A stretch of 64,000 nt of DNA from the NCBI GenBank assembly GCA_030704615.1, contig CM060734.1, forward strand, positions 6,262,001 through 6,326,000. The letters are read 5' to 3'. The notes under the pieces were generated by a model. That model ran no database searches and was not told the DNA's origin. It saw nothing but the letters and a program-made list of their open reading frames with translations. This stretch comes from Takakia lepidozioides (Eukaryota > Plantae > Bryophyta). The translations under genes and the position numbers were made by a program. Numbering within the stretch: position 1 is the first letter of the stretch; every line of letters begins with the position of its first letter. Positions 1 through 64,000 of the stretch are shown piece after piece.

Positions 1-600
1 GGCAGCACCCTCCTCCGGTACCAAATCGAAAGAAACGGTCGATCCCATTGCCTTCGCTGCAGCAGAGACGGCCCCAACATCTACAGGCGGGAAATCCTCC
101 AGGAACTGAGCTTCAGCTCGTGGAAGCGGTTTTGCGGGAGATTGTTCGGCCATCGCCCTGATTGCCTTCTGCTTCCTCATCCTTGCAGGTGAAGGTGTCT
201 GCTGCAATTGAATCTGTCTTTTACCCTGCTGCTTCATTCGTGTTGGTGGGGGTGAAACGGCCTGAGCCGGTTCAGAAACCAGTAGAGGGACGGGCTGCTT
301 CTTCTTCGACTTTGCTGGAGAAGGGCCCGACCCCTGCTGGCGATTCTCTATGACCGAAGAACGCGAGTCGATCTCTGGGGCTTTGAACTTGCCCTTAGGC
401 ATGCAAACATGTTCTGCATTCAAGTCTCCTAGCATTCAGTCTAAGAATTACAGAAGCAAAATGGGGGGTTCGGTGCTCGATCAGCTGCGCGCAGCCCGAT
501 CGCATGGAGCTCTCACTGGTGGCTGGGTTGCTTGAGTGGCCTGCTGCTCGGAGATGGCAATCTCCTCCTATAGACGCATCTGCTTCCTCCCCTTCGGCAT
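1..600 (-). pseudogene. 5' fragment of the accessory ParB/MTase-like gene in MULE copy 1
   Basis: Matches the reverse complement of 25968-26721. A ~155-bp deletion near 396 (copy-2 26172-26326) removes the putative acceptor CTAACAG. Confidence 0.7.
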
Positions 601-1024
601 TGGCCTACGTCCAAAGTATAATTTTCGGAGCTTGCGACGAGGTCTCCTGTCTGGTGCACGAACTCCCCCCCTCTCAGGTTCGAGCATAAGAAGAACAGAG
701 ACAGGGAAAAGGCGCAAAGAGTGCAGATGGAAAGGGCGCGAGAGGGGTGACTGCGGAGACACGACAAAAGTAGATGAAACGGCGGTGATGCCCCACTTGG
801 GTTCGAAAGGGTTGGACGAAAGTGTCTCCTTGTGGACTTTGCGTCATTACGAAATTCGAATCGTTCAGGGTACGCCTGCCGTCCGAAAAACAAACATCAT
901 TATCCAACGGTCAGGCCGCGCCGCCTCATGCCACTTCAGTCAGATAGAGTGCAGACATGTGCCGCAATTCCGTTGCTCCACGTGTTCACATTTCAAGGCA
1001 TTTCCGTCCCAACGTCTGATGAGT

Positions 1025-2600
1025 TGGAGTGAAAATGCGAATGTGGCGCCGCATTTCCGTTAAGTACCATCACGAAGCTACACATCCGTACTTGTTGGAA
1101 GAAAATGCGGCACCGCATTTCCGTTCCCCCTTCACATACCTTAGTTGTTGAACGGAAATAGGGTGCCGCATTTCCGTCCAACAGCTCCATATGTGAGATA
1201 CAAAAGGGAAATGCGGCGTCGCATTTCCGTTCTGGAATGTCGAAAGGTGCGATTCGGACGGAAATGCGGCACAACATTTCAGTTCCCGTGGTTCATGATT
1301 TTCAATCTGAACGGAAATACGGTACCGCATTTCCGTTCCCCCTTCACATACCTTAGTTGATGAACGGAAATGCCGTGCCACATTTCCGTTCGGGAAAGTA
1401 TAGAAGTCTCACCTGAACAGAAATGCGGTGCCGCATTTCCGGTCTGGAAAGTTTGAAGGTCTCACATGGATGGAAATGCAGCACCACATTTCCGTCCCAC
1501 AGCTCCAGGCCTCATATACAAAACGGAAATGCGGCGCCGCATTTCCGTTCTAGAATGTCGGAAGGTGCGACTCGGACGGAAATGCGGTGCCGCATTTCTG
1601 TTCCCGTTGTTCACGATTTTCAGTCAGAACGGAAATGCGGTAGCGCATTTCCGTTCTGTAGAGTATTAAGGTCTGACCCTGGCGGAAATGCGGTGCCGCA
1701 TTTTCGTTCCACAGCTCCATGCCTCACATACAAAACGGAAATGCGGCGCCGCATTTCCGTTTTGGAATGTCGGAAGGTGCGACTCCGACGGAAATGCAGT
1801 ACCGCATTTCAGTTCCGATGTTTCACGATTTTTCATCAGAACGGAAATGCGGTGCCACATTTGCGTTCTGGAATGTTGGGAGGTGCGACTCGGATGGAAA
1901 TGCGCTGCCGCATTTCAGTTCCGATGGTTCACGATTTTCAGTCAGAACGGAAATGCGGTACCGCATTTCCGTTCTGGATAGTATGAATGTCTCAAGCGGT
2001 CGGAATTGCACTCGGCTCCAGGCATCAGATACAAAATGGAAATGCGGCGCCGCATTTCTGTTCCCGTTGTTCATAATTCTCAATCAGAACGGAAATGCGG
2101 TACCGCATTTCCGTTCCACCTTCACATACCGTGCTTGTTGGATGGAAATGCGTTACCGCATTTCCGTTCTGGAGAGTATGAATGTCTTGTGAGGACGGAA
2201 ATGTGGTGCAACATTTCTATCCCTCAGCTCCATGCGTCAGATATAAAACAAAAATGTTGCGCCGTATTTCTGTTCTGGTATGTCGGAAGGTGCGACTGTG
2301 ACGGAAATGCGGTGCCGCATTTCTGTTCCCGTTGTTCATAATTCTCAATGAGAACGGATATGCGGTACTGAACGGAAATGCGGTACCGCATTTCCGTACC
2401 ACCTTCACATACCGTGCTTGCTGGATGGAAATGCGTTACCGCATTTCCGTTCTGGAGAGTATAAAGGTTTCCCCCCGGACGGAAACTCGGTGGCCGCAAT
2501 TTTCCGTCGCTCTGGTGCATGACCAAGATGCAATACGGAAATGCGGCGCCCGTATTTCCGTCCAGCAGCAATCGAAAGAATCACTCGGACGGGAAATCTG
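1025..2600. repeat. Array of GGAAATGCGG-NN-CCGCATTTCC palindromes (~53-bp period), copy 1
   Basis: Repeated (AAC)GGAAATGCGGYRCCGCATTTCC(GTT) units separated by a few recurring spacer types; mirrors 23980-25580. Confidence 0.95.
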
Positions 2601-2994
2601 AACTCATTTCCGCATGCTGAACCTGAATGGGTTGCCATTGTTCCGAAACAACACAATTGCGGCCAGTCTTGATGAGCACCAACTTGGTCGTCTGACCGTT
2701 TTAAACTAACAGTACTGGCACTTGTCAGTGCGAACGTTCCTGTCTGCACCGAGAATACTGCTGGATCCACCCTCAGGAGAAACTGTCAGGAGATGTTATT
2801 TCGTCGCCGAATCGGCCATCATTGTCATACTTACTGGCTATGGAATCACACTCCCACTTCATGCATGTAGCTTGAAACAATACTTTCCACTTCAATGTGC
2901 GACTTCCAATCGTCGATGGACTCCGCATGGTGCCTGTAGCCTTGGTCTGTCGCTATAACTGAACCTCGCACTTGCCAACTTCGTGCGGTGTTCG

Positions 2995-5900
2995 ATGGCT
3001 CCAAATTCCTACGCTATAGTTCTGTCCTCCGCAACTTGGGAGAGCCTGGATCCCAAACGAGGGAGGACTTTGCAGAGTGACTGAAACTTACCTTTGTTCC
3101 AAATTCAAGCTCAAACCGGCACAGTTTATTTGGAAGAAGAAAGGAAGGAGTTCCTGGACAGGTTGACGAGACCATTGTCGTGCTAGGTAACGACGGAGGT
3201 TGCGGAATCGAATGGCACGTACCCCCATCAGACACCATCCTGTACCGAGCTGTGGGAATGCCCATTCCCTTTCCGAATCAGTCGCTGCCCACACCATCCA
3301 CAAAGGAGTCCGAAAACCGACAGGCGGCCACTGCCAACAGAGAGGTATGCAACGATAATCATTCCGACTGGACCGTCAAGACCCTCCATAGCTTCTCGTG
3401 TGGACGTATTCGACATTTCCGACGAGGAAGATGATTGCATTGAGGTCCCATGTCCTCCACACGGTCGTTCAAATCCGGCATGGACGTCTCTGTAGGTGCT
3501 ACCATGTGCCTCAAGCATAACTCCAACCGGTCCATTGTGCAGCTCCTACGACAACATCACCTCGATGGTTCTCGCTCCGAGCTGGCTGCTCTCGACTATG
3601 CCAAATTCCCAGTCAGAAAGGTAACGTTTCTGCCTCCCGAAGTCGATGGCAATGTCATCTTCGAGTTCCACCTGTTTCTTCGTCAAACAAAGCCTCGGGA
3701 TGTTAACAGACATGGATCGAAAGCATGACGGACACCCTGGTGTGTGACGAAGACCAGTAGCACGAAAATTGCTGATGGGTGTTCGTGTACGATATGTCCT
3801 CTGTGCGGGGAAGCTGAGGTGCCTCAATCCCACCTGCTTCCACTTTCTCTCCAAAGGAGGGCGGAGAAACGAGACGGATTGGACTGGCACAACGCATCAT
3901 CCATTCATTGTCTCCAGCCAAGCTCCTGCGGGTTCTTTCAATTGTGCACATTGCAAAGAACCACCGACGTGCATGTCCATGTGCAGAGCCAAGCAAATTA
4001 CGTAATCCATTTGCTCCCGGACTTGACTAGAGCTTGCATACACGTTGGGGTCCACTGCACACCCTTGGCGAGAGGCAACATGCGTGAGGCTGTGCAGGAA
4101 GCACACGACATCATAAAAGAGGAGGTGAAATTGAGCCCGGAGCCAGACCAAAGCAGATTCAGCTGAAGGCAGCCCACAAGATTGCTCTTGGCAAAATCAT
4201 GTCTGAAGATGGTTCCGACCGAGCCCTTGACCGAAGACGAGATGCGTGACCTCTTGGAGTCCGTCTCGCACGTTTGTAGTCCGAATGTGCGGAATCACAT
4301 CGTATCTTGCAAGCAGGAGTTCGGCAGGGGGTCGGACATGTACTCATCCTGGAGGTGAAACGAATGACTGGATATGACTACATCCAAGGTAGCAGTTTCC
4401 AGGGCAAGGCAGCGAATCCGATCGTTGTTACATTTTCAAAATGTCGACGTGTGGGCCTGGGAGTGGAGTCGACTTGGTCACTCGCATGACAACTGGAAAC
4501 TTGTCGAATGCTTGGGTGATGTTTGGATCACATCAAGCGAATTACAAACCATCAGTGGGTGACTATGGGTGCGCATGTTTATGACTATCACTCCAAGAGG
4601 CTCATGACGATTGCAATCTGCGAGATGAAAGGGGAGGACAACAGTCCGAGATGCATCTGTGGGAGGGCATAAACGAGCAGATGGCAAGGGCGGGATTGCC
4701 AGAGCCCAATTTCAGGGATTCATGGCAGACAACGCTCAGGCAACTGGGCAGCGGTGTGGCGTGTGTACGGTGAGGACCCAATGTTCCAAGGAGGGGAAAG
4801 AGAGATCCTGTGGATTCCATTGGATGCAGAGTCTATCCCACTACACTTCCAAATTTGTTGCTAGCTCATTCCAGGCTGAACACCGTGTCCTTTGTACGGC
4901 GTGGAAGGATGCACCCACATTTTGATGACGCGGAGGTTAAGTTTGCTATCATCGAGCTTGGTGGAACACGTCAGGTGCAGTAGAGACAACCAATCTGGGA
5001 GCATTGCACAGCTGGTTGGGGTGGTGGCATTTTTGGTATCGACAGTTCGGACAGTACATGCGGGAGGTAGGCTGCTGTCATTTTCGTTCATTTGTCTTTC
5101 TGTTACGGACATTTCGATTGGTCCCTCACCATTGTTTGTGTCCTTCTAGGAGCGGTGCTTGGATTCCGACACGGACATGCCGAACACGAATATGGCAGAA
5201 TCGGTCACATCCTCCTGGCGAGCGTCTTCTGCCGCATATCTGGTGGACGTAGTGACGGCCACAACGGAGGACATCGACAGAGCAATCATGCAGCAAGCCA
5301 CGTACTACAAGTTCCTGAGCGGCAAACAATGGGGCTTTGGGCCGGACAGGGAGGAATTGTTGGTACGAACAGCTTCGAGGTCCAAGAATCCACTGAAATG
5401 GGCGACATCATTGCGAGAGAAGATCAAAGGGACGCCTCTGCACCGCAGAGGTGAACACCTAGAGGGGACGTCCGGACTCGCCCTATGAGGCGGAGGATTG
5501 AAGAGGAACCCGGGTGCGAAGAGGATTCCTGGAGATCCGACAGGAACATTCGGACAGCACCTCGGATCCCGTTATGTTGCCGCACAATGTGTCTTCCAGC
5601 AGTGGAGCCCAAGAAATTCCAGATCGCCGTCGCCTTCAACCGGGATTTCGTGCGAGAAATTCCCACCGCTCCTTGCCCCAGATTCGCCCGTTGTTATGCA
5701 GTATGGCCAAGCCATTGTGGAGACGACTGTGTCTGCATCACAGTGGAGAATTGCTCGCACAAAGCCGTCGTTTCGAGGAAGGTGTTCCGCAATTCGTGGG
5801 ATACACGGCAACGTTGTTTAGAGATGATAAGGAGGAATCCAGATGGGGCTGTCCCTGCTCCTACTTTTACAGGAAGATTTGTCCATGCAAAGTTTGCGGA

Positions 5901-6569
5901 GGCGACAACCACCCAGTTCTGGTTCTGCAGGCACGACATTATGACTTGTGTGTATGGAAAGCCCAAGTACGGCATACAACAATGCCAGAGGCTCCCCGGT
6001 GTGGCCAGTGAACCAGGCTGCGATCTGAGTCAGGTTGAGGCCGACGCCCTTACCGCCGCAGGATTTCGGATGGTGCAGCGCACTGACGTCCCCAGACAAC
6101 CATTTCCGCTTCCACAGCCTCCACCACCGACCCCTGTGAGAGCAAGAACAATGGGACACGACAGCTCTAAGCATCCTACACACCGTTGGGGGAAACCGAA
6201 GAGGCGGCGACCTCCCTCAAAAGTGAACGAGACAAGGATGGGGAATGCACTTCGGATGAACTGTACAATCCAGAGCTCGACAGAAGTGCCCCCACCAGGA
6301 TTCGGGCGTGTGTATCAGATGGCCACGGCAGGCTCAGCTGTTCGCAATGAGGTGTACACCATCACCATTTCAGAATTACCCACCTGCAATTGCACCGACT
6401 TCCAGATCATGGCGAACAAGGGGGCATCATACTGCCCTTGCAAGCATTTGTACTACGTGTACCTAAAAGACTCCGTTGTAATTCCACAACTCATCACTCT
6501 CATACATGCACCAGGGTTGAGCCCCCAGGAGGTTCACACTCTTCTGAATATGGATCAGGGGACCAGCGA
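2995..6569 (+). pseudogene. MULE transposase with SWIM finger, frameshifted copy
   Basis: Fragment ORFs contain FMADNAQA, CGFHW, TNMAES and CNCTDF...CKH. GT-AG intron ~5067-5149. Many 1-bp deletions relative to copy 2 (possibly read errors). Confidence 0.85.
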
Positions 6570-9500
6570 GCTTGGTTTGCGGTCAATACTATGGTACGCC
6601 CATCCTTTTCGGATAGTAGAATTGTACTGCTGCCAGTACCCTCAGAATCTGGCCACAGAAAGGTCCGACATATGTCTTGCCTACAGTAACCTGTTTTGCT
6701 CGAACTAAGATATTCTATATCGTTCACTTGTTTCCACGTGCATGTATTTTTGTATGTTGGAGGGTTCATGTTTTTCTGCTTTCCGAAAACTTGCTTTCCT
6801 CATTCGACCTCCGACAAGGAAATGCGGCGCCGCATTTCCAAGTATCGTCGTAGGTACTGGTAGAGGCGGCCTTTGCCAACACCAAACCGCTCCGAAATTT
6901 CGCACGTGCCAACCCTAATGCGGCACCTATTTCCCAGTTCATTTGCAAACCTTTTCCCGCGAATACCCGAAGAAGACAGAATTGTGAAGTACTGCAGACT
7001 CTATTGGTGCAGACTCCATTGGTTCAATCGCGGCAAAAGGGTCAGCTTCATTCTAATGTTAAGGCATGTAAAACCGTGAGATACTCTATACAGGCCAGTA
7101 TGCGACGTCCTTTTGCAGTGGTTACTGGATTTCCCGTTGCACGGTCACTTATTTCCATGAGCGGATCTAAAAAACCATGAGCGGACTTGTTACTGACGAC
7201 ATATCTTCGCCGCATTACATGATCTGGAACGTCCAAAACGGCAAGGTCAAATAAAAATCTATTATTTACTACTTGTTTAATCTGCCGCATTTCCAAATTT
7301 GAGGAGTCCGCTCATGAAATCCGCGTATCTTAGACTTCGGCTCACCGCTCATGTGGCTCATGGCTCATGGCTCATGGTTTCTGCTCATGAAATAGTAAAC
7401 CTGGTCTTAAACTATCAAGTTTTAAAAGAACCAGCCAGATCCATGGAGGGAGGGAGAGAGGGGAGAGAGAGGAACACAACCATCCCTGGTATGGCAGCTC
7501 TTATGGAGTGAGTTGGTATCAGCTCACCACCGTAAGGAGTGCATACCAGACCTCACATAAATGACCTCCCTCTTCTTTGAAATAAACATGCCTACAATCT
7601 CAACTCTCCAAGGTCAAAAAACAAAACAAGCCGTGACAAGCAAAGGTACATCAACATTACATCATAATGTAGAGTTTTACCTTTTAGCTACACATTCAAC
7701 CAAACCTTAGTGTCTACCTAGCCCATGTTTTTGGGTACCACATGTGTACAAAACCAATGGGGGCAGGTTTAGGTAATGAATTTTCTGCCATTGGCATGTC
7801 CCACGTTGGCAAGTTGTGACAAACGAAGGTACATCAACACATGTACATCAAAATGTAGAGTTTTACCTTTTAGTTTGTATATAAGCTCTGGTGACCGGAA
7901 GAAGCCAGTGAAAGAACCCTCAATTCCCAAGGTCATAAGTAACAATCGGGAAGAATCTTATATCAAACTTTTAGTGTTTACCACCCTTGTTTTGGGTAAA
8001 ACATGTGTACAAAACCAAAGGGGGGCGTATTGGGACTTAGGTAATGAAGTCTGGCAGGGGTTTTACCACCTGGTATTCAGACAAAACATCTACCAACAGC
8101 ATATCAGAATTGGGTATTTCTTATGGTGCCTATAAAGAGCAAAGCCATAACCAGGAGAAACGATTTGAGCCAAAGAAATGGAACTCATTCTTATCATAAG
8201 GTATCTAAATCTGACATAAGGCATCGGCTACAAGGGACCGCAAACAAGAGTAATGTGCATTGACCGGATCACGTATAAGGTGTACACGTCTACTACAGCA
8301 AGCTGTCTTACCAAGGCCTAGCTCAAAATTTCAGCATTCAGAAGCCCTATAGATGTTCTGTGCTTATCTCAGGTACCTTCAAGGATGCCTTGCTCTCCAT
8401 GCCCAATTAGCCAACATATTTTTGCTGGAGAAGATCTTACCTTATGAACGACTTGCTTGCTCCACACCATGGTCATGCGGGAGAGGAGGCTGATATCTCA
8501 TGGTTTGCCTTCCCATTGCCTTGGGTCCATCACTTCAATCAAGAACATATTTGATAACCTTTGTCATGCTCAGACCAAGGTGTTAGTAAATCAAACATAA
8601 AAACTGAAAAAGAAGGAGAGATGGTTGATAATGTGTACAAGAACCACCAAGTACACTGGTCTAAATCAGAGAGGGAGATACTTATGTCTTGTCGAGAATG
8701 GACAAAGACCTGACAAGGTCACTGTAAAATTAACGACAAATCAGCCTCACAACAAGGCATTGTCAACCATTCTTCATTCACAAGTCAGCTTTATGACAAA
8801 TCCCAGACTTCAAAGTCAATGAAGTCTCTGGGTGGGGGGGTGGGAAAAATTAGAGACTCAATTACCACTGTTCATAGCAGGAAACCATCGTTCAACATGC
8901 TAAAAAGTGCCATTCATGACATGCCATGTCATTCAGTCTCTATTTTTTGGTCAGCTTACATACCAAGGCATAACCACATCCACATCAGTTTGGCATGGTA
9001 TCGAGTGTCCTAAAGTAACCAGCTTCTAAAAGAGGCTAAGTTTCCAATGCTTGTACATTCAAGAACACTGTCTGGTCATGAAAACAGGTATGCCCTACAT
9101 TGTAGCATGTTACCAGATCTCTTTAATATCATTGCTCCATTGCCATAGGGAACAAGAGATAGTCGCCCTAATGATTGATTGTCCACCATACTAGGTTAAA
9201 CATAGGAGCCATCAAGATCAAAGGAAAGAGGAAGAAAGGATTGTTCTCCCCAAAGATACAGATGGCGTCGCTTCTTCAACTCGATTCCAATCAACTTCAA
9301 GCTTTAAAATCCATGTTAAGTGAGGACCCTCACCTGGTCCCATCACATGCAATCAGAAACAGTTAAGTTAGAGACGATGTGGAACCCCGGGTGAATCGCA
9401 GGTCTCACGCTTGTTATCGTTGTACAACATGCAATACAAAGCAGGGGCAGAAAGGAAACAGAGCATATGCAAGCCAATACCTCGATGGCTTGTGGAAGAG

Positions 9501-12500
9501 AGGCCTGCGCCATAGCTCTCAAGACCAGCAAACAAGAATGCACAACAAAATGTACAAAGCATGCACAAAGAAAGTGAATCGCCCAAACTTAAAGAGTTGA
9601 GACACTTCCCTGAGGCCTTAAGATCGCCGCTTGTATCTTAATGATCAATGAAGGTCGCAGCAAGCAACCACAACGCAGGTAGATCGCCCGCCAAGCATTA
9701 GAGACAACCGCCACAGGGAAATTGCAGGTACTGCCGCCATTGCGCAGCCCAAGAGGGGAAGAAGGTACTGAATCTTGCCAGAACACCTAAATGCCTTAAT
9801 GGCGCAGCTCCATGGCATTCAAGGGCGCCTGAATCGAGCTCCATGCGCCCCCCGCCGCCATCTCTCAGCTCCAGCCATCCCTTAAGCACGATCGTCGTGG
9901 AGAGGGTTAGGGCAGGGAAGAGATGAAGCGCGATTTCCCGCGATTTCATCCATTCGGGATGAAATCCATCACACGGGATGAACTCTACCGCGCAGGATGA
10001 AATCTATCGTGATTTCATCCGCGTTGGATGAAATTGTCTCTCGATTTTTTCATCTGTGTCATCCTCTGAGGATGACATCCATTTATGGATGAAAAAAATT
10101 AAAGAATAGGATGGCTCCATTACGATCCCGACCTTATACCAAAAATCCGGGTAATATAAATAACCGAAATTAACCAAATTCCAAGAAGGTTAATTAGGGT
10201 TAGGTAACGTACCACTGGTCTTAAACTATCAAGTTTTAAAAGAACCAGCCAGATCCATGGAGGGAGGGAGAGAGAGGGAGAGAGAGGGAACCCACCAACC
10301 TGCCCTGGTATGGCAGCTCCTTATGGAGTGAGTGTGGTATGCACTCACCCGTAAGGGAGTGCATACCAGACCCCATCACATAAATGACCTCCCTCTTCTT
10401 TGTAGCTTTTACTTCTGGTTACAAAGGAACCATAGAAATAAACATGCCTACAATCTCAACTCTCCAAGGTCAAAAAACAAAACAAGCCGTGACAAGCAAA
10501 GGTACATCAACACTTACATCATAATGTAGAGTTTACCTTTTAGCTACACATAAGCTCTGGTAATGGAAAGACGAGGCCAATGAAGGGACCTTAAACTCCG
10601 AAATTCATGAAGCAACAAACAGGAAAGAAACTCTTATCAACCCTTTAGTGTCTACCTAGCCCATGTTTTTGGGTACCACATGTGTACAAAACCAATGGGG
10701 GCAGGTTTAGGTAATGAATTTTCTGCCATTGGCATGTCCCACGTTGGCAAGTTGTGACAAACGAAGGTACATCAACACATGTACATCAAAATGTAGAGTT
10801 TTACCTTTTAGTTTGTATATAAGCTCTGGTGACCGGAAGAAGAGGCCAGTGAAAGAACCCTCAATTCCCAAGGTCATAAAGTAACAATCGGGAAAGAATC
10901 TTATATCAAACTTTTAGTGTTTACCCACCCCTTGTTTTGGGTAAAACATGTGTACAAACCAAAGGGGGGCAGGTATTGGGACTTAGGTAATGAAGTCTGG
11001 CAGGGGTTTACCACCTGGTATTCAGACAAAACATCTACCAACAGCATATCAGAATTGGGTATTTCTTATGGTGCCTATAAAGAGCAAAGCCATAACCAGG
11101 AGAAACGATTTGAGCCAAAGAAATGGAACTCATTCTTATCATAAGGTATCTAAATCTGACATAAGGCATCGGCTACAAGGGACCGGCAAACAAGAGTAAT
11201 GTGCATTGACCGGATCACGTATAAGGTGTACACGTCTACTCCAGCAAGCTGTCTTACCAAGGCCTAGCTCAAAATTTCAGCATTCAGAAGCCCTATAGAT
11301 GTTCTGTGCTTATCTCAGGTACCTTCAAGGATGCCTTGCTCTCCATGCCCAATTAGCCAACATATTTTTGCTGGAGAAGATCTTACCTTATGAACGACTT
11401 GCTTGCTCCACACCATGGTCATGGCGGGAGAGGAGGCTGATATCTCATGGCTTTGGCCTTCCCATTGCCTTGGGTCCATCACTTCAATCAAGAACATATT
11501 TGATAACCTTTTGTCATGCTCAGACCAAGGTGTTAGTAAATCAAACATAAAACTGAAAACAGAAGGGAGATTGGTTGATAATGTGTACAAGAACCACCAA
11601 GTACACTGGTCTAAATCAGAGAGGGAAGATACTTATGTCTTGTCGAGACATGGACAAAGACCTGACAAGGTCACTGTAAAATTAACGACAAATCAGCCTC
11701 ACAACAAGGCATTGTCAACCATTCTTCATTCACAAGTCAGCTTTATGACAAATCCCAGACTTCAAAGTCAATGAAGTCTCTGGGTGGGGGGGTGGGAAAA
11801 ATTAGAGACTCAATTACCACTGTTCATAGCAGGAAACCATCGTTCAACATGCTAAAAAGTGCCATTCATGACATGCCATGTCATTCAGTCTCTATTTTTT
11901 GGTCAGCTTACATACCAAGGCATAACCACATCCACATCAGTTTGGCATGGTATCGAGTGTCCTAAAGTAACCAGCTTCTAAAAGAGGCTAAGTTTCCAAT
12001 GCTTGTACATTCAAGAACACTGTCTGGTCATGAAAACAGGTATGCCCTACATTGTAGCATGTTACCAGATCTCTTTAATATCATTGCTCCATTGCCATAG
12101 GGAACAAGAGATAGTCGCCCTAATGATTGATTGTCCACCATACTAGGTTAAACATAGGAGCCATCAAGATCAAAGGAAAGAGGAAGAAAGGATTGTTCTC
12201 CCCCAAAGATACAGATGGCGTCGCTTCTTCAACTCGATTCCAATCAACTTCAAGCTTTAAAATCCATGTTAAGTGAGGACCCTCACCTGGTCCCATCACA
12301 TGCAATCAGAAACAGTTAAGTTAGAGACGATGTGGAACCCCGGGTGAATCGCAGGTCTCACGCTTGTTATCGTTGTACAACATGCAATACAAAGCAGGGG
12401 CAGAAAGGAAACAGAGCATATGCAAGCCAATACCTCGATGGCTTGTGGAAGAGAGGCCTGCGCCATAGCTCTCAAGACCAGCAAACAAGAATGCACAACA

Positions 12501-13288
12501 AAATGTACAAAGCATGCACAAAGAAAGTGAATCGCCCAAACTTAAAGAGTTGAGACACTTCCCTGAGGCCTTAAGATCGCCGCTTGTATCTTAATGATCA
12601 ATGAAGGTCGCAGCAAGCAACCACAACGCAGGTAGATCGCCCGCCAAGCATTAGAGACAACCGCCACAGGGAAATTGCAGGTACTGCCGCCATTGCGCAG
12701 CCCAAGAGGGGAAGAAGGTACTGAATCTTGCCAGAACACCTAAATGCCTTAATGGCGCAGCTCCATGGCATTCAAGGGCGCCTGAATCGAGCTCCATGCG
12801 CCCCCCGCCGCCATCTCTCAGCTCCAGCCATCCCTTAAGCACGATCGTCGTGGAGAGGGTTAGGGCAGGGAAGAGATGAAGCGCGATTTCCCGCGATTTC
12901 ATCCATTCGGGATGAAATCCATCACACGGGATGAACTCTACCGCGCAGGATGAAATCTATCGTGATTTCATCCGCGTTGGATGAAATTGTCTCTCGATTT
13001 TTCATCTGTGTCATCCTCTGAGGATGACATCCATTTATGGATGAAAAAAATTAAAGAATAGGATGGCTCCATTACGATCCCGACCTTATACCAAAAATCC
13101 GGGTAATATAAATAACCGAAATTAACCAAATTCCAAGAAGGTTAATTAGGGGTTAGGTAACGTACCACTGGTCTTAAACTATCAAGTTTTAAAAGAACCA
13201 GCCAGATCCATGGAGGGAGGGAGAGAGAGGGAGAGAGAGGGAACCCACCAACCTGCCCCTGGTATGGCAGCTCCTTATGGAGTGAGTG

Positions 13289-13323
13289 TGGTATGCACTC
13301 ACCCCGTAAGGGAGTGCATACCA
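13289..13323. other. Conserved stem-loop in the tandem unit (TGGTATGCACTC/GAGTGCATACCA)
   Basis: 12-bp perfect stem with inner CC-GTAA-GG. Present in family-1 units and, inverted, in family 2 (37377-37411, ~52802-52836). Confidence 0.8.
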
Positions 13324-13443
13324 GACCCCATCACATAAATGACCTCCCTCTTCTTTGTAGCTTTTACTTCTGGTTACAAAGGAACCATAGAAATAAACAT
13401 GCCTACAATCTCAACTCTCCAAGGTCAAAAAACAAAACAAGCC

Positions 13444-13950
13444 GTGACAAGCAAAGGTACATCAACACTTACATCATAATGTAGAGTTTTACCTTTTAGC
13501 TACACATAAGCTCTGGTAATGGAAAGACGAGGCCAATGAAGGGACCTTAAACTCCGAAATTCATGAAGCAACAAACAGGAAAGAAACTCTTATCAACCCT
13601 TTAGTGTCTACCTAGCCCATGTTTTTGGGTACCACATGTGTACAAAACCAATGGGGGCAGGTTTAGGTAATGAATTTTCTGCCATTGGCATGTCCCACGT
13701 TGGCAAGTTGTGACAAACGAAGGTACATCAACACATGTACATCAAAATGTAGAGTTTTACCTTTTAGTTTGTATATAAGCTCTGGTGACCGGAAGAAGAG
13801 GCCAGTGAAAGAACCCTCAATTCCCAAGGTCATAAAGTAACAATCGGGAAAGAATCTTATATCAAACTTTTAGTGTTTACCCACCCCTTGTTTTGGGTAA
13901 AACATGTGTACAAAACCAAAGGGGGGCAGGTATTGGGACTTAGGTAATGA
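13444..13950. repeat. Diverged ~265-bp internal direct duplication within each family-1 unit (unit 3 shown)
   Basis: GTGACAA..AAGGTACATCAACAC..GTAGAGTTTTACCTTTTAG..ACATGTGTACAAAACCAA..TTAGGTAATGAA occurs twice, starting ~13444 and ~13710. Confidence 0.85.
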
Positions 13951-16900
13951 AGTCTGGCAGGGGTTTACCACCTGGTATTCAGACAAAACATCTACCAACA
14001 GCATATCAGAATTGGGTATTTCTTATGGTGCCTATAAAGAGCAAAGCCATAACCAGGAGAAACGATTTGAGCCAAAGAAATGGAACTCATTCTTATCATA
14101 AGGTATCTAAATCTGACATAAGGCATCGGCTACAAGGGACCGGCAAACAAGAGTAATGTGCATTGACCGGATCACGTATAAGGTGTACACGTCTACTCCA
14201 GCAAGCTGTCTTACCAAGGCCTAGCTCAAAATTTCAGCATTCAGAAGCCCTATAGATGTTCTGTGCTTATCTCAGGTACCTTCAAGGATGCCTTGCTCTC
14301 CATGCCCAATTAGCCAACATATTTTTGCTGGAGAAGATCTTACCTTATGAACGACTTGCTTGCTCCACACCATGGTCATGGCGGGAGAGGAGGCTGATAT
14401 CTCATGGCTTTGGCCTTCCCATTGCCTTGGGTCCATCACTTCAATCAGGAACATATTTGATAACCTTTTGTCATGCTCAGACCAAGGTGTTAGTAAATCA
14501 AACATAAAACTGAAAACAGAAGGGAGATTGGTTGATAATGTGTACAAGAACCACCAAGTACACTGGTCTAAATCAGAGAGGGAAGATACTTATGTCTTGT
14601 CGAGACATGGACAAAGACCTGACAAGGTCACTGTAAAATTAACGACAAATCAGCCTCACAACAAGGCATTGTCAACCATTCTTCATTCACAAGTCAGCTT
14701 TATGACAAATCCCAGACTTCAAAGTCAATGAAGTCTCTGGGTGGGGGGGGTGGGAAAAATTAGAGACTCAATTACCACTGTTCATAGCAGGAAACCATCG
14801 TTCAACATGCTAAAAAGTGCCATTCATGACATGCCATGTCATTCAGTCTCTATTTTTTGGTCAGCTTACATACCAAGGCATAACCACATCCACATCAGTT
14901 TGGCATGGTATCGAGTGTCCTAAAGTAACCAGCTTCTAAAAGAGGCTAAGTTTCCAATGCTTGTACATTCAAGAACACTGTCTGGTCATGAAAACAGGTA
15001 TGCCCTACATTGTAGCATGTTACCAGATCTCTTTAATATCATTGCTCCATTGCCATAGGGAACAAGAGATAGTCGCCCTAATGATTGATTGTCCACCATA
15101 CTAGGTTAAACATAGGAGCCATCAAGATCAAAGGAAAGAGGAAGAAAGGATTGTTCTCCCCCAAAGATACAGATGGCGTCGCTTCTTCAACTCGATTCCA
15201 ATCAACTTCAAGCTTTAAAATCCATGTTAAGTGAGGACCCTCACCTGGTCCCATCACATGCAATCAGAAACAGTTAAGTTAGAGACGATGTGGAACCCCG
15301 GGTGAATCGCAGGTCTCACGCTTGTTATCGTTGTACAACATGCAATACAAAGCAGGGGCAGAAAGGAAACAGAGCATATGCAAGCCAATACCTCGATGGC
15401 TTGTGGAAGAGAGGCCTGCGCCATAGCTCTCAAGACCAGCAAACAAGAATGCACAACAAAATGTACAAAGCATGCACAAAGAAAGTGAATCGCCCAAACT
15501 TAAAGAGTTGAGACACTTCCCTGAGGCCTTAAGATCGCCGCTTGTATCTTAATGATCAATGAAGGTCGCAGCAAGCAACCACAACGCAGGTAGATCGCCC
15601 GCCAAGCATTAGAGACAACCGCCACAGGGAAATTGCAGGTACTGCCGCCATTGCGCAGCCCAAGAGGGGAAGAAGGTACTGAATCTTGCCAGAACACCTA
15701 AATGCCTTAATGGCGCAGCTCCATGGCATTCAAGGGCGCCTGAATCGAGCTCCATGCGCCCCCCGCCGCCATCTCTCAGCTCCAGCCATCCCTTAAGCAC
15801 GATCGTCGTGGAGAGGGTTAGGGCAGGGAAGAGATGAAGCGCGATTTCCCGCGATTTCATCCATTCGGGATGAAATCCATCACACGGGATGAACTCTACC
15901 GCGCAGGATGAAATCTATCGTGATTTCATCCGCGTTGGATGAAATTGTCTCTCGATTTTTCATCTGTGTCATCCTCTGAGGATGACATCCATTTATGGAT
16001 GAAAAAAATTAAAGAATAGGATGGCTCCATTACGATCCCGACCTTATACCAAAAATCCGGGTAATATAAATAACCGAAATTAACCAAATTCCAAGAAGGT
16101 TAATTAGGGGTTAGGTAACGTACCACTGGTCTTAAACTATCAAGTTTTAAAAGAACCAGCCAGATCCATGGAGGGAGGGAGAGAGAGGGAGAGAGAGGGA
16201 ACCCACCAACCTGCCCCTGGTATGGCAGCTCCTTATGGAGTGAGTGTGGTATGCACTCACCCCGTAAGGGAGTGCATACCAGACCCCATCACATAAATGA
16301 CCTCCCTCTTCTTTGTAGCTTTTACTTCTGGTTACAAAGGAACCATAGAAATAAACATGCCTACAATCTCAACTCTCCAAGGTCAAAAAACAAAACAAGC
16401 CGTGACAAGCAAAGGTACATCAACACTTACATCATAATGTAGAGTTTTACCTTTTAGCTACACATAAGCTCTGGTAATGGAAAGACGAGGCCAATGAAGG
16501 GACCTTAAACTCCGAAATTCATGAAGCAACAAACAGGAAAGAAACTCTTATCAACCCTTTAGTGTCTACCTAGCCCATGTTTTTGGGTACCACATGTGTA
16601 CAAAACCAATGGGGGCAGGTTTAGGTAATGAATTTTCTGCCATTGGCATGTCCCACGTTGGCAAGTTGTGACAAACGAAGGTACATCAACACATGTACAT
16701 CAAAATGTAGAGTTTTACCTTTTAGTTTGTATATAAGCTCTGGTGACCGGAAGAAGAGGCCAGTGAAAGAACCCTCAATTCCCAAGGTCATAAAGTAACA
16801 ATCGGGAAAGAATCTTATATCAAACTTTTAGTGTTTACCCACCCCTTGTTTTGGGTAAAACATGTGTACAAAACCAAAGGGGGGCAGGTATTGGGACTTA

Positions 16901-19087
16901 GGTAATGAAGTCTGGCAGGGGTTTACCACCTGGTATTCAGACAAAACATCTACCAACAGCATATCAGAATTGGGTATTTCTTATGGTGCCTATAAAGAGC
17001 AAAGCCATAACCAGGAGAAACGATTTGAGCCAAAGAAATGGAACTCATTCTTATCATAAGGTATCTAAATCTGACATAAGGCATCGGCTACAAGGGACCG
17101 GCAAACAAGAGTAATGTGCATTGACCGGATCACGTATAAGGTGTACACGTCTACTCCAGCAAGCTGTCTTACCAAGGCCTAGCTCAAAATTTCAGCATTC
17201 AGAAGCCCTATAGATGTTCTGTGCTTATCTCAGGTACCTTCAAGGATGCCTTGCTCTCCATGCCCAATTAGCCAACATATTTTTGCTGGAGAAGATCTTA
17301 CCTTATGAACGACTTGCTTGCTCCACACCATGGTCATGGCGGGAGAGGAGGCTGATATCTCATGGCTTTGGCCTTCCCATTGCCTTGGGTCCATCACTTC
17401 AATCAAGAACATATTTGATAACCTTTTGTCATGCTCAGACCAAGGTGTTAGTAAATCAAACATAAAACTGAAAACAGAAGGGAGATTGGTTGATAATGTG
17501 TACAAGAACCACCAAGTACACTGGTCTAAATCAGAGAGGGAAGATACTTATGTCTTGTCGAGACATGGACAAAGACCTGACAAGGTCACTGTAAAATTAA
17601 CGACAAATCAGCCTCACAACAAGGCATTGTCAACCATTCTTCATTCACAAGTCAGCTTTATGACAAATCCCAGACTTCAAAGTCAATGAAGTCTCTGGGT
17701 GGGGGGGGTGGGAAAAATTAGAGACTCAATTACCACTGTTCATAGCAGGAAACCATCGTTCAACATGCTAAAAAGTGCCATTCATGACATGCCATGTCAT
17801 TCAGTCTCTATTTTTTGGTCAGCTTACATACCAAGGCATAACCACATCCACATCAGTTTGGCATGGTATCGAGTGTCCTAAAGTAACCAGCTTCTAAAAG
17901 AGGCTAAGTTTCCAATGCTTGTACATTCAAGAACACTGTCTGGTCATGAAAACAGGTATGCCCTACATTGTAGCATGTTACCAGATCTCTTTAATATCAT
18001 TGCTCCATTGCCATAGGGAACAAGAGATAGTCGCCCTAATGATTGATTGTCCACCATACTAGGTTAAACATAGGAGCCATCAAGATCAAAGGAAAGAGGA
18101 AGAAAGGATTGTTCTCCCCCAAAGATACAGATGGCGTCGCTTCTTCAACTCGATTCCAATCAACTTCAAGCTTTAAAATCCATGTTAAGTGAGGACCCTC
18201 ACCTGGTCCCATCACATGCAATCAGAAACAGTTAAGTTAGAGACGATGTGGAACCCCGGGTGAATCGCAGGTCTCACGCTTGTTATCGTTGTACAACATG
18301 CAATACAAAGCAGGGGCAGAAAGGAAACAGAGCATATGCAAGCCAATACCTCGATGGCTTGTGGAAGAGAGGCCTGCGCCATAGCTCTCAAGACCAGCAA
18401 ACAAGAATGCACAACAAAATGTACAAAGCATGCACAAAGAAAGTGAATCGCCCAAACTTAAAGAGTTGAGACACTTCCCTGAGGCCTTAAGATCGCCGCT
18501 TGTATCTTAATGATCAATGAAGGTCGCACCAAGCAACCACAACGCAGGTAGATCGCCCGCCAAGCATTAGAGACAACCGCCACAGGGAAATTGCAGGTAC
18601 TGCCGCCATTGCGCAGCCCAAGAGGGGAAGAAGGTACTGAATCTTGCCAGAACACCTAAATGCCTTAATGGCGCAGCTCCATGGCATTCAAGGGCGCCTG
18701 AATCGAGCTCCATGCGCCCCCCGCCGCCATCTCTCAGCTCCAGCCATCCCTTAAGCACGATCGTCGTGGAGAGGGTTAGGGAAGGGAAGAGATGAAGCGC
18801 GATTTCCCGCGATTTCATCCATTCGGGATGAAATCCATCACACGGGATGAACTCTACCGCGCAGGATGAAATCTATCGTGATTTCATCCGCGTTGGATGA
18901 AATTGTCTCTCGATTTTTCATCTGTGTCATCCTCTGAGGATGACATCCATTTATGGATGAAAAAAAATTAAAGAATAGGATGGCTCCATTAGGATCCCGA
19001 CCTTATACCAAAAATCCGGGTAATATAAATAACCGAAATTAACCAAATTCCAAGAAGGTTAATTAGGGGTTAGGTAACGTACCACTG

Positions 19088-19096
19088 GTCTTAAAC
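19088..19096 (+). repeat. Left 9-bp target-site duplication GTCTTAAAC of MULE copy 2
   Basis: Identical 9-mer at 33549-33557; uninterrupted units carry one copy. A 9-bp TSD is typical of Mutator. Confidence 0.95.
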
Positions 19097-19947
19097 GAGG
19101 TTTACTATTTCATGAGCAGAAACCATGAGCCATGAGCCATGAGCCGCATGAGCCGCATGAGCGGTGAGCCGAAGTCTAAGATACGCGGATTTCATGAGCG
19201 GACTCCTCCAAATTTGGAAATGCGGCAGATTAAACAAGTATTAAAATAATAGTTTTTTATTTGACCTTGCCGTTTTTGGACGTTCCAGATCATGTAATGC
19301 GGCGAAGATATGTCGTCAGTAACAAGTCCGCTCATGGTTTTATAGATCCGCTCATGGAAATAAGTGACCGTGCAACGGGAAATCCAGTATACCACTGCAA
19401 AAGGACGTCGCATACTGGCCTGTATAGAGTATTCCGCGGTTTTACATGCCTTAACATTGGAATGAAGCTGACCCTTTTGCCGCGATTGAACCAATGGAGT
19501 CTGCACCAATACAGTCTGCAGTACTTCACAATTCTGTCTTCTTCGGGTATTCGGCGGGAAAGGTTTGCAACTGAACTGGGAAATAGGGTGCCGCATTAGG
19601 GTTCGCACGTGCGAAATTTCGGAGCGGTTTGGTGTTGGCGAAGGCCGCCTCTGGGGGTACCTACGACGATACTTGGAAATTCGGCGCCGCATTTCCTTGT
19701 CGGAGGTCGAATGAGGAGAACAAGTTTTCGGAAAGCAGAAAAACATGAACCCTCCAACATACAAAAATACATGCACGTGGAAACAAGTGAACGATATAGT
19801 AATATCTTAGTTCGATCAAAACAGGTTACTGGTAGGCAAGACATATGTCGGACCTTTGTGTGGCCAGAGTCTGAGGTACTGGCAGCAGTACAGTTCTACT
19901 ATCCGAAAAGGATGGGCGTACCATTGTATGTGGACCGCAAGCCAAGC

Positions 19948-22900
19948 TCACTGGTCCCCTGGATCCATATTCAGAAGAGTGTGAACCTCCTGGGGGCTCA
20001 ACCCTGGTGCATGTATGAAGTGATGAGTTGTGGAATTACAACGGAGTCTCTTTAGGTACACGTAGTACAAATGCTTGCAAGGGCAGTATGATGCCCCCTT
20101 GTTCGCCATGATCTGGAAGTCGGTGCAATTGCAGGTGGGTAATTCTGAAATGGTGATGGTGTACACCTCATTGCGAACAGCTGAGCCCGCCGTGGCCATC
20201 TGATACACACGCCCGAATCCTGGTGGGGGCACTTCTGTCGAGCTCTGGATTGTACAGTTCATCCGAAGTGCATTCCCCATCCTTGTCTCGTTCACTTTTG
20301 AGGGAGGTCGCCGCCTCTTCGGTTTCCCCCAACGGTGTGTAGGATGCTTAGAGCTGTCGTGTCCCATTGTTCTTGCTCTCACAGGGGTCGGTGGTGGAGG
20401 CTGTGGAAGCGGAAATGGTTGTCTGGGCACGTCAGTGCGCTGCACCATCCGAAATCCTGCGGCGGTAAGGGCGTCGGCCTCAACCTGACTCAGATCGCTG
20501 CCTGGTTCCACCGGCCACACCGGGGGAGCCTCTGGCATTGTCTGTATGCCGTACTTGGGCTTTCCATACACGCAAGTCATAATGTCGTGCCTGCAGAACC
20601 AGAACTGGGTGGTTGTCGCCTCCGCAAACTTTGCATGGACAAATCTTCCTGTAAAAGTAGGAGCAGGGACAGCCCCATCTGGATTCCTCCTTATCATCTC
20701 TAAACAACGTTGCCGTGTATCCACACGAATTGCGGAACACCTTCCTCGAAACGACGGCTTTGTGCGAGCAATTCTCCACTGTGAGGCAGACACAGTCGTC
20801 TCCACAATGGCTTGGCCATACTGCATAACAGCGGGCGGAATCTGGGGCAAGGGAGCGGTGGGAATTTGTTGCACGAAATCCCCGGTTGAAGGCGACGGCG
20901 ATCTGGAATTTCTTGGGCTTCCACTGCTGGAAGACACATTGTGCGGCAACATGACGGGACCTCGAGGTGCTGTCCGAATGTTCCTGTCGGATCTCCAGGA
21001 ATCCTCTTCGCACCCGGGTTCCTCTTCAATCCTCCGCCTGACAGGGCGAGTCCGGACGTCCCCCTCTAGGTGTTCACCTCTGCGGTGCAGAGGCGTCCCT
21101 TTGATCTTCTCTCGCAATGCTGTCGCCCATTTCACTGGATTCTTGGACCTCGAAGCTGTTCGTACCAACAATTCCTCCCTGTCCGGCCCAAAGCCCCATT
21201 GTTTGCCGCTCAGGAACTTGTAGTACGTGGCTTGCTGCATGATTGCTCTGTCGATGTCCTCCGTTGTGGCCGTCACTACGTCCACCAGATGTGCGGCAGA
21301 AGACGCTCGCCAGGAGGAGTGGACCGATTCTGCCATATTCGTGTTCGGCATGTCCGTGTCGGAATCCAAGCACCGCTCCTAGAAGGACACAAACAACGGT
21401 GAGGGACCAATCGAAATGTCCGTAACAGAAAGACAAATGAACGAAATTGACAGCAGCCTACCTCCCGCATGTACTGTCCGAACTGTCGATACCGAAAATG
21501 CCACCACCCCAACCAGCTGTGCAATGCTCCCAGATTGGTTGTCTCCACTGCACCTGACGTGTTCCACCAAGCCTCGATGATAGCAAACTTAACCTCCGCG
21601 TCATCAAATGTGGGTGCATCCTTCCACGCCGTACAAAGGACACGGTGTTCAGCCTGGAATGAGCTAGCAACAAATTTGGTAGTGTAGTGGGATAGACTCT
21701 GCATCCAATGGAATCCACAGGATCTCTCTTTCCCCTCCATTGGAACATTGGGGTCCTCACCGTACACACGCCGCACCGCTGCCCAGTTGGCCTGAGCGTT
21801 GTCTGCCATGAATCCCCTGAAATTGGGCTCTGGCAATCCCGCCCTTGCCATCTGCTCGTTTATGCCCTCCCACAGATGCATCTCGGACTGTGTGTCCTCC
21901 CCTTTCATCTCGCAGATTGCAATCGTCATGAGCCTCTTGGAGTGATAGTCATAAACATGCGCACCCATAGTCACCCACTGATGGTTTGTAATTCGCTTGA
22001 TGTGATCAAACATCACCCAAGCATTCGACAAGTTTCCAGTTGTCATGCGAGTGACCAAGTCGACTCCACTCCCAGGCCCACACGTCGACATTTTGAAAAT
22101 GTAACAACGATCGGATTCGCTGCCTTGCCCTGGAAACCTGCTACCTTGGATGTAGTCATATCCAGTCATTCGTTTCACCTCCAGGATTGAGTACATGTCC
22201 GACCCCCTGCCGAACTCCTGCTTGCAAGATACGATGTGATTCCGCACATTCGGACTACAAACGTGCGAGACGGACTCCAAGAGGTCACGCATCTCGTCTT
22301 CGGTCAAGGGCTCTCGGTCGGAACCATCTTCAGACATGATTTTGCCAAGAGCAATCTTGTGGGCTGCCTTCAGCTGAATCTGCTTTGGTCTGGCTCCGGG
22401 GCTCAATTTCACCTCCTCTTTTATGATGTCGTGTGCTTCCTGCACAGCCTCACGCATGTTGCCTCTCGCCAAGGGGTGGCAGTGGACCCCAACGTGTATG
22501 CAAGCTCTAGTCAAGTCCGGGAGCAAATGGATTACGTAATATTGCTTGGCTCTGCACATGGACATGCACGTCGGTGGTTCTTTGCAATGTGCACACTTGA
22601 AAGAACCCGCAGGAGCTTGGCTGGAGACAATGAATGGATGATGCGTTGTGCCAGTCCAATCCGTCTCGTTTCTCCGCCCTCCTTTGGAGAGAAAGTGGAA
22701 GCAGGTGGGATTGAGGCACCTCAGCTTCCCCGCACAGAGGACATATCGTACACGAACACCATCAGCAATTTTCGTGCTACTGGTCTTCGTCACACACCAG
22801 GGGTGTCCGTCATGCTTTCGATCCATGTCTGTTAACATCCCGGAGGCTTTCTTTGACGAAGAAACAGGTGGAAACTCGAAGATGACATTGCCATCGACTT

Positions 22901-23555
22901 CGGGAGGCAGAAAAGTTACCTTTCTGACTGGGAATTTGGCATAGTCGAGAGCAGCCAGCTCGGAGCGAGAACCATCGAGGTGATGTTGTCGTAGGAGCTG
23001 CACAATGGACCGGGTTGGAGTTATGCTCGAGGGCACATGCGTAGCACCTACAGAGACGTCCATGCCGGATTTGAACGACCGTGTGGAGGACATGGGTACC
23101 TCAATGCAATCATCTTCCTCGTCGGAAATGTCGAATACGTCCACACGAGAAGCTATGGAGGGTCTTGACGGTCCAGGTCGGGAATGATTATCGTTGCATA
23201 CCTCTCTGTTGGCAGTGGCCGCCTCTCGGTTTCCGGACTCCTTTGTGGATGGTGTGGGCAGCGACTGATTCGGAAAGGGAATGGGCATTCCCACAGCTCG
23301 GTACAGGATGGTGTCTGACGGGGGAACGTGCCATTCGATTCCGCAACCTCCGTCGTTACCTAGCACGACAATGGTCTCGTCAACCTGTCCAGGAACATCC
23401 TTCCTTTCTTCTTCCAAATAAACTGTGCCCGGTTTGAGCTTGAATTTGGAACAAAGGTAAGTTTCAGTCACTCTGCAAAGTCCTCCCTCGTTTGGGATCC
23501 AGGCTCTCCCAAGTTGCGGAGGACAGCAAACTATAGCGTAGGAATTCGGAGCCAT
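19948..23555 (-). CDS. MULE-type DDE transposase with C-terminal SWIM zinc finger; join(23555..21462, 21378..19948)
   Basis: ORFs 21276-23771 and 19948-21369 join in frame through an 83-nt GT-AG intron (QYMRE|ERCLDSD). Motifs VMFD, FMADNAQA, CGFH, TNMAES, and SWIM CNCTDF-x-CKH. Start codon (MAPNSY) inferred. Confidence 0.88.
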
Positions 23556-23979
23556 CGAACACCGCACGGAGTTGGCAAGTGCGAGGTTCAGTATAGCGAC
23601 AGACCAAGGCTCACAGGCACCATCTAAGTGGATCTGCGGAGTCCATCGACGATTGGAAGTCGCACATTGAAGTGGAAAGTATTGTTTCAAGCTACATGCA
23701 TGAAGGTGGGAGGTTTGATTCCATAGCCAGTGAGTAGGACAATGATGGCCGATTCGGCGACGAAATAACATCTCCTGACAGTTTCTCCTGAGGGTGGATC
23801 CAGCAGTATTCTCGGTGCAGACAGGAACGTTCGCACTGACAAGTGCCAGGACTGCTGGTTAAAACGGTCAGACAACCAAGTTGTGCTCATCAAGACTGGC
23901 CGCAATTGTGTTGTTTCGGAACAATGCAACCCATTGAGGTTCCAGATTTCCCGTCACGAGTGATTCTGTCGATTGCTGG

Positions 23980-25580
23980 TGGACGGAAATACGGCGCCGC
24001 ATTTCCGTATTGCATCTTGGTCATGCAACAGAGCGACGGAAATGCGGCACCGAGTTTCCGTCCGGGGGAAACCTTTATACTCTCCAGAACGGAAATGCGG
24101 TAACGCATTTCCATCCAGCAAGCACGGTATGTGAAGGTGGAACGGAAATGCGGTACCGCATTTCCGTTCTGATTGAGATTTATGAACAACGGGAACAGAA
24201 ATGCGGCACCGCATTTCCGTCCGAGTCGCACTTTTCGACATTCCAGAACGGGAATGCGGCGCCGCATTTCCATTTTGTATCTGATGCATGGAGCTGAGGG
24301 ATAGAAATGCTGCAGCACATTTCCGTCATTCAACAAGCACGGTATGTGAAGGTGGAACGGAAATGCGGTACCGCATTTCCGTTCTGATTGAGAATTATGA
24401 ACAACGGGAACAGAAATGCGGCACCGCATTTCCGTCAAAGTCGCACTTTTCGACATTCCATAAAGGAAATGCGGCGCCGCATTTCCATTTTGTATCTGAT
24501 GCCTGGAGCCGAGTAAGATTCCGACAGCTTCATACAGCGCAATTCCGACCGGTTGAGACATTCACACTATCCAGAACGGAAATGCGGCACCGCATTTCCG
24601 TTCTGACTGAAAATCGTGAACTATCTGAACTGAAATGCGGCACCGTATTTCCATCCGAGTCGCACCTACCATCATTCCAGAACGGAAATGCGGCACCGCA
24701 TTTCCGTTCTGACTGAAAATCGTGAACCATCGGAACTGAAATGCGGCAGCGCATTTCCATCCGAGTCGCACCTCCCAACATTCCAGAACGGAATGTATTA
24801 GATTTAAAAGGGAAATGCGGCACCGCATTTCCGTTCTGATGAAATATCCTGAAACATCGGAATTGAAATGCGGTACCGCATTTCCGTCGGAGTCCCACCA
24901 TCCGACATTCCAAAACGGAAATGCGGCACCGCATTTCCGTTTTGTATGTGAGGCATGGAGCTGTGGAACGAAAATGCGGGAAGGCATTTCCGCCAGCGTC
25001 AGACGTTAATACTCTACAGAACGGAAATGCGGTACCGCATTTCCATTCTGACTGAAAATCGTGCGCAACGGGTACAGAAATGCGGCACCGCATTTCCGTT
25101 CGAGTCGCACCTTCCGACATTCTCGAACGGAAATGCGGCGCCGCATTTCCGTTTTGTATATTCGGCCTGGAGCTGTGCTACGGAAATGTGTTGCCGCATT
25201 TCCATCCATGTGAGACCTTCAACCTTTCCAGACCGGAAATGCGACACCGCATTTCTGTCCAGGTGAGACCTCTATACTTTCCCGAACGGAAATGTGGCAC
25301 GGCATTTCCATTCATCAACTAACGTATGTGAAGTGGGAACGGAAATGCGGCGCCGCATTTCCCTTCTGAATCTCATACATGGAGCTGTGGGACGGAAATG
25401 CGGCACCGTATTTCCGTTCAACAACTAAGGTATGTGAAGGTGGAACGGAAATGCGGTGCCGCATTTTCTTCCAACAAGTACGGATGTGTAGCTTCGTGAT
25501 GGTACTTAACGGAAATGCGGCGCCGCATTCGCATTCTCGCTCCAACTCATCAGACGCTGGGACGGAAATGCCTTGAAATG
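23980..25580. repeat. Array of ~29 palindromes (core GGAAATGCGG-NN-CCGCATTTCC), 53-bp period
   Basis: Cores start at 24091, 24144, 24197, 24250, 24303, 24359, 24412, 24465 etc. Best units are the perfect 28-bp palindrome AACGGAAATGCGGTACCGCATTTCCGTT. Confidence 0.95.
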
Positions 25581-25967
25581 TGAACACGTGGAGCAACGGA
25601 ATTGCTGCACATGTCGGCACTCTATCTGACTGAAGGGGCATGAGGCGGCGCGGCCTGACCGTTGGATAATGATGTTTGATTTTCGGACGGCGGGCGTACC
25701 CTCAACGATTCGAATTTCGTAATGACGCAAACTCCACGAGGAGACACTTTCGTCCAACCTTTCGAACCCAAGTGGTGCATCACCGCCGTTTCATCTACTT
25801 TTGTCGTGTCTCCTCAGTCACCCCTCTCGCGCCCTTTCCATCTGCACTCTTTGCCCCTTTTCCCTCTCTCTGTTCTTCTTATGCTCGAACCTGAGAGGGG
25901 GGGAGTTCGTGCACCAGACAGGAGACCTCGTCGCAAGCTCCGGAAATTATACTTCGGACGTAGGCCA

Positions 25968-28900
25968 ATGCCGAAGGGGAGGAAGCAGATGCGTCTACAG
26001 GAGGAGATTGCCATCTCCGAGCAGCAGGCCACTCAGGCAACCCAGCCACCAGTGAGAGCTCCATGCGATCGGGCTGCGCGCAGCTGATCGAGCACCGAAC
26101 CCCCCATTTTGCTTCTGTAATTCTTAGACTGAATGCTAGGAGACTTGAATGCAGAACATGTTTGCATGCCTAACAGGAAAGGTGGACGTGCTGGAGGGAT
26201 CGCAGGAATCCGAAGAGCCGCAGGAAGAGTCCGAGGAGCTAGCTGCAGCACGTACACCCACCCGATCCCCGAGCGCGGGTACTCCTGCCGGGCCTAGCCC
26301 TCTGCGATTCAAAGACGCGTCTTCGAAGGGCAAGTTCAAAGTCTCAGAGATCGACTCGCGTTCTTCGATCATGGAGAATCGCCAGCAGGGGTCGGGCCCT
26401 TCTCCAGCAAAGTCGAAGAAGAAGCAGCCCGTCCCTCTACTGGCTTCTGAACCGGCTCAGGCCGATTCACCCCCCCCAACGCGAATGAAGCAGCAGGGTA
26501 GAAGACAGATTCTATTGCAGCAGACACCTTCACCTGCAAGGATGAGGAAGCAGAAGGCAATCAGGGCGACGGCCGAACAATCTCCCGCAAAACCGCTTCC
26601 ACGAGCTGAAGCTCAGTTCCTGGAGGATTTCCCGCCTGCAGATGTTGGGGCCGACTCTGCTGCAGCGAAGGCAATGGGATCGACCGTTGATCTCGATTTG
26701 GTACCGGAGGAGGGTGCTGCCGCTGAACGTTCGCAGGCAGACCTCACCACCGATGAGCTAGCAGGCCCGGAGGAGGCCTCTGCAGTGGCAGAATTGCCCG
26801 CACACAGGCCCCAGAGTGCAGCTCCAGTTGAGGATGCTCCACCTGCTCAGCCACTACCGGCACCTACAGACATGTCTCCGGAGGATTTCAAAAGTGCAGC
26901 GGATAAAATGTTGGAGGAGACACACAGTAGCATTGGCAGAGTTCTGGGCAGCAGGGTATTCCAGCGGACTCTTCGAATCCCACTCTGTCGCATGGTCTCC
27001 CTTCCCATCGTCAGGCAGGCCCTTCCCGGAGATGTGGATAAGCTCAAGTTCGCATTTCGAGAAGGGTACCGTCTGGGATCGGCAGCGTTTTACGTTTCCA
27101 TAGAGAATGAGGACGGCGAAACCCGTGGACCCACTGCCGATGAATTGTCAACGTGGGATACCCACTGGCACACTCGCAACCACGAATTCGAGGCGACGCT
27201 GAAGGGTGATCCCGACTTCGGCCATATGTCGGGAAAAATGTTCTTTGTGTGGGACGGGAATCACCGACTTCTCGCCTGGTGGGAGTACATCAAGCAGAAC
27301 CATGCCAAGCACATTGGCTGGCATTACATGGTGGAGTGTGTCATCCTCAAGGTGAAGGCGGCAGACTCCTCCCTCCTCAAGAATGCCATGGCGGACCTCA
27401 ACTCGTAAGATACTCATACCCTCCCTAGCACATTCGAAATGCGGTGCCGCATTTCGGTTTCCATTCTGGTTTGATTCCGTGCTTCCGTGTACTGAACTGG
27501 AGAGTGTGCCTTGCAGGGTCACTGAGAATGCGTACGTGCATACCCACATGGCACATATGCTGTACAGGGTGAGGAAAACTGGTCTTACTGATCCGCAGAT
27601 GTTTGCGGAAATGCTGGAGCCGGAGCTCATTCAGAAAGCCGTTGCAAAAACAGACCGGACATGGTATCGTCTCACTATGGATGGAATGGTGGAGGTGATA
27701 TACGAAGTAAGTCGTGCTCCAATTTCCCTCTGCTCATCCTTCCCCAATTTCCAGTAATGTTTCCACATGAATCGAATGTAACGCTTCTGCATGTTTTTGT
27801 TGGCAGTCAAACATCAAGCTGGATTTGGCCCATGCCAAACGCTTCTTCATGGAAAGTGAGGGGCAGGTCAAAACGTTGCAGTCATTGACTGAGCACTTGA
27901 AGGAAGCCGGTGTCAAGTCCAGAACCAAATACAAGTCAAAGCTTGTGAAGCTGGTGGCAATTGCAGATCCGGCACTTGGAAAGGACTTCATCCCCGAGAT
28001 TGCAAAACACTATTCTCGGGCCATGCAGCCGACCATGCAATTGGAGAAACTGCATCACCTCTCAACGGCATGTGTGGAGGCGAAAGAGAAGGTGAGGTTT
28101 CAATGCACTGAATTTCCTTCCTAGCAATAGCCACTCTCTTCCAGCCACTGACATTGGATCGGAAATGGCAGACACGGTGGCTGTCGATCTGGAATGCATC
28201 CGAGAGCATAAGGACAATGTGGTCTTTTCCACTGGAAGTTTCCGACCCTGCAGTGGATGTGTGGCTCAACCGTATGACTTGGTGGTTCCAGGTAATTCAA
28301 GGTACTTCCCCAGATTTGCTTTTCTGACATGAATTCCCTGAACTGCTACGTGACAATGCATTTGGGAATGGCAGGTAATGTCGAATGCAAAGGAGCAAGT
28401 CGTAATGCACACAAATTCGTTCGGCTTGTACGTCAAATGGGATGGAACACAGACATTGGAAGACTACGTGACACGTTTCAGATGTGCGTACAAGGACAAC
28501 CTTTTCGCCAGAGAGCTACAGACAGCAAGAAGGAGCGTGGAGTTTACACATCAGGAGGGAGCGGGGAAAGCTGCAATGCGAATTGTTTACAGGTGAAGCA
28601 CAGCTGCCCTTGTATGCGAAGCCTGGTTACGAGGTTTGTCTCGGAAATGCGGCACCGCATTCGCATTTTATGTTTTCGGTGGCACTCTGCCAGTAGGTTG
28701 GTCTCAAGTTTTGCTCACGCATGCTGACTGCCTTGCAGTGCCTTGCAGGTATATGAAATACGTGCTCCTTCAGACAGGGGCCCTGGCTCAAGAGCCCCCG
28801 TTCTTCATGGCTTGGACCGTGGCGGGCCCAAGCTGTGTCTACACACCCGAGATGCAGAAACAATGGCATCCCGCGCATCTCGTTGGATGCCCGTGGTACC

Positions 28901-31102
28901 TGGACATGTCTGGCGGTATTGTTGACGAGTCTGAGAAAGATCTGCACGCCTTGGCAGAAGAGAAGAGAAAGGAAAGACGTGTCCCTGCTGGGCCAAAGTC
29001 GGCAAAGGAATCTGCTGCTCTGGAAGAATCCAGAAAGGCAGCTGAGATGGCACAAAAGACGGTGGATGCAGCTGTGCAGGCCCAACAGAAGGGGTCGAAG
29101 AAGAGGACTCGCCAGCAAGGAGCAGCTGTTGTGACACCCGCCAAAACGAAGAAGCAGAAACAGCCTGTTCAGGAAGAGGGTGAGGAAGAGGACTCCGATG
29201 GAGACTTTGCAACCAGCCCACCCCCCCAAACGCAGGCTGCCTCCCCTGTGCCCACCGTTGTCACGAGAGGCACGAGAACTGGCTCGGCAAAGAAGGCACT
29301 CTTCAACCCCCCAGGGGGGCACCCTTTCGAGCCGGTGGAAATGAAGAGGCCGAAAGTGGCTCCCGAAACTGTAGTCCAGTGTGTAAATGAGAGTTTCTTG
29401 GCGGCTTTGGATGGACGGGCAGCCAAGTTGGCATACATGAAGACCATGGAGGGTCTGAAGGGCAGAGCACTGAAGAAGGCGACTGCCGAAGAGCCTTCCG
29501 ACACCCCAGGATTTCAGAATATGGTCTCGTTCTTTGAGAGGGTGTGTGCAGACAAGGATTGTAGGAGGGGCGGAAATGCCACCGAGTGGTCTTGCGATAT
29601 GATCATCTTGGATATTCCGGACGGAGAGCCTGTGGAAGGACTGCAAGCTTTGCCATCTTGGAACAGGTACTCGGAGGACTTTTGGAAGAAAGGATTCGGG
29701 CTTGCCCGCATGGTGTTGGACGACAGAGGCTGTGTGGTTGTCCTGGCGAGCAGAGGAAAAAACACTCAGACAGGAATTGCGAAGTGGACCCGCAAGAGCG
29801 CCGTCCCGATTCTGAAAAAGAAGTGGACGTGCATCAACACACTGGGCCTTCGGTCGGAAGGGAAGAAGGTGATTACGACACTGGCACTCGTCCATTCATT
29901 TGCTTGGGTGCTTTCAAATGCGGTGCCGCATTCGGTTTCTAATCGTTTTCCCCCTGTGTATGCAGACGAAGCAGTTCGATGCATACTGCTTTGTGAAGGA
30001 AAACTCCACCTTTGCTTTCCGGAAGGAGGGAGGAAAGGTTGACCCGAACTGCGACCCACTCGATTACGACGTTCTGTTCAACAACGTTCCCAAGGAACTT
30101 CTCCCTCATAGCCTCACTTCAACGGAACCCCTGCGGTACTCACGGACTCGGAGCCCTGCCTTCATTCAGACAATTATGGAGACATGCACAGACGTGGAGG
30201 GCACAGTGCTGGACCTCATCTGTGGGACAGGTATGCAGAATCTTGATCTCTGCTGTTCTGCAAATTCTCGTTAGGATGTAGTTCGCAACATCTGAAGCGC
30301 CATGTGGTAATGTGTGGATGGCATTGTAACAGGTGCCTCAATGTGGGCTGGGCGGTTTTCCGACCGGCACCTCTTTGCCTACGAGGAGGATTCATCCGTG
30401 TGGGGATCCCATCTGGAGGGGCTGCAACGGAATGTGAAGGCTCCCGACAGAGCGGAAGTCTCCTCGGATTCGTCGGAGTCCGAGGAAGACACAGTGGACA
30501 TTGATGCAGAGGAGAACCCGGAATACGAGTGAGTGCAAACATTGTAAGTTTGCAAAGCCTTCTGGGTCATTTATGTCAAAGGAATTTCCCGACTGTGGTT
30601 CTCATTAGTCTCGTTGATGATTGTCATGTGCAGGATTGCAGGGTCCGGGTCGAAACATGTAGGGCCTACACTTCCTGCCAGGAAGAATGTCCCGTTCTTT
30701 GCGAGGGCCGACTTCATGACGAGCCCGGTGAGGGACTACTCCCTTCCTAGTTATGCAGCTAAACTCGCAAATACAGCGATTAGAAGAAGTGAGAATCCCA
30801 GTAAAGTAGAGCAGATTTTGGAGAGGGCTAGGGAGGACAGAAGGATAAGGAAAGAGTTGGCAGCAGCTCAGACAGGTAGACGGGTACGAAAGTACATATG
30901 TGATTCAGCGGATGAGAGCGACGCAGACAGGGAGGAAGACGACCCAACGGAGGTGAGATGGACAGTTCCGCAAGGGGAAGATGGGATTTTCGAAAGCCTG
31001 GCCAACGAGCAGTCCGCTGGAGATGAGAGAGGCACTGAGGGGGTGGAGGAGGAGCAGGACAGTCTAGAACAGGATGAGGATTCCGATGATTTTCAAGATT
31101 AA
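25968..31102 (+). CDS. Multi-exon transposon accessory protein: ParB/Srx-like domain plus beta-class amino(N6A/N4C)-DNA-methyltransferase-like domain, acidic tail
   Basis: GT-AG exons ~26177-27404, 27517-27706, 27807-28091, (unresolved 28.1-28.6 kb), 28749-29868, 29966-30230, 30333-30528, 30634-31102. FFVWDGNHRLLAW at ~27241-27279; DMIILDIPDG at ~29596-29625; spliced TVLDLICGT|GASMWAGRFSDRHLFAYEED. First exon uncertain. Confidence 0.72.
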
Positions 31103-31289
31103 TAGAATTTTAATGAAGTCTCTGTAAATGTAAATTCTCTTCCAGAGTATATAAAGAAAATTCTGCCCGACATTCGTGACCCCTCTCCAGTGTGCATTCC
31201 AGCCACACAATCGCCCAAACCAGGACGCTCCCAAAATCAGAAATGGGTCAGGGCATTTCCAAAATTTTGGCAACTCTAAGAACCTCTTT

Positions 31290-32010
31290 TGGAAATGCGG
31301 CACCGCATTTCCAAAACAGGGGAGGGACTAATTTTTCCATTTCAATGTTGGCATAGTAAAAAGTAATCTTAATTGGGAATGCGGTGCCGCATTTCCAAAA
31401 TTTCCTTTGTCCACACGCCAGTTTTGGCCTCTCCCGCTCATTGCATGGATGCCACCACGCTTACAGAGGTCGAACAAGGAGGTCGAACAAGGAGGCCGAC
31501 ATGGCGGGATTGGAAATGCGGTGCCGCATTTCCATATTGGGGATGGTGGTTGTTCGAACTGCAGACCCATCAGCAAAAACTGGCACCGCATTCCATTGTA
31601 AAAAAAAAGTCGATGACGGACATGGAAATGCGGCGCCGCATTTCCAGAACGGACATCGCAATTTGTCAATTTGCAGACCCTCTCTCGGAAATGCGGTAAC
31701 GCATTCCATCGCGCTGGTCGGAAATAGGTGCACTTTTCGAAGTGTTGGACGGAAATGCGGCACCGCATTCCCTTGTCCAAAAAGAAGTTTCCATTGCCAA
31801 GCTGGAAATGCGTCGCCGCATTTGCATGCCAACCTCGTTTTCTGATCAATTTATAGACCCGTGTTGGTATTTCGTGTACCTGGACGGAAATGATGCACCG
31901 CATTTTCTTGTCCCACATGGAAATGCGGTGCCGAATTTCGATGTCCGACATGGAAATGCGGTGCCGCATTTCGATGTCCGACATGGAAATGCTGTGCCGC
32001 ATTTCAATGT
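31290..32010. repeat. Second cluster of the same palindrome (irregular, ending in 33-bp tandem units)
   Basis: GGAAATGCGG..CCGCATTTC at ~31291, 31376, 31512, 31624, 31687, 31751, 31804, 31919, 31952, 31985. Confidence 0.9.
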
Positions 32011-33548
32011 CCGACATGGCGTTACTCTGGTATATTCTTGACACATGACTCACATACCGGTTACTCTGCTTTATTCAACCAGACAGACAAATTGTAGAAA
32101 TGAGACATCAAATTGTAAACAGTGGGCCAAATCCGAGAGTTATTCAACACAATGAAACACAGTCATACAGAAGTGAGGTACATTCCAGGGCACAGTCACT
32201 GCCAGGTGGGCCGATAGCCACTGGACACGACGAAGTCCATCCCCTCTTCGATGTAAATGCGGCGCCGAATTTCCATCCGGGGGATGGACTTCGGTGGCAG
32301 ATCTCAAACTATAACTTGTTGATGAGAAAGATGTATGGGTTCATCCACCGCTGGCGTGATGAACACGTTCCACCTCCGTCGGTGGGTACGTGTGACCCAG
32401 ATGCTCCATTTTGGAGGCCGGACTGCTCTTCCGCTTCGTATCTTTTCCAAAATCTAAGGGCTTCGTAGCTGTCCGCAAGGTCATCGGCATCCAAGTCGTC
32501 CTCAGGTCCTCCTTTGCAAGGATGCCGTGCTTCCGGAACCGGGACGACTGCCCCTTTGGAGGCGGCATCGATTATGCATGGTTCGGCCACATCGGGAGAC
32601 ATTGTTATCTGTACAACAGATTACACAGAGAGGTACTGGTTCGATTGTGGAACATTGGTGGCTTTGAGTATATCGTAGGCCCTACGCCTTCGAGCGGGGT
32701 GACGATCTTGGTTTGAGGAGTCCGGGGCTCCTGCGCATCCTCGATTCCTCGATGCCGATTTTCCCAGCTATACGGTCACCCATGCAGAAGAAGGCGCACT
32801 GCTATGCTGTTGCGGTGGGGAACTGGTCTGCCACTGGACGTGGGTGGACTCCATCGGAGAGACCTATTCTCCTCGAGGATGCGCCGCCTTTCTCCTTGTA
32901 TTGGGAACATTCGCATTGGTGTGGACGACGAAAAGTGAAGATTTCCATATTCGATGGTGGTATGATTGAAGGGCAGGACATTGTGGTGCATCACTAGGGC
33001 GGTACAAACGGCTGGCATCGACTTTACATGGAGGAGCCCCAGGACTCATGAGCTGAGTTCTGAGAGCAGTCGAAGTCCCATTGACACGTGACTTGTATTC
33101 AGTAGGCACAGGGCTCAAGATTTGAGGGCACAATCAGCACAGTAGACGTGCTTCAAATGCAATTCATGTGGATCAGGTAAACCTCCTTGTGCCCTCTTTT
33201 TATTCTATTCTGTGTCCATTGTTCCGAGAATGCGACATGTATTTCGTTTGGGATTGGGAGTGTGGGTGAATTTTGCAAATGGCTGGTAGGCTGAAACGGG
33301 CCCCCATTGTACAGAGCAGTACCACCCTACCTTTCGCGAACATTGCCTTTCAATTATAATTCTAAATACATTGCCGAACCTCCTTCATCGGAGGTCCTTC
33401 TCCCCCTATGACCGTGGCACCCTAACCCTATTCCCGCGGACACTCATTTCCGGAAAATAGTGCTGCTCATGTTTTTTTTCCACACTTAACACGACTCTGC
33501 TCATGGCTCATTCCGCTCATGGCCATGGCTTCATGAAATAGCACCCCC

Positions 33549-35750
33549 GTCTTAAACTATCAAGTTTTAAAGAACCAAGCCAGATCCATGGAGGGAGGGA
33601 GAGAGAGTGAGAGAGAGGGACCCACCCAACCTGCCCCTGGTATGGCATCTCCTTATGAGTGAGTGTGGTATGCCTCATCACCCGCGTAAGGGAGTGCATA
33701 CCAGACCCCATCACATAAATGACCTCCCTCTTCTTTGTAGCTTTTACTTCTGGTACAAAGGAACCATAGAAATAAACATGCCTACATCTCAACTCTCCAA
33801 GGTCAAAAAACAAAACAAGCCGTGACAAGCAAAGGTACATCAACACTTACACATCTAATGTAGAGTTTTACCTTTTAGCTACACATAGGCTCTGGTAATG
33901 GAAAGACGAGGCCAAGAAGGGACCTTAAACTTCCGAATTCATGAAGCAACAAACAGAAAGAAACTCTTATCACCCCTTTAGTGTCTACCTAGCCCATGTT
34001 TTTGGTACCACATGTGTACAAAACCAATGGGGGCATGTTTAGGTAATGAATTTTCTGCCATTGGCATGTCCCAACGTTGGCAAGTTGTGACAAACGAAGG
34101 TCATCAACACATTACATCAAAATGTAGAGTTTTACCTTTTAGTTTGTATATAAGCTCTGGTGACCGGAAGAAGAGGCCAGTGAAGAACCCTCAATTCCAA
34201 GGTCATAAAGTAACAATCGGGAAAGAATCTATATCAACTTTTAGTGTTTACCTCACCCCTTGTTTTGGGTAAAACATGTGTACAAAACAAAAGGGGGCAG
34301 GTATTGGGACTTAGGTAATGAAGTCTGGCAGGGTTTACACCTGGTATTCAGACAAAACATCTACCCCAGCATATCAGAATTGGGTATTTCTTATGGTGCC
34401 TATAAGAGCAAAGCCATACCCAGGGAGAAACGATTTGAGCCAAAGAAATGGAACTCATTCTTATCATAAGGTATCTAAATCTGACATAAGGCATCGGCTA
34501 CAAGGGACCGGCAAACAAAGAGTAATGTGCATTGACCGATCCGTATAAGGTGTACACGTCTACTCCAGCAAGCTGTCTTACCAAGGCCTAGCTCAAAATT
34601 TCAGCATTCAGAAGCCCTATTGTTGGTATCTCAGGTACTCAAGGATGCCTGCTATCCATGCCCAATTAGCCAACATATTTTTGATGGAGAATACTTACCT
34701 TATGAACGACTTGCTTGCTCCACAACCATGGTCATGGCGGGGAGAGGAGGCTGATATCTCATGGCTTTGCCTCCTTCCCATTGCCTTGGGTCCATCACTG
34801 CAATCAGGACATATTTGATAACCTTTGTCATGCTCAGACCAAGGTGTTAGTAAATCAAACATAAAACTGAAAACAGAAGGGAGATTGGTTGATAATGTGT
34901 ACAAGAACCACCAAGTACACTGGTCTAAATCAGAGAGGAAGATACTTATGTCTTGTCGAGACATGGACAAAGACCTGACAAGGTCACTGTAAAATTAACG
35001 ACAAATCAGCCTCACAACAAGGCATTGTCAACCATTCTTCATTCACAAGTCAGCTTTATGACAAATCCCAGACTTCAAAGTCAATGAAGTCTCTGGGTGG
35101 GGGGGTGGGAAAAATTAGGACTCAATTACCACTGTTCATAGCAGGAAACCATCGTTCAACATGCTAAAAAGTGCCATTCATGACATGCCATGTCATTCAG
35201 TCTCTATTTTTTGGTCAGCTTACATACCAAGGCATAACCACATCCACATCAGTTTGGCATGGTATCGAGTGTCCTAAAGTAACCAGCTTCTAAAAGAGGT
35301 AAGTTTCCAAGCTTGTACATTCAAGAACACTGTCTGGTCATGAAAACAGGTATGCCCTACATTGTAGCATGTTACCAGATCTCTTTAATATCATTGCTCC
35401 ATTGTCACATCAGTATGCCATAGGGAACAAGAGATAGTCGCCCTAATGATTGATTGTCCACCATACTAGGTTAAACATAGGAGCCATCAAGATCAAAGGA
35501 AAGAGGAAGAAAGGATTGTTCTCCCCCAAAGATACAGATGGCGTCGCTTCTTCAACTCGATTCCAATCAACTTCAGCTTTAAAATCCATGTTAAGTGAGG
35601 ACCCTCACCTGGTCCCATCACATGCAATCAGAAAACAGTTGAGTTAGAGACGATGTGGAACCCCAGGTGAATCGCAGGTCTCACGCTTGTTACGTTGTAC
35701 AACATGCAATACAAAGCAGGGGCAGAAAGGAAACAGAGCATATGCAAGCC
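33549..35750. repeat. Right TSD plus continuation of tandem family 1 (partial unit)
   Basis: GTCTTAAAC at 33549-33557, then the unit resumes (TATCAAGTTTTAAA...) and stops at ...TATGCAAGCC 35750. Confidence 0.93.
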
Positions 35751-38696
35751 TTTTGGAATACCCTTTGAGTTGGTGTTGTCTATAAAGTTCTGATTATGCT
35801 CATTGTAGCACTCCACTCTGATTGAGTTTTGGAGAGATGATTGGAAAACCAGATCCAGACCTTTGTGCATTCATGGAACATAGACATAGCATGCTGGCTG
35901 GTCTACATTATCAGGCTGGGCTCTTGGAATTGCAACACCTGCAACTCATTCTTAAAGCTAGTGTTATGCTGATCTGGTATGTACCAAAGGTGGTGTTGGT
36001 CCCGATTTGTTTTATAAGAAAAACAAGACTCCTTCAATGATGAATGACATATTCTGAATCTAGGGTGATGGTTGTCTTGGAAATCCACCCTCCCACCTAA
36101 TTTTTCATGTGTTTTCAAGAAGATGACATGAGTTTTATCAGGTAAGATACTGCCTATGGAAGGTGAAGTTAGATAGTGCCTTGTTATGAGGCTGATTTGT
36201 CGTTAATTTGACAAGACCTTGTTTGGTCTTGTCCATGTCCCGACAAGACATAGTATCTTCCCTCTCATCTTGACCAGTGTACTTGAGTGTTTCTGTACAC
36301 ACTCTCTCTCACCTGCCATTTCCAGTTTTCTTACTATGATGTACTAACACCTTTAATGGCTTTTGCATGGGTCTAGGAAGCCATGGGGTATCAGCCCCTA
36401 TACCTCCATAACAATAGTGTGGAGCAACAATACCTCATAAGGTATGATGATCCTCTCCAACAAAAATTTGTTGGCGGATTGGACACAACGAGAGAAAGGC
36501 ATCGCTGATATTACTTGAAGAACATCTAAGGGTTTCTTGCATACTGATATTATGAGCTAGGCCTGGGTAAAACAGCCTGTTAGAGTATGTGTGTACACTT
36601 CTACATGATCCGGTCATGCACATTACTCCTGTTAACTGGTAACTTGTAGTTGATGCCTTATGTCAGCATCAGATCCCTTATGATGAAAAGCCTTCCCTAC
36701 TCGTGGGCTTTAATACTTCTCCTGGATGTGGGTTTGCTCTTTATAGCACCACTAAAAAAATGCCCAGGTGTAACGTGATGTCCTTTTTCCATACTTAAGG
36801 AAATCTGGTTTTAAAACCATAAAGCTGGCTGATATGGTGAAAAGATGGGCAGCAGATTGTTGCCAATGTTCTTATTCACATGTTCATGTTGTGAATCACG
36901 GGCAGTAGACTACTGCCACGGCTGACGAACACCAAGTTCTTATTCATACCTTTGGAAAAAACGGTTCTAACCATAAAGTTGGCTGATGATATGGTGGAAA
37001 AATGTGCAGTAATTTACTTGCCATCGGTTGAAGAACACCTGTAATTTTTTGAACTCTTGCGTGCCCAGCTATATGAATGTTTTGTCCATATTTTCTCTTG
37101 ACTTGGGAAGCAGAGACTGTAGCTTTTTAACCAAAGATAAAACTACATCGCACGGAGATCCTTCTTGGTCTCTACTTCTTTACAAGAGCTCGTTGACAAG
37201 ATAAGAGGTAACATGGAAAACGCATGACTCTATATTTTTGCCAAGTTGATTATTTATGCTATGCCAATGTTCACTCGTGATCTGAGGGCAGAGAGAATGT
37301 AGACCTTTTATCTTTTTGGTATTCAAGTCCAAGGATAGAACTACATTGTAGAGGGAGAGCCTTATGAGAATGGGTCTGGTATGCACTCCCTTACGGGGTG
37401 AGTGCATACCACACTCACTCCATAAGGACTGCCATGCCAGGGGTTGGATGGTGGGCGCCCCCTCTCTCCCTCTCTCTCCCTCTCTCCAATTATCTGTTTG
37501 GGATTAACAAATTTTTTCCTAAGCCTACTTGGTTTGGAAATACCTTCTTTCTAATCCCTGATGGAATATGTTTTGAATTTCATCCATGCCGGATGAAAAA
37601 TATGCCAGGTATAATCCCTAATTGGATGAATTATTGTCTTGAGCTTTACCACTAAGGATGTAGCCTGCAATTCTTCATCCATGACGGATTAATCATCCTG
37701 GATGTTACCCTAACGGATGATGTAACTCTAATGAAGTGCAAAATTTCATCCCAATGGATGAAATCACGGGATGGTTTGCTAACCGCCTCTCTACCCTAAG
37801 CACGGCACGATACTCGTGCTTGTTTTCTCTGGAGGATGGCGATGGCGGCTGAGCTAAGTGCTCGAGCATCACGATCCGCGTGCATTTTGTTTTTTCTTGC
37901 GCGATGGCGGCAGGCCCTTCTGTTTCCCGCACTGGCAAATGACCTATTGCTGTGTTTGCATGCAATCTTTCTTATTCATGAAGCAGCAGCGCTCATAAGG
38001 TGATGGGGGAAGTATCATGCACTTTGTAAATATGCAATTTGTCCTCAAGTATCCCAATTTGTTGCATTCTGCTGTGATCTCTTGAGATTCAGGTGTTGAA
38101 TGCCGCAATGTCCCACTCCACAAACGATTAAAGTTCTTTGTGGTGTCGCATCCATGTTTTACTTTTCGATCAATTTATGCATGTTGGACATGGATAGCAA
38201 CTGTGAAGACCTGCTACTCACCTCGTGCATCCTCACTAACACACATCTTGATGTGGTGGTTTTTGGGACGGGCACAGGTGAGGGTATTCACTTGATGTGT
38301 ATTTTTTTAAGTTTGCAGATGATCAAAGGACTTGGCGATGGTGACGATTGACGCTACATACAGCTTCAGTGGGGCATCTGATACGATTCGGCCTCCACCT
38401 TAATCCTTTTTTGGTTTTTATGGGTTGTAACCTGATTATAAGTCAGTTTTCTGGTATGATACCAGTCTGAACTTTGGCACCATATTGTGGGTTTTCGACC
38501 CGATTGAAAATCAGTTTTCTGGCATGATACCAGTCAGATTCGGCTGCATTTGATATGGTGCTGAAGTACCATTCTCCAGACCTTATAAACTATCCAATGA
38601 TGCTTAAGATAGGCCCTTCTTATGCTGATTTAACACGGGGACCGTACCAAGCGTAGTTTTGAAACATTGAGGTCAGAGTTCTAGATTTAAAACAGC

Positions 38697-39023
38697 TGTC
38701 AAGTTATCTTACCACTAGTGTGAAACTAGCTAGGAAATAGCTAGCTTTTACATATTGACATTTGGGATTGGCCCAAGTGTCAATCCAGGGTCAAGGCAGA
38801 TTTAGGCCCTGGAATGGTTATCTTCACGGCAAGCGCGGGAGGCTCATCTTTCTCGAGTTGAGCCTCACCGCGCCTAGCTATGCGCGCCGTAGTGTGGATT
38901 CCCCATGGCGTGGGGTGCACTTGGCTTGACTTGTATTTGAGTGATGAGGTTATATATGCATGAGTTTATGCTTCAGCTTTGTGAGCTCGCATGAGCTTGT
39001 GCTTGTATTCTTCTTCTTTATCA
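38697..39023 (+). repeat. Terminal repeat segment B1 (contains TATATAT at ~38951)
   Basis: Direct repeat of 50399-50715; starts TGTCAAGTTATC, ends CTTTATCA. Confidence 0.92.
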
Positions 39024-40539
39024 CTTAAGAAAGATCGGCTCGTATCTGTGAGTGCCAGATACGAGTTAGTTGTAGCACTTGTGGTTTTTGCTTGAGAATG
39101 AGAGAAACCAAGTTGTTATGCAAGGAGCACCATGGAGCTTTTGGTTGTTAGAAGCGGAGGCGATGTGGGTTACGAGGTGGTAGACCTTGGCATTCGATCT
39201 TCAGCTTCAGAGATGAAAGCACCATGCTGCAGTAATTCCAGAGCACCTACAATGTGCTCCCCTCCGACACCAGCGTAATGATAGTGAAAGGGGCATCCCT
39301 GGTGACGGGCTCGAATGGTTTCAGATTGTGTACATGCACGAGCAAGCACGATTGGGAAGAGGATCAGTCAAGAGCAGGTTATAGTGGCTTTGGTGGCAAA
39401 GCTGAGAACTGGACTTGGGAATGCGAGCTTTCATTGTGTGAAGGATTGCAAGACCAAGCGAAAGGGCTGATTTGGCTTGGGGCAAATCAGTGCACTTTGT
39501 GGAGTATGGTGAGATTGGGTTTCAATCTCGAGCTTCAGCATTGAGAGGGCTCTTGTCATGGCAAGCAGGGCTGGAAGGAGCTAAGAGGTGCGGCAAGGCC
39601 ATGGAATGTGCACCTAGGGTTTCAGAGCTTGGGAAGAGAGCTCTTGCACCACAAGAGAAGTGTCTTGTGGCTGGAAATGTAAGCCTTAGGGTTTCAGGAG
39701 CTTGGCAAAGGCTGTGGAGTGCTTAGTCTTGTCTTAGAGAGCATCAAGGAGCCAAGGAGCCAAGATAGGGGGCTGATATCTCTTGTGTGAAGAGGTTGCA
39801 TGTGTGGAGCATGTATTCAGCTCATTGAAGCTTCCATCTTCAAGCTTGGAGGGCAAGCAAGGAAGAGGGAAGGGCTGACTTCCCTTATGTGAGGGCAATG
39901 CATGTGTGGAGCATGCTATCAACCTGGTGAAGGCTTGCACTTTCAGGTGTGGGAGTGCAAGAAAGAAGAAGGAAGGGGCTGGTTTCCCTGTAGGGCATGT
40001 GGAGCATGCTTTCAGCCTGCTGAAGCTTGTATTTTCAGGTTTGTGGGTGCAAGAAATGAAGCAAAGGAGCTGATTCTCTTATGGTGAGAGTGGGGCATGT
40101 GTGTGAGCATGCCTTCAGCCCATTGAGGCTCTTGTTTTCAAGCTTTAGAGAGCTAGAACGGAAGGTCTAGGGCTGGTTTCCACTTGGAGTGAAAGAAAAG
40201 CACTTGTAGGGCCTATGTGAGTTGGGGTTTCAACTTCAAGCTTGAAGGGAGCGCAACTCTTGAAGCAGCAGGTGTAGGGGGCTGGAATAGGCTCTAAGAC
40301 AGATGCTATGGCCAAGGAGAGTGCTTGAATGAGTGCTCACAAGGGCTGGGAACCAGCAGGGCTTGGTTGTTTGCCATTGAGTTTAGTGGCGTGTTTGGGG
40401 AGGCTAAGTGAGAAGGAAGGCTTGGTTTGTGGCAACCACCTCAGGGCTTGGTGGAAAGAAGCTAGAGTCCAAGAGACACAACCCTAGCTTGCGTGGCTAA
40501 ACCCCTTGGAGAATGGCTAAACTGCCAGAGCGGCATGGA

Positions 40540-42010
40540 TGGGGCTGTGCCGGGCTGCGCCAGTGGCCTTCAGGGCTGCGACAGGCTGTGCCCCTGGCCT
40601 TTGGGGCTGTGACAGGCCGTGCTGAGGCTTGGGGCTGTGACAGGCTGTGAGGGGCTGTGAAGGGCCCTGCCTGAGGCCTGTGGGGTGGGCTGTGACGGGT
40701 TGTGAGGGGCTATGTCAGGCCGTGCGTGAGCCTTTGGGGCTGTGAGGGGCTGTGCCGGGCTGCGCGGTGGCCTTCGGGGCTGTCACGGGCTGCACCGGTG
40801 GCCTCGGGGCTGTGTGACGGGCTGAGAGGGCCTGTGCCGATGGCCTTTGGGGTTGTGACGGCTGTGAGGGCTGTGACGGGCTACGCCGGTGGCCTTGGGG
40901 GGCTGTGATGGGCTGTGAGGGGCTGTGAGGGGCTGTGACAGGCCGTGCCTGAGGCCTTTGGGGCTGTGACGGGCTGTGAGGGGCTGTGTCAGGCCGTGCC
41001 TGAGGCCTTTGGGGTGTGAGGGCTGTGGCGATCTGTGACGGGCTGTGAGGGCTGTGACAGGCTGTGCCCAGTGCCCTGTGGGGCTGTGACGGGCTGTGCG
41101 GGGCTGTGACAGGCTGTGCTAGTTGCTGTGGGGCTGTGACGGGCTGTGACAGGCTGTGCCCAGTGGCCTGTGGGGCTGTGACGAGCTGTGAGGGGCTGTG
41201 ATAGGCTGTGTGCCTGTGGCCTTTGGGGGAAATGAGGGGCTGTGACAGGCGTGCCTGAGCCTTTGGGGCTGGGACGGCTGTGTGGCTGTGAGGGGCTGTG
41301 ACAGGCCGTGCCTGAGGCCTTTGGGGCTGTGACGGGCTGTGAGGGCTGTGTCAGGCTGTGTGCTGAGGCTTTGGGGCTGGCTGTGAGGGGCTGTGACAGG
41401 CGTGCCTGAGGCCTTGTGGTGTGTGAGGGGCTGTGAGGGGCTGTGACAGGCCGTGCCTGAGGCCTTGGGGCTGTGTGGGGGTGTGAGGGGCTGTGGGAGG
41501 GGAGGCCGTGCCCTGGGGCTGTGAGGGTGGGGCTGTGAGGGGCTGTGACAGGCTGTGCAGTGGCAGTGGGGCCTGTGGGGCTGTGAGGGGCTGGTGTGCG
41601 GGGCTGTGACAGCTGTGCCCAGTGGCCTGTGGGGCAGTGACGGGTGTGACAGGCTGTGCCCGTGGCCTTTGGGCTGTGAGGGGCTGTGACATGCCGTGCC
41701 TGAGGCCTTTGGGGCTGTGACGGGCTGTGAGGGGCTGTGACAGGCCGTGCCAGAGGCCTTTGGGGCTGTGACGGGCTGTGTGAGGGCTGTGTCAGGCCGT
41801 GCCTGAGGCCTTTGGGGTTGGGCTGTGAGGGGCTGTGGCGAGCTGTGAGGGGCTGTGACGGGCTGTGACAGGCTATGCCCAGGCCTGTGGGGCCTGTGAG
41901 GGCTGTGTGCGGGCTGTGACGGGCTGGGCTGTGAGGGGCTGTGACAGGCTGTGCCCAGTGGCCTGTGGGACTGTGACGGCTGTGACCAGTGAGCTGTGTG
42001 TGGGCCTGTG
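40540..42010 (+). repeat. G-rich minisatellite (GGGGCTGTGA-based) in the retroelement leader
   Basis: Dense degenerate GGGGCTGTGA / CAGGCCGTGCCTGAGGCCTTT units. Confidence 0.95.
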
Positions 42011-42681
42011 CTGACTCGTGGAGGCACTGGTGACTGCCTAAGGACTGGCATGTGGTCTTGAAGGCCGAATTTTGAAGCTCGTGGAGGGCGGTTTGAGAAT
42101 ATCTTCATGATATTCCCATGGTCATGCAAGTGAGGGAGAGAGGAGAGGAAGAGTGTTGGGATGAGGGCATGCATGTGGGGTTAGGCATTGCTTTAGCTTC
42201 TCTTCCTCGTAGTTTCCAGCCTCTCATTAGGCCAAGACCTTTCCGTAGGTGGAGGCAAGAGTCAGTCCGGGTTTGGGCTGGGGTGTCATTGCAGGAGCAA
42301 CACCGTGGAGTTGTTTTTGGTGTGGGGGAGTTGTCGTTCTGATTTCTTGTGTTTGGATCCCCTCCATACCTGCATGCTTGATTGTGCGCCATGCTAGTTT
42401 TGTGTGGGCGCTTGTTTTATAGGTGATTGGTCCGGATTTGATCACCGGCCAGTCCTAGAGCATGCTGTCGATGTGAGGCTGGGGTGATGACCAGCCCGAC
42501 CATCATTGTTTCTCCTGTGGTGAGGTTGGAGGTGATGACCAGCCAACCATAGGAGTGCTTGCGGTGGATGCAGGTACAGGTGTAGGCTATGTTAGGAACT
42601 TAGTATTCCAAACCATAAGCCGCAACAGGTTCTCTACCGGTTACCTTGTGGAGAGGGGGTTAGGGACATGTTCATGACCGG

Positions 42682-44771
42682 TTGAGTGTCAACACGGAGG
42701 TGCCACTAGTTGCTGGGGACAGTGCCGGTTCGAGCACTAGCGATACTAGTGGGTACACGAGACGAGGTGTGCGGTTTAGGCCACCTTCACCTCCTGTGTC
42801 TTCTACGGAAGGTTCTGATTCGGATTGTGAATCAGGAGGACTCATACCGGCGGTGCAAGTTGTTTCTTTGCCATTATTGTGGGACACAATGGAGGAGATG
42901 TATGGAGCTACCAAGGGGCCACGAAGGTACTCTGGGGCGGTGGGCACCATCGAGTTGGATGATTTTATCAAGAGTTTGATAGTTGGTGTGATTTGCAGCA
43001 AATGCGCAATCCACAACTATTTACGCCTTTCATGGCATGGAAGGGGCTGTTTCAGCACCTTGAGGGCCGCCTATGGATGATTACCATGAGTTCAGGCGGG
43101 GGCATGAGGTTGAGATCGAGGAGTGGAGGATGTACTGGTCACCCGACTATGTCTCCATCACTAGGGGCACTAGAGCCACGAGGGCAGTGGCTACACCTGC
43201 CGCTGCACCGGCAGCTTCAGCAAGTAGCAGTGGGACTAGTGGGACTGTGGTACAGTAGCTACGACGTCCACCCAAGCCACTACCGCACCAGCACTAGCAC
43301 CCGTGCCTGCCTTCAACCCTGTTGTGGAGTTCTTCGAAGAGTTGAGAGGGAACTACCAAGGGGTGAGGACAGAGAAGTTGCGGAGCTTGCAAGAGTTCCA
43401 ACGGAAGCCGACCGAGAGCTTGAGGGAGGCTTTCACTCGCATGAGGCGCTTGATAAATGTAACCCAAGGGGTTACGGAAGCTCAGGCAGTCCAATTCTGG
43501 TATGGGATATTGGACAAGGAGCTGAGGAGAAGGGTGCGGGATGCAACTCTCCTACAAGCGGCCCAACCCACCTTAGCAAATGTGTTTTTGCTGGCAGAGC
43601 GGATAGAGCTCAACATGGTGGAGGAACGAGTGGTCATGGTGGGATTTGCTAAGGAGACACCACGGGGTAGTGGTGCTCCTAGCCAACCACTACCTCAACG
43701 TGCTCAAGGCAACAAGGGGGCTCAGGTGAAGCTCAGGGAAGGGCAGAGAGGACCTCAGATGCAGGGGTCTCTCCCTTCATTTGCTGGCCAACAACGGGCG
43801 GATGTGGTGTGCTGGACATGTGGAGGACCCCATGTCAAGAAGGATTGCCCAAGGGAGGCAAGGGCCGGCACATGCACAGCCTGCACAGTTGCAGTGTGGG
43901 CATTGTGGCAAGCACGGGCATGGAGAGGCCCAGTGTTATGGTTTGCATCCTGAGTTGCGCCCAGGCCAGTTCCAAGGGAACAATGGTGGCGGGGGGAGGT
44001 GGTGGAGCAGCCCAGAGAGGACGAGGTGGCCAGCCACGAGGTGCAGGCCAAGGGCAAGCTCAACATGGCCAAGGACGCGGAGGTCAGGGGGTTGACCAAG
44101 GCATGGCCAACCGGCTTCAGCAGCTAGAGCAGAGGCTCGCTGCCATGGCTACAGCTCAGGTGGTACCGGCTCTAAGGCCGGATGGTCCACCTCCTGCTCC
44201 TGAGGGAGGAGGGATATGAGATATGGGAGGTATGGGATTCATGTGTGGAGCAGCACTACCACTAGTGCAGGTGGAGTCTGCTGCAGCCGTGACTCGAGGA
44301 GCAGCACGAGTTCCTGAGCCACGAGGTGCAGAGGTGGAGTTGGATCCACAGCGTGGGGAGGCAAGTCGTCAGGCTAGGCTTCCTCAGTCATTCACATTGG
44401 CGGAGACAGTGTCGACGCCATCCATGGCACCTAGTTCTCGCCCGACTGTTACCGAGGCAGAGGTTACTATGCCTTTGGGGAGAGCTACACGGGTAGCACC
44501 ACTACCTAGTGTTGCCAAGGCTACGGCAGCTAGTGTGCTGCTAGGAGCGGCCACGTCTGTGTGCCAGGCTCCATTGTTCTTGGCTACCATGATTGCGACG
44601 CCGGGGGTAAGACCAGCTGAGGTGTTCAGACTAGCAGTTACACTCTGTGAGAGTGGGGAGGTTACTTCATCTTCTGCGGAGATAGTGGGAGGTGTAGTAC
44701 CGGAGGGATCCTTGGATTTGAGGGTCAAGACTGCCACGGCGGCGCCATGGCAAGCTGCAGCTGCCAGCTAG
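42682..44771 (+). pseudogene. Gag with two CCHC zinc knuckles (frameshifted)
   Basis: Retrotransposon-gag-like QRKPTESLREAFTRMRRL...QFWYG; knuckles CWTCGGPHVKKDC and CGHCGKHGHGEAQC in offset frames. Confidence 0.8.
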
Positions 44772-44790
44772 GTCAGCCATTGAGCGCGCC

Positions 44791-45456
44791 ATGGTGACAC
44801 CTGGAGTTGTCATGTTAGACAACCAGGATGGCATTTTCTGTTTGAGTGGACCGACAGGCAAGAGGTACCGGCCACTGCGGGTCTTGTTGGACTCGGGAGC
44901 TCAGCCATTGATGTTGGGCAGAGCTGCTATTGCAGGCTTGGGCCTCACGGAGGCGGATATGGAGCCTTGTCCTTTCCAGATACAGACGTCTCTGGGAGGA
45001 TCGGAGCAGGCTCGGGGCATGACACGGCGTGAGTTGGCTATCAGACTACGGCCGGATCACCCTACAGATGGCTCAGTGATGCGAGCCAAGGCCATTGTGA
45101 CAGACGCGGTCATATACAATGTCCTGGTTGGTGGGGCAGTGTTGTACCCCATGGGCTTCACCCTGGATTTTTGGGAGGAGTCAGCTTCCTATAGGCCTGC
45201 ATGGCAGTCAGGGGAGGGCCGGCGTGTGCAGCTCCCTGTGACGTTCATAGGAGGAGTTGCGGTTGCCCAGCGAGGCAAGATGCCGACACTAGCAACATTC
45301 ACAGCGGCAATGAGTGGGCCTAGAGAGTTGCTTGAGGGCAACGCTCATTCAGAGGATGTGCCACCTCCGGGAGAGCAGGATGACATGTATGGTATGGCGG
45401 AGTTGTCTACCATGGTTGCTCAGACTCCATTGTGGGGCATGAGCAAGGATTTGTAG
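44791..45456 (+). CDS. Retropepsin aspartic protease domain
   Basis: VLLDSGAQ active-site motif and downstream YNVLVGGAVL. Confidence 0.85.
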   Translation: MVTPGVVMLDNQDGIFCLSGPTGKRYRPLRVLLDSGAQPLMLGRAAIAGLGLTEADMEPCPFQIQTSLGGSEQARGMTRRELAIRLRPDHPTDGSVMRAKAIVTDAVIYNVLVGGAVLYPMGFTLDFWEESASYRPAWQSGEGRRVQLPVTFIGGVAVAQRGKMPTLATFTAAMSGPRELLEGNAHSEDVPPPGEQDDMYGMAELSTMVAQTPLWGMSKDL

Positions 45457-45474
45457 TGGGATGTTGATCGACGG

Positions 45475-46623
45475 GTGCAACAAGCCTGGGTGGAGGCTTT
45501 TGTACCGTCAGGAGAGGAGGAGAGTGCGGGGATTGCACCAGGACCACCTCAGTTGTCTCCATTGGACACCACACCTATTGTGTGGCAGTATCCGGATGGA
45601 GGCATTTGTCTTCTGGACTTGTTTGGCGGGATCAGCACCGGATTGGCTGTTGTGTTACAGGTAGGTGTACGAGTTCGGCGTTACCTGTATGTGGAGAGGG
45701 ATGAGACTGCACGACGCGTTTCACTTCGCCATGTTGCTCAGTTGGTGCAGCGGTACCCTGAGTTGTTGTCGGTGTCTGCAATTCGTGGATATCAGCAGGC
45801 CTTGCCAGCAGACATTTCGTTGCTGGGGGCCCAGGATTTGGAGCGGGTTGGCTCCATTGATCTGGTAGTGGCAGGTTGGCCCTGCCAAGGACATTCATCA
45901 GCCGGGCATGGCAATGGATTGCGAGACTCGAGGTCGGGTCTATTTTGGGAGATGGTGCGGGTTTTGCGCCATTTGCAGCTTCATCAAGATGATACTCCAG
46001 CATACATCTTGGAGAATGTGCCATTAAAGGGCGATTCTCAGGCCAGGGTGATGGCCAGTGTGCATCAAGTCTGGTCATGGCTTGGGTCAGCAGTGTTGTT
46101 AGATGCAGCTACAGTGGGGTCATGGGCTCATCGTCCACGGCTATAGTGGACTAACTTGATGCCACCCGCACTGCTCAAGCGTGCATTTGATGGGGTGCAG
46201 CGGCCAGCACATTTCACAGTGGATAACATTCTGGACACAGGGAGGCAGTCTCAGCGTGTGAGACACGATGACCGTTCGCCTTTGGCAGTGGTCAACAAGG
46301 TGGGTCAACCACGAGTAGCATTACCTACACTGCTCAGCTTCCCAGGATCGCATGCTTTCCGGGATAGTGGACCCGGCCTCCTGTGGGATGCTCAGTTGCA
46401 ACAGTTAGTGGAGCCTAATGCTGACGAGCGTGAGCGGGCAATGGGTTTTACCACTGGTACCACGACGGTGTCGTCTCTTTCTGAGGCATCACGTCGTCAA
46501 GTGTTGGGGCAAGCAATGGATCTCAATTGTTTGACCTGGATTATCAGCTTGGCTATGGCCGAGCAACGCATAGTGCGGAGTACACTTCCCTCGATGGTCT
46601 CTCTACCTACCGAGACGGTATAG
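45475..46623 (+). pseudogene. C5 cytosine DNA methyltransferase domain inside pol (one in-frame TAG at 46144)
   Basis: Ordered motifs: I LDLFGGISTG, II YVERD, III ADI, IV DLVVAGWPCQGHS, VI YILENV, VIII HRPRL*W, IX ERERAMGF, X RRQVLGQAM. Confidence 0.93.
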
Positions 46624-47010
46624 GCAGTGAGTGGGGGCGAGCATGTGAGGACCACGAGGTGCATGCATCCATGGCACACGTGGGAGGTGCTCGAGGTTCA
46701 GAGGGAGTTGGCAGCCAAGGCGGCTGTGATAGATGAGGTTGGGGATTCTTCTCGGGTTGAGGAGGTCCTCAAGGATGAGATGATGGGGTAGGATGAGGCC
46801 TTGTCATTGACTGAGCAGGCAGGGAGTACTGCTCAAGAGGTTGCAACGTAACAACCACTGGACGCGTCCTCTACCTCTAAGCCCACTGGACTTAAGGTTG
46901 CAGTTACGGAGGACAATTGGGAGCCTGACATTGGACCCATTGTCACCGGAGGAGAGAGACGACGTATACGGCGGTTCCTGAGGGCTTACAGGAATTGCTT
47001 TGCCTTCAGT

Positions 47011-47886
47011 TTGAAGGACTTGGGAGCACTTGAGTTGGCCACTGACACGCCAATCTTTCGGAGACCCTTTAGATATAGTGACATGGAGAGGTCTTTGATT
47101 CAGATGAGGACTCAAGATCTCTGGGAGGCAGGTTTGGTGGAGCTCTCTGGTGGAGAGTATGCTTCAGCCACAGTGATGCCAGCCAAGAAGGATGTCTATG
47201 GCAATTGGACGGAGAGACGTATGTGCGGTGATTACCGGCCTGTAAATCGTCAGACCAAGTCCGATAAGTATGCCATGCCAACACCAGAGGAGATCTTTGA
47301 TGCCATCGGGCATGCTAAGGCCTTTAGCACTTTGGATTTACGATCCGGATATCACCAGTTGCCAATCAAGGAGGCGGACAAGCAGAAGACGGCATTCTGG
47401 GGGATCAATGAGCACGACAATGATTGCCTATATCAGTGGTGGTTCTTACCATTTGGGCTTAAGAATGCTCCTGCAGAGTTTCAGAGAGTCATGGATAGGA
47501 TTCTAGCAGGGGTGGACTTTGCTCGGTGCTACATAGATGACATCATCATCTTTAGTGTTACGATGGAGGAGCATGAGAGACACCTTCAGGTGGTATTGGA
47601 GCGCTTGAGAGCGCATAGATTGAAGTTGCATCCGGGGAAGTGCAAGTTTTTCCACAACCAGATTGAGTATCTGGGTCACATGATATATCCTGGAGGATTG
47701 GGGGTAAAGCAGACTAAGGTAGAGGCCATTGCACAAATTCCACGCCCCACGGATGTGAGCCGAGTTCGAGCTTTCATGGGGTTGGCAAACTATTATAGAC
47801 GGTTTGTCAAGGGATTTAGTACCATTGCAAAGGCTCTAACCAAGCTGACCAAGGTGGACCAGGAGTGGCAGTGGGAAGATGAGTAG
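47011..47886 (+). CDS. Ty3/Gypsy reverse transcriptase domain
   Basis: RMCGDYRPVN, STLDLRSGYHQ, PFGLKNAPAEFQ, YIDDIII, YLGH. Confidence 0.96.
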   Translation: MKDLGALELATDTPIFRRPFRYSDMERSLIQMRTQDLWEAGLVELSGGEYASATVMPAKKDVYGNWTERRMCGDYRPVNRQTKSDKYAMPTPEEIFDAIGHAKAFSTLDLRSGYHQLPIKEADKQKTAFWGINEHDNDCLYQWWFLPFGLKNAPAEFQRVMDRILAGVDFARCYIDDIIIFSVTMEEHERHLQVVLERLRAHRLKLHPGKCKFFHNQIEYLGHMIYPGGLGVKQTKVEAIAQIPRPTDVSRVRAFMGLANYYRRFVKGFSTIAKALTKLTKVDQEWQWEDE

Positions 47887-49948
47887 GAACGAGGCGAGGT
47901 TGACCTCGACGCCTATCCTGAGACGACCTATCAGGGGGCGTCCCTTTCAGCTGCATACGGATTGGAGCATGCTGGGGCTTGGAGCGGTGCTCACACAGGT
48001 GGATGATGAGGGAAGAGAGTTCGTAGTGGCTTATGCTAGCCGCTCAAACAACGCTGCAGAGGCTAAGTACAGCTCATATGAGGGAGAGTGCTTAGCTGCA
48101 GTGTGGGCCGTGACACACTTCAGGTGCTATCTATACGGCAATCTTTTCACCCTTGTCACGGATCACCAGCCACTCAAGTGGTTGATGGAGTCAGACAAGC
48201 TTACGGGGAGGCTTGCACGGTGGGCACTCATACTCCAGGAGTATGACTTTCAGGTTGTGCATCGACCGGGTTTGGTCAATCGGGATGCGGATGGATTGAG
48301 TCGCAATCCATGCATGAGCCAGCAGGATGACACTGAAGCTCGGTGGCATGGTGAGACGGACGAGGAGATGGTGCCAGGATGGCACGCATCTGTATTTTTG
48401 TGTATCTTGGCATCGGGAGGTCAGGTTGGACCTATAACAGGGATGACTGTAGATGGAGTGTCTAAGGACCCTGAGGCTAGTGATGAGCCAGGTGGTGCCA
48501 GAGATATACATGAGGATTCGGCTGTGTCGGACTACCTCCGCACGGGAGACACGACAGCCACTGTGACTGCCAGGGAGAGGGATCGGTTCCTGCAACGAGC
48601 CAAGAGGTTCAAGTGGGAGGGGATACACCTACTTCGAGTGTGGAAGGATGGTCGGGTGAGGATTGTGCCTCACCCCACACAGCGTGCACGGTTAGTGCGG
48701 CATGCCCATGAGGAGTTGGGGCATTTTGGAGTGCGACGCACTCACAGTTTACTGCAGGGGCAGTATTGGTAGCGTGATATGCATAAAGAGGTGCAACAGT
48801 TCGTGGCTAGGTGCATGGTATGTGACAGGGTGCGTGCTTCATTCAACGCCCCTACACCACAGTTGCATCCTTTACCAATCATGGGATTGGGCTACAGGTG
48901 GAGTCTTGACTTCGCAGGACCGTTGCCACTGACTATGCGCCACCACAGATATGTGTTGGTGACGGTGGAGCACTTCTCCAAGTGGATTGAGTTGGTTCCA
49001 TTGCCTGACAAGGCTAGTGAGGGGGCTGCGTATGCATTCTTGGATCGTGTGCTTAGCCAATTTGGTGCTCCAGCTGAGGTACTCACGGACCAAATGAGAG
49101 AGTTCTTGGGGGAGTTTCAGGCTTTGTGTGATAAAACATTGATAGACCACCGCACCACTTCTCGGGATCATCCTGAGGCTGATGGCTTAGCAGAGAGAGT
49201 TGTTCAGACGGTGAAGAGGGATTTGCGCAAGTATGGCTTGCAGAAGGGACACCTAGGAGATTGGGATCTTCAGGTTCCTTGGTTAGCCATGGGCTACAGG
49301 TTCAGCAAACAAGCATCACTTGCCTCCTTCTCACCATATTTCCTTCTCTTTGGCCGAGAGCCGGATTTGCCTGCAGCCATTCGTAGGGACACTGCTCAAG
49401 TCCTTAACCTTGACGATCCGGACGTGTGGGTACGTGCATGTGATCAGCGTGCAGAGTTGTTCAAGAAAGTCATGCCCATGGCTTTTGAGAACCTTGCCAT
49501 TGCACAGCACCGTGATACGTTGAGGTATGCTTCTATACGTGGTGGAGGATATCGTCCTGGGGTTCGGAGGTTTAGCCCTGGTGACTATGTTTATTTGCAG
49601 CAGACTGCTCCTACGACTCTGGATGTTACTGCAGGGCGTGTTATTCTGAGGGTTCGAGAGGTGTTGCCCTCAGGGGTCCTGATCTTGGAGGGTCGGGATG
49701 GCATGACTTGGAAGGACCATGTGCGTAATTGTGCGCCATGTCACCTTCCCAATGTCGATGGCAGAGTTGACCCAAACTTGGCAGTGGTACCTGCAGGTTT
49801 GAGGTGCATGCTCTGTGGGTCTGCCAAAGGGGCAGCCACCATTGTGGTGTGTGATCGATGCTCAAGGGGTTGGCATATGGGATGCTTGACACCACCTCTT
49901 GAGAAGGTTCCTGACGGAGATTGGTTGTGTCCACACTGCTTGGGATAG
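47879..49948 (+). pseudogene. RNase H, HHCC/DDE integrase and C-terminal PHD finger (in-frame TAG at ~48769)
   Basis: RNase H: LHTDWS, YEGECLA, TDHQPL, ADGLSR. Integrase: HEELGH..CMVC, SLDFAG, LTDQ, GLAERV. PHD: CMLC..CDRC..HMGC..WLCPHC. Confidence 0.93.
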
Positions 49949-50197
49949 TGGCAGTGGACATGACTAGAGGTAGCTAACAAGACATGGGAGACCAAGCTCA
50001 TAGGAGTCAATACATGAGATCCCAAGCTCAAGTTCATAGGTTGCAAGACAGCGACTAACGATAGGGCAACTCTTGCACCCGGCCTTTTGATCTATCGAGT
50101 TTGAGTGTAGTAGGGATAGTGGTGGAGGACTTAGTGAGGCTATGATCACTATCACATCTTGTGGCTACCTGGACTTAGAGGGACCTAAGCACCAGCT

Positions 50198-50207
50198 AGG
50201 GGGGCAA
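50198..50207 (+). other. Polypurine tract
   Basis: AGGGGGGCAA immediately before T-TGTGTGG, the start of repeat A1. Confidence 0.7.
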
Positions 50208-50208
50208 T

Positions 50209-50904
50209 TGTGTGGACTAGTGACTGCCATAGTGGGCAGCATAGTGGCAGCCTAGTGATTGACTAGTTGTAGCCTAGTGGTTGGACTAGTGGCTGGACTA
50301 GTGGTGGACTAGTGGTATACTAGTGTGTGGTGTGCACATGTGTTGTGTGGTTTTGGACAGCGATGTAGTTGTGTGGCGATATGTATGCGCACGACAGCTG
50401 TCAAGTTATCTTACCACTAGTGTGAAACTAGCTAGGAAATAACTAGCTTTTACATATTGACATTTGGGATTGGCCCAAGTGTCAATCCAGGGGTCAAGGC
50501 AGATTTAGGCCCTGGAGTGGTTATCTTCACGGCAAGCGCGGGAGGCTCATCTTTCTCGAGTTGAGCCTCACCGTGCCTAGCTATAGCGCCGTAGTGTGGA
50601 TTCCCCATGGCATGGGGTGCACTTGGCTTGACTTGTATTTGAGTGATGAGGTTATATATGCATGAGTTTATGCTTCAGCTTTGTGAGCTTGTGCTTGTAT
50701 TCTTCTTCTTTATCATTGTGTGGACTAGTGACTGCCATAGTGGGCAGCATAGTGGCAGCCTAGTGATTGACTAGTTGTAGCCTAGTGGTTGGACTAGTGG
50801 CTGGACTAGTGGTGGACTAGTGGTATACTAGTGTGTGGTGTGCACATGTGTTGTGTGGTTTTGGACAGCGATGTAGTTGTGTAACGATATGTATGCGCAC
50901 GACA
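50209..50904 (+). repeat. 3' composite terminal repeat A1(50209-50396)-GC-B2(50399-50715)-T-A2(50717-50904)
   Basis: A1 and A2 are 188-bp near-identical direct repeats rich in ACTAGT; B2 matches B1. Confidence 0.93.
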
Positions 50905-53900
50905 CAACCCTGGTTACACTGTTTTAACTTAGAGATTACCAAGCAGCTAGCGTGATGGGCTTTTCAGATTACATAACACCTGTTTCAAGGTTGCCAAGCG
51001 ATGTCATTGGAACCATCTTTTGAATTTGAAACAGGTTCAGTTTTACTATGTTGACTTGGAAAGTACCAAGCAGTGCTTGACTTGGAAGAATACCAAAGCA
51101 GTGGTCTTGTTGGGCTTTTTCAAAATACAGAGGGGCTGGTTTAACTTATCAAACTAGCCTTTTGGAATACCCTTTGAGTTGGTGTTGTCTATAAAGTTCT
51201 GATTATGCTCATTGTAGCACTCCACTCTGATTGAGTTTTGGAGAGATGATTGGAAAACCAGATCCAGACCTTTGTGCATTCATGGAACATAGACATAGCA
51301 TGCTGGCTGGTCTACATTATCAGGCTGGGCTCTTGGAATTGCAACACCTGCAACTCATTCTTAAAGGCTCAAGTGTTTATGCTGATCTGGTATGTACCAA
51401 AGGTGGTGTTGGTCCCGATTGTTTTATAAGAAAAACAAGACTCCTTCAATGATGAATGACATATTCTGAATCTAGGGTGATGGTTGTTTTGGAAATCCCA
51501 CCCTCCCACCCTAATTTTTCATGTGTTTTCAGGAAGATGACATGAGTTTTTATCAGGTAAGATACTGCCTATGGAAGGTGAAGTTAGATAGTGCCTTGTT
51601 ATGAGGCTGATTTGTCGTTAATTTGACAAAGACCTTGTTTGGTCTTGTCCATGTCCCGACAAGACATAGTATCTTCCCTCTCTATTCTTGACCAGTGTAC
51701 TTAGTGGTTTCTGTACACACACTCTCTCTCTCTCACCTGCCATTTTCCAGTTTTCTTACTATGATGTACTAACACCTTTAATGGCTTTTGCATGGGTCTA
51801 GGAAAGCCATGGGGGTATCAGCCCCCTATACCTCCATAACAATAGTGTGGAACAACAAATACCTCATAAGGTATGATGATCCTCTCCAACAAAAATTTGT
51901 TGGCGGATTGGACAACGAGAGAAAGGCATCGCTGATATTACTTGAAGAACATCTAAGGGTTTCTTGCATACTGATATTATGAGCTAGGCCCGGGTAAAAC
52001 AGCCTGTTAGAGTATGTGTGTACACCTTCTACATGATCCGGTCAATGCACTTTACACCTGTTAACTGGTAACCTGTAGTTGATGCCTTATGTCAGCATCA
52101 GATCCCTTATGATGAAAAGCCTTCCCTACTCGTGGGCTTTAATATTTCTCCTGGATGTGGGTTTGCTCTTTATAGCACCACTAAAAAAATGCCCAGGTGT
52201 AACGTGATATGTCCTTTTTCCATACCTTAAGGAAATCTGGTTTTAAAACCATAAAGCTGGCTGATATGGTGAAAAGATGGGCAGCAGATTGTTGCCAATG
52301 TTCTTATTCACATGTTCATGTTGTGAATCACGGGCAGTAGACTACTGCCACTGGCTGAAGAACACAAGTTCTTATTCATACCTTTGGAAAAACGGTTCTA
52401 ACCATAAAGTTGGCTGATATGGTGGAAAAATGTGCAGTAATTTACTGCCATCGGTTGAAGAACACCTGTAATTTTTGAACTCTTGCGTGCCCAGCTATAT
52501 GAATGTTTTGTCCATATTTTCTCTTGACTTGGGAAGCAGAGACTGTAGCTTTTTAACCAAAGATAAAACTACATCGCACGGAGATCCTTCCTTGGTCTCT
52601 ACTTCTTTACAAGAGCTCGTTGACAAGATAAGAGGTAACATGGAAAACGCATGACTCTATATTTTTGCCAAGTTTGATTTATGCTATGCCAATGTTCACT
52701 CGTGATCTGAGGGCAGAGAGAATGTAGACCTTTTATCTTTTTGGTATTCAAGTCCAAGGATAGAACTACATTGTAGAGGGAGAGCCTTATGAGAATGGGT
52801 CTGGTATGCACTCCCTTACGGGGTGAGTGCATACCACACTCACTCCATAAGGGACTGCCATGCCAGGGGTTGGATGGTGGGCGCCCCCTCTCTCCCTCTC
52901 TCTAATTATCTGTTTGGGATTAACAAATTTTTTCCTAAGCCTACTTGGTTTGGAAATACCTTCTTTCTAATCCCTGATGGAATATGTTTTGAATTTCATC
53001 CATTCCGGATGAAAAATATGCCAGGTATAATCCCTAATTGGATGAATTATTGTCTTGAGCTTTACCACTAAGGATGTAGCCTGCAATTCTTCATCCATGA
53101 CGGATTACATCCATCCTGGATGTTACCCTAACGGATGTAACTCTAATGAAGTGCAAAATTTCATCCCAATGGATGAAATCACGGGATGGTTTGCTAACCG
53201 CCTCTCTACCCTAAGCACGGCACGATACTCGTGCTTGTTTTCTCTGGAGGATGGCGATGGCAGCTGAGCTAAGTGCTCGAGCATCACGATCCGCGTGCAT
53301 TTTGTTTTTTCTTGCGCGATGGCGACAGGCCCTTCTGTTTCCCGCACTGGCAAATGACCTACTGCTGTGTTTGCATGCAATCTTTCTTATTCATGAAGCA
53401 GCAGCGCTCATAAGGTGATGGGGGAAGTATCATGCACTTTGTAAAATATGCAATTTGTCCTCAAGTATCCCAATTTGTTGCATTCTGCTGTGATCTCTTG
53501 AGATTCAGGTGTTGAATGCCGCAGCGTCCCACTCCACAAACGATTAAAGTTCTTTGTGGTGTCGCATCCATGTTTTACTTTTGATCAATTTATGCATGTT
53601 GGACATGGATAGCAACTGTGAAGACCTGCTACTCACCTCGTGCATCCTCACTAACACACATCTTGATGTGGTGGTTTTTGGGACGGGCACAGGTGAGGGT
53701 CTTCACTTGATGTGTATTTTTTTAAGTTTGCAGATGATCAAAGGACTTGGCGATGGTGACGATTGACGCTACATACAGCTTCAGTGGGGCATCTGATACG
53801 ATTCGGCCTCTCAACCTTAATCCTTTTTGGTTTTTATGGGTCGTAACCTGATTATAAGTCAGTTTTCTGGTATGATACCAGTCTGAACTTTGGCACCATA

Positions 53901-54616
53901 TTAGTGGGGTTTTCGACCCGATTGTAAATCAGTTTTCTGGCATGATACCAGTCTGAGCTTCGGCTGCATTTTGATATGGTGCTAGAGTACCATCTCCAGA
54001 CCTTATAAGGCTATCCAATGATGCTTAAGATAGGCCTTCTTATGCTGATTTAACACGGTAAGTACCAAGCGGTAGTTTTTGAACATTGAGGTCAGAGTTC
54101 TAAATTTAAAACAGCCGTGGTTACACTGTTTAAACTTATAGATTACCAAGCAGCTAGCGTGATGGGCTTTTCAGATTACATAACACCTGTTTTAAGGTTG
54201 CCAAGTGATGCCATTGGAACCATCCTTTGAAACAGGTTCAGTTTTACTATGTTGACTTGGAAAGTACCAAGCAGTACTTGACTTGGAAGAATACCAAGCA
54301 GTGGTCTTGTTGGGCTTTTTCAAAATACAGAGGGGCTGGTTTAACTTATCAAACTAGCCTTTTGGAATACCCTTTGAGTTGGTGTTGTCTATAAAGTTCT
54401 GATTATGCTCATTGTAGCACTCCACTCTGATTGAGTTTTGGAGAGATGATTGGAAAACCAGATCCAGACCTTTGTGCATTCATGGAACATAGACATAGCA
54501 TGCTGGCTGGTCTACATTATCAGGCTGGGCTCTTGGAATTGCAACACCTGCAACTCATTCTTAAAGGCTCAAGTGTTTATGCTGATCTGGTATGTACCAA
54601 AGGTGGTGTTGGTCCC

Positions 54617-55271
54617 AATAGCTGGTTCAGGAACAAGAAAGAAGCCATAACGCTCCGTTGGCAATCAACAATCTACTTTCCACTTTGCATGTTAGGGCAG
54701 TATTTGCTGTGGTTGGTGAAGCAGCTCGATTTGATGAGGTGTTTTGTGATGATGAAGATCACATGTTGGCCTACATAACTGCTACATTGGAAGAGCAAGA
54801 CGCCAATGAGTTGAGGATTGCTTGTGAAGATGATTCACTGACATCACGCCTGTAGCTGAGACGAGACATTATAGCAAGGAAGAGACACAACACTCTAATA
54901 GTGGCGATGAGAGATGTGAGGCTCTCTCTAGCTCTGGGAAAGGTGGAGATTTGGAGGATGGGAGGACAATGCCAGTCGACCAGTTGACTGATGACCCTCC
55001 ACGAACCTTGTATCAGCAAAATGAAGTGGCTCTGGGTGTCAAAGAGGATCATGTTAGTCTGCGTGAAGAGGCACCTGAAACTGATGTGCAACGGTGCAAT
55101 GCCACACATGGTCTGAAGAAAAGATGGATACAAGAGTTCGAGGTGGCAACCATGAACTCTGACAAGGAGAAGATGGAGCTAAGGCAGCAGCTGATGGCGA
55201 TGGTTAATTATGAGTGCGAATTGTTTGCCAACCATGGGCACAGCACGACACTACAACTAAGGGAATCATAG
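54617..55271 (+). pseudogene. Unidentified coding-like fragment (acidic, helical)
   Basis: ORFs 54658-54855 and 54951-55271 have protein-like composition but no recognised motif. Confidence 0.25.
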
Positions 55272-55469
55272 ACTCACCTGGGCAGCCCTCAAGGGGTCAG
55301 TGCAGCCATCACAGAAAGGGGCGATGCCCCAGAAGCCAGTAAGTACGTACCACCAAACCCGGAAGCTGTCTCTGGAGTTCCACTTTTTTAGCAAACCTTT
55401 TAGGTTGCGTAGGCAGTTAGGCAAACGGCCATTAACGACCGCAGATTGTAACGGCTCTTTCGAGCATAG

Positions 55470-55477
55470 TATAAAAA
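55470..55477 (+). promoter_or_regulatory. Putative TATA box of the BZW gene
   Basis: TATAAAAA followed by a CT-rich leader, upstream of the first coding exon. Confidence 0.45.
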
Positions 55478-55853
55478 GGCTGCACGCAACTTAGAAATTA
55501 CTCTTCTCCCCCTTCCCTGCGCAGTGTCGCATCGGAAAGCCTTACGGCGTACTGAGAGGTTATTTTCTCCTCTCTCTATCAGGGGGCCTGATTTGTGAGC
55601 TGTCGCTCCTAGGTGTTTCCCTTTAAAAAAGAAAAAATTAGAAAAAAAATAATTTGTTGTAGGCTTTCCACGAGGGATACTTTTTGTAGGGTGTACGGCA
55701 ACGAAGGTTAGGGCAGGAGAGGCGAGAGCTCTGCCCTCGCTCGATTCCACTGTCAGTTTTGAAGCTCGTGTTGTCGTTCTGCTCCGTGTGATCTCTACGC
55801 GTAATACTGCTGTCTGTTCCCCAGCCTTCTGTGGTTTTGCCGTTGGCATTGTG

Positions 55854-58800
55854 ATGTTAAACAGCTCAAAGGAGAAGCCGACGCTCGGGTATGTGTGCAA
55901 CCATAACCTTTGGTCAATCTACCCGCATCCCTTTTCTGCACACAGCTATGTTTTTGGTGAAGATGTGCTTGGGAAATGCGTTTCCAAGTGCTATAAGTTT
56001 GTGGAATTTCATGATCTAGGTTTTCTACTCTTTTTTAAGTCGTTTCCGTGCTTAAGTGTTAGGACGGAAGATTTCTTTGTTGAAAGTTTCTTTTATGTTA
56101 CGAAGCAAAAGGGGTTGCAGAGTATTTTGGTGTAATAGATGTTGGCAGTGCCTTATGTCTCAAAGCTGTTGTTTGATTGCAGCGGTACACGGATCAAAAC
56201 CCGCAAGCGGAACATCGCAGTTCCGTTAGACACTGCGACGTTTTCAGATGCTGTGGTGCAAATCTACCTCGCGCATGAGGGTGACTTGGTATGTTTTCTC
56301 CTTCACTCTTGGAGGCTCTGCTCTTGGGTGTCCTAAATGTTTGGTGATTTGTCATGGATGGGTTGCCTGGCTGCCATCTGCTGTGGCTTCATTGTCCTCT
56401 GCAATCATTCTCTCTTGCGCTGGTCAATCCTCGGCCCCCCCCTGGTATTGTATAAATGCCCCGTTCTCTCTCCCCATCACAATCAACTACAAAGTGAACA
56501 ATCTCCTTTAGCCTGTAAATATGCCAAATCTGGTGCAGGAACTTATCGCCAAGGATATTGATGCGGCTGACCTTGACTTTCAAAGATACGGTGACACCTT
56601 CTTCGAGGTGAGTTACGTTTTTGTTCCTTGTGGATTTTGTTTAGGTCACAACTGGCCCATAAGGTGTTAAGAGAAGATAATAGTGTTCGGAGGAGAAGGA
56701 TGAGTTCCCCCTTACACTGGAGGTTTTGGGATATATAAACACCTTTAAGGAGCCTCAAATATCCGACCATACCATGTACTTTGCCCTTTGTACATCGTTG
56801 TGCTGTGTCCCAGGTCTTAGGATGAAAGGTGGAGTTAGTGCAATGAGATTTTTAATTTTATATTTGATGCTAATGCCTCGTCATTGTTAGTCCATTGCTC
56901 CATTATTATGTGTGTAGGTTTGTAGATTTCACCTTATCTCTGGTACACCTATGACAGTCACAACCATGCTTAATAAGAAATTGTCAAGTGTTATTCCTAA
57001 GAAGGGCAAGTTTAGCTAGCTATGATGGTATGCGAGGTTCTGAGTTTAGAAATAAATATTCTCTTAATTATTAATCACATTTAAGAAAGCAAGACAGAGT
57101 TTTCTTTCAGACCTAATATGTGGTAGGGGGTCAATGTAGGTGGTGTTCACTGGCGGGCGCAATCAGCCAGGCACGACTAAACCCGAGGAGGGTGACCGGC
57201 ATCCATATTCAGTGTTGAACTGTGAAGCCACACGGGAGAGTATTTTGCCTTACGTGCTCTATTTTCAGAAGATAATCCGGCGCCGGCCGTTCATGATCAA
57301 GAACCTTGAAAATGTCATGCGCAGACTCCTGCAGTCTTTGGTGGGTTGATATGTGTCTGCCGATTGATTGTTTCTATTGTCTAGTTGCTGACCATATCTC
57401 TGATCTGCCTGTTAGATGTGTAGGTAAGGCTTTCTTCTTTGTGGAATCAGAGTTGTTGTATCATAACAATCTCTTGGACTCAGGGCAGTCGTCAATCATC
57501 AAGGAGATTCATGATGGGACTGATCAAAGATCTCTTAGTAGTTGCTGGAGGAACAAGTTTCATATTGGGAAGCAAGCAGTTAGGCTGGTATGTGTGATGT
57601 ACCCCTCATGGCACTGTGGGATCAATGGGGCAGGAGTTGTATGGAGCAGAGGACAGAAAGAAGCTGGCCATACTTACGGCACTCACATTTTCACAAAAAT
57701 TGTCTGGGCTGCCACCAGAGACGATATTTGCTGCGCTACTCAGTGACAGCTTGGTGGCCAAAGGCACTGTGTTGGGCTTTGTGACAGATGCCTTCACGGA
57801 GTACTTGGTGGAAAACAGCCTGGATGATCTGATTGGCCTTCTGAAAAGAGCAAAAATGGAGGATCGCCTCCTGGACTTCTTCCCTATGCAAAAGCGCACT
57901 ATCGAAGCCTTTGCGGAGCATTTCAAGTATGTGTCAGCCTTGTTGAGTTCATAGTTAACTTTCTTGTAATCATTTTGTCTTTTGTGTGGGAGGTTATACC
58001 CATGTCTCTTTCTTGGTTTCAAGATGTGGGCTGTATTGATTTCCATTCTCAGGTCACATGTCAGACGAAGCCAAGTTTCAAGCAAATGACTTTTGCATGT
58101 ACCTGTGGCTGGGGTCCCTAGTTTGATACTGGGATAGCATTCAAAATGAATGCCTGGACAAGACTCTATACCTTGTGGAGGCAAATGACTGTTTAGGTAC
58201 AAATGTCACTGACAGGTACTTGTATGAAATGCAGTAAGGAGGGACTGGGAATGCTTGTCGAGTACAACACCAAGAAGGTGTTTGATGTGAAGCTGAAGGA
58301 GTTGCGGACAACACTGACAGATCAGATTGCAGAGAACATTGATGTGGCAGAGGTGACTGAGATGGTTAAACAGCGCTGCAAGGAGGCCAGCCTACCTGAT
58401 GTAGATGTGGTGCGCACCATTTGGGATTCTATCATGGATGCGGTACAGTGGTCAGGCAAGAACCAGCAGCAAAATTCCAATCTTGCACTGCGTCAGGTGT
58501 GTTAAAGTGGGGGGGTTCTTTTAGCCCACTTATGTTAGGTAGGTCATCTCTCTCTCTCTCTCTTCCACTCAAACTGGGCACAGGGTCGATGGCCACAAGG
58601 CTGGCCTATGGTTCCGCCTCTGGTCTTGTGGGATCAAGGGAAAGATGTGGAGAGTTGTCCACAACTTGTATGCTCACACCAAAAGCTGTGTCACTGTTAA
58701 CGGACAGAAGTCCAACTTCTTTGACATAGACCAAGGTGTAGCTCAAGGATGTACTCTCTCCCCTCTGCTCTTCAATGTTTTCATCAATCAACTCCTCGAG

Positions 58801-61800
58801 GATGTGGAAAGTGAGGGATTTGGGTTAAGGGTGGGTGATACCACCATACCAGCCCTTATGTTTGCGGATGACTTCGCAGGCATAGGGGAGACTCCAACCA
58901 ATCTCCAGGAGTTGATTGATTGCGCGAAGAGATACTTTGATCTTTGGGGGCTAGAGGCTAATGTCAGCAAATGTGCAGTGGTAGCATTCAACGACAGAGA
59001 GGAGAGGGAGGAAGTGATCTTAAGTGGCAGTGGGGTAGTCAAGAGATCCCGGTCCTCCCTTCCTACACTTACCTGGGCGTTGAGTTCTCCTCCAATTGTA
59101 ATTGGGATGCACATATCCGGAAAGTTGTTCAAACTGGCAAGGGCAAAGCTCTGGGGCTCACTAAATTTTTCCACTGCAGTGGGGTCAACTCTGAGGTTAA
59201 GAAAACCATGCTTTGTCGCGTTATTAGACCTGCCTTGGAGTACGGATCTGCTATATGGGTTGATAACTCCAACCAGGCTAAGTCTCTAGAATCCATTCAA
59301 GTGGGGGTGCTTAAGGAGTGTATGTCAGCATGCTCCAAAACAGCCAATGTGGCTGTTCGGGGTGAGTTTGGCATTCCGTCCTTAAGCTCCCGACAAGATG
59401 AATTCAAGGTCAGATGGTGGGGTCAGCTGCAACATATGCCCAACACCAGATGTCCTAAGTTAATCGACTCTATATCTTGGAAACAGGACCGCCCTGTCAA
59501 ACAGGCTAAGTCCTGGCAGAAGAGAGTAGAAGAGATCCTCAAGGACCTGGACCTGGATCCGCAAGTCTTGACCCTGCTGGATAAATCTGACTTAGAGGCT
59601 GTAGTGTCCTCAGCCATGTCTGTTGCCATGAGATTGTCTGATGAAAATGAAGTTAGGCAGAAAACTTCCCTGAACTTGTTTCCAGTCTGTGACATGGGGG
59701 AGGACATCTTGGATGACCTCAAGGGTCTACCCACTCTCGGCACTAGACTGAAATTTAAACTCAGGGCAGGAAGCCTACCTTTGAACAGCAAACAGAAGCA
59801 GAGAGGAAAGGGAGAGTGCAATTGCCCGTTGTGTGGGCAATCTGAAGACATTATTCATGCTCTGCAGGAGGCACTGTCCGGGGTTCTCTCACCAAAGATA
59901 CGCTCGCTTTCAAATCTTTTAATGGTATTGTGCCCTGTACCCCTGTTTTTACTAACTTTGAAAGTCTCGAGGCTGAGCCAAAAGCCCAGGCCCTCCTGAG
60001 GCCTAGTTTTTGGGCAAATCACACACAGCAGATTGATGCTTGTCTGAAGGGATTTCTAGAGGATATCTGGAAAACCCGGATTAATTCTATATATGGAGGT
60101 AAGTCTTACTACCAACGTCATCCCCTGACAGAGGTAGGTTATGTCCCTTTTGTTCCAGCTCAAACTGGGCGCGGGGTCAATGGCCACAATGCTACAGCAA
60201 ACAACGTCTTATGAGTACAATCTCTCTCTCATGAAGTTAGGCATAGAAGTTTACCTGAACTTGTTTCCAGTCTGTGACATGGGTGAGGACTACTACTCTT
60301 GACACTCGACTGGAATTTGAACTCTGGGTGGGGAGTCTACCCTTGAACAATAACCAGATGTAGAGAGGAAAGGAAGATTGTCAGTGCCTCCTGTGTGGCC
60401 AGCCTGAAATTGAAACCATTTTTGATACAATGTCCAGAGTATTTTCATCAGAAAGAGACCCTCTTCAGGTACATCAATAACATAGTACCTGCACCTCTGT
60501 TCACCAACTTCCTAAATCTTAAGGCTGAGCCTAAAGCTCTGGCCCAGTTGGGGTCTAAACTGCTGGGCGCACATACAGCAGATACATGCTTGTTTGAAGG
60601 GTTGTTCTCCAAATCTGGAGAGCCCGACCAAATTGTTTTTATCACATATAGTCCTACTACTGGAGTGAGCCCCCCACATTCGTTCTGCCGAAAGTGGGGG
60701 TAGAGTCAAGGCTATGGCTAACGTCTTATGACTACATTCTCTTTGTGGTTTTATGTTTGGTGTTTTTCTGTAATTTGAATGCTAAAACTATGTCTTGCCT
60801 GAGTCTTCTGTGTTGATCCAGAAACTCAGTGCCTCTGCACCTCTGTTGGGAATTGATGAAGTCAATGGGGAGTACGGCAGGTGGTCACTGTTATACAGGA
60901 TGTACTTGATTGTCTTGTGACTCTCCAAGTGATGAGGCACCATTCTTTCTGGTTTCCTTCCATTGTTTTGTTGCTCTTTCCTTGAGGTTTTTGTCCTGGT
61001 GCCTTAGTTCTCATCTTCTTTACTTTGGATGTCGTTATCTTTGGTTACCATTTCAAGTATGAGGTCAGAGTTTACTAGGTTCTTTGATTTACGTTTTCTG
61101 GGTTAGATTCTGGATTTGGATTTCTCTGGTTTTCTTGGGAGGATGCACAATACATCTGTGAAGAGAGATTATGTATGTTGACTGAGCTGTATAAGGTCAT
61201 GGAGAACAGGAATGGACTTCTCATATCAGTTGCATGTTGGACTGAGCAGGTTAAGACATGGGGGAAGCTGCTTGGGACGTTTTGCACGACAGCAAAGTTA
61301 GAGATGGACCTGATGTATAAAATCCAGATCCACTGCTATGAGGATGCCAAGCTTATGAAGCTGTTTCCAGAGATTGTGCGTGCCCTCTATGACCAGGATG
61401 TCCTTGCTGAAGACACTGTTCTCATCTGGTTCCGCAAGGGCACCAATCCCAAGGGACGGTATGTACTTTCATGTTGATGTGGTCATAGTGGTTTGAAACC
61501 ATTTGTGAGGGGGTCAAAAGATCTCTGCGAGGTGCATGTGGTCTTGGTGAGGTAACTGCACCTGGGACCCCAGGCAGCAATGAGAATATGTTGGTTGCTG
61601 CCACATATCTCAAAGTCTCCAGGTTTCCAGGTCAGCAAGTAAATGGCATCCCCCTCACGTCCGTACAGTTAAGGAGGCCTGTTGGGTTGTATATCAACGG
61701 TTGGAGAAATGAAGATATCAGCTGGATCGGGGATTGTCTTGTAGGCTTTCACAAGTTTTATGGCCTGGTGTATGTTTTACCTTATAAGGAGCAGCATCAT

Positions 61801-61935
61801 GGGAAAGTAGTTCATAGGTGGTGGTTACAGGAGACCCTAATGGGATAAGGGGAGGTATGGTTCTGCAGGCAAACCTTTGTGAAGGGACTGGAGCCGTTTG
61901 TGAAGTGGCTGGAGGAGGCGGAAGAGGAGGATTAG
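55854..61935 (+). CDS. BZW2: BZW/5MP eIF5-mimic (W2-domain) protein; exons 55854-55888, 56183-56288, 56539-56607, 57140-57340, 57634-57926, 58235-58496, 61250-61458, 61869-61935
   Basis: GT-AG splicing gives (MLN)SSKEKPTLGGTRIKTRKRNIAVPLD...RYGDTFFEVVFTGGR...WSGKNQQQNSN...PKGRQTFVKGLEPFVKWLEEAEEED*, the plant BZW family sequence. Start codon tentative. Confidence 0.95.
58563..60220 (+). mobile_element. 5'-truncated non-LTR retrotransposon (RTE/RTEX-like RT, C-terminal CxxC..H) in BZW intron 6
   Basis: GVAQGCTLSPLLFNVFI, LMFADD, YTYLGV, RPALEYG, LRAGSLPL, CPLC..EDIIH; frameshifts; flanked by (TC)n at 58547-58562 and 60221-60230. Confidence 0.9.
60231..60740 (+). mobile_element. Older, shorter 3' fragment of the same LINE family
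   Basis: Homologous to ~59647-60220 (ATGAAGTTAGGCA..CCTGAACTTGTTTCCAGTCTGTGACATGGG); same terminus AACGTCTTATGA(G/C)TACA(A/T)TCTCT. Confidence 0.8.
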
Positions 61936-62399
61936 CCAGCACTAGCCAGCAAGTTTGATGGACCTGGCCCAGTTTCAGCATAAATGAATGTATTCTTCAT
62001 TTGCTTTTGCCTTGGTTGAGCTTAGTGCTTTGCTTGTGGTCTTACTTTGCAAAGTTATAGTTTTCAGTAACAGATAAGATTATAGCCTATAGCAGCCACA
62101 TGGCTTTACTATTTGCTGCTGCTTGCATGTCTTTTCATTTAGACTGTTTTGGTGGCTCAATTATCTATGGCCCTTCATGGTGGGAATGTGTGCCATTGAT
62201 TCAAGCTGTTTATATAAAGCACATATATTTGATATTTATATATGGCCATCTTCATATCGCTGTTACACTTATGTGTGTTAAGGAACTGAATTTGAAGCTA
62301 GGTTGTGATCTTGAGATGATCCTGCCCTAAGTTTGATGCTTGGTTTTGTAACACACTCTTGACTATGTAGACGAAGGTGAAGTCTAGAGGATGATGTTA

Positions 62400-63300
62400 C
62401 GGCAGTGTAGAAATAACATAACACCCTCCGACCTCCTTGCTATTTGTGCTCCTGGCTTCTAGACCGAAACCCACCTTTTTTTCATTTGTACTTGGTCCAC
62501 AACGGAGATAAAGCTCTTTTGCCATAGATCTTGTCGAGGACTGAAGGGGTGTAAGATGAAAGACTCGGATGTCAGAAAGATTGCAAAAGATTGCCTTTCA
62601 TGACCTTCGATGTCAGCAGTCGTAACAAGAAATATCCATATCCAGCCCCGGGTTGCTTATAATATCGAGTTGAGACCACTTTTACTCTGGATATCCATGA
62701 ATGCCTTCTGTGACCTGCCTCTGTGACCCTGTCAGAAATTCCTTTCTACTAGTAGCATTCCTTCACTCAAACTGTGAAGCTGCAGCCAGTCTTGGTAGTG
62801 AGTGAGAGGGAGAACCCCAAAATAGAGTGCACCCTCTCCATGATGAGCTTAAGAGGGTTTATCCAGGAGAGCTTGTACTTGCTTATCGTCTAGATTGATG
62901 GGTCTGTAGTCTGTACCATCTATCCAGAACCTGTTGCACGTATAGGAATCAGACTGGATTCCACAGAGATTTACCTCCGACTCTGACCACGAGTGTTCCT
63001 CAATGATCTGGGGATCCCCTTGATCAACCAGCTATTTTGGTTGGAAACTTTAACTTTAATTACTTGAGAGTCGTTGCTCGCCACACTGGGCACCTTGCAG
63101 ACGCTTGTCATTTCCTTCGGGTCTTACTCCCTTGTGGCAAAATTTATGATGAGATAACCTTTCCCTTCTCATGTTTGATGTGACGAACTTTCACCAGTAT
63201 GTGGTTTGCCAGATTTTCTGGCTCCTTAATTTCTCCATTTCATTGAAGTGTTTACAGGGCGATGTGGTATAAAGCCAGCGCTCTTTATACAGAAGACCGA
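62400..63300 (-). pseudogene. Possible decayed LINE ORF1/gag-like relic
   Basis: Minus strand shows broken zinc-knuckle-like remnants (CYDC..GH at ~62590-62625, AGHRRH at ~62700); no intact ORF. Confidence 0.25.
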
Positions 63301-63609
63301 TTGGTAAAGTCGTTGGTACTTAGTAGTTTGTACCTGTCAGTGGGGAGTGGCTTCAGCCCGGTTGTCCATTGCAAGGGAGGCTAGGAGTTGTCAGGGTTTT
63401 GAGTGGCTTATGCCTTGCTGCCACGTGGTAACACGGGACAGTGTATATGGGGATTGGATTTCTTTGTGTGCTATGCTTTAGTGTATTGGTGTGAGGGTGT
63501 ACTGGTGTTCAGATGTGGATGAAAGTGTGACAGGCTGATGATGGTGTGCTAGATACTGGTTAGGATGTCAGCTAGAAGGCCTTCGGCGCATATAAAAGAC
63601 CATGTCGCA

Positions 63610-63768
63610 CATCTATGGCCAAACTTAAATAGAGGTTTAGCCATGCAGGTGGGATGGCTAAAATGAACCCCAACGAGATGACAGGCTTACTTGGCCGCGC
63701 TGCTCATCTATGGCTAAACTCAAATAGAGGGTTAGCCATGCATGTGGGATGGCTAAAATATACCCCAA
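63610..63768. repeat. ~64-bp imperfect direct repeat, two copies 95 bp apart
   Basis: CATCTATGG(C)(C/T)AAACT..AAATAGAGG..TAGCCATGCA..TGGGATGGCTAAAAT..ACCCCAA at 63610 and 63705. Confidence 0.75.
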
Positions 63769-64000
63769 GACCAGATGAAAAGCTTGATGGCTAGGCAGAA
63801 GCCCACTTTAAAGTGCTGGTTCTAAATTTTGAATATATCTATTGCAAAATGGGCGCAATGGAGGCTTCCCTGGAATTCAACTAACTACTAGCTGACTTAC
63901 ACAGCCAAGGGATGGACTAGGCTCCTATGGAAATACATGTGTCCAAGATGGTGGTTGAATTTTCTAGCGAGCTGCACTTTGGGGAGCACTAGGGCATGTG

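Follow-up and report, generated by a model that had tools for sequence, protein, structure and literature searches.

In a window of 64,000 nucleotides from the moss Takakia lepidozioides, a Mutator-superfamily transposon would have entered one 9-bp target, GTCTTAAAC, on two separate occasions, with opposite orientations and in two different units of a local tandem array; we give this reading a probability of roughly 0.6. Two integrations at one site imply a strong local hotspot. The features concerned are the following, U1 to U5 being units of the array.

1-7403, minus strand: copy 1, the left 7.4 kb of the element, reversed, decayed and running past the window start (match to copy 2)
7404-7412, plus strand: presumed target copy of the copy 1 insertion, GTCTTAAAC adjoining the left terminus (sequence match)
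7404-19096, plus strand: four non-coding tandem units of ~2,957 bp each (self-comparison of the window)
7404-10217, plus strand: U1, 1.1% from U2-U4 overall and ~4.5% in its first 330 bp
10218-13170, plus strand: U2 (mutual difference among U2-U4, 0-0.14%)
13171-16128, plus strand: U3 (same mutual difference)
16129-19096, plus strand: U4 (same mutual difference)
10218-10226, plus strand: empty target site at the U1/U2 junction, with the same at 13171-13179 and 16129-16137
10215-10248, plus strand: imperfect hairpin with the 9-bp target in its 5' arm (-7.1 kcal/mol, z -4.2 vs shuffles)
19088-19096, plus strand: left 9-bp target-site duplication of copy 2, GTCTTAAAC, then the left terminus GAGGTTTACTATTTCATGAGC
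19097-33548, plus strand: copy 2, a complete Mutator-like element (MULE) of 14,452 bp (termini, core CTATTTCATGA, subterminal CATGAGC clusters)
19951-23858, minus strand: copy 2 transposase coding region, with open frames of 860 codons (21279-23858) and 476 codons (19951-21378)
33549-33557, plus strand: right 9-bp target-site duplication of copy 2, with the right terminus before it and tatcaag after it
33549-35750, plus strand: U5, a fifth and older unit (1.9% substitutions and 44-46 indel events vs U2-U4)

A sequence search of the window finds GTCTTAAAC six times (7404, 10218, 13171, 16129, 19088, and 33549), always in phase with the ~2,957-bp unit, and its reverse complement has zero occurrences in the whole 64,000 nucleotides. 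Three of the six copies are empty sites, two flank copy 2, and the last adjoins copy 1. At the empty sites, the unit junction is uninterrupted and reads accactg, GTCTTAAAC, tatcaag, the junction 23-mer ACCACTGGTCTTAAACTATCAAG being observed three times in the window against an expectation of zero. The 9-mer itself is near-palindromic, with three of four symmetric pairs about a central T and a TTAA core, and the first-pass annotation had placed it within one arm of an imperfect hairpin, a structure that is real but modest in stability.

U5 is interrupted at ~35750 by an LTR-like repeat of 2.95 kb. The head of U1, which adjoins copy 1, differs by 7.2% from the U5 head and by ~4.5% from the U2-U4 heads and has its own deletions; judging from this divergence, that unit head is itself old. 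The window holds five units of the target, and contigs from four runs cover the tail-head junction at depths similar to those of the element, a summed contig depth not being a copy number; these junction contigs show variants at 10209 and 10216. Neither an Rfam family (at gathering score) nor a tRNA was found in scans of the whole window, repeat unit included, which rules out an RNA-gene array, and the unit contains no ORF longer than 123 amino acids. Two other origins of the target were rejected. Local alignment of the unit head and tail with both termini gives scores at the level of shuffles, against a relic Mutator terminus, and the related LTR-like repeats have a 150-bp module in common that lies 40 bp downstream of the site, the site itself being absent from them.

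Copy 2 is a clean insertion in one unit junction, given its perfect 9-bp duplication and native flanks like those of the three empty sites. Checked against these sites, the duplication has a length usual for MULEs (8-11 bp, typically 9). Terminal inverted repeats are present as well, though short and imperfect for a MULE: both ends begin with G(A/G)GG and have the core CTATTTCATGA in common, followed by ~40 bp at 85%, and the right terminus begins GGGGGTGCTATTTC. The two transposase frames are joined near 21300-21380 by an intron or a frame change, and an NMAESVH motif and a C-terminal CxC...CxH finger can be read by eye in the protein. A Pfam search of nine long ORFs and of stop-to-stop pieces returned nothing, even at E 10 for the MULE domain PF10551, with the sole exception of the SWIM zinc finger PF04434 in the transposase (E 0.063 and 13.3 bits, under the 19.6-bit cut-off). 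In the Atlas feature search, the best hits of the transposase were PF10551-bearing MULE clusters (0.94, 0.92, and 0.91). A word search with the 831-residue transposase ORF found a single distant relative (E 3e-39), and one with the 194-residue ORF adjoining the left terminus found no relative.

Copy 1 corresponds to the reverse complement of 19097-26721 (the left 7.6 kb of copy 2), from which it differs by 2.3% substitutions and 65 indel events over 5.5 kb, the divergence being 3.7% in the terminal 850 bp. It ends at 7403 with a left-type terminus followed by GTCTTAAAC and tatcaag, that is, by the downstream flank, as the first-pass annotation had stated. Together with the six in-phase 9-mers and the perfect duplication at copy 2, this left end bears out its claim of two opposite-orientation copies at an identical 9-bp site. 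Its argument against an inverted segmental duplication as the origin of the junction also holds, the end being left-type and the flank the downstream one. Moreover, an inversion between the terminal inverted repeats, which it had named as a possible refutation, is excluded: the outermost bases at the copy 1 end, AGGTTTAC, are left-type, where a right-type end would read GGGGGTGC. The terminal base is C in copy 1 and G in copy 2 (CAGGTTTAC vs GAGGTTTAC; position 7403 is G on the plus strand, whereas the complement of the element's terminal base would be C), and this mismatch fixes the junction only to within 1 bp. Also, the ctg directly before GTCTTAAAC at this junction is the same three bases as in the native flank.

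The two copies are, from the damage that they carry, not of equal age. Within the 860- and 476-codon frames that are open in copy 2, copy 1 has 43 indels, 42 of them frameshifting, and copies of equal age would share such damage, so that a frameshift split of 42:0 speaks against it; for comparison, an LTR-like pair of similar divergence shows an indel split of 26:13. Of the 18 read differences listed, 17 occur in copy 1 alone, copy 2 having the base of the family majority in the reads, and 9 of these 17 private changes are C-to-T or G-to-A, which fits the in-place decay of a silenced element. On the other hand, the coding substitutions between the copies look neutral (pN/pS 0.68, p 0.23) and therefore give no independent proof that the copies come from different active lineages. 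A read check of 4500-10400 covered four runs, with short contigs throughout and three of the runs looking like noisy-read unitigs. Among the matches listed, no piece bridges 7403/7404 and no loose end occurs at 7403, these short-contig data being uninformative at the junction.

Based on these observations, the transposase would make 9-bp staggered cuts and strongly prefer GTCTTAAAC or its local structure, namely, the near-palindrome or the hairpin arm. A symmetric preference would account for the acceptance of either orientation and, since each unit contains the site, what is a hotspot in one of them is a hotspot in the others too. For copy 1, the match to the target holds to within 1 bp, and its own duplication would lie outside the window. 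Against two integrations, the copy 1 junction could have arisen by repair and not by canonical integration, in view of the C-for-G terminal base and of the ctg equal to the native flank. The sample is of two insertions. Also to be counted against this reading are the three empty sites lying between the copies, but the units that hold them hardly differ from one another and could postdate both insertions.

The most serious competitor, although an unlikely one, is a single canonical insertion at this site, with copy 1 coming from elsewhere upstream and its transposase-cut left end being joined to a flank freed at another array element. In this case, the joining would have occurred by end-joining or by aberrant (alternative) transposition, with loss of the intervening DNA. 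Maize genetics has examples of deletions that begin precisely at a Mutator end, the far end of copy 1 is outside the window, and the terminal C together with the native ctg is how a microhomology repair joint could look, whereas one end-base change is to be expected occasionally at the divergence of the terminal 850 bp. Moreover, this explanation calls for a further element in forward orientation, located at this site and adjoining the U1 head. Because that head is old (by its distance from U5) and copy 2 is young, the partner would itself have inserted there earlier and independently, which brings back the re-use of the site. Next in order, and improbable, is an assembly artefact at the copy 1 junction, for which the lack of a bridging contig among the matches listed (short contigs), the extension of copy 1 past the window start, which may place it close to the end of a contig, and the nature of the ~2%-diverged repeats in the window, rich in 1-bp indels and with transversions as frequent as transitions, could be argued. 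Nonetheless, mis-joins form inside repeats and not precisely at an element end next to an intact target copy; the U1 head is unique sequence, at its ~4.5% from the other heads and with its own deletions; the substitutions and 65 indels between the arms are unlike a fold-back read; and the clean state of copy 2 and of U2-U4 shows that errors are not widespread.

Very unlikely, and already largely refuted, is the amplification of one insertion together with the array by unequal crossing-over, one copy then being flipped in place, either through recombination between its terminal repeats or through its excision and re-ligation in reverse. Insertions are commonly amplified along with the tandem unit that contains them, which would set the copies at the same phase, and the 2.3% divergence of the copies is close to the 1.9% between U5 and U2-U4. 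However, a crossover inside the terminal repeats cannot yield the left-type outermost 8 bases at the copy 1 end, a flip via the short flanking inverted repeat would, as worked out from the sequence, place a different sequence beside that end, and the one-sided split of frameshifts is incompatible with copies of equal age. Least credible of all is pure coincidence with zero target preference. Thousands of windows were screened, and the element family is abundant; still, two random hits would share the same base of a 2,957-bp unit about once in 3,000 (~3e-4), so that the same-site pair is more than chance, and two family members must also reach the same 15-kb array.

A wider claim can be put forward as a tentative one, and is rather doubtful: that this Mutator subfamily is a true sequence-specific transposon, its transposase recognising the 9-mer or the hairpin in a dispersed or tandem non-coding repeat, in either orientation. 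The visible insertions of the subfamily are two, both at the GTCTTAAAC site. A search of metagenome contigs with the exact 22-mer of the left terminus gave no match, and a gapped pattern of the core gave nine loci in moss-associated metagenome contigs, representing three independent termini that are 81-86% mutually alike. These three have three unrelated flanks and only the core motif in common with the window element; being one end each, with no detectable transposase relative in the available part, they are weak evidence on the subfamily.

The first-pass annotation held that sequence-specific DNA transposons are rare and that Mutators usually have loose targets, which is incomplete, as MULEs that target TA microsatellites and a weak palindromic motif of Mu are known. 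Maize Mutator (MuDR/Mu) and plant MULEs also show a 9-bp target-site duplication, terminal inverted repeats and insertion in either orientation, and they have a DDE transposase with a SWIM-type zinc finger, to which the likeness here is drawn from sequence and includes the sub-threshold SWIM match. Statistically, Mu insertions are biased towards a palindromic motif and form hotspots, the motif being GC-rich and weak and one 500-bp hotspot containing 108 different insertion positions (bioRxiv 10.64898/2026.05.18.725947). Unlike Mu, here two insertions are found at one AT-rich 9-mer, and the element is of 14.4 kb with very short imperfect terminal repeats. TA-microsatellite MULEs are TAFTA in maize, MuTAnT in Medicago and SaTar in guayule and rice (PMC5907723). 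These also belong to the Mutator superfamily and have sequence-directed targeting, so MULE transposases can be target-selective; however, they target simple (TA)n rather than a complex 9-mer in a 2.95-kb unit, and their specificity is based on hundreds of copies, whereas the present case is based on two.

Outside of the superfamily, Dada inserts in tRNA and snRNA genes (PMC3706591, PMC8869645), and Pokey, of the piggyBac family, makes a TTAA duplication in the 28S rRNA gene of Daphnia rDNA and is also found elsewhere in the genome (PMC4912750). The element described here resembles Dada as a DNA transposon at one fixed position of a multicopy sequence and Pokey as a cut-and-paste element that re-uses one tandem-repeat site. 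It differs from Dada in that its repeat has no RNA gene and from Pokey in its 9-bp duplication and its anonymous non-coding repeat. The target of Dada and Pokey is a conserved multicopy gene (rRNA, tRNA or snRNA), which this unit is not, and the multicopy safe-harbour repeat proposed earlier is thus unsupported as a harbour of that type and, for a repeat with neither an RNA gene nor a long ORF, a conjecture.

If family-wide homing fails, what is left is a neat local insertion hotspot, repeated by the tandem array. To our knowledge, cut-and-paste transposons that select one complex DNA sequence are very rare, and for the Mutator superfamily, we know only of simple TA-repeat targeting. If homing were true, this would be the first MULE with a complex-sequence target, a natural candidate or tool for targeted, site-directed integration, and it would show how Mutator-type DDE transposases read their targets. 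Finally, it would explain how a compact plant genome can keep a 14-kb element whose insertions spare the genes.

Comparison of the window with itself, together with direct reading of the sequence, gives the following map, where copy 1 and copy 2 are two insertions of one large Mutator-like element and U1-U5 are units of a tandem repeat. The far end of copy 1 lies outside the window, about 7 kb upstream, and the data on this copy are those of its left 7.4 kb.

Features of the window (coordinates, strand, description)
1-7403, minus strand (reverse orientation): copy 1, left 7.4 kb of the element
7404-19096: U1-U4, four tandem units of ~2,957 bp each
19097-33548, plus strand (forward): copy 2, complete, 14,452 bp, same element as copy 1
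19951-23858, minus strand: open frames of copy 2, 860 codons and 476 codons
33549-35750: U5, a fifth, partial unit, truncated by the first of two 2.95-kb LTR-like repeats

Six occurrences of the 9-mer GTCTTAAAC were counted in the window, always in one and the same unit phase, and none of its reverse complement. At 10218, 13171 and 16129 it lies within the intact junction accactg / GTCTTAAAC / tatcaag, a 23-mer observed three times in the window against zero expected. At 19088 it is followed by the left terminus of copy 2, whose right terminus is in turn followed by the 9-mer at 33549. With these two ends and the three empty sites, copy 2 is a textbook case of insertion, and its 9-bp target-site duplication is perfect. 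For copy 1, the reversed left terminus is followed by GTCTTAAAC at 7404 and then by tatcaag, as the first-pass annotation had described. The same-site observation is real. The terminal base, overlooked in that annotation, is C in copy 1 and G in copy 2, so the position of the copy 1 junction is good to one base only; the three bases preceding the 9-mer there, ctg, equal the native flank. The sequence of the 9-mer is nearly a palindrome, with three of four symmetric pairs about the central T and a TTAA core, and it stands in the 5' arm of the imperfect hairpin noticed earlier, which is indeed present at 10215-10248 (-7.1 kcal/mol, z -4.2).

The element belongs to the Mutator superfamily, based on its frames, its termini and the 9-bp duplication. 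An NMAESVH motif and a CxC...CxH finger are seen in the 860- and 476-codon frames of copy 2, and the best Atlas feature matches of their central part are PF10551 (MULE) clusters (0.94, 0.92 and 0.91). Both termini start with G(A/G)GG and have the common core CTATTTCATGA and CATGAGC clusters. One distant relative was found in the protein collection (E 3e-39). Pfam gave no significant match for the long frames, a SWIM match being sub-threshold (E 0.063). The CATGAGC heptamers, likely candidates for transposase-binding sites, number 26 in the window versus 12 expected, with subterminal clusters of nine at 19111-19356, eight at 7156-7389 and three at 33465-33521; they are also found after the common terminal core in termini from moss metagenomes.

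Of the two insertions, copy 1 is old and decayed and copy 2 is young. Within the two frames open in copy 2 (3.9 kb), copy 1 carries 43 indels, 42 of them frameshifting and the majority 1-bp deletions. As a control in the window, the two 2.95-kb LTR-like repeats (35747-38696 and 51156-54115) show 2.0% substitutions and 39 indels, divided 26:13 between the members. Also, at 17 of the 18 positions listed, the majority base of the family in the reads is that of copy 2, not copy 1, and at nine of these 17 the change in copy 1 is C-to-T or G-to-A. The unit head adjoining copy 1 is old too, differing by about 4.5% from the U2-U4 heads and by 7.2% from the U5 head, with deletions of its own; U2-U4, with a mutual divergence of 0-0.14%, are probably of recent origin. 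In all repeat pairs at about 2% divergence (35747-38696 versus 51156-54115, 1-7403 versus 19097-26721, and U5 versus U2-U4), transversions are as many as transitions, with ~1 indel per 1.5 substitutions, chiefly 1-bp deletions with mild homopolymer enrichment. This spectrum reflects either unusual mutation or an assembly-error signature confined to older repeats.

Simple routes to the shared site are excluded with fair confidence. With an inverted segmental duplication, already discarded in the first-pass annotation, the upstream flank should appear as its reverse complement beyond the end of copy 1, and this is absent. Inversion by recombination between terminal repeats, which that annotation had raised against its own claim, would leave right-end-type outermost bases (GGGGGTGC), and those of copy 1 are left-end-type (AGGTTTAC). 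Judged from the sequence, inversion of the block between the copies by their recombination would need an unnatural prior state in which the flank repeat about copy 2 was inverted, and a single insertion co-amplified and then flipped in place predicts equal ages, whereas one copy is old and the other young. Attachment of the copy 1 end to its flank through repair or aberrant transposition would agree with the changed terminal base; however, it requires a further, older element at the same site beside the old U1 head, so that site re-use returns, and we regard it as unlikely. Still less probable is an assembly error at this junction, since a mis-join precisely at the element end, beside an intact target and unique unit-side sequence, is hard to generate. 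The read data are short contigs only, and none of those listed spans 7403/7404.

Regarding the tandem repeat itself, neither an Rfam family nor a tRNA was found in the ~2,957-bp unit, and its ORFs do not exceed 123 aa; these searches gave no marks of a gene-type safe harbour, and the proposed safe-harbour homing is a conjecture. Contig depth is strongly uneven along the unit. For 7850-9620 and the equivalent part of U2-U5, contig depth, summed for each of four public runs, is 5-40x that of the remainder of the unit or of the Mutator element, so the unit looks like a mosaic in which part of some very high-copy repeat family is embedded at about 7850-9620. The unit heads share a ~150-bp module (10258-10405, 13211-13360, 16169-16318 and 33589-33740), a GA-rich run followed by the inverted repeat CCCTGGTATGGCA ... 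TGCATACCAGACC, which recurs in opposite orientation in the LTR-like pair (37341-37488 and about 52760-52900). The Mutator target lies about 40 bp outside this module, on its upstream side, and is absent from the LTR-like pair although the module is common to both. Each unit also has an internal 264-269-bp tandem duplication (10489-10974, 13444-13931, 16402-16889 and 33822-34299; 1.8 copies, about 80% alike), which predates unit amplification. A G-rich minisatellite of GGGCTGTGAC-type 10-mers occupies 40600-41990 in the retrotransposon-like region, with higher-order periods of 51-111 bp, 63% GC and strong GC skew.

At the family level, exact and gapped terminus patterns found no member of the element's subfamily in metagenome contigs, and protein word searches with its proteins reached no other copy. 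The terminus search did give three termini from moss-associated samples with the common core motif, 81-86% alike among themselves and with three unrelated flanks. True homing of the subfamily of copy 1 and copy 2 is doubtful. Directly outside one related terminus (metagenome contig L004:7168-7441), the flank encodes a fragment that resembles the transposase of the element, at 40-46% identity over some 90 aa, so a second Mutator-like copy adjoins the first there.

The palindromic target motif of maize Mu is GC-rich and weak, and Mu hotspots are regional, spread over many differing positions (bioRxiv 10.64898/2026.05.18.725947). Among MULEs, TAFTA, MuTAnT and SaTar have TA microsatellites as their targets (PMC5907723). 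Fixed positions in multicopy RNA genes are used by Dada (PMC3706591) and Pokey (PMC4912750), whereas the target here is a tandem repeat without that gene feature. For this reason, and with two insertions in the window, the element is at most a candidate target-specific transposon; its behaviour is like that of a hotspot-seeking MULE.

If insertion were random, the same base of a 2,957-bp unit would be hit with odds of about 3e-4, which implies a strong target preference. Such a preference is the best reading of the observed duplication, empty sites, orientations and age difference: two separate integrations, widely spaced in time and opposite in orientation, would have used the same 9 bp in two units. 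A symmetric preference would take the element in either orientation, and the hotspot of one unit would recur in every unit of the tandem array.
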